Source of the DNA: Octopus sinensis | Lineage: Eukaryota | Length of the DNA stretch: 64,000 nucleotides | Direction: 5' to 3' | NCBI RefSeq assembly: GCF_006345805.1 | Contig: NC_043023.1 | Location: forward strand, 19,282,001 to 19,346,000 | Part shown: positions 1 to 64,000 of the stretch, piece after piece | How positions within the stretch are numbered: position 1 is the first letter of the stretch | How the letters are laid out: each line of letters opens with the position of its first letter | Translations under genes and position numbers: made by a program | Notes under the pieces: generated by a model | Database searches by the model: none | What the model was told of the DNA's origin: nothing | The model's input: only the letters and a program-made list of their open reading frames with translations

Positions 1-508
1 CGGCCCGGGGCTATAGCAGAAGACACTTGCCCAAGATGCCACGCAGTGGGACTAACCCCGGAACCATGTGGTTGGTAAGCAAGCTACTTACAACACAGTC
101 ACTCCTATTCTTTTCTTTTACTTTTTTCAGTCTTTTGACCTCGGCCATGCTAGAGCACCACCTTTAGTTGAACAAATCGACCCCAGGATGTAAACATACC
201 AACATTAGTTGTCAGGCAATAGTGCGGGGACAAGCACTGACACAAAACACACACACACATATATATATTATATATATTTCTTTACTGCCCACAAGGGCTA
301 AACATAGAAGGGACGAACAAGGACAGACAAAGTGATTAAGTCGATTACATGACCCAGTGCGTAACTGGTACTTAATTTATCGACCCCGAAAGGATTGAAA
401 GGCAAAGTCGACCTCGGCGGATTTTGAACCCGAACACTTAACGGCAGACGAAATACGGCTAAGCATTTCGCCCGGCGTGCAACGTTTCTGCCAGCTCGCC
501 GCCGTTCG

Positions 509-539
<31 letters not shown>

Positions 540-680
540 GTACACACACACACACATATGATGGGCTTCTATCAGTTTCCATCTGCGAAATATGGTCACC
601 GATCTTTGGTCTGTCCAAGGCTATAGCAGAAGACACTTGCCCAAGGTGCCATGCAGTGGGACTGAACCTGGAACCACACT
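1..680 (-). mobile_element. cluster of family A SINE fragments with an inserted family B SINE (277-503)
   Basis: Reverse complement of the family A head and body; family B core atcgaccccgaaagg...aaaggcaaagtcgacctcggcgg. Confidence 0.8.
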
Positions 681-1449
681 GTTTGTCCGTTATGTTACAA
701 ATTGCAGATATAGAAAAAAAACATGTCCAGATATGTCAGCACCATTTTTAATTCCTCCTTATTTAATTAATTACGTTTCTGGGATTGTCTCGTCTCTGGT
801 CTATGACCAAAATTAGTGATTTTAATAACGACTTACTCTAATTAAGTAAAACCCGGAACAAAAGTAAATTAATCATTATTTCTTCGCTTACAACAATGTC
901 CTTGGTATAATAACATAACAAGGACCTGAAGGAAATCTCCTGTATATAGGTATATTCTTTTACTTGTTTCAGTCATTTCACTACGGCCATATGTGCATAA
1001 GACGCTCCTGTCCTTGTACTGTCCACCTTCGTGTTTTTTATTTCTGTTTTTTATTTCTATTTTTATTTCTGTTTTTTATTTCTGTTTTTTTTTTATTTCT
1101 GTTTTTTATTTCTATTTTTGTTTCTTGTGTTTATATTCGTGTGGCATCCTGTCTTTGTTCCGTATACGTTCGACCCTCTTTCCAAGAAATCCAATGCCTG
1201 TGGCTTGGATTTTCCTTGGGGCTGGCCGGATCGGAGTGATATCGAGATTAAACAGCCGAAATTACTAAGATGATCCGGTTCCCGACTGAAGATTAGAGGC
1301 TTCGAGTGACCCGTCTGTTGTTTTGTGTCGTCTCCTTGTGTGTTTTTGTCCCACTTTGTAATTTATATTTTATATTTAATTTCCATACATATATATATAC
1401 ATACATACATATAAATATATGTGTGTGTAGATATATATATGTGTACATA

Positions 1450-1838
1450 GGCGTAGGAGTGGCTGTGTGGTAAGTAGCTTGCTTACCAACCATATGGTTG
1501 CAGGGTTCAGTCCCACTGCATGGCACCTAGGGCAAGTGTCTTCTACTATAGCCTCGGGCCGACCAAAGCCTTGTGAGTGGATTTGGTAGACGGAAACTGA
1601 AAGAAGCCCGTTGTATACATGTATATATATATGTGTGTGTGTGTCTGTGTTTGTCCCCCTAGCATCGCTTGACAACCGATGCTGGTGTGTTTACGTCCCC
1701 ATTTCTTAGCGGTTTGGCAAAAGAGACCGATAGAATAAGTACTGGGCTTACAAAGATTAAGTCCTGGGGTTGATTTACTCGACTAAAGGCCGTGCTCCAG
1801 CATGGCCACAGTCAAATGACTGAAACAAGTGAAAGAGT
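1450..1838 (+). mobile_element. full-length tRNA-derived SINE (family A)
   Basis: A box TGGCTGTGTGG, B box GGTTCAGTCCC, central (TA/TG)n and 3' end gtcaaatgactgaaacaagt. More than 20 copies or fragments occur in the window. Confidence 0.9.
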
Positions 1839-2094
1839 ATAGAGTAAGAGTATATATATATATATATATATAATATATATATATGTACACATACAGGTGT
1901 GTTTGTGTCGTAAGATGTTTGTTTTCAAACTGCATGGACCCAGGTTCAGTACCACAGCAAAGCACCTGGACAAGTGTCTCCTATTGTATAACCTTCTGAA
2001 TAGATTTGGTAAATGGAAACTGAACGAAGCCTGCTGTCGGAATCGAAACTGAACCAATCCTATGACTGGCACCCAGCAGTTGCCAGGACCCCTG

Positions 2095-2552
2095 GACCAG
2101 TGGTACATAAAAAGCGCTATATGAATCGTGGCCGATGCCAGCGTCGCATTGACTGACTTCCGTGCCGGTGGCACATAAAATACACCAATCCAACCGAGAC
2201 CGTTGCCAGCCTCGCCTGGCACCTGTGCTGGTGGCACATAAAAAGTACCCACTACACTCACAGAGTGGTTGGCGTTAGGAAGGGCATCCAGCTGTAGAAA
2301 CACTGCCAGATCAGACTGGAGCCTGGTGCAGCCTTCTGGCTTCCCAGATCCCCGGTCGAACCGTCCAACCCATGCTAGCATGGAGAACGGACGTTAAATG
2401 ATGATGATATATCATCATCATCATCGTTTTACATCCGCTTTCTATGCTGGCATGGGTTGGATGGTTTACTGGCGACTGGCAAGCTGGGGAGCTGCAACCA
2501 AGCTCCAATCTGATCTGGCAATGTTTCTACAGCTGGATGCCCTCTTTAAAGC
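2095..2552. mobile_element. family C retroelement ends ((GAT)n tail, probably RTE-like), fused tail-to-tail
   Basis: ...ccaacccatgctagcatgga..ggacgttaaatgatgatga|tatc|atcatcatcgttttacatccgctttctatgctggcatgggttgg... Confidence 0.75.
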
Positions 2553-2618
2553 CAACCACTCCAAGCGGGTGTTTGGGCTAAATCTAACAGTTCGCATATA
2601 AGGAAAACAAAATATCCC

Positions 2619-3084
2619 GTGTGGTAAGTAGCTTGCTTACCAACCACATGGTTCCGGGTTCAGTCCCACTGCGTGGAATCTTGGGAAAGTGTCTTCTACT
2701 ATAGCCTCGGGCCGACCAAAGCCTTGTGAGTGGATTTGGTAGACGGAAACGGAAAAAAAAGCCCATCGTATATATGTATATGCGTGTGTGTGTTTGTCCC
2801 CCTAGCATTGCTTGACAACCGATGCTGGTGTGTTTATGTCCCCGTTACTTAGTGGTTCGGTAAAAGAGACCAATAGAATAAGTACTGGGCTTACAAAAGA
2901 ATAAGTCCCGGGGTCGAGTTGCTAGATTAAAGGCGGTGCTCCAGCATGGCCACAGTCAAATGACTGAAACAAGTAAAAAGAGAATATATATATTGGCACC
3001 TTGGGCAAGTGTCTTCTACTATAGCCTCGGGCCGACCAAAGCCTTGTGAGTGGATTTGGTAGACAGAAACTGAAAGAAGCCCGT

Positions 3085-3123
<39 letters not shown>

Positions 3124-3319
3124 CTGTGTTTGTCCCCCTAGCATTGCTTGACAACCAATGTTGGTGTGTTTATGTCCCCGTTACTTGGCAGTTCGTCAAA
3201 AGAGAACCGATAGAATAAGTACTGCGCTTATAAAAGAATAAGTCCTGGGGTCGAGTTGCTTGATTAAAGGCGGTGTTCCAGCATGGCCGCAGTCAAATGA
3301 CTGAAATAAGTAAAAGAGA
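2619..3319 (+). mobile_element. two tandem family A SINEs (5'-truncated)
   Basis: Direct tandem near-identical bodies. Confidence 0.85.
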
Positions 3320-3399
3320 GCATCCAAAAAGAAATGCAATTTCAAAAAACCCAAACCCATCAAGTAGATTACGCCTGGGAGATAACAGGTTACTTAAAG

Positions 3400-3745
3400 T
3401 AGCTACGTAGTTCTCAGGGAGATTGTGTGTGACAAGGCTGGCCCTTACGAATTACTGGTACAGCACATTTTTGCCTGCTGAGAGGACTGGAGCAATGTGA
3501 AATAACAGGTGATCCGATCAACGTGAAATTAACGTACAAGTGGCTGAGTACTCCACAGACAAGCATAGTTCCCTTAATGTAGTTCTCAGGGAGATTTAGC
3601 ATGACACAGAATGTGAGAAGGCTGGCCCTTTCGAATTACTGGTACAATGTGAAATAAAGTGTCTTGCTCAAGGACACAACGCATTGCCAGGAATTGAACT
3701 CACAACCTTACGATCATAAGCCGTATGCCCTCCCCACTAAGCCAC
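3400..3745 (-). mobile_element. rearranged family E SINE fragments
   Basis: Duplicated gtagttctcagggagatt...caaggctggccctt and a tRNA-like head remnant. Confidence 0.6.
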
Positions 3746-3773
3746 ATGCCGTCACAGACTACGTAATCCAGGC

Positions 3774-4466
3774 TTAACCCTTTCAATACCAACCTGGCTG
3801 AAAGTTTTGAATTAAAATCCTCCACCAAACCTTAGTCACAATTTATGTTCCTAACACTAGCTTAATGATAACTAAGTTATTTTACTAAATTCTTTGTTAT
3901 ATTTAAAATTAATTGAAAGAAACACAGAGCATCTCAAAATAAATATGGCAACAAAAGGGTTAAAATATATAATAGAGAAACAATTCTTAACCCTTTTGAT
4001 ACCGACCTGGCTGAAACCACCTCTGGCTCTGTAGTACAAATGTCTTGTTTCTATAAGTTTTGAATTAAAATCTTCCACCAAACCTTAGTCACAATTTATG
4101 TTCCTAACACTAGCTTAATGATAACTAAATTATTTTACTAAATTCTTTGTTATATTTAAAATTAATTGAAAGAAACACAGAGCATCTCAAAATAAATATG
4201 GCAACAAAAGGGTTAAAATATATAATAGAGAAACAATTCTTAACCCTTTTGATACCGACCTGGCTGAAACCACCTCTGGCTCTGTAGTACAAATTTCTTG
4301 TTTTCATAAGTTCTGAATAAAAATCTTCCACCAAACCTTAGTCACAATTTATGTTCCTAACACTAGCTTAATGATAACTAAATTATTTTACTAAATTCTT
4401 TGTTATATTTAAAATTAATTGAAAGAAACACAGAGCATCTCAGAAATATGGTAACAAAAGGGTTAA
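3774..4466 (+). mobile_element. piggyBac-type MITE trimer (first unit deleted internally)
   Basis: TTAA|CCCTT...AAGGG|TTAA ends, ~253-bp period, units joined by the spacer aatatataatagagaaacaattc. Confidence 0.8.
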
Positions 4467-4748
4467 ACCTCAACAATCCTGCTTCATGAAAATTCTTAGT
4501 ACAAGGGAGCTCACTGTGTTATAACTAACAAAATGACTATATATGGTCATAGACACATACATACAGTGTTCTAAGTAGGGCGTAATCATTATAATTACAG
4601 TAAAAATCATTAATTATTTTTGGTCTTCTAGCGTAATTAACATCACATGAAATTTTCTTTCTTTTTAATTTCATTTATAATTTGTTATGCTACTGGTGGA
4701 TTATAAACAGGAAATAATTAAGAAAAAATGTTGCTATCTGAAAACTTC

Positions 4749-4850
4749 AGGGCCACCCTGCACAGAAAGGGAGGCTTAATAACAAAAACTTAAGGGCCAC
4801 CCTGTACAGAAAAAGAGGTTTAATAACAAAAAATTAAGGGCCACCCTGTA
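4749..4850. repeat. three 44-bp-spaced copies of a Tc1/mariner-like terminus
   Basis: agggccaccctg(ta) at 4749, 4793 and 4837, the reverse complement of TA-CAGGGTGGCCCT. Confidence 0.45.
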
Positions 4851-4909
4851 TATAATTATATGTATGTTCATTTGCATATATATATATATATAACATCTTC
4901 TTCATTGCC

Positions 4910-5959
4910 TCTTTTACTTCTTTCAGTCGTTTGACTGTGGCCATGCTGGAGCACCACCTTTAGTCAAGCAAATCGACCCCAGGACTTATTCTATTGGTCT
5001 CTTGTTCTGAACCGCTAAGTTATGGGGATGTAAACACACTAACATTGGCTGTCAAGCAATGATGGGGGAACAAACACACATATATATACGATGGGCTTCT
5101 TTCAGTTTCCGTCTACCAAATCCACTCACAAGGCTTTGGTCGGCCTGAGGCTATAGTAGAAGACACTTGCCCAAGGTGCCATGCAGTGGGACTGAACCTG
5201 GAACCATGTGGTTCATAAGCAAGCTACTTACCACTCCTATATAATCACCTATGTATATATCCTTTAATGTTCAGTCATGTGACTGTGGCCATGCTGGAGT
5301 ACCGCCTTTAGTCAAAGAAAATGACCTCAAGGCTTATTCTTTGTAAACCTAATACTTATTCTATTGGTCTCTTTTGCCGAACCACTAAGTTACGGGGATA
5401 TAAACATACCAGCATCAGTTGTCAAGCTAATGTGGGAAGGACAAATACAGACAGAAACGCACACACATATATATATACATATATACGACGGGCTTCTTTC
5501 AGTTTCCGTCTACCAAATCCACTCACAAGGCTTTGGTCAGCCCGAGGCTATAGTAGTGGGACTGAACCTGTAACCATGAAGTTGGGAAGCAAGCTTCTTA
5601 CCATACATGCACCTATATACATATACTCTTTTACTTGTTTCAGTCATTTGACTGTGGTCATGGTGGAGCACTGCCTTTAGTCGAGCTAATCGACCCTAGT
5701 ACTTATTCTATCGGTCTCTTTTGCCGAACCACTAAGTTACGTGGATGTAAACACACCAGCATCGGTTGTCAAGCGATGTTGGGGGGACAAACACAAACAT
5801 ATACACAACGGGCTTCTTTTCAGTTTCCGTCTACCAAATCCACTCACATGGCTTTGGTTGTCCCAAGGCTATAGCAGAAGACACTTGCCCAAGGTGCCCC
5901 GCAGTGGGACTGAACCCGGAACCATGTGGTTGGTAAGCAAGCTTCTCACCACACAGCCA
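4910..5959 (-). mobile_element. three tandem family A SINEs
   Basis: Three head-to-tail reverse copies. Confidence 0.85.
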
Positions 5960-6340
5960 CTTAAGCATGTGTTGCACGAAATCATGACAGTATTTTAATT
6001 AACATATATTCAGAAATGTTTATGTTCATTAGTCTAAAATGAACGTCTAATTAAGTGGAATGACTAAACAGGCATGGTTGTGTGGTAAGAAGCTTGCTTC
6101 TCAACCATATGGTTCTGGGTTCAATCCCACTGCATGGCACCTTTGGCAAGTGTCTTCTATAGCCCCAAGCTGGCGAAAGCCTTGTGAATGGATTTGGTAG
6201 ACAGAAACAATCTACAATGGACTAGGGGAGATAACTGCAGTAAACTAGTTATTTCCCTTCCTAATTCCAACCATCTTCACATTTAAAACGGAATGTTTAA
6301 AAATATACTGTATTCTTGCTTTAATTATTTATATATCACT

Positions 6341-7075
6341 TAAGGCGGCAAGCTGGCAGAATGGTTAGCACGCCAGACGAAGTTCTCTGCAGTATTTCGC
6401 CCATCGCTACGTTCTGAGTTCAAATTCCGTCGAGGTCGACTTTTCCTTTCATCCTTTCGGGGTTGATAAATTAAGTACCAGTTAAATACTGGGGATCAAT
6501 GTAATTGACTTTCTCCCCAAATTCCAGGCCTTGAGCCTATAATAGAAAGAATCTTTAGCAAGTTGAACGAAATGCTTAGCGGTATTTCGCCCGTTGCTAC
6601 GTTCTGAGTTCGACTTTACCCTTTTTGGGGTCAGTAAGTTAAGTTGCCAGTTGAGTACTGGTGGCGATTTAATCGACTGTCCCTCTCACTCGAATTTCAG
6701 GCCTTTGTACCTAATGGAAAGGATTATTTACGTATCACTTATGATAAACGGATTTTTGCATTTATAACTTTCCATTCAGTCAATTTATTCACTAAGTTTA
6801 TTTAGAGGCAATGACTTGTGGATTGAGGCTTTTGGCAAAATGCCGTCCTTGATAAGACTCGTCAAGCCAAGTGAAACTTTAGTCGTGGCTACTACCAGTG
6901 TTGTGTAATTGGCACGCATACCAGAGGCACATAAGTCACCCTTTCAGAGGCCGACTTTGCCTTTCATCCATTCCGGGTTGATTAAATAAGTACCAGTTAT
7001 GCACTGAGGTCGATATAATGTCCTTGTGTGTGCCCTCTGTATGTAGCCACTTGTGGGCAATAAGGAAATAAGAAA
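6341..7075 (+). mobile_element. cluster of family B tRNA-derived SINEs (sense on +)
   Basis: Head taaggcggcaagctggcagaatggttagc...gagttcaaattcc; core gtcgacttttcctttcatcctttcggggttgataaattaagtacc. Confidence 0.8.
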
Positions 7076-7256
7076 GGCACCCAGATGTTGTCTGACCCCT
7101 TAGAGTGTAAAGGAGTTAAGGGCTGAAACACTTGACTGAGGAAGGGTTTCTGCTCTGAAGACCTTCCGTTGTGCAGCTCCTCTGAGATTCATTAGAAACG
7201 TCTTCCTGTATGTATAAATGTATTTGTTTGCCAAATAAATTGCACATCATATTTAA

Positions 7257-7337
7257 GGCTCTGATGAGGCTATAAGATGTTACTCAGACACTCAATTATG
7301 AGTGCACCACATTTTATAGCAGAAACAGCTGTAAGCC
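7257..7337 (+). ncRNA. type I hammerhead ribozyme motif
   Basis: ggct-CTGATGA-g-gctataagatg...cattttatagc-a-GAAAC-agct-GTA-agcc. Stem I is ggct/agcc, stem II is 11 bp with a side hairpin cactca/tgagtg, and stem III is the short palindromic type. One non-canonical G10.1-A11.1 pair. Confidence 0.7.
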
Positions 7338-7737
7338 AATGAAGTTCATAAGATATTTGCTTATTCCTTTGTCATCTTGTTTTCTTAATACCAAGACACA
7401 TGCCTGAGGCATGAGGTTTCTTTTCTGAAGTTCCACCGTTCAGCTCAAGTATAACACTATACATTAGATAATGTAGTCCTAGATACACTATGCCTGAATA
7501 AAAGATTGGATGGTCACGGCTGGAACATCTTTGATCATAGGTCTGCCTGGGGTTAAACAGCAACAACTATAGCCACCAATAGTAACTACTATACTATACA
7601 TTAGATAATGTAGTCCTAGATACACCACGTCTGAATAGAAGATGGGACGGTTGCAGATGCAATCTTCAAATGGTTTAAATGCACAAGTCTAAAAAGCATC
7701 AGCAGAAGGGAAAAGTTATGACCAGGTCCACTTAGAG

Positions 7738-7981
7738 CAATAGTTCCCAAAGTGGGCAGTATTAACCCCCCGGGAGCAGTGGAAAGTTCCAAGGGGGCAT
7801 TAATTCGTGTAAAAACAAAATAATGTGTTCATTAGTTTCAGTTTTATTGATGACATACAGTTGCTTTAAATTTGATTCCGAAAGAGGTCTATGATTGTGA
7901 TGGTTAGTTGGGGTGAGGGTACTAGGAATGTGGCCTGGTTGTTAACGGGGCAGTAGCCTGAAAAATTTTGGGAACCGACTT
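7738..7981. mobile_element. hAT-like MITE
   Basis: Imperfect termini caatagttcccaaa / tttgggaaccgac, resembling CAGTGGTTCCCAA-type hAT TIRs. Fragments also occur at ~43948 and ~56915-57010. Confidence 0.45.
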
Positions 7982-8227
7982 GGAGCATAAGGTAAGGGCA
8001 GAAACACTTTCTTCAGGAGGGGTTTCTTCTCTGAAGACCTTCTGCTGTTCAGCTCTGTCGAGAGTTTCTTACCACCAGCTGCAAGGATCCATATCAGGTA
8101 TGTGAACAGGAAAGGGGCAAAGTGCACCCGTCACCCATTATCCAAATTGGCTGGAGTGTTTCTAGTAATGCTTCCAGGTGTTAGACCCTCATCATAAACC
8201 CCTTTTCTTTTAAGCAATCTGTGAAGG

Positions 8228-8720
8228 TACGTGGCTTAGTGGTTAGCGTATTCAGCTCATGATTGTAAGGTCCTGAGTTCAATACCCAGTGGTGTGCTGT
8301 GGCCTTGAGCAGGACACTTCCTTTCCCATTGCTCCAGTACACTCAGCTGGCAAAAATTAGTACCTGTAATTCACTGGGCCAGCCTTGTCATATTCTGTGT
8401 CCTGCCAAATCTCCCTGAGAACATCATTAAGGGCACAGGTGTCTGTGGTGTGCTCAGCCACTTCCAAATTAATTTCCCAAGCAGGCTGTTCTGTTGACCG
8501 GATCATCTGGAATCCTCGTCACCATTAGCAACAAAGGGCCAGTTACTTCCTGTTGCTCCAGCTGGCATATATTAGTTGTATCTGTAATTCAAAACGGCCA
8601 GCCTTGTCACGAGTCTGTGGAGTACTCAGCCACTTGCATTTGAATTTCATGAATGGGCTGTTCCATTGATCAGATATTCTGGAACCTTTGTTGTGGTCAT
8701 AGACGGAATGTCAATAGCAA
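8228..8720 (+). mobile_element. diverged family E SINE plus a partial second copy
   Basis: tRNA-like head gtggcttagtggttagc...gagttcaatacc, with the same body (ctcagccactt...gcaggctgttctgttga) as 42914-43317. Confidence 0.7.
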
Positions 8721-8780
8721 TCTGTCAAAGTGTGCCACTAGCTCATTGATATTAACTTCCTGTTTTTAATTTTTTAGCAT

Positions 8781-9261
8781 TTAACCCTTTCGTTACCAAC
8801 CCGGCTAAAACCGACCTTGGCTCTTTACTACAAATGTCTGGTTTTCAAAAGTTCTGAATTAAAATCTTCCACCAAACCTTAGTCACAATTTATGTCCCTA
8901 AAACTAGCTGAATGATAACTAAGTTATTTTACTTAATTCTTTGTGATATTTAAAGTAATTGAAAGAAACACAGAACATCTCAACAGAAATATGCTAACAA
9001 AAGGGTTAAAATATATAATAGAGAAACAATTCTTAACCCTTTTGATAGCAACCCAAAGAAACTGCCTCTGGGCTCTTTACTACAAATGTCTGGTTTTCAA
9101 AAGTTCTGAATTAAAACCTTCCACCAAACCTTAGTCACAATTTATGTCCCTAACTCTAGCTTAATGATAACCAAGTTATTTTACTTAATTCTTTGTGATA
9201 TTTAAAATAATTGGAAGAAACACCGAGCATCTCAAAATAAATTCAGTAACGAGAGGGTTAA
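8781..9261 (+). mobile_element. piggyBac-type MITE dimer
   Basis: Outer ends ttaaccctttcgttac / gtaacgagagggttaa, with the same internal spacer. Confidence 0.8.
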
Positions 9262-9569
9262 ACTGGCCATATCCGGCCTGAGTAATCTTCCTGTATTATG
9301 CCCACATTGGCCAGATCTGGTGTCTTACACCTACCCTGCAATGTCATTCGAAAAATGAACAATCACATCTTCAAAATCTCAAAGCTATGAAATAACACAT
9401 GATGAGTTTTTAAAAACTTTAAATAAATAAGGAATTCATATGACAGAGTAATCTGAATGCTAAACTGATTGAAATTAAAACCTTCCTCAAACACCAATTT
9501 AATAAGGACAAAGGATTTTTTTTAATGAAATTCTTCATTATTTTGAAAATTAATTGAAACAAAGGTAGT

Positions 9570-10258
9570 CCCCTCCTCACCGTGGTGGGGATGCTAGCAA
9601 TGGGTAGTGTCAGTGCTATGCCGTCAGGAACGTTGGTTCCTGGTAGGGCCACCCAAGGCGGATTAGTCTAACACCGAGTGGTATCAGGGCCACAACCCAG
9701 CAGACTCTGGTGAAAATCCTCGGAGTGTCTGTTTCGGCAACCGGTAGTGTCAGAGCTATGCCGTCGGGAACTTCGGTTCCTGGTAGGGCCACCCAAGGCG
9801 GATTTGTCTGACACCGAGTGGTATTAAGGCCACAACCTCGGAGTGTCTGTTTCGGCAACCGGTAGTGTCAGAGCTATGCCGTCGGGAACTTCGGTTCCTG
9901 GTAGGGCCACCCAAGGCGGATTTGTCTGACACCGAGTGGTATTAAGGCCACAACCTCGGAGTGTCTGTTTCGGCAACCGGTAGTGTCAGAGCTATGCCGT
10001 CGGGAACTTCGGTTCCTGGTAGGGCCACCCAAGGCGGATTGATCTGACACCGAGTGGTATTAAGGCCACAACCTCGGAGTGTCTGTTTGGGCAACCGGCG
10101 GCAAACAGGATGTCTCCACATGCGGGATTGTCGGGGACCGCTCGTGAAATTCATATTCCCACGAAACTTCTTCTGCCATGGTTTGAGATGTCTCGAGGGT
10201 GGTAGAAGAAGCTGACTCAACCCGCCCAGGGTGAATGCCAGCACAAGTACAAGTAAGT
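9570..10258 (+). mobile_element. GC-rich structured retro-like element with an internal 118-bp tandem expansion, nested in a piggyBac-type MITE
   Basis: Starts cccctcctca and ends with an (AAGT)n tail. Units start at 9603 (140 bp), 9743, 9861 and 9979 (118 bp each). The flanks are the two halves of an AT-rich MITE. Confidence 0.7.
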
Positions 10259-10399
10259 AGTAGTGTGATTCAGCAGAAATATGGTAACTAAAGGGTTAAA
10301 GTGATCTAAATGAAAATCATCCATCAAACACCAGCTTAACTAAATGGTTAACACCTTTGATTGGCTGATGCCAGTGTCACACAACTAGTACCTGTGCTG

Positions 10400-11645
10400 G
10401 GGGCTTCTTTCAGTTTCCATTCACAAACCTTTGCTTGGCCCAAGGCCACAGTGGGAAACACTTGTCCAAGATGCCATGCAGCAGGCCTAACCTGGAATTT
10501 TTTTAATCATTTGTTTACCATTAGATTGTGACCATGCTGGAGCACGTCTTTGGGAAAGTTTTAGCTGAATGAATTGAACACAGGACTTTCTTTTTTTTTT
10601 TTAAAGTCTGGTATTTATTCTGTTGGTCTCTTTAACTGAACTGTTAAGTTATAGTGCAGGTATGGTTGGTTCCCAACCATACGGTTCTGGGTTCAGTTTC
10701 CCTGCATGGCACCTCGAGTGGATTTGGTAGATGGAAACTCAAAGAAGCCCATCAAATGCATGTTCGTGTCTGTTTCTCCACCACCGCCACTTCACAAACG
10801 GTGTCGGTGTGTTTATATCCCTGTATAGAGATCAACGAAATAAGTATCAGGATCAACTCATTCGACTAAAATTCTTCAAAGCAGTGCCCCAGCATGGTCG
10901 CAGCCTAATGACTGAAACAAGAGATCCTTTATCCTTTACTTGTTTCAGCCATCTGATTGTGGCCATGCTGGGGCATCAACTTGAATTCTTAGTTGAATCA
11001 AACAACCCCAGTACTAACTTCGTCTTTGAGCCTGATACTTATTCTGTCAGCCTGTTTTGTTGAACCACTAAGTCATGGAGACACAAACTCATCAACACCA
11101 GTTGTCGAGCACTGGTGGACACACACACACATATTTCTTTACTGCCCAGATGAAGGGATTGAGTCGATTATATCGCCCCAGTGCGAAACTGGTACTTTAT
11201 TTATCGACCCCGAAAAGGATGAAAGGCAAAGTTGACCTCGGCGGAATTTGAGCTCAGAATATATATATACATACACACACACATACACAACGGGCTTCTT
11301 TAAGTTTCCATCTATCAAATCCACTCACAAGGCATTGGTTGGCCCGTGGCTATAGTAGAAGACAATTCCCCCACTGTGAGACTGAACCCAGAACCATGTG
11401 GTCGAGAAGGAAGTTTCTTACCACACAGCCACGCCTGCACCTATAATATATATATATATATTTTTCTTTTACTTGTTTCAGTCAATTGACTGCGGCCATG
11501 CTGGAGCACCGCCTTTAGTCGAGCAAATCGACTGCGGAACATATTCTTTGTAAGCCCAGTACTTATTCTATCGGTCTCTTTTGCCGCTAAGTGACGGGGA
11601 CATAAACACACCAGCATCGGTTGTCAATAAATGCTCGGGGGAAAA

Positions 11646-11681
<36 letters not shown>

Positions 11682-11826
11682 GACGGGCTTCTTTCAGTTT
11701 CCATCTACCAAATCCACTCACAAGGCTTTGGTCGGCCCAGGGTTACAGTAGAAGACACTTGCCCAAGGTACCACGCAGTGGGACTGAACCCGGAACCATG
11801 TGGTTGGTAAGCAAGCTACTTACCAC
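10400..11826. mobile_element. nested cluster of family A (and one family B) SINEs in both orientations
   Basis: Plus copy at ~10660-10925 and minus copies at ~10935-11130, 11290-11440 and 11466-11826. Confidence 0.75.
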
Positions 11827-12719
11827 TTACTTGTGTACACATCACACCCCTGAATTTAGTGCTAAATCTGCATACGAAACCATTTCCCCTTTGTTGTTTT
11901 GGTGTTGCTCTGTGTACAAGTCACAGCCCTGTATTTGTATTTAAAATCAGGTAGAAAATAGTGCAACTAATACACAAATAAAAACAGTATATATGTATAA
12001 AGAATTGGGTAAAAAAGAGAACTGGACAGAACCAACTGTAAGCATCCCTAGCCAAGGACCTGGCTATTAAGACTCAAAGACATTTAAATTCCAGTAGAAT
12101 TTAACCAGAACATGCAACTGAACAATCAGAAACATACAAACAATAATATTTCTATTTTGGAATACAGAATAAGCAAAGGAAACAAAAATGAGGTACGAAG
12201 CAAGGAGAGTTTTAATAATTCTGCAGAGGTTACAGCTGTTCCATAACCTACTCACAATTACATCATGAAACAACTGTCACCCTGATGGAAATACTGAAAC
12301 TTAACTGGCCTCTTACCTCTCTCTGCTTTATTTGCTTATATAACATAAATGGAATATACAAGCAATATAAAAAGAAATACAAAGAAAAGGTACTCTCTGT
12401 ACAGCAAATAAATAATAATAATAATAATGATCGGCATGAATTTGATTTTACAGTGATAGTACTCAGAGTTGTATATTATATTACCATCCATTTTTGCAAG
12501 CAACTTAAGTATTCTACATTTGTTTCAATGATATACACACATATGCATAAACAGACATACAGCCACACAAAATCATTTATACATATCCATATGTGAATAT
12601 AGAGGCATATATATATACATATCTACACATAGATGCAAACACCGTATTAGTACACTTGCATATGCAAATTAATATACTTATTTTTTTTACATATAGTGAG
12701 AACTTGGAAGTTTTATATA

Positions 12720-12867
12720 CATATATACACACACACACACACATATATACAAAAACATGTACATGTTCACATACACAAATGTATATATACATATATGTAC
12801 ATGGTCATTTTTGTTTACATTTTTTTCTTGTCCCTCTACTACTTTTCTCATACATATACACATACAA

Positions 12868-12920
<53 letters not shown>

Positions 12921-13395
12921 CATACACACACATCAGCGTTCATTTTTGTTAATATTTTCTCTCATTCCACTGTACCACTACCTTTCTCGTCATACATATC
13001 TACACACATTTAGATGCATATACATATACACACACACACACATAATATATATATATATACACACACATATATATATACACACACACACACTACATATATA
13101 CACACACACACTATATATATATACACACAACACATATATATATATACACACACACCACATATATATATATACACACACACACATATATATATATACACAC
13201 ACACATAATATATATATATAACACACACACATATATATATATAACACACACACACACATATATATACACACACACATATATATATATACACACACACATA
13301 TATATATATACACACACTATATATATATACACACACACATATATATATATACACACACATATATATATATATACACACACACAATACATATATAT

Positions 13396-13426
<31 letters not shown>

Positions 13427-13480
13427 CAAACATACATTCAAAAACATCAAACCAACCCTATAAACTTACAACATATATAT
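12720..13480. repeat. compound (CA)n/(TA)n microsatellite field
   Basis: Alternating CA and TA runs; source of many spurious H/T/Y/I/C/V ORFs. Confidence 0.9.
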
Positions 13481-13524
13481 ATATATTTACATATGACAAA
13501 AAATATAAAAAATTACATAAATAA

Positions 13525-13909
13525 AACAAACAAAGATGGCTGACTTTATTGTCTTTTTTTAAACTTTGTCATTTTTTTTTCTATTTTTTTATATACCTTT
13601 ATTGTTCACTAGACACTTTAAAGGAATGTGTAGGGGGTGACTGGTAGATGAGTGTATATATAGGAGATGAATGTATATGATTATGAGGAGGGACTGATAT
13701 ATATATATATATATATATGTGTGTGTATATGTGTGTGTGTTTTGTAGGGTTGGCATTACAGAGGTGTGTATGTATATGTAGATATATATAGAGGTGTGTA
13801 TGTGCACATGTATGTGTGTGCGTGCATATATAGACACCGCAGATGGCTATATGTTTGTGTGTGTGTGTGTGTGTGTATATATATGTATGGATGGAAATGT
13901 GTATCTGTG

Positions 13910-13969
<60 letters not shown>

Positions 13970-16619
13970 GTCATCGGTTGTGTGTGTATGGAGAAGGGGT
14001 GGTGGTGGTTCCAGTGAAGAGGTGACGGTGATAAAGACGACACGGAAAGTAGGAAGTGTAGCCATAGTTATTGATGCTGCTGTTGTTGTTGTTGTTGTAG
14101 TAGTTATGTGAGAAGGGTGAGAGGAGGAGGAGGAGGAGGTGGAAAAGAAAGAAGAGAAAATTGAAGAAATGTAAAAAACAAAAAAACAAAAAAAAAAAAC
14201 CCCCCAAAGTGAGGAAGTTTAAAGATTTGTCTATTGAAAGGTGTGGAAGGAAGGCAACAGGGAAGGGCAGGGATGGAGAGGAGAAGTATCATATCTGGTG
14301 TGTTGGTGCACATGTATATATATACACACACACTTATACATACGTATACATACATATATACACATATGCAGACATACATACACACACACACACACATTTA
14401 TACATACATATATACACATGCATACACACACACGCACATTTATACAGACATGCATACATATGTATACATATATACACATATGCAGACACACACACACATA
14501 CACATTTATACATACATATACACACACACATTTATACATAGGTATACATACATATATACACATATGCAGACATACACACACACATTTATACATAGGTATA
14601 CATACATATATACACATATGCAGACATACACACACACATTTATACATAGGTATACATACATATATACACATATGCAGACATACACACACACATTTATACA
14701 TATATACACATATGCATACATACACACACATTTATACATACGTATACATACATATATACACACATGCATACATACATATATACACACACGTATACATACA
14801 TATATACACACATGCATACATACATATATACACACACACATTTATACATACGTATACATACATATATACACACATGCATACATACATATATACACACACA
14901 CATTTATACATACGTATACATACATATATACACACATGCATACATACATATATACACACACACATTTATACATACGTATACATACATATATACACACATG
15001 CATACATACATATATACACACACACATGCGTAGATATATTACTGCTATCAATAGAAATGCTTTTTTATTTTTTAAATCTTCAATAATCTTTTCTTGTTTT
15101 TATCCAATTTTATGTGACTGTTCTTCTTCTCCGCCATGACCATCACCACTGCCTGCAGACAGACAAACCGTCCTCCACCTCCCCACACACACAACTACCT
15201 GGGGCCACAATCAGCGGCAGTGGTGACGACGATGGTGGTGATTTTAACGCAGAAGATTTTAAAAGAATAAAAAAGCATTTCTCTTGATAGCCGTAACATA
15301 TTTACGCATGTGTGTGTGTATATGTATGTATGTCTGCATATGTGTATATATGTATGTATACGTATATATGTGTGTGTGTATATGTATGTATGTATAAATG
15401 TGTGTATATATGTATGTATACGTATGTATAAATGTGTGTACGTGTGTATGTCTGCATGTGTGTATATATGTATGTATAAATGTGTGTACGTGTGTATGTC
15501 TGCATGTGTGTATATATGTATGTATAAATGTGTGTACGTGTGTATGTCTGCATGTGTGTATATATGTATGTATAAATGTGTGTACGTGTGTATGTCTGCA
15601 TATGTGTATATATGTATGTATACGTATGTATAAATGTGTGCGTGTGTGTATGTCTGCATGTGTGTATATATGTATGTATAAATGTGTGTATATATGTATG
15701 CATGCATGTGTGTATGTAAGTATGCATGTGTGTATATATGTATGTATACGTATGTATAAGTTGCAGTGAAAGAAGGCAGGGTGGTAGGTGTAGATGGAAG
15801 GTTTGCAGAGGGGCCGGGCATCGGAAGGGACCGACAGGCAGGTGGTGGAGAGAGATTGGAGTAAAGGAACAGTTCCGGGTGGTGCCCATGGATGGTGGTG
15901 GTGGTAGTTGTTGCTATATAGATTAGCTGTGACAACAACAACAACAACAGCAGCAGCAACAACAACGAATTCTACAATGCGGACATCATGTTCTGTTGTC
16001 GCTGTTGATGACATCTTGGAATTTTCCAAAAAGAACAAAAAAAAAAAAAAACCGGGACAAAAAAAAAAGGGGGGGGAGAAAAACCGTCAAAAAACAAAAC
16101 CCAAGAAAAAACTCTTCTTTCTCTCCATCTCGTCGTCTTCAGACTCTTCTTAGTCCCGTTCCTTGTCGTTGCTGTTCTTGCTGTTGTGGTGGTGGCTTGC
16201 TGAGATGAAGTCTACAATGATGCTGATGACGATGATGACGACGATGAACAAATGCTGCTACTAAGATGACCGAAGACTTAATTCTTTCTCGTCGAATCTG
16301 TCTTTGTCTGTCTGTTCGTCTCTGAGGTGTGCAAAAGTCCAACAAGGATTCGCTTCTTGTTCCTTGATTTTTCCTGCTTTTTTTCTTCTTTATTTTTTTT
16401 TTCTTCTTTCCTTTTAAGAAATGCCCCGTTTCTAAGTCTTAAAAGGGGCCAATACACACTCAGATACGTATTTTTTTTTTTTTTTTAAGGAAGAGAGGGA
16501 ACAACGAATGCAAAATGGTTTTTCTAAAGGCTCTTTTTTTTGTTTTTTTTTTTTTAGTGATTTTTTTTTGTGTTTTTCTCTGCGAGTTTTACACATAGTG
16601 AGACTACAATAACCAGCTA

Positions 16620-16650
<31 letters not shown>

Positions 16651-16693
16651 TGTAGGTAGGTAGGTAGGTACAGGGTAGAAGAGATATTTTTAC
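13525..16693 (-). other. candidate non-coding terminal exon / lncRNA or far-distal UTR
   Basis: Acceptor ctctttccatttcttgtag| at 16694. AATAAA at 13550-13545 is followed by a U/GU-rich tract (tttgtttgttttattt). UTR-like low-complexity composition, with no recognisable protein. Confidence 0.3.
14333..15760. repeat. foldback / long inverted repeat built from a minisatellite
   Basis: Arms at 14333-15081 and 15252-15760. The outer 32 nt are exact reverse complements, the inner ~57-nt non-microsatellite ends are ~85% complementary, and the loop is 170 nt of unique sequence. Confidence 0.9.
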
Positions 16694-17475
16694 CTACAAG
16701 AAATGGAAAGAGGTTATAGCATACAATAAAAAAAAGTTTTTAAAAAAATATATAAAAACACAAAAAAATAAATAAATAAAATAATCAGGGAACATAGATT
16801 TTGTTGTTTGTTTGTTTTTAAACAACAGCCCTTTCAGCAAAGAACCTTGTCTTATGATTTCATTATTCAAAACAACCGCATGAATGTTACAAAAACCATA
16901 CACAATATAAAAAATATATATATATATATATAAATATTAAATATATAAAAAAAAAAAAATGAACATATGTATATGCAAATATATATATACTTAGAACATG
17001 ATACATTTAAAAATAAAAACAAGCATTAATATATAAACATATATAAATATATATGCAGATATATACATACATTTATACAACAAGCCCTAAAAATTCCTGA
17101 AAAGTTGACATCAAGATATAGATAAACAACTGATGTAGTTATTGTGGATATATGCATGTGTGTATGTATATATATATATATATATATGTATGCATGTATG
17201 TATAGATACACACTCACACATACTTATATATGCGGGCATCTCCCAGAGACCTGATTTAAATATTGTGGGCATGGCTGTGTGGTTAGGGAGCTTGCTTCCT
17301 AGCTATATGGTTTCGGGTTCAGTCCCACTGTGTGGCACTTTGGGTGGGTGTCTTTCACTATAGCCCCGAGCTGACCGGAGCTTTGTGATTGAATTCGGTA
17401 GGTGGAAGTTACTGCCGTGTGTGTATATGTGCGTGTAGGTGCTTGTGCCTCTCCGAGAGAGGGTTTCATATTTTT

Positions 17476-17676
17476 TGAACCCTTTAGCATAACCCACCAT
17501 ATCTGGCCCAAATATTCTGCCAGATTCAGCCTCTCACACCTACCCTACAATGTCATTCTAAAATGAAAAATCACATCATGACAATCTCAAAGCTATGAGA
17601 TTATCCATGATTAATTCAAAGCAATGTGAATAAATAAGCATTACATCTGACAGTAATCTAAATGCTAGAGGATTAA
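17476..17676 (+). mobile_element. third piggyBac-type MITE family (ccctttagcat...atgctaaaggg-type ends)
   Basis: Related copies at ~9258-9465, ~33070-33282, ~50016-50135 (half copy) and a degenerate start at 19660. Shared core acacctaccctacaatgtcattctaaaa...tctcaaagctatgaga. Confidence 0.65.
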
Positions 17677-19663
17677 ATCTACCCCAGTATATCACTGCTA
17701 TTTTATTTTATCAACTCTAGAATGATGTAAAGTTAGTGTTAACATTATAGTTCCATCGACATCTTGGAGGTTATCAACCCCACAACGATGAAAGGTAAAG
17801 TTAGTGTTAGTCTTCTATTATAATTCCATTGACATCTTGGATGTTTTATAGGAATATTAAATCGACCCCAGTATTTCACTGCTACTTTATTTTATCAACC
17901 CCACAACAATGAAAGGTAAAGTTAGTGTTAGTCTTCTATTATAATTCCATTGACATCTTGGATGTTTTATAGGAATATTAAATCTACCCCAGTATATCAC
18001 TGCTACTTTATTTTATCAACCCCACAACAATGAAAGGTAAAGTTAGTGTTAGTCTTCTATTATAATTCCATTGACATCTTGGATGTTTTATAGGAATATT
18101 AAATCTACCCAGTTATATCACTGCTACTTATTTTATCGACCCCCAACAATGAAAGGTAAAGTTAGTGTTAATCTTCTATTATAATTCCATTGACATCTTG
18201 GATGTTTTATAGGAATATTAAATCTACCCCAGTATATCACTGCTACTTATTTTATCAACCCCACAACAATGAAAGGTAAAGTTAGTGTTAGTCTTCTTTA
18301 TAATTCCATTGACATCTGAATGTTTTATAGGAATATTAAATCTACCCCAGTATATCACTGCTACTTTATTTTATCAACCCCACAACAATGAAAGGTAAAG
18401 TTAGTGTTAGTCTTCTATTATAATTCCATTGACATCTTGGATGTTTTATAGGAATATTAAATCTACCCCAGTATATCACTGCTACTTATTTTATCGACCC
18501 CACAACAATGAAAGGTAAAGTTAGTGTTAGTCTTCTATTATAATTCCATTGACATCTTGGATGTTTTATAGGAATATAAATCTACCCCAGTATATCACTG
18601 CTACTTTATTTTATCAACCCCACAACAATAAAAGGTAAAGTTAGTGTTAGTCTTCTATTATAATTCCATTGACATCTTGGATGTTTTATAGGAATATTAA
18701 ATCTACCAACCCCAGTATATCACTGCTACTTTATTTTATCAACCCCACAACAATGAAGTAAAGTTAGTGTTAGTCTTCTATTATAATTCCATTGACATCT
18801 TGGATGTTTTATAGGAATATTAAATCTACCCCAGTATATCACTGCTACTTTATTTTATCAACCCCACAACAATGAAAGGTAAGTTAGTGTTAGTCTTCTA
18901 TTATAATTCCATTGACATCTCTGGATGTTTTTTAGGAATATTAAATCTACCCCAGTATATCACTGCTACTTTATTTTATCGACCCCACAACATGAAAGTA
19001 AAGTTAGTGTTAGTCTTCTATTATAATTCCATTGACATCTTCGATGTTTTTTAGAATATTAAATCTACCCCAGTATATCACTGCTACTTTATTTTATCAA
19101 CCCCACAACAATGAAAGGTAAAGTTAGTGTTTCGTCTTCTATTATAATTCCATTGACATCTTGGATGTTTTATAGGAATATTAAATCTACCCCAGTATAT
19201 CACTGCTACTTTATTTTATCAACCCCACAACAATGAAAGGTAAAGTTAGTTTATCTTCTATTATAATTCCATTGACATCTTGGATGTTTTTTAGGAATAT
19301 TAAATCTACCCCAGTTATATCACTGCTACTTTATTTTATCACCCCACAACAATGAAAGGTAAGTTAGTGTTAGTCTTCTATTATAATTCCATTGACATCT
19401 TGGATGTTTTATAGGAATATTAAATCTACCCCGTATATCACGCTACTTTATTTTATCAACCCCACAACAATGAAAGGTAAAGTTAGTGTTAGTCTTCTAT
19501 TATAATTCCATTGACATCTTGGATTTTTTATAGGAATATTAAATCTACCCCAGTATATCACTGCTACTTTATTTTATCAACCCCACAACAATGAAAGGTA
19601 AAGTTAGTGTTAGTCTTCTATTATAATTCCATTGATGTTCTGGATGTTTTATAGGAATATTAA
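17677..19663. repeat. 121-bp satellite array 1 (~16 monomers)
   Basis: Tandem aatgaaaggtaaagttagtgttagtcttctattataattccattgacatcttggatgttttataggaatattaaatctaccccagtatatcactgctactttattttatcaaccccacaac; the first unit is degenerate. Confidence 0.97.
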
Positions 19664-19803
19664 CCCACTAACATTTAATTCAGCCATGTCTAACCCAAGT
19701 CTTATGCTCAAAACGGCAAAATCCCACCCAAAATTTCATTCTAAAATAAACAGTCAAAGTGTGTGTGTCTATGTGTGTGTGTACAAGGTCTGATCAGAAT
19801 GTG

Positions 19804-19855
<52 letters not shown>

Positions 19856-19999
19856 AGAGAAAGAAAGTGCACGCGCTTGAATACATATCTTCGATTTTGA
19901 TAAATTACCAGGTCTTTGAGAGTGAAAATTTTACAAAATTACAAACAGAAAAAAAAATAAATTAAATAATTAAGAAACAACATGTCTATTACATTTGAA

Positions 20000-20034
<35 letters not shown>

Positions 20035-20464
20035 GTACAATCAAACAAATGGCAACATTTCATAATTAAAGTGTGGTACCATTACATAATACATCATGGA
20101 GCACATTTAATCAATTAATTAATTAATTAATTACAAGACATCAAGTATTTTAAAATAACGAAGCTACTGATTTGTAGATAGCATCAGATATTTCTGGCAT
20201 TCCTTATGAGATGACAACATGCATAGATATAGATACACACACTTGTGTGTGTGTGTATATGAGTTAAGTGTAGAGAGAAAGAGTAAAACAGTACTCAATA
20301 CCAAAGGTAAAGTGATATTTTTGATTTCAACAGGTGGTTATTCGAATTCAACGTGTCCAACTGTTGGACATGATGTAAGTTAATCAGGTCCAGTTTGACC
20401 GTTGGAAACATGACATTCGGATAACCAGAAGTGAAGTACCGGCTGTCACAAAGGTATATACACA

Positions 20465-20466
20465 TA

Positions 20467-20524
<58 letters not shown>

Positions 20525-20876
20525 ATATATATATGTATGTATATATATACATACATAGATAGATACGTGCATACACACACTCATGTACATACATACATAT
20601 ACACATTTACATATATAAATACACACATCCATACATATATAAACACATACATACATACATATATAAATACATACATCCATACATAAACACATACATACAT
20701 ATATATATATATACACACATAAATATACATATGCACACACACACATAAATATACATATGCACACACATACATATATAAACACATACATACATATATAAAC
20801 ACATACATACATATATACACATATATATACATACACACATACATATATAAACACATACATACATACACACACAGAC
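20465..20876. repeat. (TA)n plus (TACA)n compound microsatellite
   Basis: Directly visible. Confidence 0.85.
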
Positions 20877-22194
20877 ATTACAAAACAATCTACAAAACAA
20901 TCAGAAACTTAATGTAAAGTGTATGCATATTTCAAAAGTCTATTGTGACTACAACAACAACTCATCTTACATTATTCTATATAAAATATATATACATCGA
21001 AATATAAACATCTGTGATGAACTCGTTAGACAGAATATAATTAATCAAGTCTCGTACAATTGAGAAAAACAAAATGACAAAAACACCCAACCATATTTAC
21101 ACACACACACACAGATATTAAAAAAAAAAACCCAAATACCTCATAATAATTAAACCGTGGTACAGATTTTTAATTAAAAGAATTACAAAAACCGGAGTGC
21201 AAAAGATATGCTGTGGTAGCCAAACACTACATGAAAAACAGTGCCCCCAGTCCAACCATGCCATTCAAGAAAGTTTGGATAGTACTTTTGTCTGGGATTA
21301 CAGAACGGTGAAGAGAGAGCGAGGTGAGGTGTGGTGATGGTGCCCCCAGATTGAGGGGTCATATAATGTAATGACTATGTGGTTTGTTCACCAGTGACAC
21401 CCTGGGGCAGCAGTCCTTAATTGCAGCTCACAGGGTGACATGTGGGCCTCAAACATCCTTTCCCTGGCCCTTTATGGGCTTCCCTCTATAAATATAATGA
21501 ATTATTTCTTTAATCGACACCCCCATTTTTTTACTTTTTTAAGTGTGTGGGTGCCTATAAAAAACCCAGATTTTTTATCCAACCCGGATATTAAAAAAGT
21601 TGCAAACCACTGCCCCCATCTATCGAGGGGTTGAAGTGGGCATAGATTGAACAGAAATAGGGGTGGAAGAATGGTCCCTGTTACAGGGGTTCGTTGCTGT
21701 TGTATCACAAATTCAGCCTGTATTGAATAGAGATTTGGTCAAAGATGTTCCAGAGATGACCATCACCATAAAAATACAGTAAGGAGTGTGCAATGCAGTA
21801 GTGTAGGTACTGAGATCAAGATCATTAGGCAAGGAACTGAACTTTGGTCAGAGATGTTCCAGCCATGACCCTCACAACGATTTTTACACATTGTAATATG
21901 GAGTGTGGTGCAACAGTTTGGATAATGGGCCGAGATTGTTTGGTGATGGGTTCCATTCCCAGCCTGGCTGTCCTCTTGTTTAATGCAAGTTCAGTCTGCG
22001 TCAAACAGACACTGCAGTCATGACCACCACCACGTAGACATGTATTCAGAGATACAGTAACAAAGGCGTGGGGGCACAACAGTATGGGCGCTGGGGTTAC
22101 GATCGTTAGGGTATGAGGGATTTTTTCCTGAGGAACTTCACATTGCCTTAGTCCACTCGGTCAAAAAATGGGTACCACTGACAGGGGTACTCAT

Positions 22195-22585
22195 TTTTCA
22201 CTGAGTGAGTGCTGGTGGCACATAAAAAGCACCATCAGTTCGTGGCCGTTTTCGCCTGACCCCCGTGCCGGTGGCACATAAAAAGCACCATCAGTTCGTG
22301 GCCGTTTGCCAGCCTCGCCTGACCCCCGTGCCGGTGGCACATAAAAAGCACCATCCGATCGTGGCCGTTTTCCACACTCGTCTGGCCCCCGTGCCGGTGG
22401 CACGTAAAAAGCACCCACTACACTCACGGAGTGGTTGGCGTTAGGAAGGGCATCCAGCCGTAGAAACATTGCCAGATCAGACTGGGCCTGGTGCAGCCTT
22501 CTGGCTTCCCAGATCCCAGTTGAACCATCCAACCCATGGTAGCATGGAAAGTGAACGCTAAACGATGATGATGATGATGATGATT
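22195..22585 (+). mobile_element. family C element with internal ~56-63-bp tandem repeats
   Basis: 4 x gccggtggcacataaaaagcacc..., then the conserved 3' end and a (GAT)n tail. Confidence 0.8.
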
Positions 22586-22880
22586 CTCAGTGGGGAAACA
22601 CAGATTTTGTGGAGTGAGGATAAGAAGATGCAAAAGAAAAGAGACAGACTTTTATTCGAGGAAAGGTGATACATAAACAAAACACTGCTCATGTGAGGCA
22701 AATATCAAACAGGAATCAAGACAAACCAATCAGCAAATCCTTGTACATAATTATCAATAATCAATAATCAATGACCATATTATATATTTACAGAGTTTTA
22801 TCCTTCACAATCAAGGCTAAGATGGAGCAGCAATTGTAATGATAACAATTCTGGTAACAAGAGGTTTCTTACAGAAATAC

Positions 22881-25800
22881 AAATCTACCCCAGTATATCA
22901 CTGCTACTTTCTTTTACCAACCCCACAAGGACGAAAAGTAAAGTTAGTGTTAGTCTTCTATTGTAATTCCATTGACATCTCGGATGTTTTATAGGAATAT
23001 TAAATCTACCCCAGTATATCACTGCTACTTTATTTTATCAACCCCACAGCAATGAAAGGTAAAGTTAGTGTTAGTCTTCTATTATAATTCCATTGACATT
23101 TCAGATGTTTTATAGGAATATTAAATCTACCCCAGTATATCACTGCTACTTTATTTTATCAACCCCACAGCAATGAAAGGTAAAGTTAGTGTTAGTCTTC
23201 TATTATAATTCCATTGACATTTCAGATGTTTTATAGGAATATTAAATCTACCCCAGTATATCACTGCTACTTTATTTTATCAACCCCACAGCAATGAAAG
23301 GTAAAGTTAGTGTTAGTCTTCTATTATAATTCCATTGACATTTCAGATGTTTTATAGGAATATTAAATCTACCCCAGTATATCACTGCTACTTTATTTTA
23401 TCAACCCCACAGCAATGAAAGGTAAAGTTAGTGTTAGTCTTCTATTATAATTTCATTGACATCTTGGATGTTTTATAGGAATATTAAATCTACCCCAGTA
23501 TATCACTGCTACTTTATTTTATCAACCCCACAGCAATGAAAGGTAAAGTTAGTGTTAGTCTTCTATTATAATTCCATTGACATCTCGGATGTTTTATAGG
23601 AATATTAAATCTACCCCAGTATATCACAGCTACTATATTTTATCAACCCCACAACAATGAAAGGTAAAGTTAGTGTTAGTCTTCTATTATAATTCCATTG
23701 ACATCTTGATGTTTTATAGAATATTAAATCTACCCCACTATATCACTGCTACTTATTTTATCCACCCCACAACAATGAAAGGTAAAGTTAGTGTTAGTCT
23801 TCTATTATAATTCCATTGACATCTGGATGTTTTATAGAATATTAAATCTACCCCAGTATATCACTGCTACTTTATTTTATCAACCCCACAACAATGAAAG
23901 GTAAAGTTAGTGTTAGTCTTCTATTATAATTCCATTGACATCTTAATGGTTTATAGAAATATTAAATCTACCCCAGTATATCACTGCTACTTTATTTTAT
24001 CACCCCACAACAATGAAAGGTAAAGTTAGTGTTAGTCTTCTATTTAATTCCATTGACATCTTGATGTTTTATAGAAATATTAAATCTACCCCAGTATATC
24101 ACTGCTACTTTATTTTATCAACCCCACAACAATGAAAGGTAAAGTTAGTGTTAGTCTTCTATTATAATTCCATTGACATCTTGGATTATAGAAATATTAA
24201 ATCTACCCCAGTAATATCACTGCTACTTTATTTTATCAACCCCACAACAATGAAAGGTAAAGTTAGTGTTAGTCTTCTATTATAATTCCATTGACATCTT
24301 GGATGTTTTATAGAAATATTAAATCTACCCCAGTATATCACTGCTACTTTATTTTATCCACCCCACAACAATGAAAGGTAAAGTTAGTGTTAGTCTTCTA
24401 TTATATTCCATTGACATCTTGGATGTTTTATAGAAATATTAAATCTACCCCAGTATATCACTGCTACATTATTTTATCGACCCCACAACAATGAAAGGTA
24501 AAGTTAGTGTTAGTCTTCTATTATAATTCCATTGACATCTCGGATGTTTTATAGAAATATTAAATCTACCCCAGTATATCACTGCTACATTATTTTATCG
24601 ACCCCACAACAATGAAAGGTAAAGTTTGTGTTAGTAATTCTATTATAATTCCATTGACATCTTGGATGTTTTATAGAATATTAAATCTACCCCAGTATAT
24701 CACTGCTACTTTATTTTACCAACCCCCCACAACAATGAAGGTAAAGTTAGTGTTAGTCTTCTATTATAATTCCATTGACATCTCGGTGTTTTATAGGAAT
24801 ATTAAATCTACCCCAGTATATCACTGCTACATTATTTTATCGACCCCACAACAATGAAAGGTAAAGTTAGTGTTAGTCTTCTATTATAATTCCATTGACA
24901 TCTCGGATGTTTTATAGGAATATTAAATCTACCCCACTATATCACTGCTACATTATTTTATCCACCCCACAACAATGAAAGGTAAAGTTAGTGTTAGTCT
25001 TCTATTATAATTCCATTGACATCTTGGATGTTTTATAGAAATATTAAATCTACCCCAGTATATCACTGCTACTTTATTTTATCAACCCCACAACAATGAA
25101 AGGTAAAGTTAGTGTTAGTCTTCTATTATAATTCCATTGACATCTTGGATGTTTTATAGAAATATTAAATCTACCCCAGTATATCACTGCTACTTTATTT
25201 TATCAACCCCACAACAATGAAAGGTAAAGTTAGTGTTAGTCTTCTATTATAATTCCATTGACATCTTGGATGTTTTATAGAAATATTAAATCTACCCCAG
25301 TATATCACTGCTACTTTATTTTATCAACCCCACAACAATGAAAGGTAAAGTTAGTGTTAGTCTTCTATTATAATTCCATTGACATCTGGATGTTTTATAG
25401 AAATATTAAATCTACCCCAGTATATCACTGCTACTTTATTTTATCAACCCCACAACAATGAAAGGTAAAGTTAGTGTTTTCTTCTATTATAATTCCATTG
25501 ACATCTTGGATGTTTTATAGAAATATTAAATCTACCCCAGTATATCACTGCTACTTTATTTTATCAACCCCACAACAATGAAAGGTAAAGTTAGTGTTAG
25601 TCTTCTATTATAATTCCATTGACATCTTAATGGTTTATAGAAATATTAAATCTACCCCAGTATATCACTGCTACTTTATTTTATCAACCCCACAACAATG
25701 AAAGGTAAAGTTAGTGTTAGTCTTCTATTATAATTCCATTGACATCTTGGATGTTTTATAGAAATATTAAATCTACCCCAGTATATCACTGCTACTTTAT

Positions 25801-26653
25801 TTTATCGACCCCCCAACAATGAAGGTAAGTTAGTGTTAGTCTTCTATTATAATTCCATTGACATCTTCGATGTTTTTTAGGAATATTAAATCTACCCCAG
25901 TATATCACTGCTACTTTATTTTATTAACCCCACAACAATGAAAGGTAAAGTTAGTGTTAGTCTTCTATTATAATTCCATTGACATCTTGGATGTTTTTTA
26001 GGAATATTAAATCTACCCCAGTATATCACTGCTACTTTATTTTATCAAACCCAAACAATGAAAGGTAAAGTTAGTGTTAGTCTTCTATTATAATTCCATT
26101 GACATCTTAGATGTTTTATAGAAATATTAAATCTACCCCAGTATATCACTGCTACTTTATTTTATCAACCCCACAACAATGAAAGGTAAAGTTAGTGTTA
26201 GTCTTCTATTATAATTCCATTGACATCTCGGATGTTTTATAGAAATATTAAATCTACCCCAGTATATCACTGCTACTTTATTTTATCAACCCCACAACAA
26301 TGAAAGGTAAAGTTAGTGTTAGTCTTCTATTATAATTCCATTGACATCTTGGATGTTTTATAGAAATATTAAATCTACCCCAGTATATCACTGCTACTTT
26401 ATTTTATCAACCCCACAACAATGAAAGGTAAAGTTAGTGTTAGTCTTCTATTATAATTCCATTGACATCTCGGATGTTTTATAGGAATATTAAATCTACC
26501 CCAGTATATCACTGCTACTTTATTTTATCAACCCCACAACAATGAAAGGTAAAGTTAGTGTTAGTCTTCTATTATAATTCCATTGACATCTTGGATGTTT
26601 TATAGGAATATTAAATCTACCCCAGTATATCACTGCTACTTTATTTTATCAAC
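22881..26653. repeat. 121-bp satellite array 2 (~31 monomers)
   Basis: Same monomer and same orientation as array 1, with local variant blocks. Confidence 0.97.
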
Positions 26654-27651
26654 CACAGAAGGATAATAGTAACTATCAAAAGACATTTATGATCAGCTTT
26701 GTGCAAAATATTAATAAGAATGATTTGAAAACAAGCACGTAGCTGAAACCTTTTTCACACCAGTCCGTCCAAGACCACCCCTACTTCTGTGATACAACAT
26801 TCCTATTTTAAATTGATCTAAATTAAAACTTTCATCCATCAAAATTTCATGTTATGTTCTAAACACAAGTTTAAGAATTTTACTAAATTCTTCCATTATT
26901 TTAGAAATTAATTGAAACAAGGGTAAGATATTTCAGCAGAAATATGGTAACCAAAGGGTTAAAGTGATCTTAATTTAAAACCTCCCATCAATATTTCATG
27001 TTAATTTATGTTTAATTTATGTTAATTCATGTTAATTTATGTTTAATTTATGTTTAATTTATGTTAATTTATGATCCAAACACCAGCTGAATAGGGACAA
27101 AGTTATTTTACTAAATTCTTCATAATTTTCGAAATTAATTGAAAGAAAGGCAGTGGGTTTCAGCAGAAAAATGGTAACAAAAGGTGTAGATAATACATAA
27201 ACACTAGCAAAAACATAGCGGAACATATATGCATGTGTAGGTGTGAGATGATCATGGTATAAAACAGTAATAATAATAATAATAACAACCACAATAAAAT
27301 AATAATAATGATATTGGGGAACAGAACAAAAATTTATGTATATATATATATATATATATAAATAAAAGTAATTTGAAATAAAAAAAAGAAAACAAAAAAC
27401 AAAGAAAACATAAATAAAACAGGAAAAAATATCAAAAATATACAAAACCACTTAGAAAAAAAAAAACAAAACAGAGGGAGAGTTTTTATAACAAAAAATA
27501 TACAGAAATACAAAAGCTAGAAAGGCGCTGGTGTATATACTATGGTTTGTAATGTATACAGACCTTATGTATATAATATATACATACATGCACAATGGAC
27601 ACATACACATGTTTATGCAGTTACACACATATGCATTATAAATATGTAACA

Positions 27652-28718
27652 TTTATTATATACAAATATATATATATACATATATTATATAAATATAAAA
27701 TGTATATATATTAATTATATAAATATATGTATATATTATATAAATATAAAATGTATATATATTAATTATATAAATATATGTATATATTATATAAATATAA
27801 AATGTATATATATTAATTATATAAATATATGTATATATTATATAAATATAAAATGTATATATATTAATTATATAAATATATGTATATATTATATAAATAT
27901 GAAATGTATATATAAATATATATATATATATATATTAATTATATGAATAATATGCATATATATTATATAAATATAAATATATACATATTAATTATATAAA
28001 TATAATATGTATATTATATAATATAAAATGTATATATATTAATTATATAAATATATGTATATATTATATAATATAAAATGTATATATATATATATTAATT
28101 ATATAAATATATGTATATATTATATAATATGAAATGTATATATAATATATATATATATATATATTAATTATATGAATAATATGCATATATATTATATAAA
28201 TATAAATATATACATATTAATTATATAAATATAAATATATACATATTAATTATATAAATATATGTATATATATATAATATATATATATATATTATATAAA
28301 TATATACATATTAATTATATATATATAATATGCATATATAAATATAAAATGTATATATATTAATTATATAAATATATGTATATATTATATAAATATAAAA
28401 TGTATATATATTAATTATATATATATATATATATTATATATATATAAATATAAAATGTATATATATTAATTATATAAATATATATATATTATATAAATAT
28501 GAAATGTATATATAAATATATATATATATATATTAATTATATGAATAATATGCATATATATTATATAAATATAAATATATACATATTAATTATATATATA
28601 TAATATATATATATATTAATATAAAATGTATATATAACTATAATATATATACGTATAAATTATATAAATATATACATATTAATTATATATATATAATATG
28701 CATATATAAATATAATAT
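27652..28718. repeat. nearly pure A/T minisatellite, 51-bp basic period
   Basis: aaaatgtat recurs at 27701, 27752, 27803 and 27854. Confidence 0.85.
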
Positions 28719-28942
28719 ATTGTTTTTCAGGATGGTGGTTGTTCTTTATTTTTGTTTTTGCTAAATAAACAAGCACTATATAGTTGTTCTTCACTATATT
28801 TTCATTATTACAGTAATAAAACGAGTGAAGAACAAATATAGTGTGTGTTTATTTGGCAAAAACAATGATCATCCCAAAATAGAACAATATTTGTTTCAAC
28901 ACACGGTTTCACATCAGGAATCTTGCAATACAAATCCATATG

Positions 28943-28978
<36 letters not shown>

Positions 28979-30567
28979 AACATGCAAGGCAGGGTCATTA
29001 TGAAGTGTTTGTGCAAGCTAATAGAGACCTTTAGTCCTAATTACACTAGAAGTAATCTGTGACTAGAATAAAAAGAATGCATTTTTGCGTACATTTGTGT
29101 GTGTATGTGTGAGAGAGAGAGAAGAGGTAAGGCTTAGTAGTTAGGCTGCTGCACTCACGATCACTAGACCAACGGTTCAATTCTCATACTGGGCATCATG
29201 TTGTGTTCTTGGAGCAACTTTCGATTGGGAGTGAAGTGCCGGTCAGGTTGCCTAGCAAGCACGGTGGCATCATTCAAAAGCTAAAACGATGCAGAGTGCA
29301 TTGTGACCAGCGATGTTGTTTAACAACAGTTGATAGTTTTCTTGGTCAGGTAATCACAATATATGTGCGTGTATGTGTGTATACATATGTATATATAGGC
29401 TTGTGATCAGGGTGTTGCATTCACATTTGCAAGGGACCAGGAGTTCTGGCGATTTGCTGTACTTGAGAAGAGGCGCCAAGCTAAGTAAAATCTCGGTCAC
29501 CCATATCTACAGGCTTGTCCCTTACAGGTGCCAATGCCAAGTGAAATGCACTCGTGTAGGTGCCGCATAAAAACACACCCACACTGGTGGCACATACAAA
29601 GCACCCAATACACCCTGAAAAGTGGCTGGCATTAGAAAGGGCATCAAGTCAAAGAAACTGGACAGCTCCATGTCACACTGCCCAACTCATGCCAGCATGG
29701 AAAACGGATGTTAAATGATGATAAATCCTATTATCAAACGAAATGTGTGTAATGGTGTATAAATAATATCAAAGGAATCTCTCCGGCTCCTTGTCTTGAT
29801 ATATTATAACTAACAATTAGTAATATTAGATATGTAGGGTGGAGGTATGTTTTCCTATGACTGGGTACCCTACTTGTTGAGTATCCAGCTGTCAAAAACC
29901 CAAGGAAACCTGTGACCTTCAATAAGAGCCAAGTTGGTATGCTATGATCCCTCAAACCAATGCCAGCATGGAAAAGTGTACATAAAAACAATAGTGGAGG
30001 CAATGGTTGTGATGGTCGTACAGAAATATTTATAAATCTTAAATTTAAAAATTGCACAAGAGCTTTACAATGACACTGCATGTTATATTATATATATGTA
30101 TGTATTGAGTGAACTTGCCATGAGGGGTGGAAAACCCATCTTTCCAAACAGTGTCCTTCATGAGACGAAAAGTTCAAAGGAGAGAAATTAGGGAAATTTA
30201 TACACCTGCAGAGTCAACGGAAAAAAGAGAAATTGGATGTAAAACCTCTGTTGTCTCTCATTGATTTCTCTTCTTTCAGCTTTACTCTTGAAAAAGGACC
30301 AAGTTTAAAATGTTGGGGGTTTTTCAATCCCCACAGCAATTCACTTTACACTTTGTATCGCTGATACTACATAATACGTCTTGCTGACAGAGAACAACAC
30401 CAGCCTCATTAAAGTTTGATCATACATACATACATTATATATATATACGTACATCAAATATAAATACCAAATATACATATCATTATTGACTACACACACT
30501 CAATGTCCTTTGCTTGTTTGCCAGTAGGCTGCGAATTAGCACGGTAGGGACGACTCCCTCAAAGCGC

Positions 30568-30601
<34 letters not shown>

Positions 30602-33514
30602 ATACATTTGGATTTACAAAAGGTTTACAAGATTTTTAGCCAAACAGTTTCACTCCCAGACGCCGTGCACACACAATTCCATATTTCTGATTTGTAATAA
30701 CAACAACAACAATACCAATTCAATTAAAATATTGCATGGGCTGGAGGGGACAAAAGGTTGACTCTACCCAGCTTATTTCATTACCTGACTGATCGTTACT
30801 GTAACGACTCTGCCAGAACAGGATATAACATTTCACAGCTTGTGGTGAGAGATCTATAGCCTATACTTATCATGAACTAAAAGCCAGTGAAAGATCCCAT
30901 CTCTGGGTTGCATTTTTCAGCCATTTCACTGTGGTCATGCTGGAGTACCACCCAGAAGAGTTTTTAGTTAAATGAACTTGACCCCAGGACTTATTCTATC
31001 AATCTCTTCTGCTGAACTGCTAAGCTATGGTGATTTAAACACACCAACCCCATTTGTCAAGTAGTCATGAGGGAACATACAGACATAAAGACACGTAGAT
31101 ATCTATCTACCTGTCTATATACATACAAAGGGTTTGTTTCAATTTCCATCTCCCAAACCCGCTCACCTATAGGGCCATACAATGGGACTGAACACAGAGC
31201 AATGTGGTGGTGGGGACGCAAGCTTCCAACCACAGCCACGCCTGCACCTTTACCCCAATGTTTTTGTATTTCTAAGCCCAGGAGAAAAAGTGTGCCCACA
31301 AGATCCTTTACCAGGGCCTTGGATGAGGAGAAGGTATCCTTAAACTGAAAGCCTAACCTGGATGTTTGCAACAGAATAAAGGGACAGGGAGTCTACTAAA
31401 AAAAAAACCCCAGGGGTGAAGAAGTGGTGGTGGTATTAAACCAGGCAATAGATGAAGTCTGCTACCCATATAGAGGTGGGTGGGTAGGTATTTAAACCCA
31501 GAAGGGAAGCTATATATTCACTTCAAGCAAGACACTCGCTCCTGTCCCTCTACCCTACTTTCACATCCCTCATTACTAGTAGGGGCACTTGGCTTAGTGG
31601 TTAGGGTGTCGGACTCACAGTTGTAAGATTGTGATTTCAATTCCTGGACTGGGCTATGCATCATGTTCTTAATCTGAGCAAAACACTTCAGTTTAGGAGG
31701 CAGGGGTTGATTACATCGACCCCAGTTGCTCAAGTGTAGTACTTATTTTATCAACCCCAAAAGGAAGGAATAATAATAATAATAATAATAATGATGATGA
31801 TAATAATAATAATCCTTTCTATTATAGGCACAAGGCCTGAAATTTTTTGGGGAAGGGGACTAGTTGATTACATTGACCCCAGTGTTTCACTGGTACTTAT
31901 TTTATTGACCCTAAAAGGATGAAAGGCTAAGTCTACCTCGGTGGCATTTAAACTCAGAACACGAGGACGGATGAAATGCTGTGAAGCATTTTGCCCGACG
32001 TGCTAACGATTCTGCTAGTTATGGAACAAGGCTAGCAATTTTGAAGGGAAGGGGCCAAGCCAATTACATCGATCCCAGTATGTGTCTGGTACTTTATTTT
32101 ATTGACCCCAAAACGACGAAAGACAAAGCTGACTTCATCAGAATAATAATAATAATACAAAGTTTTAGTTCATGCACAGCATTTAAAATATTTCAACAAT
32201 TCATTAACATTCATTTTTCATCAATACAATTCAATCGTTTAAAGCCACTTTGTGCTGACAGGTAATCCTAAATCTTACAGTAATATACAGAACAAAGATG
32301 CTTTTTAAAGCTACACACGTGTCATCAAGTACCACACTTACAAACTCTTATAAATGCCGTTGGTGTGTGGGGTTCTGAAATGATTAAGGAGACCAACACA
32401 AGACCGAGAGATCGGATCCAGGTCCAGCAAAAGTGCGTGAACACATACCATGAACAAAACCTATAAGATGACAAACAATCCTGGTGATGACACAAGCTGT
32501 GTATGATGGTGTGGATGTGAGAGAGTTTGGTGACATTCTTGTATTTGATGTGTACAGAGCTTGATAGTATATCTCTCTCACAAACACATGTATACCTATT
32601 TCTTTACTACCCACAAGAGGATAAACACAGAGGGGACAAACAAGGACAGACAAACGGATTAAGACGATTACATCGACCCCAGTGCGTAACTGGTACTTAA
32701 TTTATCGACCCTGAGAGGATGAAAGGTGAAGTCGACCTCGGCGGAATTTGAACTCAGAACGTAACGGCAGACGAAATACTATTTCTTAACTACCCACAAG
32801 GGGCTAAACAGAGGGGACAAACAAACGGATTAAGACGATTACATCGACTCCAGTGCGTAACTGGTACTTTATTTATCGACCCTGAGAGGATGAAAGGTGA
32901 AGTCGACCTCGGCGGAATTTGAACTCAGAACCTAACGGCAGACGAAATACAGCTATGCATTTCGCCTGGCGTGCTAACATTTCTGCCAGCTTGCCGCCTT
33001 AAACACATGTATACCGTCATACGTTTAGCCAAGTAGAATTACATATCTGAAGTATGGCTTCATGCAATTTTAAAATGGCCATATCTGGTCCAAACATTCT
33101 ACCTGTGTTATGATCAAATTGGCCAGAGTTGGCATCTCGTACCTACCCTACAATGCCGATCTAAAAACATACCATCACACCATCAAAATCTCAAAGCTAT
33201 GAGATAACATATGATCAATTCGTAACAATGTGAAGGAATAAGCTTTACATTTGACAAAGTAATCTGACGGTGAAAGGATTAATGTTGACACGAAATGACA
33301 ACTGGACCTAAATTTAGTTTCACAAATGTAAATGATAACCCTACATAGCCAGTAGGGGGTGGCATCATTCGAAAGCTAAAAAAATGATGCAAAGTGCATT
33401 GTGAGCAGCAGTATATAACAACATCCAATAGTTTGATCCATCATGTAATCAGGTGATATATATGTGTGCTTGTGTGTATGTATATATATATATATATTAT
33501 ATATATATATACTC

Positions 33515-33792
33515 TTTACTCTTACTTGTTTCAGTCATTTAACTGCGGCCATGCTGGAGCACCGCCTTTAATCGAGCAACTCGACCCCGGGACTTATTCT
33601 TTTGCAAGCCCAGTACTTATTCTATTGGTCTCTTTTGCCAAACCGCTAAGTAACAGGGACATAAACACACCAGCATCAGTTGTCAAGCAATGCTAGGGGG
33701 ACAAACACAGACACACAAACACAAATATACATATATACGACGGGCTTCTTTCAGTTTCCGTCTACGAAATCCACTCACAAGGCTTTGGTCGG
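33515..33792 (-). mobile_element. family A SINE (head missing)
   Basis: Close to the family consensus body. Other diverged copies lie at ~6070-6215, 17265-17410, 30915-31250, 44320-44670 and 50135-50300. Confidence 0.8.
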
Positions 33793-34771
33793 CACACACA
33801 CACACACACACACATACACATAAGCTGAGGGGACAAATGAAAGAAAGAAGCACTCAACATATTTAGTATACATATTAAAAACAGTTCGATTCGGCCCTAA
33901 GCAACTTAAAAAGTTTCATATAGAAACCTAGGGTATCAGACTCGGTAAACCAAATGGAGAAGATGTAGGAAGTCCGAGATGGCTAACAGAAACTGGGCTA
34001 CACACACATACGTGCATGCATTCATACATACATACATATACATAACTTCAGCTGTAGAGATTTGTATATAAGCAGTCTTTATAATAATAGTACCGACAAT
34101 ATTTATAATGAGTTTATGATCAACAAGATCGGCATGCATTAACACTGGGTCATCAAAAATATGTGAAAATACAGAAACAAAAAAAAAAAAAAAAATACAA
34201 GTTGTACATCAATTATGATAATTACAGACACACAAAAAAATATAATTAATGAAGGTAATATAAATAATAATAATAATAATCCTTTCTACAATAGGCACAA
34301 AGCCTGAAATTTTAGGGGAGGGTCTAGTCGATTGCATCGACCCCAGTACTCCACTGGTACTTAATTTATCGACCAATAGAGGATGAAAGGCAAAGTCGAC
34401 CTTGGCGGAATTTGAACTCAGAACGTAGCAGTCGACAAAATACCATTAAGTATTTTGTCCAACGTGCTAACGATTCTGCCAGCTCGCTACTTTAATAATG
34501 ATGATGATGATGATGATGATGACTTCAAATTTTGGCACAAGGCCAAAAAGTTTGGGGAAGGGCCAAAGTTAATTACATTGACCTCAGTGCTCAACTGTTA
34601 CTGATTTAATTGACCCCGAAAGGATAAAAAGCTAAGTCGACTTTGGTGGAATTTGAACTCAGAATGTAAGGACGGACAAAATGCTGCTAAGCATTTCATC
34701 CGGCATGCTAACGATTTTGCCAGCTCACTGCCTCAACAACAACAACAATAATAATAATACTTTTGGTCCAA

Positions 34772-35157
34772 CCCCTCCTCAAAGCGGTAGGGTGGTGTAA
34801 ACGGGCAGTGTCAGAGCTATGCCGTCGGGAACTTCGATTTCTGGTAGGGCCCCGCAAGGCGGATTGGTCTGACACCGAGTGGTATTAGGGCCACAGCCTG
34901 GCCAATGGGGCTCTGGTGAAAATTCCAAAACTTCCGAGAGGCGCCTGATTGGCAACTGGCGGCTTCTAGGTCGTTCTGTCCCTGCATCTGTGGAGACTCC
35001 GTGGCAAACAGGGCATCCCGTCACTCAGGTTATGCATGCGGGATGTCGGGGACAGCTCGTGAATTCAATATTCTCAAGAAACTTCTTCTATGCCGTCAGG
35101 ACCAGAGAAGAATCCGGCTCAACCCACCCTGTGTGAACGCCGTCAAAAGTAAGTAAG
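34772..35157 (+). mobile_element. second, unexpanded copy of the GC-rich structured element
   Basis: Same 5' start (cccctcctca), same core (gtgtcagagctatgccgtcgggaacttcg...tctgacaccgagtggtatt) and same aagtaagtaag tail as the 9570 copy. Confidence 0.7.
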
Positions 35158-35594
35158 AGGGAGTTGGTTGATTACATTGACCCCCCCTCCTCCCAGTGCT
35201 CAACTGGTACTTATTTTGTCGACCCTGCCTTGACCCCAGAGGGCGAAAGGCATTGTTGACTTCGGCAGGATTTGAACTTAAAACATGAGGCGCTGATAGA
35301 AATGTCACGAAGCGTTTTTTACGATGCAATAATGATTCTGCCAGCTTGATACCCAACTAACAACAACAAGAATAATAACCCTTTCTACTATAGGCACAAA
35401 GCCTGAAGTTTGTGGGGAAGGGGACCAGTCCATTACATTGATCCCAGTGGTTCACTGGTACTTAAATTTTTCAACCCCGAAAGGATGAAAGGCAAAGCCA
35501 CCTCTGCGGAATTTGAACTCAGAACATGGCGGTGGGTGAAATACCACTTAGCATTTCATCCAGCGTGCTAACGATTCTGCCAGTTCACCGCATT

Positions 35595-35760
35595 AATAAC
35601 AACAACAACAGTAACAATCAATAATAATAGTAGTAGTAGCAATAATAATAATAATAAAAATAGTAGCAATAATAATAATAATAATAATAATAGTAGCAAT
35701 AATAATAACAATAATAATAATAATAATAGTAGCAAGAATAATAATAATAATAATAATGTA
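35595..35760. repeat. (AAT/AGT/AAC)n trinucleotide field
   Basis: Directly visible; gives the poly-Leu and poly-Ile spurious ORFs. Confidence 0.85.
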
Positions 35761-38700
35761 AGAGAATTTACAAAACTGGTTGATAGCATTTACTGGTGGC
35801 AGGTTCCAAAAGGGATTAATGGTGCAGGTTTGGATCCGAAACAAGGTCCATCTTGCTGTTCCACAGAAATGAAGACCATCGTTAATGAGGTTCGCTGTGT
35901 GAAACAGAAATATATATAAATATATATATATTAAAGAATTGGTTTTAAAAAAGTCCAAATGAAGAAGACTGTGTCGGTGTTGTTTTGGGGGATGCTTTCG
36001 CCCTGTTTTCTGTGACCAACGAAGCAAGGAACCGACCAAGCTGGTGTAGGTGAGACAGCAAGAGGCCAGCAGAGTATGTCTCTCATTTTTTTTTTCTCCA
36101 CGGTTCAATTTTGAAAAAAGGTGTCGGTTGGAAGAGCGGCTGCATACGAAGAGAAACAGAGGAAAGCGAAGCTAAAGAATGGCTGAAATACAAACTGGAA
36201 GATTACAAATACACGTTGAGTGGAAGCAATAAGGAGGAATACGAATTATTGTACAATCATTATACACTTGTCAACATCAAAAGTAATGTCTATAGAATGT
36301 GCTGGTACCAGAGCCAAAGATGCACTTGGAGTAGGGATCCTCGTGTGAGAAACGCAATATGAATAGTTGAATGCAGCTGCTGACAGACGAATGGATAAAT
36401 AAGATGAAGAGCAGATTTAATGCTTTCTTACAAAGCAGTACTGATCTTCATACAAGGACGACACAACCTTGACAAAATGGTGTGAAGAGAGACTTGGTTT
36501 TCTTGTTTCTTTTTAGATGTGTATCCATTATTAAACTATTATTCCGAAATATCGTAGCGGGTTTTGGTACTTTTTTTCGTTTTCTTTCTTTCTTAAAAGG
36601 AAAATATTCGTGAAAGCCAAGCGATTACAGACAATCCTTCTTTCTCACAAAGATATGTGTACGCACCCACAACTATGCACACAACTGTCAGGCAAAGATC
36701 AAAAGAAAAGGGGAACAGACATCAAATATAAAAAAATAAAAGCTTTAATTTGACTTTTTTCTTTTTTTTTTTTTTACTTCGATAATGTTTAAGAATACAA
36801 AGACTATCACCATCGGATTCCGTGAAGAAACCATCATCGATATTTTACAAATAGAACAGACTCCTTACAAAACTTTTCAAAATTGGGAGAACAATATACA
36901 GTATATATATATATACATAAACATATATATATATATATATATTTATAAATTTTAATATAAAAGATACTCTTTCACTAAATGGTGTATAATTCTACATTTA
37001 GTTTTATATATATATCATCATGTATGTACATATATACACACGTATATATCACAAGGTTTGCTTTTTATGTTAATTTTTATATGTAGACATATACACACAT
37101 ACACATGCTTACAAATATATACACATGTATGTGCATATATATTTATATATATCACAGATATTGGTATGTCAATAATTTTATACATAAATATATCACAGTA
37201 TCGCTTACAAAATTACAATTTGGTATCTAAATAATTTTCGTTTTTATAAAAAACCTTAATCGTTATACAGATAGACATGTCTTAAAGGTTAAATTTCAAG
37301 TTAGCTTCTTTATCAAATTATCATTATTATAGTTTTATAATTAAATATTTTTCCAAACAAACAGAATACATATTTGATTCAATTACATAGTCACTGTTCC
37401 ATGGAATTAGGTGGACCGGAAGCGATCATATGCAACAAATTTTTGGTCAAAGTTTCAATTTACTTCTCAAAGAACCACAGATGTTTCTCAATTTGGTTTT
37501 TGATTTACATAACTAGCAGCTGGCTAGAAAGAAAAACATACAGACAAGACATACATAGACTGGGTGGCGTATGTCTTTAGTTAGTTCGATCTGATACAAT
37601 CCAGTCCAGTCCGGTTCGGTCCAATCCAATCCGATCCGAGAGAATTTGGTCAAGAGATCGAAAATTACAAATTTTACATCAAAGTCAAGCACGGAAATCC
37701 ATCCCAAACGATGGGGTTACACGTATGTTCTATTATTGGTGAACAGATTACCAGCAGTCACATTTAACAAAACGGTTAATGTTTACGTTTACTGTCCAAT
37801 GATAGTTAACAATACATTAAAACAGGAGGGATTTAGTTATTTAATTGCCCTGAGGAAAATGTCCAAGGAGGCAGCATTATGAGAGACACAAGAAATAAAA
37901 CATCAGTCTTTGAAGAACAGGTGTATATATGATAGAATATAGTTGGGAGAAAAGAGATGAGAGTGATTTTATGCATGTTGGTGAATGAGTATGTATGTAG
38001 GTAGATATGCATGTTAAAAGACAGATGGGTTATCCACATACACGCCCACATTCTCGAACACAAATAGGGAAACACTTTCAAACCGAACAATACAGTGTAG
38101 AGTGAAAAGATGGAATGTGAAGTTTATGATGACAAAGATTACAATTCATATCGAGTTTAAAACCAGGCCAATGATGCATACATGCACAAAAATAGACGTA
38201 GATATATACTTTCACATTCATATACACATGTATATACACAAACACATACACACTCTCGCATCATATCAAGAAATGGATTTTGTTTTACCTTAACAACATG
38301 TGAATGGCTGGCATTCCTAAGACTTTCATACAGCAGGGGTTAGTCACAAAACCACAGAGTGTGACCATCATAAAAGTGAGGGCAAAGCCCTCAACAAGTC
38401 CTCAAAGGTACATAAGCTGACAATAAACCTCATTTCACAGCAAAATCAAGAGAATCATAACATTACATATAATCGTAATTATATACCACTTAATTTACAA
38501 ATTACTTCAAACAATCAAGCACATTATCAACTCTTATCTATACATCAAATCAAGATGGTATATCTTGCTATAAAACACTAGACACTCGTAGCAAGTCACC
38601 TAACCATCGCTGACTGTGCTAAGTTACAAAGCAAGTTCTGGGACGGTTTTTTTTTTACATACGAGGTAACCAGTGACAAGGAAAAAACAGTTGTATTGTA

Positions 38701-38897
38701 GGGAATAAAATGCTTCAATACTTAGTTTGGATCGGCTCGTGGTGATGTCCCTTCGAGGAATAATTGTTGGTACGCCTGCCTGGTCCAAACACTATTCCAA
38801 CATGCGTTAGTTTTGTACAAGCTGACCATAGTTTACAAGCACATACCAATTCATTTACAACTATATTATAAATGCATTTACATCTATATACAGACAT

Positions 38898-38942
<45 letters not shown>

Positions 38943-39291
38943 CATACATACATATATATATATGTATATAGCTCGTAGATGAGAATCAGATGTTCTCTGT
39001 ATACAATACACTTAGTAGTGCTCAAGAGGTTTAAACTTGAGTGGGTACAGAAATAAATATAGAGCTAAGCAAGTTAGACTGGTCAAAATATATATGAACG
39101 TGTGTGTGTACGTACTGCATTCTATTGGTGTCTTTTGCCAAACCACAAAGTTAAAAACCAGCATTGGTTATCAAGCGGAGGCAGGTACAAGACCAGACAC
39201 AAAGCGCACCGCACACATACACACACGCTCAGACATATGTTTGTATATATTGACCTGTCTAACTTGCCTATCTCTACATTTACTATATATC

Positions 39292-39333
<42 letters not shown>

Positions 39334-39848
39334 CGTGTGTATGTGTATATAGAATACTACAAAGACATTTAAGGAAGGTACGCTTACAATATACATGTTA
39401 TTCGCTGCTGTGGTACAGAAGATAAAATCAGAATGAGTTTTATATTATATATATATATATATATACACACACACATATATATATACACACACACATATAT
39501 ATATATATACATACATATATATATACACACACACATATATATATACACACACACATATATATATATATATACACACACATATATATATATATACACACAC
39601 ATATATATATATAAATATAAAAAAGGTAGGATAAGAAACAAAATTGTTCTTAACACGAAATGGTTTTACACATTAATGCGTTAACAAGAAATTTTACACA
39701 TAGGATGAAAAAAAAAAAAAACTTTCTTTTTCTTTTAAAAATCCTGCAAGAATGTCTTTCTTGTATTTCATATAAGTTAGATCTCCTGAAAATGAAAAGA
39801 ATATTTAGGAGTAACAGAAGAAACAATCAAAGGACAAGAACAGTGTAT

Positions 39849-39881
<33 letters not shown>

Positions 39882-41675
39882 GTAATATACATGCTGCACA
39901 GAATACTATGACATACAATAAAATTTAGTGTTGAATGAGTAAATGTGCATATATTTAAAATATATACGCATATACACAAACACATGTATCTTATTCTTTA
40001 TATGTTTCAGTCAGCAGTCGCAGGACTGTGGCCATGCTGGGGCGATATATAGTCCATGAAGTGGATATAGAAAAACCTGACAAATAAGAAGAGTCTGGTA
40101 CAGAAAGGTGAAATTCGGACAGACGTAATCGCAAAACTGTACACGTGTCATTTCTGAATATGGCTGCGGTTAGAACGAATCAGATAATTTTAGAACGATC
40201 ACAGAAATAACAGAGATCAATGAATAAATAAATAGATAGATATATAAATAAATAAAAGCTGGAGTGTTGATGCTGTGAAATCCTCGGAGTCCTTGAAAAT
40301 GTGCTTTATAAATTTAGTAGTTGTACATGTTGGGTAGAACAGAAGAAAACATCTGAATGAGATAGCGGTACCACAAGCAGCATCAATATGCTCAAGGATA
40401 TGAATGGAGATGTTGGGCGGCTGATTTCTGTAAAATCACGGCTGAAAGAAGACGGGGTTTTTTTTTTGTTTATGATAGAATTGTGCCTTTGGTTTCAATG
40501 GTGGTAGATTTTTGTATGTAATGCCAGCAAAGGAAATTTATTCGACGCGAAACAGGTGCAACAAGAAAGATGAAGACATCCGCAACAACAGAAATTTCAG
40601 AAGCTTGTGTAAGCTGCCAGTTAGGTGGAAGGAAGCCTTATCCTGATGATGGCAGCCGCAAGTGGCCACCCTGTCTGCGGCAGCGAAACGCTTTTTACAG
40701 AAAGAGAGAAAGAACAACCTCAAACTACAGGCAATGATATGGCTCAGGTTAAAAACCAATTGTTCGAACAAACAGACATAAGTACCAAATGGGGTCTCCC
40801 GATGCTGGTGGGTTTTAATGAAATCGTTCATCAAATAACAATGCTTTGAAATTAATACAAAACTACACAGGTGCTGGCATTAATATTGCGACTCAAATTC
40901 TTCATCAATTTACCTTAATTATTGTTATCATTAACATTATTAACATAACAGATTTACATTAGACAATACAGCAGAAAGGAACGCTTATGCAAATTAGCTG
41001 AAAAGCAATAACAACATAATATATTGTTTCTTTACACAATAAGTGGAAAATTAACATCGACTGGTTATGTGACAGACATAGATATATATATACGTAATCT
41101 GATGTAAACAGGTTTCCTACATTTTGAAGAAGGTAATTAATAAAAATAAACCAGCTTCAGACATTAATTAAGGGGAAGAGGAAATAAATGTTTCCATTTT
41201 AAATGATTGACAAAATTTTTGTATTCCAGATAAATGCATCACGTAGGTTAATTTTTAATTAATATAATTAATATTTAATTAATTCCAAAGAATAAAACAG
41301 AAGGATGCATTTGGTCTTAAAAAGAATAATAAAAATAAAGACTTACAAATAAAATTTTAAAAATGTACTTATACAAAAAAAAAAAAAAGGTGGGGCGAAA
41401 AAAGACCTGTAGACATTAAATAGATACAGACGGGTGGTGAGATATATCTCGGCAGAAAGCTCACACCAAGGCATTGTAGATATTTTAATGCTGAATCACA
41501 AAATCAATACAGCAGTGAATAAAGTATGTAAAATAATTGGGTTTAAAAAAAGAACGAAGAAAAAAAAACCCTTTGGTCAGGTAAAAAAGAATGGGCTGAC
41601 GGCCACCTTCGGAACTTGAATTCCTTACCTATATAGCAATAATTAACCCTTTTTGTTGAAATGCATTGACTTTGT

Positions 41676-42157
41676 TTAACCCTTTCGTTACTGTATTTAT
41701 TTTAAGATTCTCTGTGTTTCTTTCAATTAAATTTAAATATAACAAAGAATTTAGTAAAATAACTTAGTTATCATTAAGCTAGTGTTAGGAACGTAAATTG
41801 TGACTAAGGTTTGGTGGAAGATTTTAATTCAAAACTTATGAAAACAAGACATTTTTACTACAGAGCCAGAGGTGGTTTCAGCCGGGTTGGTATCAAAAGG
41901 GTTAAGAATTGTTTCTCTATTATATATTTTAACCCTTTTGTTACCATATTTCTGTTGAGATGCTCTGTGTTTCTTTCAATTAATTTTAAATATAACAAAG
42001 AATTTAGTAAAATAACTTAGTTATCGTTCAGCTAGTGTTGGGAATATAAATTGTGACTAAGGTTTGGTGAAAGATTTTAATTCAGAACTTATGAAAACAA
42101 GACATTTGTACTCAAAGCCAGAGCTGGTTTCAACCAGATTGGTAACGAAAGGGTTAA
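41676..42157 (-). mobile_element. piggyBac-type MITE dimer (reverse orientation)
   Basis: Same two units with the reverse-complement spacer gaattgtttctctattatatatt between TTAAs. Confidence 0.8.
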
Positions 42158-42830
42158 ATAATGAAGAATTTAGTGAAATCACTGGCATTATTAAATTGAA
42201 GTTTGAAACATAAAATTTCAATGGAAGTTTTTAATTTAAATCACTTAAACCCTTTTGTTACCATATTTCTATTTAAAATACACTGTGTTTAAATTATTTT
42301 TGAAAATGAAGAATTTAGTAAAATAAGTGTCCTTATGAAGCTGCCGTGTGGAACATAAATTGACAAGAAATTTTGATTGAAGGTTTTAATTTTGATCACT
42401 TTATCCCTCGTTACCATATTTCTACGGAATACACTGCTTTAGTTTCAATTAATTTTACAGAATGAAAAGTTTAGTAAAATAACTTTGCCGTCATTAACAA
42501 GCTGGTGTTTGGAACATATGAAATTTCGATGGAAGATTTTTCATTCAGAACCCTTTTGTTACCATATTTCTGTTGAAATCCACTGCCTTTATTTCAATTT
42601 AATTTTTCAAATAATGGAGAATTTACTAAACTTTATCCTTATTAAAGCTGATGTTTGGAACATAAAAATTTTGGTGGAATGTTTTTGACTTAGATCACGT
42701 TAACCTTTTCCAATTAATTATAAAAATAATAACGAATTTAGTAAAATAACTTAAGCTGGTGTTTGGAACAAATTAACATGAAATTTTGACAGAAGGTTTT
42801 AATTTAGTTCACATTAAAAAATACAATGTT
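42158..42830 (-). mobile_element. tandem degenerate copies of a related AT-rich MITE subfamily
   Basis: Repeating gaatttagtaaaataac...gctggtgtttggaacataa...cccttttgttaccatatttct. Reverse copies lie at ~26810-27185 and flank 9570-10258. Confidence 0.65.
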
Positions 42831-42913
42831 TGTATAACAGAAACAGGGGCAACAACAGACAGGCTGGTATCAAAAGGGTTAACATTTTTTTTAACCTTTT
42901 TCTCTTGTATGTA

Positions 42914-43317
42914 GTAGTAGTAGTAGTAGTAGTAGGAGCACTCCGTCGGTTACAACGATGAGGGTCCCAGCTGATACGATCAACAGAACAGCTTGCTCGT
43001 GGAATTAACGTGCAAGTGGCTGAGCACTCCACAGACACGTGTACCCTTAACGTAGTTCTCGGGGATATTCAGCGTGACACAGAGAGTGACAAGGGTGGCC
43101 CCTTTGAAATACAGGTACAACAGAAACAGGAAGAAAGAGTGAGAGAAAGTTGTGGTGAAAGAGTACAGCAGGGTTCACCACCACCCCCTGCCGGAGCCTC
43201 GTGGAGCTTTAGGTGTTTTCGCTCAATAAACACTCACAATACCCGGTCTGGGAATCGAAACCGCGATCCTACAACTGCGAGTCCGCTGCCCTAACCACTG
43301 GGCCATTGCGCCTCCAC
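42914..43317 (-). mobile_element. full-length tRNA-derived SINE (family E) with 13-bp TSD
   Basis: Head with A box TGGCCCAGTGG and B box GTTTCGATTCC; (CTA)n tail; TSD tctcttgtatgta at 42901-42913 and 43318-43330. Confidence 0.9.
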
Positions 43318-44080
43318 TCTCTTGTATGTATGTATGTAACCCTGGACAGAAAATACAAGTCCTTCACGTGGCTCCAGACCCCCTCCAAGGTTATTTTTCA
43401 AACCCAATATATTTTACATTGTTATTTATTGCAGTATCACCTTGTGATTCACTATTAAAATTATTTATTTCATAACCCAATGCTTTCACATTTCCATAAT
43501 ATATAATTATCAGCGTTTAATATCTGTTTCCCATGCTGGCATTGGGTGGATGGTTCGTCAGCAACTGAAGAACAAGAGAACTGTACCAAGCTCCAATGTC
43601 TGTTTACATATGATGTCTATGAATGGATGCCTTTCCTAATAATGCCAACCACTTTACAGAGTGCACTGGGTGCATATTTTGTAGCAGCGGAACTAACGAG
43701 GCTACTAAGTAATTAACCAACAACAGAAGGGCCCACAGCTGAATGGGGGTGTAGGATTGAGAGAGGTAGCTTTGTGCCAGGTGTTGAGAGGCCAAAGATA
43801 GAGGGGACAGCAACAGGTGTCATGCTGAAGAGGGGATTCATGGCTGTTTCAGACGGAAAGAGAGATGTATATATGGGTTTCAATAACAAAGTATTGCCCA
43901 ACAAGATTACAGCTGTTTCAATGCATTTATCTTTTACTTGTTTCAGACCAGTGTTTCTCAACCTTTTTACCCTTGCGGAGCCCTTAAAATAAATTACATG
44001 TCTCAAGGAACCCCTGCACAAAAGAAATTACATACGAGATCTTTCAGGGTTTTTCACAGTAGTTCACATGGTATATATAT

Positions 44081-44111
<31 letters not shown>

Positions 44112-44123
44112 CACATATATATA

Positions 44124-44192
<69 letters not shown>

Positions 44193-44886
44193 TATATATT
44201 ATATATATATACACATATATATGGTGGTTATATTTTTTTGATAACATAATAGGTTAGATAGGATGATGTTTATATTACAATAACCAACAGCATGTTGTAC
44301 ATGTTGAGAAATACTGCATTAGACTGTGGCCATGCTGGGGTATCACCTCCAAGAATTTTTGATTGAATGAATCAACACCAAAAATTTTTGTTTTTTAAAG
44401 CCTAGTACTTATTCTATCAGTTTCTCTTGCTGAACTAAGTTATGGGGATGTAAACAAACCAACACCAATTGGTGATGGTGAACAGACATAAAAACACACT
44501 CACATATACAATGGGCTTCTTTCGGTTTTTGCCTACCAAATCCACTCAAGGATTTGGTTGACCCAAGGCTATAGTAGAAGACATTTGCCCAAGATACCAC
44601 ACAGTGGGACTGAACCCAGAATCATACGGTTGGGAAGCAACCTTCTTACCACACAGCTGTGCCTACCCATGCTTGCACCCTGTGTGTGTGTGTTTGTGGA
44701 TCTTTTCAAAGGCAATATTCTGTGGTACCATAGCTTTGACGATAAGCCTAGAAACATCGAAACAGCTGCTGAGATGGTCACTGGCTGATGCTACACTGTC
44801 AGCAACAGAAGCTCTTAGCTTCACACTGATGAAGTACTAAGCATTTCCTTCACACACACAACTTACTTGATATTAAATAAAGATTT

Positions 44887-44921
<35 letters not shown>

Positions 44922-45544
44922 TAATAACAAAGGGTAAAATTAATTAAGTAGTAATCAATAATTTCACCAAGTAGAATTCGGCATGAAAAAGGACCATTTC
45001 ATGGTATGTAGTAAAGCAAACCTTTGCTGAACCCTAATTATAAAGTATATATATATATATGTATGTATATATATATACACACACACACACACGTGCTTGT
45101 GTGTATATGCCTACAAACATATAAGTAATTTAGTCCAATGACTATATTTTTTACCGTTAACATATATCAGTAATTTTAATGTTCAACAGGCCCGAATTAA
45201 CTTAAAAACAAATTAATTTGCAGTAATTAAAAAATCATAGTAAAATAAATGGAAAAAAAAAAAAGAAAAATTTCTTAAAAAAAGGAAAAAATCTCGAAAC
45301 AAAATTTCTTAAAATAAATAAGAAAAAACACCATTATTTTTGTTCCCTGGTCCCCAAGAAAATTGCAATTTCTGCAATGCATTGACCCCATCTTTAGACA
45401 TGAAACAATTTCTTATTTTTTAACAATATTTACATCTACACCATGTTTCAATCAGTATGTTCCTCAACAGGTGTCTTTTTCCAAATTGTGTACACAGAAC
45501 TGGACAGTATTCAACCTAGGAACCATTATTATTATTATTATTAA

Positions 45545-45735
45545 GGCTGCAGACTGGCAAAATCGTTAGCATGCCAAGCAAAATGCTTAGCGGCATTTCA
45601 CCCGTCTCTGAATTGCGAGTTCAAATTCCACCAAGGTTGAGACTTTACTTTCCATTCTTTTGGGTCCAATAAAATAAGTCCAGTTGAACATTCTCCAAAT
45701 TTCAGGCCTTGTGCCTATAGTAGAAAGGATTACTT
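45545..45735 (+). mobile_element. family B SINE (sense on +)
   Basis: Head gcagactggcaaaatcgttagc and tail ccttgtgcctatagtagaaaggatt. Confidence 0.75.
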
Positions 45736-48079
45736 TTATTATTGTTTAGCTTAATGCAGTCTTGTTTTTATCAATTAGTTTTAAAAATACAGATATCTAT
45801 CTATTACCACAAACATCATTTAACGTTCATGTTTGGAAGCTTTGGCATAGGTTCTATAGCTGGATGCCCTTCCTAATGCCAACCACTTTACAGTGTATTA
45901 CTGGGTGCTTTTTTTGTGCCACCAGTACAAGCGAGGTTGCTATGTAGCTTGCAGCTTTATGCTAGGGTTGAGATATGAGAGAAGAGAGATGGGCAGCGCA
46001 GGTTCTTACTGTAGAAGAGCTATATGGCTGCTCATATTTAGAGGAAAGAGAGTGAAAATGAAAGTGATAGCTGTGAAGAGATAAAAAGGGGGTGACGGGC
46101 TGTCTAGGTGACACCTCAAGGGATGTAGGAGGGAGGTACCCCCACCTCAGTCAAGTAAAGCAGATTAGAAAACCATCAATAGCAATCAGAGACCAAACCT
46201 TACTGAAGTACAGTGTAGTTGTAAATGTCGTTTTAAAAAAAAAGAAATTTCTCTTATTAATTGAAAATGAAATAAATGTTTCATCTCTCAAGATGATGTC
46301 AACAACTTAATTTAGATGCGTTTCCTAAGTTAAAAAAAAAAAAAGGGTGGGGGGAAAAAAAACACAAAAAATATTGTTAGAATCACAGACAAAAAAAAAA
46401 GCAAAAAAAAAAAAAAAAAGGAAATTTTTAAAGATTTATAAAAAGTGAATGTTGAATGTTTAAAAATTTGAAAACAATATGACAATATAGAAATTTATAA
46501 ATTGACCCCTGAATGCAAAATGTCTGAAGTGGTCGGAAACCTTTGTTTACAACATAATGACAATTTATTTAATATCCCTCTTGTTTTCTGGAAATTACAG
46601 TGAGACAAAAGTTGTTTAATAGAATAAATAAATTATACATACATGTAATATTATCATATACATACACATATATATATATATTATATATATTTATATATTA
46701 TATATATACACATACATACAGCAAGGACACTAATGTAAGTTATACAAAACAGGTGTGATAGAATAAGTTAAAGATCATTTCGTTAAATGATACGTTGCAG
46801 ACATAATTAAAATGAAGTTAACGAACATTACAAAGAATTAACTACATACACGTATTCTATGTACAGAAGCAGATCTATGTATGTGTAAGCAGAGACACAC
46901 ATCACATATATATATATATACACGCACACACACTCACATAAATATATAGGTACGAGTGTGTATATATGTTTGTTTGTGCGTGTGTATATATATAATATAC
47001 ACGTACATTACCGAACACAATTCAAAGGACAAGGGTTGACAAATTACCCCCAGAGGTTCCACAGAATGTTTATAAACTGAAAGATTTTTTACTAGTCACA
47101 AGGTTGCAGGTTCAAATCTTACTCAATACAATTCTCGGAAATACTATTCATAGATATACTCGGAGTACAAACATTGAAGTAATGAGGGAGACAGGCGAAA
47201 AAAAAAAAGTACATACAAATATAAATATAAAAGTACACACAAACACACACATATATACATTGTTCAATAACCCTAGGCATAAACCTAATTTTTAAAATAC
47301 ACATACATAGATTCCTATATTTGTTGCTGTTGGGTAGGTGAAACTAAAAGTAGCAAATACATAACCATTTTTTCCTGTATGAAGACTTTATAAATACATT
47401 TTTGCAGTGTAGTAGAGAGTTCTCTTTGTGTTATCCTATTACCATAAGGTGTATGTTTGTATATACATAAAGCAACAGATGTATATAAGAGAGATAGAAA
47501 GACAGATAAAGAGACAGAAGGAGAGAGAAAAAATAGAGATAAGTGTTTGTGTGTGTGTCGCTATTCTTTATGGAGACAATCTAACAAACAATAATAATAA
47601 TAAAAAATTGTAGCAAAGCTTGAACAATCAGCAGACATCAGATAAGGGTCAATACCCAGTGAGAACTCGATCGTGGTATAATTCTCTGGCTTTCCAGAAA
47701 TGTTGACATTGTTTACATCAAATCACGATTATATCGTATATACACATGTACACAAATATACCTACATACATACGCAGACACACACGTGCACATATAGAAC
47801 CCATGCTCGCAGAAATATGCATAAACACGTACAAATGCATGTATACATATATATTCAGACAAGTATGTGTATATTCACTTTCATATACATACATACTCAT
47901 ATTCAGATACACACACACATACACACAGATTCACAGTAATATACAACTAGATTGGACATCAAAATCTGTGTTTTTCTTTTTTCTTTTCAATACAATATAT
48001 TTAAATAAATATAATATTATATATACAAATTGAGATCACTAAGAAATATATATATATATATACAGATAGATATACATAT

Positions 48080-48243
48080 ATACCTGTCATATATACACTT
48101 GTTATATATACATATACATATATATATATACCTGTCATATATACACTTGTTATATATACATATACATATATATCTGTCATATATACACTTGTTATATATA
48201 CATATACATATATATCTGTCATATATACACTTGTTATATATAC

Positions 48244-48282
<39 letters not shown>

Positions 48283-48300
48283 CATATATATATATATATA
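48080..48300. repeat. ~40-bp minisatellite x4 plus (TA)n
   Basis: ctgtcatatatacacttgttatatatacatatac repeated. Confidence 0.8.
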
Positions 48301-49020
48301 CTTGTCTGGACAGTTACGTAATGGTAACCATAACACCAGGTCATTCAGTACAACAGAAAAATTTTGATTTAAAATTTCCAGATAAAAAGAAAAAAAACTT
48401 TTAAAAATTGCTTCAGATAATTTCGAAAATTGAAATACAATTATTTATATGCAAAAAAAAACCGAAAAAAAAAAACACAAAGACAAAAGAAAAACAAATG
48501 CTCAGTAAGTAGGTACCACACGGCAGATGGTCTTCATAGCTGCTCGCAGCAAGCGAACTGAAAAAAAATAAAAAATTAGTGTTTTATTGGTTTTTTTTTA
48601 TTAATTTTTTTTTTTGTTATAAAAGATAGACATGGGAGGATAGCAAGTAGCTGTGAACCCATTATAGGACTTCTCATTCCCCCATCCCCAACCCCACCAC
48701 CTAATCTTCTGAGACTGATGCAGATGAGTACAGAAAGACGCAAGGAAAAAAACTAGGGTCCGGCTCAGCTGTGTTGGGTCACGCGTTTTAATTCCTGTAG
48801 AATCCTACTGAAAATTATGTCAGTCGAAAGAAACCCAGTCCATTAACAAGTCTGTTGGGAAACAGAAATGAATGATAGAAAAGCATCAGAGCTTGTCTCC
48901 CTTACATTAAAGAGGGGTTCCTTAATTCATGGCAAATGAATGTAAATAATGTTAGTAAGACTCTTGTGATATCATGCATTTTTGGACTGGCTCATTGATG
49001 AAATCCTGTGCAGTGTAGCA

Positions 49021-49450
49021 TGATGATCATCATCATCGTTTAACGTCCGCTTTCCATGCTAGCATGGGTTGGATGGTTTAACTGGGGTCTGGGAAGCCAG
49101 AAGGCTGCACCAGGCCCCAGTCTGATCTGGCAGTGTTTCTACAGCTGGATGCCCTTCCTAACGCCAACCACTCCGTGAGTGTAGTGGGTGCTTTTTACGT
49201 GCCACTGGCACAGAGACCAGATGAAGCTGGCAATGGCCACGATTGGATGGTGCTTTTTACCTGCCACCGGCACAGGGGCCAGTTAGGGCGGCGCTGGCAA
49301 CGGCCACGATCGGATGGTGCTTTTTATGTGCTACTGGCACGGAGGCCAGTCAGGGCGGCGCTGGCAACAGCCACGTTCGGATGGTTCTCTTACGTGCCAC
49401 TGGTATCACAGCTACAAATTCCAGTGATGTTGATCGATTGCGATTTTGAT
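49021..49450 (-). mobile_element. family C element
   Basis: Reverse copy with a (CAT)n start and internal repeats. Confidence 0.8.
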
Positions 49451-51369
49451 GGTAAAACTAAAAGACCAAAGCATCTGGTGTTAGTGTGTTAAGCTGATCC
49501 TCCCAACTGAAGAATCTGAAGGACCAAAGGACAGTGGTGTTAAGGCTGCTGGGAACAGGGAAAAAATCTTCCATTAGTCTAGTGGGAGTATAGATCTGCA
49601 CCAAGTGGGAGGCCCAGGGCATAAACTATTTTTATGTCTTTTGTATTTTACCTTCTTTATAGTTAAGTTAATTTTTTGGCTCAAAAAGCGAAAAGCAAGG
49701 CCATGTAGGGGGACATGGATTTATGTACAGGGAGTGTGGTCATGCAAAGAGTTCAGGCCATTTCTGGTCAAGGGGAGGCATGTCGCCTAATGGTTAAGGT
49801 TACTGCACTCATCATTGTTAGGATTGTGGTCCCATTCCAGGATGGGTGGTGGGGAGGGTGCTGTAATGTCACGGGAATAGGGTTAAGTCCATGGGTCCTA
49901 GTGCTTGTGACAGACCTCAGCAAGCATGGAAGACCAGAAATGGTCCCTGTTTGCAAGTCTTCCCTCTCTCCCCATGGCACACGGTTCTTCTTGAAGGTCA
50001 AGCCAAAGCCTGATTTAACCCTTTAGCATTTCAACCGGCCATATTCGACCAAAATGGTGTACTTGTTTAATACCCAAAAATGGCCAGAGCCAGCTTCTCA
50101 CATTTACCTACAATGTCATTCTAAAAGTAAACAATAGGCGCAGGAGTGGCTGTGTGGTAAGTAGCTTGCTTACCAACCACATGGCTCCGGGTTCAGTCCC
50201 ACTGTGTGGCACCTTGGGCAAGTGTCTTCTACTATAGCCTCGAGCTGACCAATGCCTTGTGAGTGGATTTGGTAGACGGAAACTGAAAGAAGCCTGTCGT
50301 ATTAACCCAGAATGGTACTCTGACAATGAAATTTTGAGCAAAGTTAACCACAAGGATTTGAACTCAGAACATAGAAACCCACAATAAATACCAAAGCTTA
50401 TTCTATCCAATGATGACTGCCAATTCACTGACTTAGGATTAGGATCTTAAAAACCTGGTAAAGTTAATTGAATGGGTGGTACATTAAGCTTCTTATTCGT
50501 TAAGATAAAATGTGATGAGTAAGCTGTAACCTATTAGGGAAAACTGCTTTCCCAGGGAGCGGAATAGGACCCAGCCCTACAAACTAACAAATCAGTGCAG
50601 CTGCCGCTTACAGCAATGAATTGTATCGGCCCGTGATGGGACCTACTCATGGCTAGATGGACTGGGACATTTGAGAGTTTAATGGTTTGGCCAATGATAC
50701 AATGACGTGATGCCGAAAGGATTTGAACCTCTAACTTTGTAGCCAGAGGTCTATTCACTCACCATCTCTTTAACATACATGTTATACATACATGCACACT
50801 CGACCCATGCCAGCATAGAAGGCAAGCTCAAGATTTACGCACACACACAAACCTTTTGATATGACAGGGCATTAAAGATTACTTATATAACAGCGTGCTA
50901 TACAGAACTATGAAGGTGGAATATCAACAATAATAAAAGTGTTACCTTAAAAATAATTAAACATAATATTTCGGGTAAGATAACCCCTTTCAAAGAGTTA
51001 GGAGAATAAGAGAGAAATACACTCGTAATTTTCAAATGTTAATTCTTGCGTGCATATGACACACAACCAGTACACAGACTAAACAGATGTACACCAGCTC
51101 TCACTTTTTCTTCAGTACTTTTGAAAAGGAGCATTTTACTTGAAATATCAGGACTTAATATTTCTAATCATGCCATGGGAAAAATTCAAACATGAATGCG
51201 AAGTAACTCGAGGTGTATAAATAAGATCGAACACACATACACAAGGTGTGTATGTTGTTAGTTCATGGGTCACCTGTGGTTTAGACATACGAGAATATAT
51301 TCTCAATGCACCTGGTGTTAAAAACACCTAAAAGTAAGCCACAGGTTTACTTTCAGATGTTTTGAGATG

Positions 51370-52151
51370 GGGGTTAAATCAATTACACCAATCCCAGTGT
51401 TTCACAGGTACTTATTTCATCGACCCCAAAAGAATGGAAAGTGAAGTTGACCTCGGTGGAATTTGAACTCAGAACATCAAGACAGACGAAATACCGCAAA
51501 GCTTTTGTCCGGTGTGCTAACGTTTCTGCCAGCTTGCTGCCTTAAATAATAATAATAGTAGTAGTAGTAGTAGTAAGAATAATAATCCTCCCTTGGGGGA
51601 GGAGACTAGAAGATTACACTGACCCCAGTGCTTCACTCCTACTTATTTTACTGACCCCGAAAGGATGAAAGGCAAAGTGGAATTCAAATTCCACTCAGAT
51701 GTAACTCAGAATGTAACGAAGGGCAAATGCTGCTAAGCATTTCATTCAGTGTGCTAACGATTCTGTTAATGATAATAAAAATAACAAAATGGAACTCGCA
51801 TGGGCTGACCTATCAACTAGTTTAACACCAAGAAACCAGGTTTCGGCTGGTTGGGTTTTTTTTCTTCTTTTTTTGTGTGTATACTGAAGACATGGATATA
51901 AATAATTAATTGCCTTGCTTCATGCTAAAACAAAAAAAAAATCAAACACATCGTACAGGATGTAGAAGAGGAGAAAGTAGCAGTAATAGTAGTAGTGGTG
52001 GTGGTGGTGGTGGTAGTTTTAAAGATGGTTTCAAATGGGAGACTTAAGTGTTGTGAAGATGGTACCAGCAACAGAGGCCTGAAACGTAAATTTGCAGTTA
52101 TCAATAAAACAAGTATATACGTACATACATACATGTACACACGTGTATATA

Positions 52152-52201
<50 letters not shown>

Positions 52202-54000
52202 CACACACACACATATATATATATATATACACACACATATATATTTATACACATACACACACATATGCACATATATATACTCATACATATATACATATGC
52301 AGACACACACATACACAAATGTGTATATATAAAAAAATGTTGATGGAAATATAATGAGTGGGGGAGAGGGTAATGTATTGAGTACTGATGTAGAGAAAAT
52401 CTGCCAAAGGCTTCAGACAGTCTCGCAGAACAGGAACGAAAGGGGACCCATCCCTCCGTCCGAACAGTCTGTGACACCAACAGTTGTATCACTTGGCTGC
52501 CTTAAGAATCATAATATCCTTTTTCAGACTAGAAATATGGGTGTTTTGTTCATCATCCTTAAACAACCTTTATTCAAAAACCCTTTTGAATGGGATGGGT
52601 TACTCAAGCTGAAGAAAATTCTAACCACCGGGCCCCACCTTCAAGGTCATGCGCTGTTTATCTTGATATGAGATCACTATGTTGTGCACATATGGTTGTG
52701 ATGCATGTGCCTGGTGTACTGTATCAGATGGGTAGTCATGATGGGTATATTGGGGTTCGTATATTTGTACCCCAGCATTACTTTGAGGGTGTGTGCTGTT
52801 CTCTCACTCAATAATGATAATAATAATAATCCTTTCTACTTGAAGCAACAAGGCCTCAAATTTGGGGGAAGGGATTAAGCCGATTACATCCACCTCAGAA
52901 CGCAACTGGTACTTATTTAATTGACCCCGAAAGGATGAAAGGCAAAAAGTCGACCTCAGTGGAATTTGAACTCAGAACTTAGTGGCAGACGAAATACCGC
53001 TAAGTATTTCACCCGGCGTGCTAACGATTCTGCCAGCTCACTGCCTTAAATATAATAATATAATAATAATAATATGCAGCAAGGAAGGTGTTTATAAGCC
53101 ATTTAAAAATATACAAAAACCATTAGATTCACTTCAAAATTCCATGCTGCACGGAATTTTGTCAGCGAACAGGTTGCGGTCTCAAAGCAATGAAAATATT
53201 TTGGCAAATTAAATTTAAATGTTGAAGTGAATCTAACAAATTTTGTGTGTTTTCAAATGGCTTATAAACACCTTCCACGCTGCAGTTGTTTTTGTTTCAG
53301 CACACGATCTCAGATCAGGTCACATGCTATGCAAGTACATCTCTGTAATAATAATATGAAAGCTTGGTAAATTTAGAATGTAGCAGTTCACTGTTGGGTG
53401 TAACCATCTTCATGATGGAGGGTTTTTTAGGTCATAGCATTGAACCATTAACACTGTGGCCCTAAGATGGTGCTGAACCTTGCATTCTGTCAGACTGGAG
53501 CAAAAAACTTTGTCCAAGGATTTAGCACAATGATGGCCAGTGCTTAATAAAAATAATAATAATAATAATGGTTTCAAATTTTGGCACAAGGCCAGAAGGT
53601 TTGGAGGAGGGAGTAAGTTGATTACAATGACCCCAGTGTTCAACTGTTACTTATTTTATCGACCCCACAATGATGAAAAACCAAGTCAACCTTGGCTGAA
53701 TTTGAACTCAGAATGTAAAGACGGACGAAATACTGCTAAGCATTTCACCCAGCATTCCAACAATTCTGTCAGCTCAATAATAATCTTTCTAATATAAGGC
53801 ATAGGGCCTGAAATTTTGAGGGAGGGGGCAAGTCGATTAGATCGACCCCCAGTACGCAACTGATACTTAATTTATCAACCCCAAAAGAATGAAAGGCAAA
53901 GTCGACCTCGGCGGAATTTGAACTCAGAACGTAGTGACAGGTGAAATACCTTTAAGCATTTCATCCAGCGTGCTAACGATTCTGCCAGCTTGCTACCTTA
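51370..54000 (-). mobile_element. second cluster of ~5 family B SINEs, sense on the minus strand
   Basis: Copies at ~51370-51545, 51590-51770, 52825-53050, 53560-53770 and 53780-54000. Confidence 0.8.
51810..52078 (-). other. candidate non-coding (3' UTR) exon
   Basis: Acceptor ttttattgataactgcaaatttacgtttcag| followed by unique sequence. The donor is uncertain (AAG|gcaatt near 51912 or TAG|gtcagc at 51809). Confidence 0.3.
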
Positions 54001-54017
54001 ATAATAATATTAATAGT

Positions 54018-54500
54018 CATCATCATCATTTAACATCCGCTTTCCATGCTGGCATGGGTTGGACGGTTCAACTGGGGTCTGGGAAGCCAGAAGGCTGCAC
54101 CAGGGGCCCAGTCTGATCTGGCAGTGTTTCTTCTACAGCTGGGTGCCCTTCCTAACGCCAACCACTCCGTGAGTGTAGTGGGTGCTTTTTACGTGCCAGA
54201 CGAGGCTGGCAAACAGCCATGATCAGATGGCGCTTTTTACGTGCCACCGGCACGGGGACCAGACGAAGCTGGCAACGGCTACGAACGGATGATGCTTTTT
54301 ACGTGCCACCGGCAAGGAAGCCAGTCGGGGCAGCGCTGGCAACGGCCACGTTCGGATGGTTCTCTTACGTGCCACCGGCACTGGTATCACAAGCTACAAA
54401 TTCCATTGATGTTGACAGATTACGATTTTGATTTTGATTTTCACTTGCCTCAACAGGTCTTCGCAAGTGGAGTTTTGTGTCCCGAGAAGGAAAGGAATGC
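54018..54500 (-). mobile_element. family C element ~200 bp downstream of the candidate 3' UTR donor
   Basis: Reverse copy with internal repeats. Diverged copies also lie at ~29560-29722, 43510-43700 and 45810-45940. Confidence 0.8.
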
Positions 54501-54535
54501 ATAAGTGGGCTGGCTACATCCCAGGTAGAGACCAC

Positions 54536-54569
<34 letters not shown>

Positions 54570-54708
54570 GCTTGTGTATGAAAGCTTGTAGTGCTTATCA
54601 ACTGATAAACAGATACCTAATCACTGGTGCATATCACTCACTACTAAACATTGTGCAGACATTACCTCAAAGAACACAACCTGCCCCACACACATCAGAA
54701 GAACTCAC

Positions 54709-54775
54709 ATTTTGTTTTTTTGTGTTTTTTTGGATCAGTTTTCTTCAACGGAAACCTCTAGAAAGTCTCCTGTCT
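54709..54775 (-). other. CPSF6: 3' UTR portion of the stop-containing exon, ending at a candidate 5' splice site
   Basis: AAAT|gtgagt on the minus strand (GT at 54708-54707), 67 nt after the stop codon. Motif evidence only. Confidence 0.45.
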
Positions 54776-54971
54776 TCAGTGACGCCGATATTCTCTCTCT
54801 CTTTCCCGATCTCTGTCGCGGTCTCTGTGCCGCTCTTCGTGGTAGCGGTCGCGGTCCCGACTCCGCTCTCTGTACTCGCGGTCGCGACTGCGAGAACGGT
54901 GTCTGCGACTGCTCTTCTCTCTGTCCCGGTCCCTCTCCCTCTCGCGGGAACGAGATCGACGAGTGCTGCTC
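54776..54971 (-). CDS. CPSF6: CPSF6 last coding exon, RS/RD/RE-rich tail with stop codon
   Basis: Acceptor ctgtttcag| at 54972. The phase-2 AA from the upstream exon plus G gives Lys, then SSTRRSRSRERERDRDREKSSRRHRSRSRDREYRERSRDRDRYHEERHRDRDRDREREREYRRH*. This ends like vertebrate CPSF6 (...REREYRHR*). TGA at 54778-54776; frame continuity checked by hand. Confidence 0.93.
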
Positions 54972-56144
54972 CTGAAACAGAACAAGGGTACACCGATGAC
55001 ATACGGCAGATAAAAATCTTGAGGAAAATTCAAACATTTACATCTCCCCTCCCTATCAGAAACCCCATAACTCTGCCCCACTTCTTTCCTTTATCTTTTA
55101 CTCGTTTCAGTCATAGGACTGTAGCAATAACCATTTTAGCCATTTTGAAATGTGGCGCGAATTGGCAATATGACGTAATGTCTTTGCCGAAGAATTATCA
55201 TTTTCGTTTTTTTCCATTGGTTAATATAACTGCTCATATAAAGATTCTAAAAGTTTCGGAAAAATATTTGTAATGGATTTCGATTCTTTTAAGTCAAGTT
55301 GAGCAGTTATAAAAACCCTGGATTTGGGGAAAAACTTTAGTGTTTGTTGGATGTCACTGCACTCCACGACACTCACTCTTTTGAGATATTGGTAATTTTC
55401 ATGCCATGTCTAAAGTTAATCACAAATCTATTATGATTTGTTGGTTAATGTATTAGCTAGAATTGAGAAATCAGTTAATGAAATTATAGTCGTTCTTCTT
55501 CACGACAAAGTTATCTTTCTTTCCTACTGTAAATAATATAAAATGTTATATTTATATAATAAAACTAATTAAAAAGAAAATGTTTCTCTTCACGTTTGTT
55601 TTTCAACTGAGCATAAATAAATATGCATTTCTGTAATCCTTAATTTATGTTTTCTTATAGTGGTTTAAAGGACACGAAGAAAATATTATACATACATGTC
55701 ATTAATATTCATAGCGTTTCATGCGTATATGTCTATATGACATTATAACTGCAGTTAGGGTTTTAGGTATAATGATAACACTAAGTATAAGTGACGTTAA
55801 TCATATTCTCCCTTACTCAGAAAGAAACCAAATAAAATAATATAACCTAAGAGAAAGCTTAAGGTAGAATAAGCAAAACTGCCATAGGACTGTGGTCATG
55901 CTGGGGCACAACAATGAAGGGTTTAGTTCAGGGATTCTCAACTATTTTTAATACTATTTTATTCAGGTGGACACCCATCGCGATTCAATGTTTAAAAATC
56001 TAGTTTTATAGAAACTTCTTCCAAAATCCATATTTTATTTTTCACACATAGGTTGAACTATGTAGGGTGTTAGAGAAAGAAACCTGGCTGTTTCTTTCAA
56101 TACATTCCAATACATACATCTAAAGCAAAATTTTTCAGGGGCCC

Positions 56145-56877
56145 TTAACCCTTTCGTTACCAACCTGGCTGAAACTGGCTCTGGCTCTGAGTACAAAGGT
56201 CTTGTTTCCATAAGTTCTGAATTAAAATCTTCCACCAAACCTTAGTCACAATTTATGTTCCTAACACTAGCTTAATGATAACTAAGTTATTTTACTGAAT
56301 TCTTTGTGTTATTTAAAAGTAACTGATAGAAACACAGAGCATCTCAACAGAAATATGGTAACAAAATGGTTAAAATATATAATAGAGAAACAATTCTTAA
56401 CCCTTTTGATACCAACCTGGCTGAAACCACTTCTGGCTCAGAGTAACAAATGTCTTGTTTTCATAAGTTTTGAATTAAAATCTTCCACGAAACCTTAGTC
56501 ACAATTTATGTTCCTAACACTAGCTTAACGATAATTAAGTTATTTTACTAAATATTTTGTTATATTTAAAGTAATTGAAAGAAACACAGAGCATCTCAAC
56601 AGAAATATGGTAACAAAAGGGTTAAAATATATAATAGAGAAACAATTCTTAACCCTTTTGATACCAACCTGGCTGAAACCACTTCTGGCTCAGAGTAACA
56701 AATGTCTTGTTTTCATAAGTTTTGAATAAAAATCTTCCACGAAACCTTAGTCACAATTTATGTTCCTAACACTAGCTTAACGATAATTAAGTTATTTTAC
56801 TAAATATTTTGTTATATTTAAAGTAATTGAAAGAAACACAGAGCATTTCAAAATAAATACAGTGACGAAAGGGTTAA
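56145..56877 (+). mobile_element. piggyBac-type MITE trimer in the CPSF6 last coding intron
   Basis: ttaaccctttcgttacc...gtgacgaaagggttaa with two copies of the spacer; units 2 and 3 are near-identical. Confidence 0.8.
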
Positions 56878-57154
56878 AATACTCTCTGAGTCTCCAATTT
56901 TCTATTTTGCTTGTGTGGACCCCAAAAAATCATATATGACCTCCAGGGTTCATATAGATCCCCCATTGAGAACCACTGATACTGTTTCTCAACCATTTCT
57001 TTATCTGTGGACCCTTTTGATTATTATCATATTCTGGGACCACCACCCCCTCCTTCCAAAATCCCTATTTTGTTTTTCACACATTCACTTGCACTGGTTG
57101 AACCATGAAAAACATTCGGGAAAGAAACCGGTTTCAAAATATTTTTCAGCACTT

Positions 57155-57612
57155 GTACGTGTGCTCCACATGCGACTCTGGCACACATACTTTACATAGC
57201 ATGCATGTTCTACATACGGCACCAGCATGCGTGCTCTACACATGGAGCTGGGCATGCATGCTTTACATGTGGTGCTGGCATGTGTACTTTGCACGTGCTC
57301 TACATGTGACATTGCCATGTAGGATCTACATGTGCCGCTGGTATGTGTGTCTATATGCAGCACTAGCATGTGTGCTTTACATGTGGCACCACCATGTATG
57401 CCCTAAACGTGGGATTGGCACCGACACACATGCTCCACATGTGACACCGGCATACATGCTTTACATGTGCTTTATACATGGCAGCAGCATGGTACTAGGA
57501 TGTGTGCTCAACACATGGTACTGGCACACATGCTCTATACATGGCACCAGTATGCGAGCTATATATGTGACACCAGCATGCATGCTTCATGAGGCACTGG
57601 CACACGTGCCTC
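57155..57612. repeat. degenerate 26-bp minisatellite (~17 units)
   Basis: Consensus about RTGCTCTACATGTGGCACCAGCATGC; ends ~30 nt from the CPSF6 donor at 57644. Confidence 0.8.
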
Positions 57613-57644
57613 TCACTTTTATAATTATATAAAATGTCACTCAC

Positions 57645-57792
57645 TTGGATCCGTACGACTTCTCTTCAATCCCATGGAGCGTGTCCTGTAAAGAACTAAT
57701 CAGGATTTTACATCGATCATCACCTGCAATCTTCGATTGCTTGATCAGTGATATTGCTGTGACAAGTGTCTCAATGGCACTAGCAAAGTCAC
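57645..57792 (-). CDS. CPSF6: CPSF6 (CFIm68) penultimate coding exon, C-terminal helical domain
   Basis: 148-nt exon bounded by ttttacag| and |gtgagt on the minus strand. It reads (G)[48 protein letters not shown](K), matching the recalled vertebrate CPSF6 motif [49 protein letters not shown]. It is too short to appear in the ORF track. Confidence 0.95.
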
Positions 57793-57934
57793 CTGTAAAA
57801 CAAAAGATAAAAGAACCACATTGAATATGGGTAAATAAATAAATGACAATTTCAAAGGCTTCAGGTAAAATAGCAATACTTATTACAGGTAAACAACCAC
57901 ATTAGTTACAAGTCCATGACCACAATGGTAACAA

Positions 57935-60900
57935 ATCAACCCCAAAACAATGAATGGTAAAGTTAGTCTTCTATTATAGTTCCATTGACATCTCGGATGT
58001 TTTATAGGAATATCAAATCTACCCCAGTATATCACTGCTACTTTATTTTACCAACCCCACAACAATGAAAGGTAAAGTTAGTGTTAGTCTTCTATTATAA
58101 TTCCATTGACATCTCGGATGTTTTATAGGAATATTAAATTTACCCCAGTATATCACTGCTACTTTATTTTACCAACCCCACAACAATGAAAGGTAAAGTT
58201 AGTGTTAGTCTTCTATTATAATTCCATTGACATCTCGGATGTTTTATAGGAATATTAAATTTACCCCAGTATATCACTGCTACTTTATTTTACCAACCCC
58301 ACAACAATGAAAGGTAAAGTAGTGTTAGTCTTCTATTATAATTCCATTGACATCTTGGATGTTTTATAGGAATATTAAATCTACCCCAGTATATCACTGC
58401 TACTTTATTTTACCAACCCCACAACAATGAAAGGTAAAGTTAGTGTTAGACTTCTATTATAATTCCATTGACATCAAGGATGTTTTATAGGAAATTAAAT
58501 CTACCCCAGTATAATCACTGCTACTTTTATTTTACCAACCCCACAACAATGAAGGTAAAGTTAGTGTTAGTCTTCTATTATAATTCCATTGACATCTTGG
58601 ATGTTTTATAGGAATATTAAATTACCCCAGTATATCACTGCTACTTTATTTTACCAACCCCACAACAATGAAAGGTAAAGTTAGTGTTAGTCTTCTATTA
58701 TAATTCCATTGACATCTCGGATGTTTTATAGGAATATTAAATCTACCCCAGTATATCACTGCTACTTTATTTTATCAACCCCACAACAATGAAAGGTAAA
58801 GTTAGTGTTAGTCTTCTATTATAAATCCATTGACACCTCAGATGTTTTATAGGAATATTAAATCTACCCCAGTATATCACTGCTACTTTATTTTACCAAC
58901 CCCAAACAATGAAAGGTAAAGTTAGTGTTAGTCTTCTATTATAATTCCATTGACATCTCGGATGTTTTATAGGAATATTAAATCTACCCCAGTATATCAC
59001 TGCTACTTTATTTTATCAACCCCACAACAATGAAAGGTAAAGTTAGTGTTAGTCTTCTATTATAATTCCATTGACATCTTGGATGTTTTATAGGAATATT
59101 AAATCTACCCCAGTATATCACTGCTACTTTATTTTATCAACCCCACAACAATGAAAGGTAAAGTTAGTGTTAGTCTTCTATTATAATTCCATTGACATCT
59201 TGGATGTTTTATAGGAATATTAAATCTACCCCAGTATATCACTGCTACTTTATTTTATCAACCCCACAACAATGAAAGGTAAAGTTAGTGTTAGTCTTCT
59301 ATTATAATTCCATTGACATCTTGGATGTTTTATAGGAATATTAAATCTACCCCAGTATATCACTGCTACTTTATTTTACTAACCCCACAACAATGAAAGG
59401 TAAAGTTAGTGTTAGTCTTCTATTATAATTCCATTGACATCTCGGATGTTTTATAGGAATATTAAATCTACCCCAGTATATCACTGCTACTTTATTTTAC
59501 CAACCCCACAACAATGAAAGGTAAAGTTAGTGTTAGTCTTCTATTATAATTCCATGACATCTCAGATGTTTTATAGGAATATTAAATCTACCCCAGTATA
59601 TCACTGCTACTTTATTTTATCAACCCACAACAATGAAAGGTAAAGTTAGTGTTAGACTTCTATTATAATTCCATTGACATCAAGGATGTTTTATAGGAAT
59701 ATTAAATCTACCCCAGTATATCACTGCTACTTTATTTTACCAACCCCACAACAATGAAAGGTAAAGTTAGTGTTAGTCTTCTATTATAATTCCATTGACA
59801 TCTCGGATGTTTTATAGGAATATTAAATTTACCCCAGTATATCACTGCTACTTTATTTTACCAACCCCACAACAATGAAAGGTAAAGTTAGTGTGAGTCT
59901 TCTATTATAATTCCATTGACATCTCGGATGTTTTATAGGAATATTAAATCTACCCCAGTATATCACTGCTACTTTATTTTATCAACCCCACAACAATGAA
60001 AGGTAAAGTTAGTGTTAGTCTTCTATTATAAATCCATTGACACCTCAGATGTTTTATAGGAATATTAAATCTACCCCAGTATATCACTGCTACTTTATTT
60101 TACCAACCCCACAACAATGAAAGGTAAAGTTAGTGTTAGTCTTCTATTATAATTCCATTGACATCTCGGATGTTTTATAGGAATATTAAATCTACCCCAG
60201 TATATCACTGCTACTTTATTTTATCAACCCCACAACAATGAAAGGTAAAGTTAGTGTTAGTCTTCTATTATAATTCCATTGACATCTTGGATGTTTTATA
60301 GGAATATTAAATCTACCCCAGTATATCACTGCTACTTTATTTTATCAACCCCACAACAATGAAAGGTAAAGTTAGTGTTAGTCTTCTATTATAATTCCAT
60401 TGACATCTTGGATGTTTTATAGGAATATTAAATCTACCCCAGTATATCACTGCTACTTTATTATCAACCCCACAACAATGAAAGGTAAAGTTAGGTTAGT
60501 CTTCTATTATAATTCCATTGACATCTGGATGTTTTATAGGAATATTAAATCTACCCCAGTATATCACTGCTACTTTATTTTACTAACCCCACAACAATGA
60601 AAGGTAAGTTAGTGTTAGTCTTCTATTATAATTCCATTGACATCTCGGATGTTTTATAGGAATATTAAATCTACCCCAGTATATCACTGCTACTTTATTT
60701 TACCAACCCACAACAATGAAGGTAAAGTTAGTGTTAGTCTTCTATTATAATTCCATTGACATCTCAGATGTTTTATAGGAATATTAAATCTACCCCAGTA
60801 TATCACTGCTACTTTATTTTACCAACCCCACAACAATGAAAGGTAAAGTTAGTGTTAGTCTTCTATTATAATTCCATTGACATCTCAGATGTTTTATAGG

Positions 60901-63693
60901 AATATTAAATCTACCCCAGTATATCACTGCTACTTTATTTTACCAACCCCACAACAATGAAAGGTAAAGTTAGTGTTAGTCTTCTATTATAATTCCATTG
61001 ACATCTCGGATGTTTTATAGGAATATTAAATCTACCCCAGTATATCACTGCTACTTTATTTTATCAACCCCACAACAATGAAGGTAAAGTTAGTGTTAGT
61101 CTTCTATTATAATTCCATTGACATCTTGGATGTTTTATAGGAATATTAAATCTACCCCAGTATATCACTGCTACTTTATTTTATCAACCCCACAACAATG
61201 AAAGGTAAAGTTAGTGTTAGTCTTCTATTATAATTCCATTGACATCTCGGATGTTTTATAGGAATATTAAATCTACCCCAGTATATCACTGCTACTTTAT
61301 TTTACCAACCCCACAACAATGAAAGGTAAAGTTAGTGTTAGTCTTCTATTATAATTCCATTGACATCTCGGATGTTTTATAGGAATATTAAATCTACCCC
61401 AGTATATCACTGCTACTTTATTTTATCACCCCACAACAATGAAGGTAAAGTTAGTGTGAGTCTTCTATTATAATTCCATTGACATCTTGGATGTTTTATA
61501 GGAATATTAAATCTACCCCAGTATATCACTGCTACTTTATTTTATCAACCCCACAACAATGAAAGGTAAAGTTAGTGTTAGTCTTCTATTATAATTCCAT
61601 TGACATCTTGGATGTTTTATAGGAAATTAAATCTACCCCAGTATATCACTGCTACTTTATTTTATCCAACCCCACAAATGAAAGGTAAAGTTAGTGTTAG
61701 TCTCTATTATAATTCCATTGACATCTCAGATGTTTTATAGGAATATTAAATCTACCCCAGTATATCACTGCTACTTTATTTTACCAACCCCACAACAATG
61801 AAAGGTAAAGTTAGTGTTAGTCTTCTATTATAATTCCATTGACATCTTGGATGTTTTATAGGAATATTAAATCTACCCCAGTATATCACTGCTACTTTAT
61901 TTTATCAACCCCACAACAATGAAAGGTAAAGTTAGTGTTAGTCTTCTATTATAATTCCATTGACATCTTGGATGTTTTATAGGAATATTAATCTACCCCA
62001 GTATATCACTGCTACTTTATTTTATCAACCCCACAACAATGAAAGGTAAAGTTAGTGTTAGTCTTCTATTATAATTCCATTGACATCTCGGATGTTTTAT
62101 AGAATATTAAATCTACCCCAGTATATCACTGCTACTTTATTTTACCAACCCCACAACAATGAAAGGTAAAGTTAGTGTTAGTCTTCTATTATAATTCCAT
62201 TGACATCTCGGATGTTTTATAGGAATATTAAATCTACCCCAGTATATCACTGCTACTTTATTTTATCAACCCACAACAATGAAAGGTAAAGTTAGTGTGA
62301 GTCTTCTATTATAATTCCATTGACATCTTGGATGTTTTATAGGAATATTAAATCTACCCCAGTATATCACTGCTACTTTATTTTATCAACCCCACAACAA
62401 TGAAAGGTAAAGTTAGTGTTAGTCTTCTATTATAATTCCATTGACATCTTGGATGTTTTATAGGAATATTAAATCTACCCCAGTATATCACTGCTACTTT
62501 ATTTTATCAACCCCACAACAATGAAAGGTAAAGTTAGTGTTAGTCTTCTATTATAATTCCATTGACATCTTGGATGTTTTATAGGAATATTAAATCTACC
62601 CCAGTATATCACTGCTACTTTATTTATATCAACCCCACAACAATGAAAGGTAAAGTTAGTGTTAGTCTCTATTATAATTCCATTGACATCTCGGATGTTT
62701 TATAGGAATATTAAATCTACCCCCAGTATATCACTGCTACTTTATTTTATCCACCCCACAACAATGAAAGGTAAAGTTAGTGTCAGTCTTCTATTATAAT
62801 TCCATTGACATCTCGGATGTTTTATAGGAATATTAAATCTACCCCAGTATATCACTGCTACTTTATTTTATCCACCCCACAACAATGAAAGGTAAAGTTA
62901 GTGTCAGTCTTCTATTATAATTCCATTGACATCTCGGATGTTTTATAGGAATATTAAATCTACCCCAGTATATCACTGCTACTTTATTTTATCAACCCCA
63001 CAACAATGAAAGGTAAAGTTAGTGTTAGTCTTCTATTATAATTCCATTGACATCTTGGATGTTTTATAGAATATTAAATCTACCCCAGTATATCACTGCT
63101 ACTTTATTTTATCAACCCCACAACAATGAAAGGTAAAGTTAGTGTTAGTCTTCTATTATAATTCCATTGACATCTTGGATGTTTTATAGGAATATTAAAT
63201 CTACCCCAGTATATCACTGCTACTTTATTTTATCACCCCACAACAATGAAAGGTAAAGTTAGTGTTAGTCTTCTATTATAATTCCATTGACATCTCGGAT
63301 GTTTTATAGGAATATTAAATCTACCCCAGTATATCACTGCTACTTTATTTTACCAACCCCACAACAATGAAAGGTAAAGTTAGTGTTAGTCTTCTATTAT
63401 AATTCCATTGACATCTCGGATGTTTTATAGGAATATTAAATCTACCCCAGTATATCACTGCTACTTTATTTTATCCACCCCACAACAATGAAAGGTAAAG
63501 TTAGTGTCAGTCTTCTATTATAATTCCATTGACATCTCGGATGTTTTATAGGAATATTAAATCTACCCCAGTATATCACTGCTACTTTATTTTATCCACC
63601 CCACAACAATGAAAGGTAAAGTTAGTGTTAGTCTTCTATTATAATAGGAATATTTAATCTACCCCAGTATATCACTGCTACTTTATCAACCCC
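57935..63693. repeat. 121-bp satellite array 3 (~47 monomers), inside a CPSF6 intron
   Basis: Same monomer; period checked (aatg at 59029 and 59150). It starts ~140 bp from the 57793 acceptor. Confidence 0.97.
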
Positions 63694-64000
63694 AGAAGGA
63701 CAATAGTGTCCAAAGATACAACTCCAAGAATGGGAATGGAACCCATCATTTCTTGAACGAGTTTAGTTACCTAACCACTGTGGCATGCATCATCTCATCC
63801 CTTTTGTAGCAAACCACCCATTAAGTGTTAACTTAGTAGAGGAGGAGTAAGGGACGAAGAAGGGGAAGGAAGAAAGGAAAAAAAAAAAGAATGAGAAAAA
63901 GGAAGAAGAGAAACAGGAAGAATAGGAATGAAAAGGAAATAAAGGAAAGAGGAAAAAATAAAAGAGAAACGGAAAATAAGGAGAGGAAAATAATGTGGAG

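What the first reader, a model, noticed from the sequence alone, without database searches (positions are those of the whole stretch)
17677..63693. The 121-bp satellite is about half derived from the core of a resident SINE
Seen: on the reverse strand the monomer reads actttacctttcattgttgtggggttgataaaataaagtagcagtgatatactggggtagatttaat, which aligns with the family B SINE core actttgcctttcatcctttcggggtcgataaattaagtaccagttacgcactggggtcgatgtaat (roughly 75% over ~65 nt by hand). The SINE copy near 53655 (atcgaccccacaatgatgaaa) looks intermediate. The other ~55 bp has no match in the window. Inference: a SINE-core plus flank chimera was captured as a monomer, amplified, and dispersed to at least three same-orientation sites within 46 kb.
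Basis: partly seen in the sequence, partly recalled or inferred. Interest (0 to 1): 0.7.

Follow-up and report, generated by a model that had tools for sequence, protein, structure and literature searches.

The report
SINE-derived 121-bp satellite DNA
A 121-bp tandem repeat that fills 18% of this window is built partly from the middle of a common short mobile element (SINE) of the same genome; this is a clear but ordinary case of a jumping-gene fragment turning into satellite DNA.

Summary
Three same-orientation arrays of a 121-bp repeat (about 96 monomers, 11.6 kb) lie at 17672-19670, 22869-26672 and 57935-63715. On the minus strand, 67 bp of the monomer aligns to positions 96-162 of the resident ~218-bp SINE at 81% identity. 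The alignment scores 65, against 15.6 +/- 2.2 for dinucleotide shuffles (z = 23), and the SINE profile hits the monomer at E = 1e-14. The other 54 bp matches nothing: not the SINE head or tail, not the other half of the monomer, not the rest of the window.

The derivation runs from SINE to satellite. Array-edge monomers and one outside contig (L007, 85% to the SINE) keep SINE-like bases that the array interiors have lost. Two of the three SINE CpG sites read TpG in the satellite.

The "intermediate" SINE copy near 53655 is not special (78% to the satellite; other copies 68-81%). That the 54 bp is "flank" is untested, because no progenitor locus is in the window.

The arrays share no flanks but do share polymorphisms, and two share an odd edge monomer, so they spread as bare multi-monomer blocks.

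SINE-derived satellites are already known in a limpet and in squamate reptiles. This is a new member of a known kind, of modest interest.

The parts
17672..19670 (-). Array A1 of the 121-bp satellite, about 16.5 units. In SINE orientation it ends at ...GGGGTAGATTTAAT (17672).
   Evidence: TRF; monomer segmentation; edges read. The 3' flank is not similar to the 54-bp half. The end abuts the terminus of another interspersed repeat, with ATTAA microhomology.
22869..26672 (-). Array A2, about 31.5 units. Variants 72T and 18C are private to this array.
   Evidence: TRF.
57935..63715 (-). Array A3, about 48 units, in the intron just upstream of a CPSF6/7-like exon. Variant 29G is enriched here.
   Evidence: TRF; exon identified.
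26561..26672 (-). First (5') edge monomer of A2. It reads TATCCTTCTGTGG where interior monomers read CATTGTTGTGGGG and the SINE reads CATCCTTT(C/T)GGGG.
   Evidence: Homologous to the A3 edge from 26670 (69 bp, 88%, E = 6e-22), but not beyond it.
63624..63715 (-). First (5') edge monomer of A3. It carries the same odd variant as the A2 edge (CTATTGTCCTTCTGGGG).
22842..22945 (-). Last (3') edge monomer of A2. It reads TTTCGTCCTTGTGGGG, with the SINE-like TCC kept.
58320..60373 (-). Ten-monomer (1.2 kb) block duplication inside A3: 60373-59528 against 59165-58320, 96-100% identical monomer by monomer.
   Evidence: lag-10 identity; variant patterns.
52820..53047 (-). Full-length copy of the resident SINE. 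It has a head with a B-box-like GAGTTCAAATTCC, a core and an (ATT)n tail, and is preceded by (ATT)n.
   Evidence: nhmmer (E = 1e-50); flanks.
53559..53998 (-). Head-to-tail pair of SINE copies (53559-53775 and 53777-53998).
   Evidence: One search gives identity to the satellite of 78% and 81%, not different from other copies.
34270..34733 (-). Another head-to-tail SINE pair (34270-34490 and 34512-34733).
32596..33000 (-). SINE copy with the second tail type, a perfect 14-bp target-site duplication (GTATACATGTGTTT) and an internal tandem duplication (period 171 bp, 136 nt at 97%). It is a two-unit SINE-derived tandem repeat.

Best explanation
The 121-bp repeat is a SINE-derived satellite.

Composition. 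Each monomer has 67 bp descended from the central body (consensus positions 96-162) of the resident ~218-bp SINE, joined to 54 bp of unidentified origin. It has neither the SINE head (the presumed pol III promoter region) nor the tail, so it cannot move as a SINE.

Most likely history:
1. An old SINE copy close to the family consensus, or a truncated piece of one, lay next to the 54-bp sequence.
2. A 121-bp segment spanning both was tandemly duplicated.
3. Unequal exchange or replication slippage expanded and homogenised the array.
4. Multi-monomer blocks, without their flanks, were then copied to nearby sites in the same orientation, most likely by repair-templated or circle-mediated insertion.

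Shown: the homology and its limits, the direction of derivation, the lack of shared flanks, the shared polymorphisms and shared edge variant, and block duplications inside arrays.

Inferred: the founding duplication, the nature of the 54 bp, and the mechanism of spread. I assign no cellular function; the simplest reading is neutral, self-propagating intronic and intergenic DNA.
For: Homology:
- Score 65 against 15.6 +/- 2.2 in shuffles, z = 23, 81% identity.
- Profile HMM E = 1.2e-14, confined to HMM positions 96-168, with no head or tail hit even at E <= 100 with filters off.

Source copy. The satellite is at least as close to the SINE consensus (81%) as to any single copy (68-81%). Its distance from the consensus equals that of ordinary copies (77-90%). 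This fits an old founder copy near the consensus.

Direction of derivation:
- Edge monomers of A2 (both ends), A3 (5' end) and A1 (penultimate unit) keep SINE bases (TCCTT, CATCG) that interior monomers have replaced by TTGTT.
- The external contig L007 carries the same 54-bp half (51/54). Its SINE-like half is 85% identical to the SINE consensus (CATCCTTCTGGGG, GTACCAG), against 81% for the window satellite.
- SINE CpGs read TpG in the satellite (TCGAT to TTGAT, TCGGGG to TGTGGGG). A few monomers still carry the CpG (position 27 C in 7 monomers, position 60 C in one).

Amplification by unequal exchange:
- Runs of neighbouring monomers share variants.
- Identity in A2 decays with distance.
- A3 contains a ten-monomer block duplication.

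Spread without flanks:
- No flank similarity between arrays.
- Identity within arrays (96.0-97.3%) is about the same as between arrays (95.8-96.4%).
- Polymorphisms are shared across arrays (86 G/A, 27 C/G, 85 T, 76 A) alongside private ones (72T, 18C, 29G).
- A2 and A3 share one odd 5' edge monomer.

Context that makes the first step plausible:
- 15 of the 20 SINE copies sit head-to-tail in 7 clusters.
- One SINE already carries a 171-bp internal tandem duplication at 97% identity.

Precedents: PcH-sat of Patella (118 of 179 bp from a Nin-SINE; PMC11121367) and squamate sSats (PMC10702118).
Against: - No progenitor locus was found, so the 'SINE piece plus adjoining DNA' step is not observed.
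- Unlike most squamate SINE-derived satellites, none of the array ends extends into the remaining SINE sequence.
- The 54-bp half could be SINE tail diverged beyond recognition: SINE 96-218 is 123 bp against a 121-bp monomer.
- Three of the four observed 3' ends fall at one monomer phase. Random block copying does not predict this.
- Only one external sequence could be recovered, of unknown species, and the source organism could not be identified with the tools.
Confidence: 0.8

Rival explanations
1. The whole monomer is SINE. On this reading it is a multimer of 5'-truncated SINE units (body plus tail, positions 96-218), formed by repeated insertion into the preceding copy's (ATT)n tail or by unequal exchange between head-to-tail copies. 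The 54-bp half would be the tail, diverged beyond recognition.
For: - SINE positions 96-218 span 123 bp against a 121-bp monomer.
- SINE copies in this window habitually sit head-to-tail, and almost all are inserted into (ATT)n.
- A collinear short motif exists: TATAATAGAAGA in the satellite against TATAGTAGAAAGGA in the tail, offset by about 4 bp.
Against: - Local and global alignments of the 54 bp, and of the array 3' flanks, to the tail are not better than dinucleotide shuffles (p = 0.15-0.78).
- The profile HMM finds nothing outside positions 91-168 even at E <= 100.
- The SINE-like half kept 81% identity, so an adjoining tail of the same age should still be detectable.
- L007, the more SINE-like variant, has the same non-SINE 54 bp.
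Confidence: 0.1
2. The arrays are cargo, or an internal tandem region, of a non-autonomous mobile element with a defined end, of Helitron, MITE or retroposon type. Transposition seeded them at each site, after which they expanded locally.
For: - Three of four observed 3' ends in SINE orientation (A1 at 17672, A2 near 22880, L007) fall at monomer positions 65-68, which is the 3' limit of the SINE homology. The rough chance of this is about 0.01.
- A2 and A3 start with the same odd unit.
- All arrays share one orientation.
Against: - No conserved terminal sequence lies outside the repeat, and no target-site duplications or terminal inverted repeats were seen.
- Flanks are unrelated.
- The A3 3' end falls at a different phase, about position 30.
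- The A1 end coincides with the terminus of another repeat, with microhomology. This points to a repair junction rather than an element end.
Confidence: 0.08
3. The similarity is chance, or the direction is reversed and the SINE body was captured from a pre-existing satellite.
For: - Both sequences are AT-rich.
- SINE bodies are known to be mosaics of unknown origin.
- The SINE consensus has a 7-bp direct repeat, TCGACTT, at 94-100 and 162-168 that brackets the shared part.
Against: - Chance is excluded: 0 of 2000 shuffles reach the score, z = 23.
- Against reversal: array edges and L007 are more SINE-like than the homogenised interiors, and CpG-to-TpG changes run from SINE to satellite.
- The 20 SINE copies are individually diverged (77-90% to their consensus), which marks an old dispersed family, whereas the satellite is close to that consensus rather than to any one copy.
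Confidence: 0.02

Closest known systems
PcH-sat of the limpet Patella caerulea (PMC11121367)
   Same: A mollusc satellite whose monomer is part SINE and part unmatched sequence: 118 of 179 bp come from a truncated Nin-SINE that lacks the A and B boxes. It is AT-rich, and the parent SINE is dispersed in the same genome.
   Different: The SINE family differs and so does the monomer length (179 against 121 bp). PcH-sat is pericentromeric and makes up to 10% of the genome. Here only three short arrays (2-5.8 kb) are seen, lying in or near a gene, and the genomic abundance is unknown.
SINE-derived satellites (sSats) of squamate reptiles (PMC10702118)
   Same: These are tandem repeats derived from a portion of a SINE. 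They occur at several loci, are homogeneous within and between loci, and longer arrays are more uniform. The proposed route is duplication, then amplification, then concerted evolution, helped by tandem SINE insertions.
   Different: Most sSats have a longer terminal unit that runs on into the rest of the SINE. None of the array ends here does. The sSat units are described as portions of SINEs, whereas 45% of this monomer has no SINE match.
Transposon-derived satellites in general (review PMC6947457; plant retrotransposon-derived arrays PMC7004042)
   Same: An internal piece of a mobile element becomes the repeat unit of a tandem array (titles and abstracts listed).
   Different: Those cases mostly involve LTR retrotransposons, Helitrons or MITEs. 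I did not read these papers beyond their abstracts.

Membership tests
Satellite DNA (tandem repeat family) | Head-to-tail arrays of a unit of about 100 bp or more, with many copies | tested here: met
   Three arrays of 16, 31 and 48 units of 121 bp.
Satellite DNA (tandem repeat family) | Homogeneity within and between arrays (concerted evolution), with local variant runs | tested here: met
   96-97% identity both within and between arrays, array-private variants, and a ten-unit block duplication.
Satellite DNA (tandem repeat family) | High genomic abundance or heterochromatic location | not testable with these tools
   Only a 64-kb window is available. No eukaryotic genome collection is on hand, and two metagenome scans found nothing.
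SINE-derived satellite | Significant homology between the monomer and part of a SINE resident in the same genome | tested here: met
   z = 23 against shuffles; HMM E = 1e-14; 81% identity over 67 bp.
SINE-derived satellite | Direction of derivation runs from SINE to satellite | tested here: met
   Edge monomers and L007 are more SINE-like than interiors, CpG sites read TpG in the satellite, and the satellite is nearest to the SINE consensus.
SINE-derived satellite | Terminal unit continues into the rest of the SINE (typical of squamate sSats), or a progenitor locus exists | tested here: not met
   No head or tail similarity at any array end. This is a common feature of the family, not a defining one, and the arrays here may be secondary copies.
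SINE (the parent element) | Short dispersed copies with a simple-repeat tail and target-site duplications | tested here: met
   20 copies or fragments of about 218 bp with (ATT)n tails. A perfect 14-bp target-site duplication flanks 32596-33000.
SINE (the parent element) | Head derived from tRNA, 5S or 7SL RNA, with a pol III promoter | tested here: inconclusive
   A B-box-like GAGTTCAAATTCC is seen by eye. ARAGORN and Rfam find no tRNA, even below threshold.
CORE-SINE superfamily (octopus OR1/OR2; PMC4824008, PMC4758252) | Central domain homologous to the CORE domain of MIR-type SINEs | tested here: inconclusive
No curated CORE, OR1 or OR2 sequence was available. The family name is left open.

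The most novel reading that the evidence does not exclude
The 121-bp unit (54 bp plus SINE body) may itself be a small mobile or repair-templated unit with a defined end at the SINE-homology boundary. It would seed new arrays at scattered sites, which then expand locally. That would explain why three of four observed array ends fall at one phase, and why arrays carry no flanks.
Probability: 0.08. Interest if true: 0.55.

Novelty: new member of a known kind. Interest (0 to 1): 0.3.

Why it matters
No description of this repeat, or of any octopus or cephalopod satellite, turned up in the paper library I searched.

The window also shows several stages of one process side by side:
- SINEs stacked head-to-tail in (ATT)n.
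- One SINE with a two-unit internal duplication.
- A mature, homogenised, locally dispersed satellite whose array edges keep ancestral bases.

That makes it a neat teaching case for the model of duplication, amplification and homogenisation. It does not change what is known about how satellites arise.

Practically, such arrays complicate repeat annotation (SINE masking will hit half of each monomer) and the assembly of the surrounding gene.

Tried and rejected
1. The 54-bp half as diverged SINE tail. This looked plausible by eye: a 123-bp against a 121-bp length match and a collinear TATAATAGAAGA motif. Shuffle tests reject it for both tail types, for local and global alignment, and for the array 3' flanks. 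The profile HMM also finds nothing.
2. The monomer as a diverged dimer of two ~60-bp SINE-core subunits: rejected (p = 0.36-0.80).
3. The 5' flank of A3 as a tRNA-like head of another SINE, which was my reading by eye. ARAGORN and Rfam report no tRNA or other family anywhere in the window, this flank included. The SINE HMM hits only the edge monomer there, and BLAST finds no other copy of that flank in the window.
4. Flank homology between arrays, which would indicate segmental duplication: none beyond the edge monomers.
5. A1 and A2 as one array split by an insertion. This is unlikely because both facing ends are old degenerate edge units at different phases. For A2 and A3 it is impossible, because a conserved exon lies between them.
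6. Orthologous loci through the CPSF6 exon. Six contigs were fetched (L001-L006). They share only the exon, at 76% DNA identity, and contain neither the SINE nor the satellite.
7. Looking for the satellite elsewhere. A protein-space search with stop-free satellite frames gave one hit, P0120 on contig L007. Two exact-pattern scans of JGI metagenomes gave nothing. A search with a SINE-derived reading frame gave nothing.
8. Naming the SINE superfamily. No supplement with consensus sequences was held, and sequence strings were not found in any relevant paper.
9. Higher-order repeats. TRF reports periods of 240 and 362 bp, but identity by lag shows no clear 2- or 3-unit periodicity, only the single ten-unit duplication in A3.
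Full report
**What is there.** Tandem Repeats Finder reports three arrays of a 121-bp unit at 17771-19663, 22869-26654 and 57962-63645, each 95-97% matched. Walking a consensus monomer along the minus strand and including degenerate edge units gives 17672-19670 (A1, about 16.5 units), 22869-26672 (A2, about 31.5) and 57935-63715 (A3, about 48). Together that is 11.6 kb, or 18% of the window. The minus-strand consensus (31% G+C) is AACTTTACCTTTCATTGTTGTGGGGTTGATAAAATAAAGTAGCAGTGATATACTGGGGTAGATTTAATATTCCTATAAAACATCCGAGATGTCAATGGAATTATAATAGAAGACTAACACT.

**The SINE.** The quoted 'family B core' is not in the window verbatim, but it describes a real dispersed repeat.
- A seed read off an alignment of 12 anchors finds 20 copies or fragments outside the arrays (nhmmer, E from 2e-8 to 3e-51). 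Sixteen of them are on the minus strand.
- The 218-bp consensus has a head with a B-box-like GAGTTCAAATTCC, a body, and a tail ending in (ATT)n. A second tail type also exists.
- Nearly every copy is preceded by (ATT)n or a related trinucleotide repeat.
- Fifteen of the 20 copies sit head-to-tail in seven clusters.
- The copy at 32596-33000 has a perfect 14-bp target-site duplication.
- ARAGORN and Rfam do not recognise a tRNA in the head, even below threshold. 'tRNA-derived' therefore remains my reading, not a result.

**Is the similarity real?** Yes.
- The monomer, tested as a dimer so that rotation does not matter, aligns to SINE consensus positions 96-162 with score 65. Two thousand dinucleotide-preserving shuffles give 15.6 +/- 2.2 with a maximum of 26, so z = 23.
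- Identity is 55/68 = 81%.
- The SINE profile HMM hits the monomer at 43 bits, E = 1.2e-14, over HMM positions 96-168 and nowhere else, even with filters off and E <= 100.

**The other 54 bp.** The sequence is ATTCCTATAAAACATCCGAGATGTCAATGGAATTATAATAGAAGACTAACACTA.
- By eye I thought it might be the SINE tail. SINE 96-218 is 123 bp, close to 121, and a collinear TATAATAGAAGA motif exists.
- That idea fails every test. Local and global alignments to both tail types, to the whole SINE, and to the SINE-like half of the monomer are no better than shuffles (p = 0.14-1.0).
- BLAST with short words finds nothing in the array-masked window.
- Its origin stays unknown.

**Direction of derivation.** Three observations point from SINE to satellite.
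- Edge monomers. Interior monomers read CATTGTTGTGGGG where the SINE reads CATCCTTT(C/T)GGGG. Edge monomers usually escape homogenisation, and here they keep SINE bases: TATCCTTCTGTGG (A2 first), TGTCCTTCTGGGG (A3 first), CGTCCTTGTGGGG (A2 last) and CATCGTTGTGGGG (A1 penultimate).
- An external variant. A protein-space search with stop-free satellite frames returned one ORF, P0120. Its 531-bp ENA metagenome contig (L007) holds 1.3 monomers with the same 54-bp half (51/54). Its SINE-like half is 85% identical to the SINE consensus (CATCCTTCTGGGG, GTACCAG), scores 52 bits, and is followed by unrelated DNA.
- CpG decay. Two of the three SINE CpG sites in the shared part read TpG in the satellite. 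A few monomers still carry the CpG: position 27 C in seven monomers and position 60 C in one.

The satellite is at least as close to the SINE consensus (81%) as to any single copy (68-81%). Its distance from the consensus equals that of ordinary copies (77-90%). The founder was therefore an old copy near the consensus.

**Growth and spread.**
- Neighbouring monomers share variants in runs (72T and 18C in A2). Identity in A2 falls from 96.7% at lag 1 to about 95.7% at distance.
- A3 contains a ten-unit (1.2 kb) block duplication at 96-100% identity. These are the marks of unequal exchange.
- Identity between arrays (95.8-96.4%) is about the same as within arrays (95.9-97.3%). Some polymorphisms are shared by two or three arrays and others are private.
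- Flanks of the three arrays are unrelated, and no array end runs into SINE head or tail.
- A2 and A3 nevertheless begin with the same odd, partly deleted unit (69 bp, 88%, E = 6e-22).
- The arrays therefore look like secondary copies of multi-monomer blocks taken without flanking DNA, not segmental duplications and not the birthplace of the repeat.
- A conserved CPSF6/7-like exon (57639-57800, minus strand) lies between A3 and A2. This rules out a single array split by insertions.

**An unexplained detail.** In SINE orientation, three of the four observed 3' ends fall at monomer positions 65-68, which is exactly the 3' limit of the SINE homology. These are A1 at 17672, A2 near 22880, and L007. 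What follows each is not similar to the 54-bp half. A3 ends at about position 30. The A1 end abuts the terminus of another interspersed repeat with ATTAA microhomology. The rough chance of this phase coincidence is about 0.01. It could mean a defined unit end, a favoured breakpoint in the AT-rich palindrome AATATT, or luck. The SINE consensus also has a 7-bp direct repeat, TCGACTT, at 94-100 and 162-168 that brackets the retained part.

**Context.** The same window shows an earlier stage of the same process. The SINE at 32596-33000 carries an internal tandem duplication with a 171-bp period, 136 nt at 97%. SINE copies also stack head-to-tail in (ATT)n. From memory, not tested here, Dong/R4-type LINEs target (TAA)n. 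The Octopus vulgaris repeat paper lists Dong-R4 among active LINE families (PMC13282606). This would explain the stacking if the window is from an octopus, but no tool result confirms the organism.

**Comparison with what is known.**
- The closest match is PcH-sat of the limpet Patella caerulea. Of its 179-bp monomer, 118 bp come from a truncated Nin-SINE that lacks its promoter boxes, and the remainder is unmatched (PMC11121367).
- SINE-derived satellites of squamates follow the same three-step route. They usually keep a terminal unit that runs on into the SINE, which is not seen here (PMC10702118).
- I found no paper in the library describing an octopus or cephalopod satellite.
- Whether the retained 67 bp belongs to a named SINE superfamily domain could not be settled.

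**Verdict.** This is a SINE-derived satellite, a new member of a known kind. The 'flank' origin of the other half and the mode of dispersal remain inferences, and the proposed intermediate copy is not one. Interest is modest.

Noticed in passing
57639-57800 and about 54779-54975, minus strand: These are the last two coding exons of a CPSF6/7-like gene. The first matches PF25524 (RSLD_CPSF6) and public exons at 96-98% amino-acid identity. The second is an RS/RD/RE-rich end with a stop at 54779. A3 lies in the intron just upstream. A1 and A2 lie more than 28 kb beyond the stop.
   Followed up: partly
32596-33000, minus strand: A SINE copy with a perfect 14-bp target-site duplication (GTATACATGTGTTT) carries an internal tandem duplication with a 171-bp period, 136 nt at 97%. 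It is a two-unit SINE-derived tandem repeat, joined at ATAG microhomology between tail and head.
   Followed up: yes
6342-6728, 31676-32144, 32596-33000, 34270-34733, 35150-35593, 51356-51766, 53559-53998: Fifteen of the 20 SINE copies sit head-to-tail in seven clusters. Nearly all copies are preceded by (ATT)n-type trinucleotide repeats and end in (ATT)n, which suggests insertion into that microsatellite or into each other's tails. Sixteen of 20 are on the minus strand.
   Followed up: partly
3802-4467, 56144-56881, also about 8.9-9.6 kb, 26.75-27.2 kb and 41.7-42.85 kb: A second tandem family with a 252-253-bp unit (2.6-2.9 copies, 93-97%) recurs at five places in the window. One copy lies 75-100 bp from the 5' end of A2.
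   Followed up: no
22209-22415, 49187-49400, 54196-54314, about 2087-2560: Short tandem repeats of 62-67 bp (GTGCCGGTGGCACATAAAAAGCACC...) lie inside another interspersed repeat family. Its copies are 84-88% alike over about 300 bp.
   Followed up: no
9718-10098: A 118-bp unit is repeated 3.2 times at 98% identity. It is G+C-richer than its surroundings.
   Followed up: no
53075-53284: A long hairpin of about 210 bp matches plant miRNA-precursor models on both strands far below their thresholds (48 bits against a gathering score of 211). It is probably a palindromic MITE-like repeat.
   Followed up: no
17519-17667, 9310-9462, 33122-33265: Another interspersed repeat family (about 78% identity between copies). 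The terminus of one copy abuts the end of array A1, with ATTAA/AGGA microhomology at the junction.
   Followed up: partly
13017-15759, 20470-20871, 27642-28720: Large blocks of compound AT/AC-type microsatellite, with G+C down to 23.5% around 26-28 kb.
   Followed up: no
L007 1-531 (ENA ERZ23872221, NODE_259085): A low-coverage metagenome contig of unknown host carries a more SINE-like variant of the satellite next to unique DNA. It is the only trace of the repeat found outside the window.
   Followed up: partly
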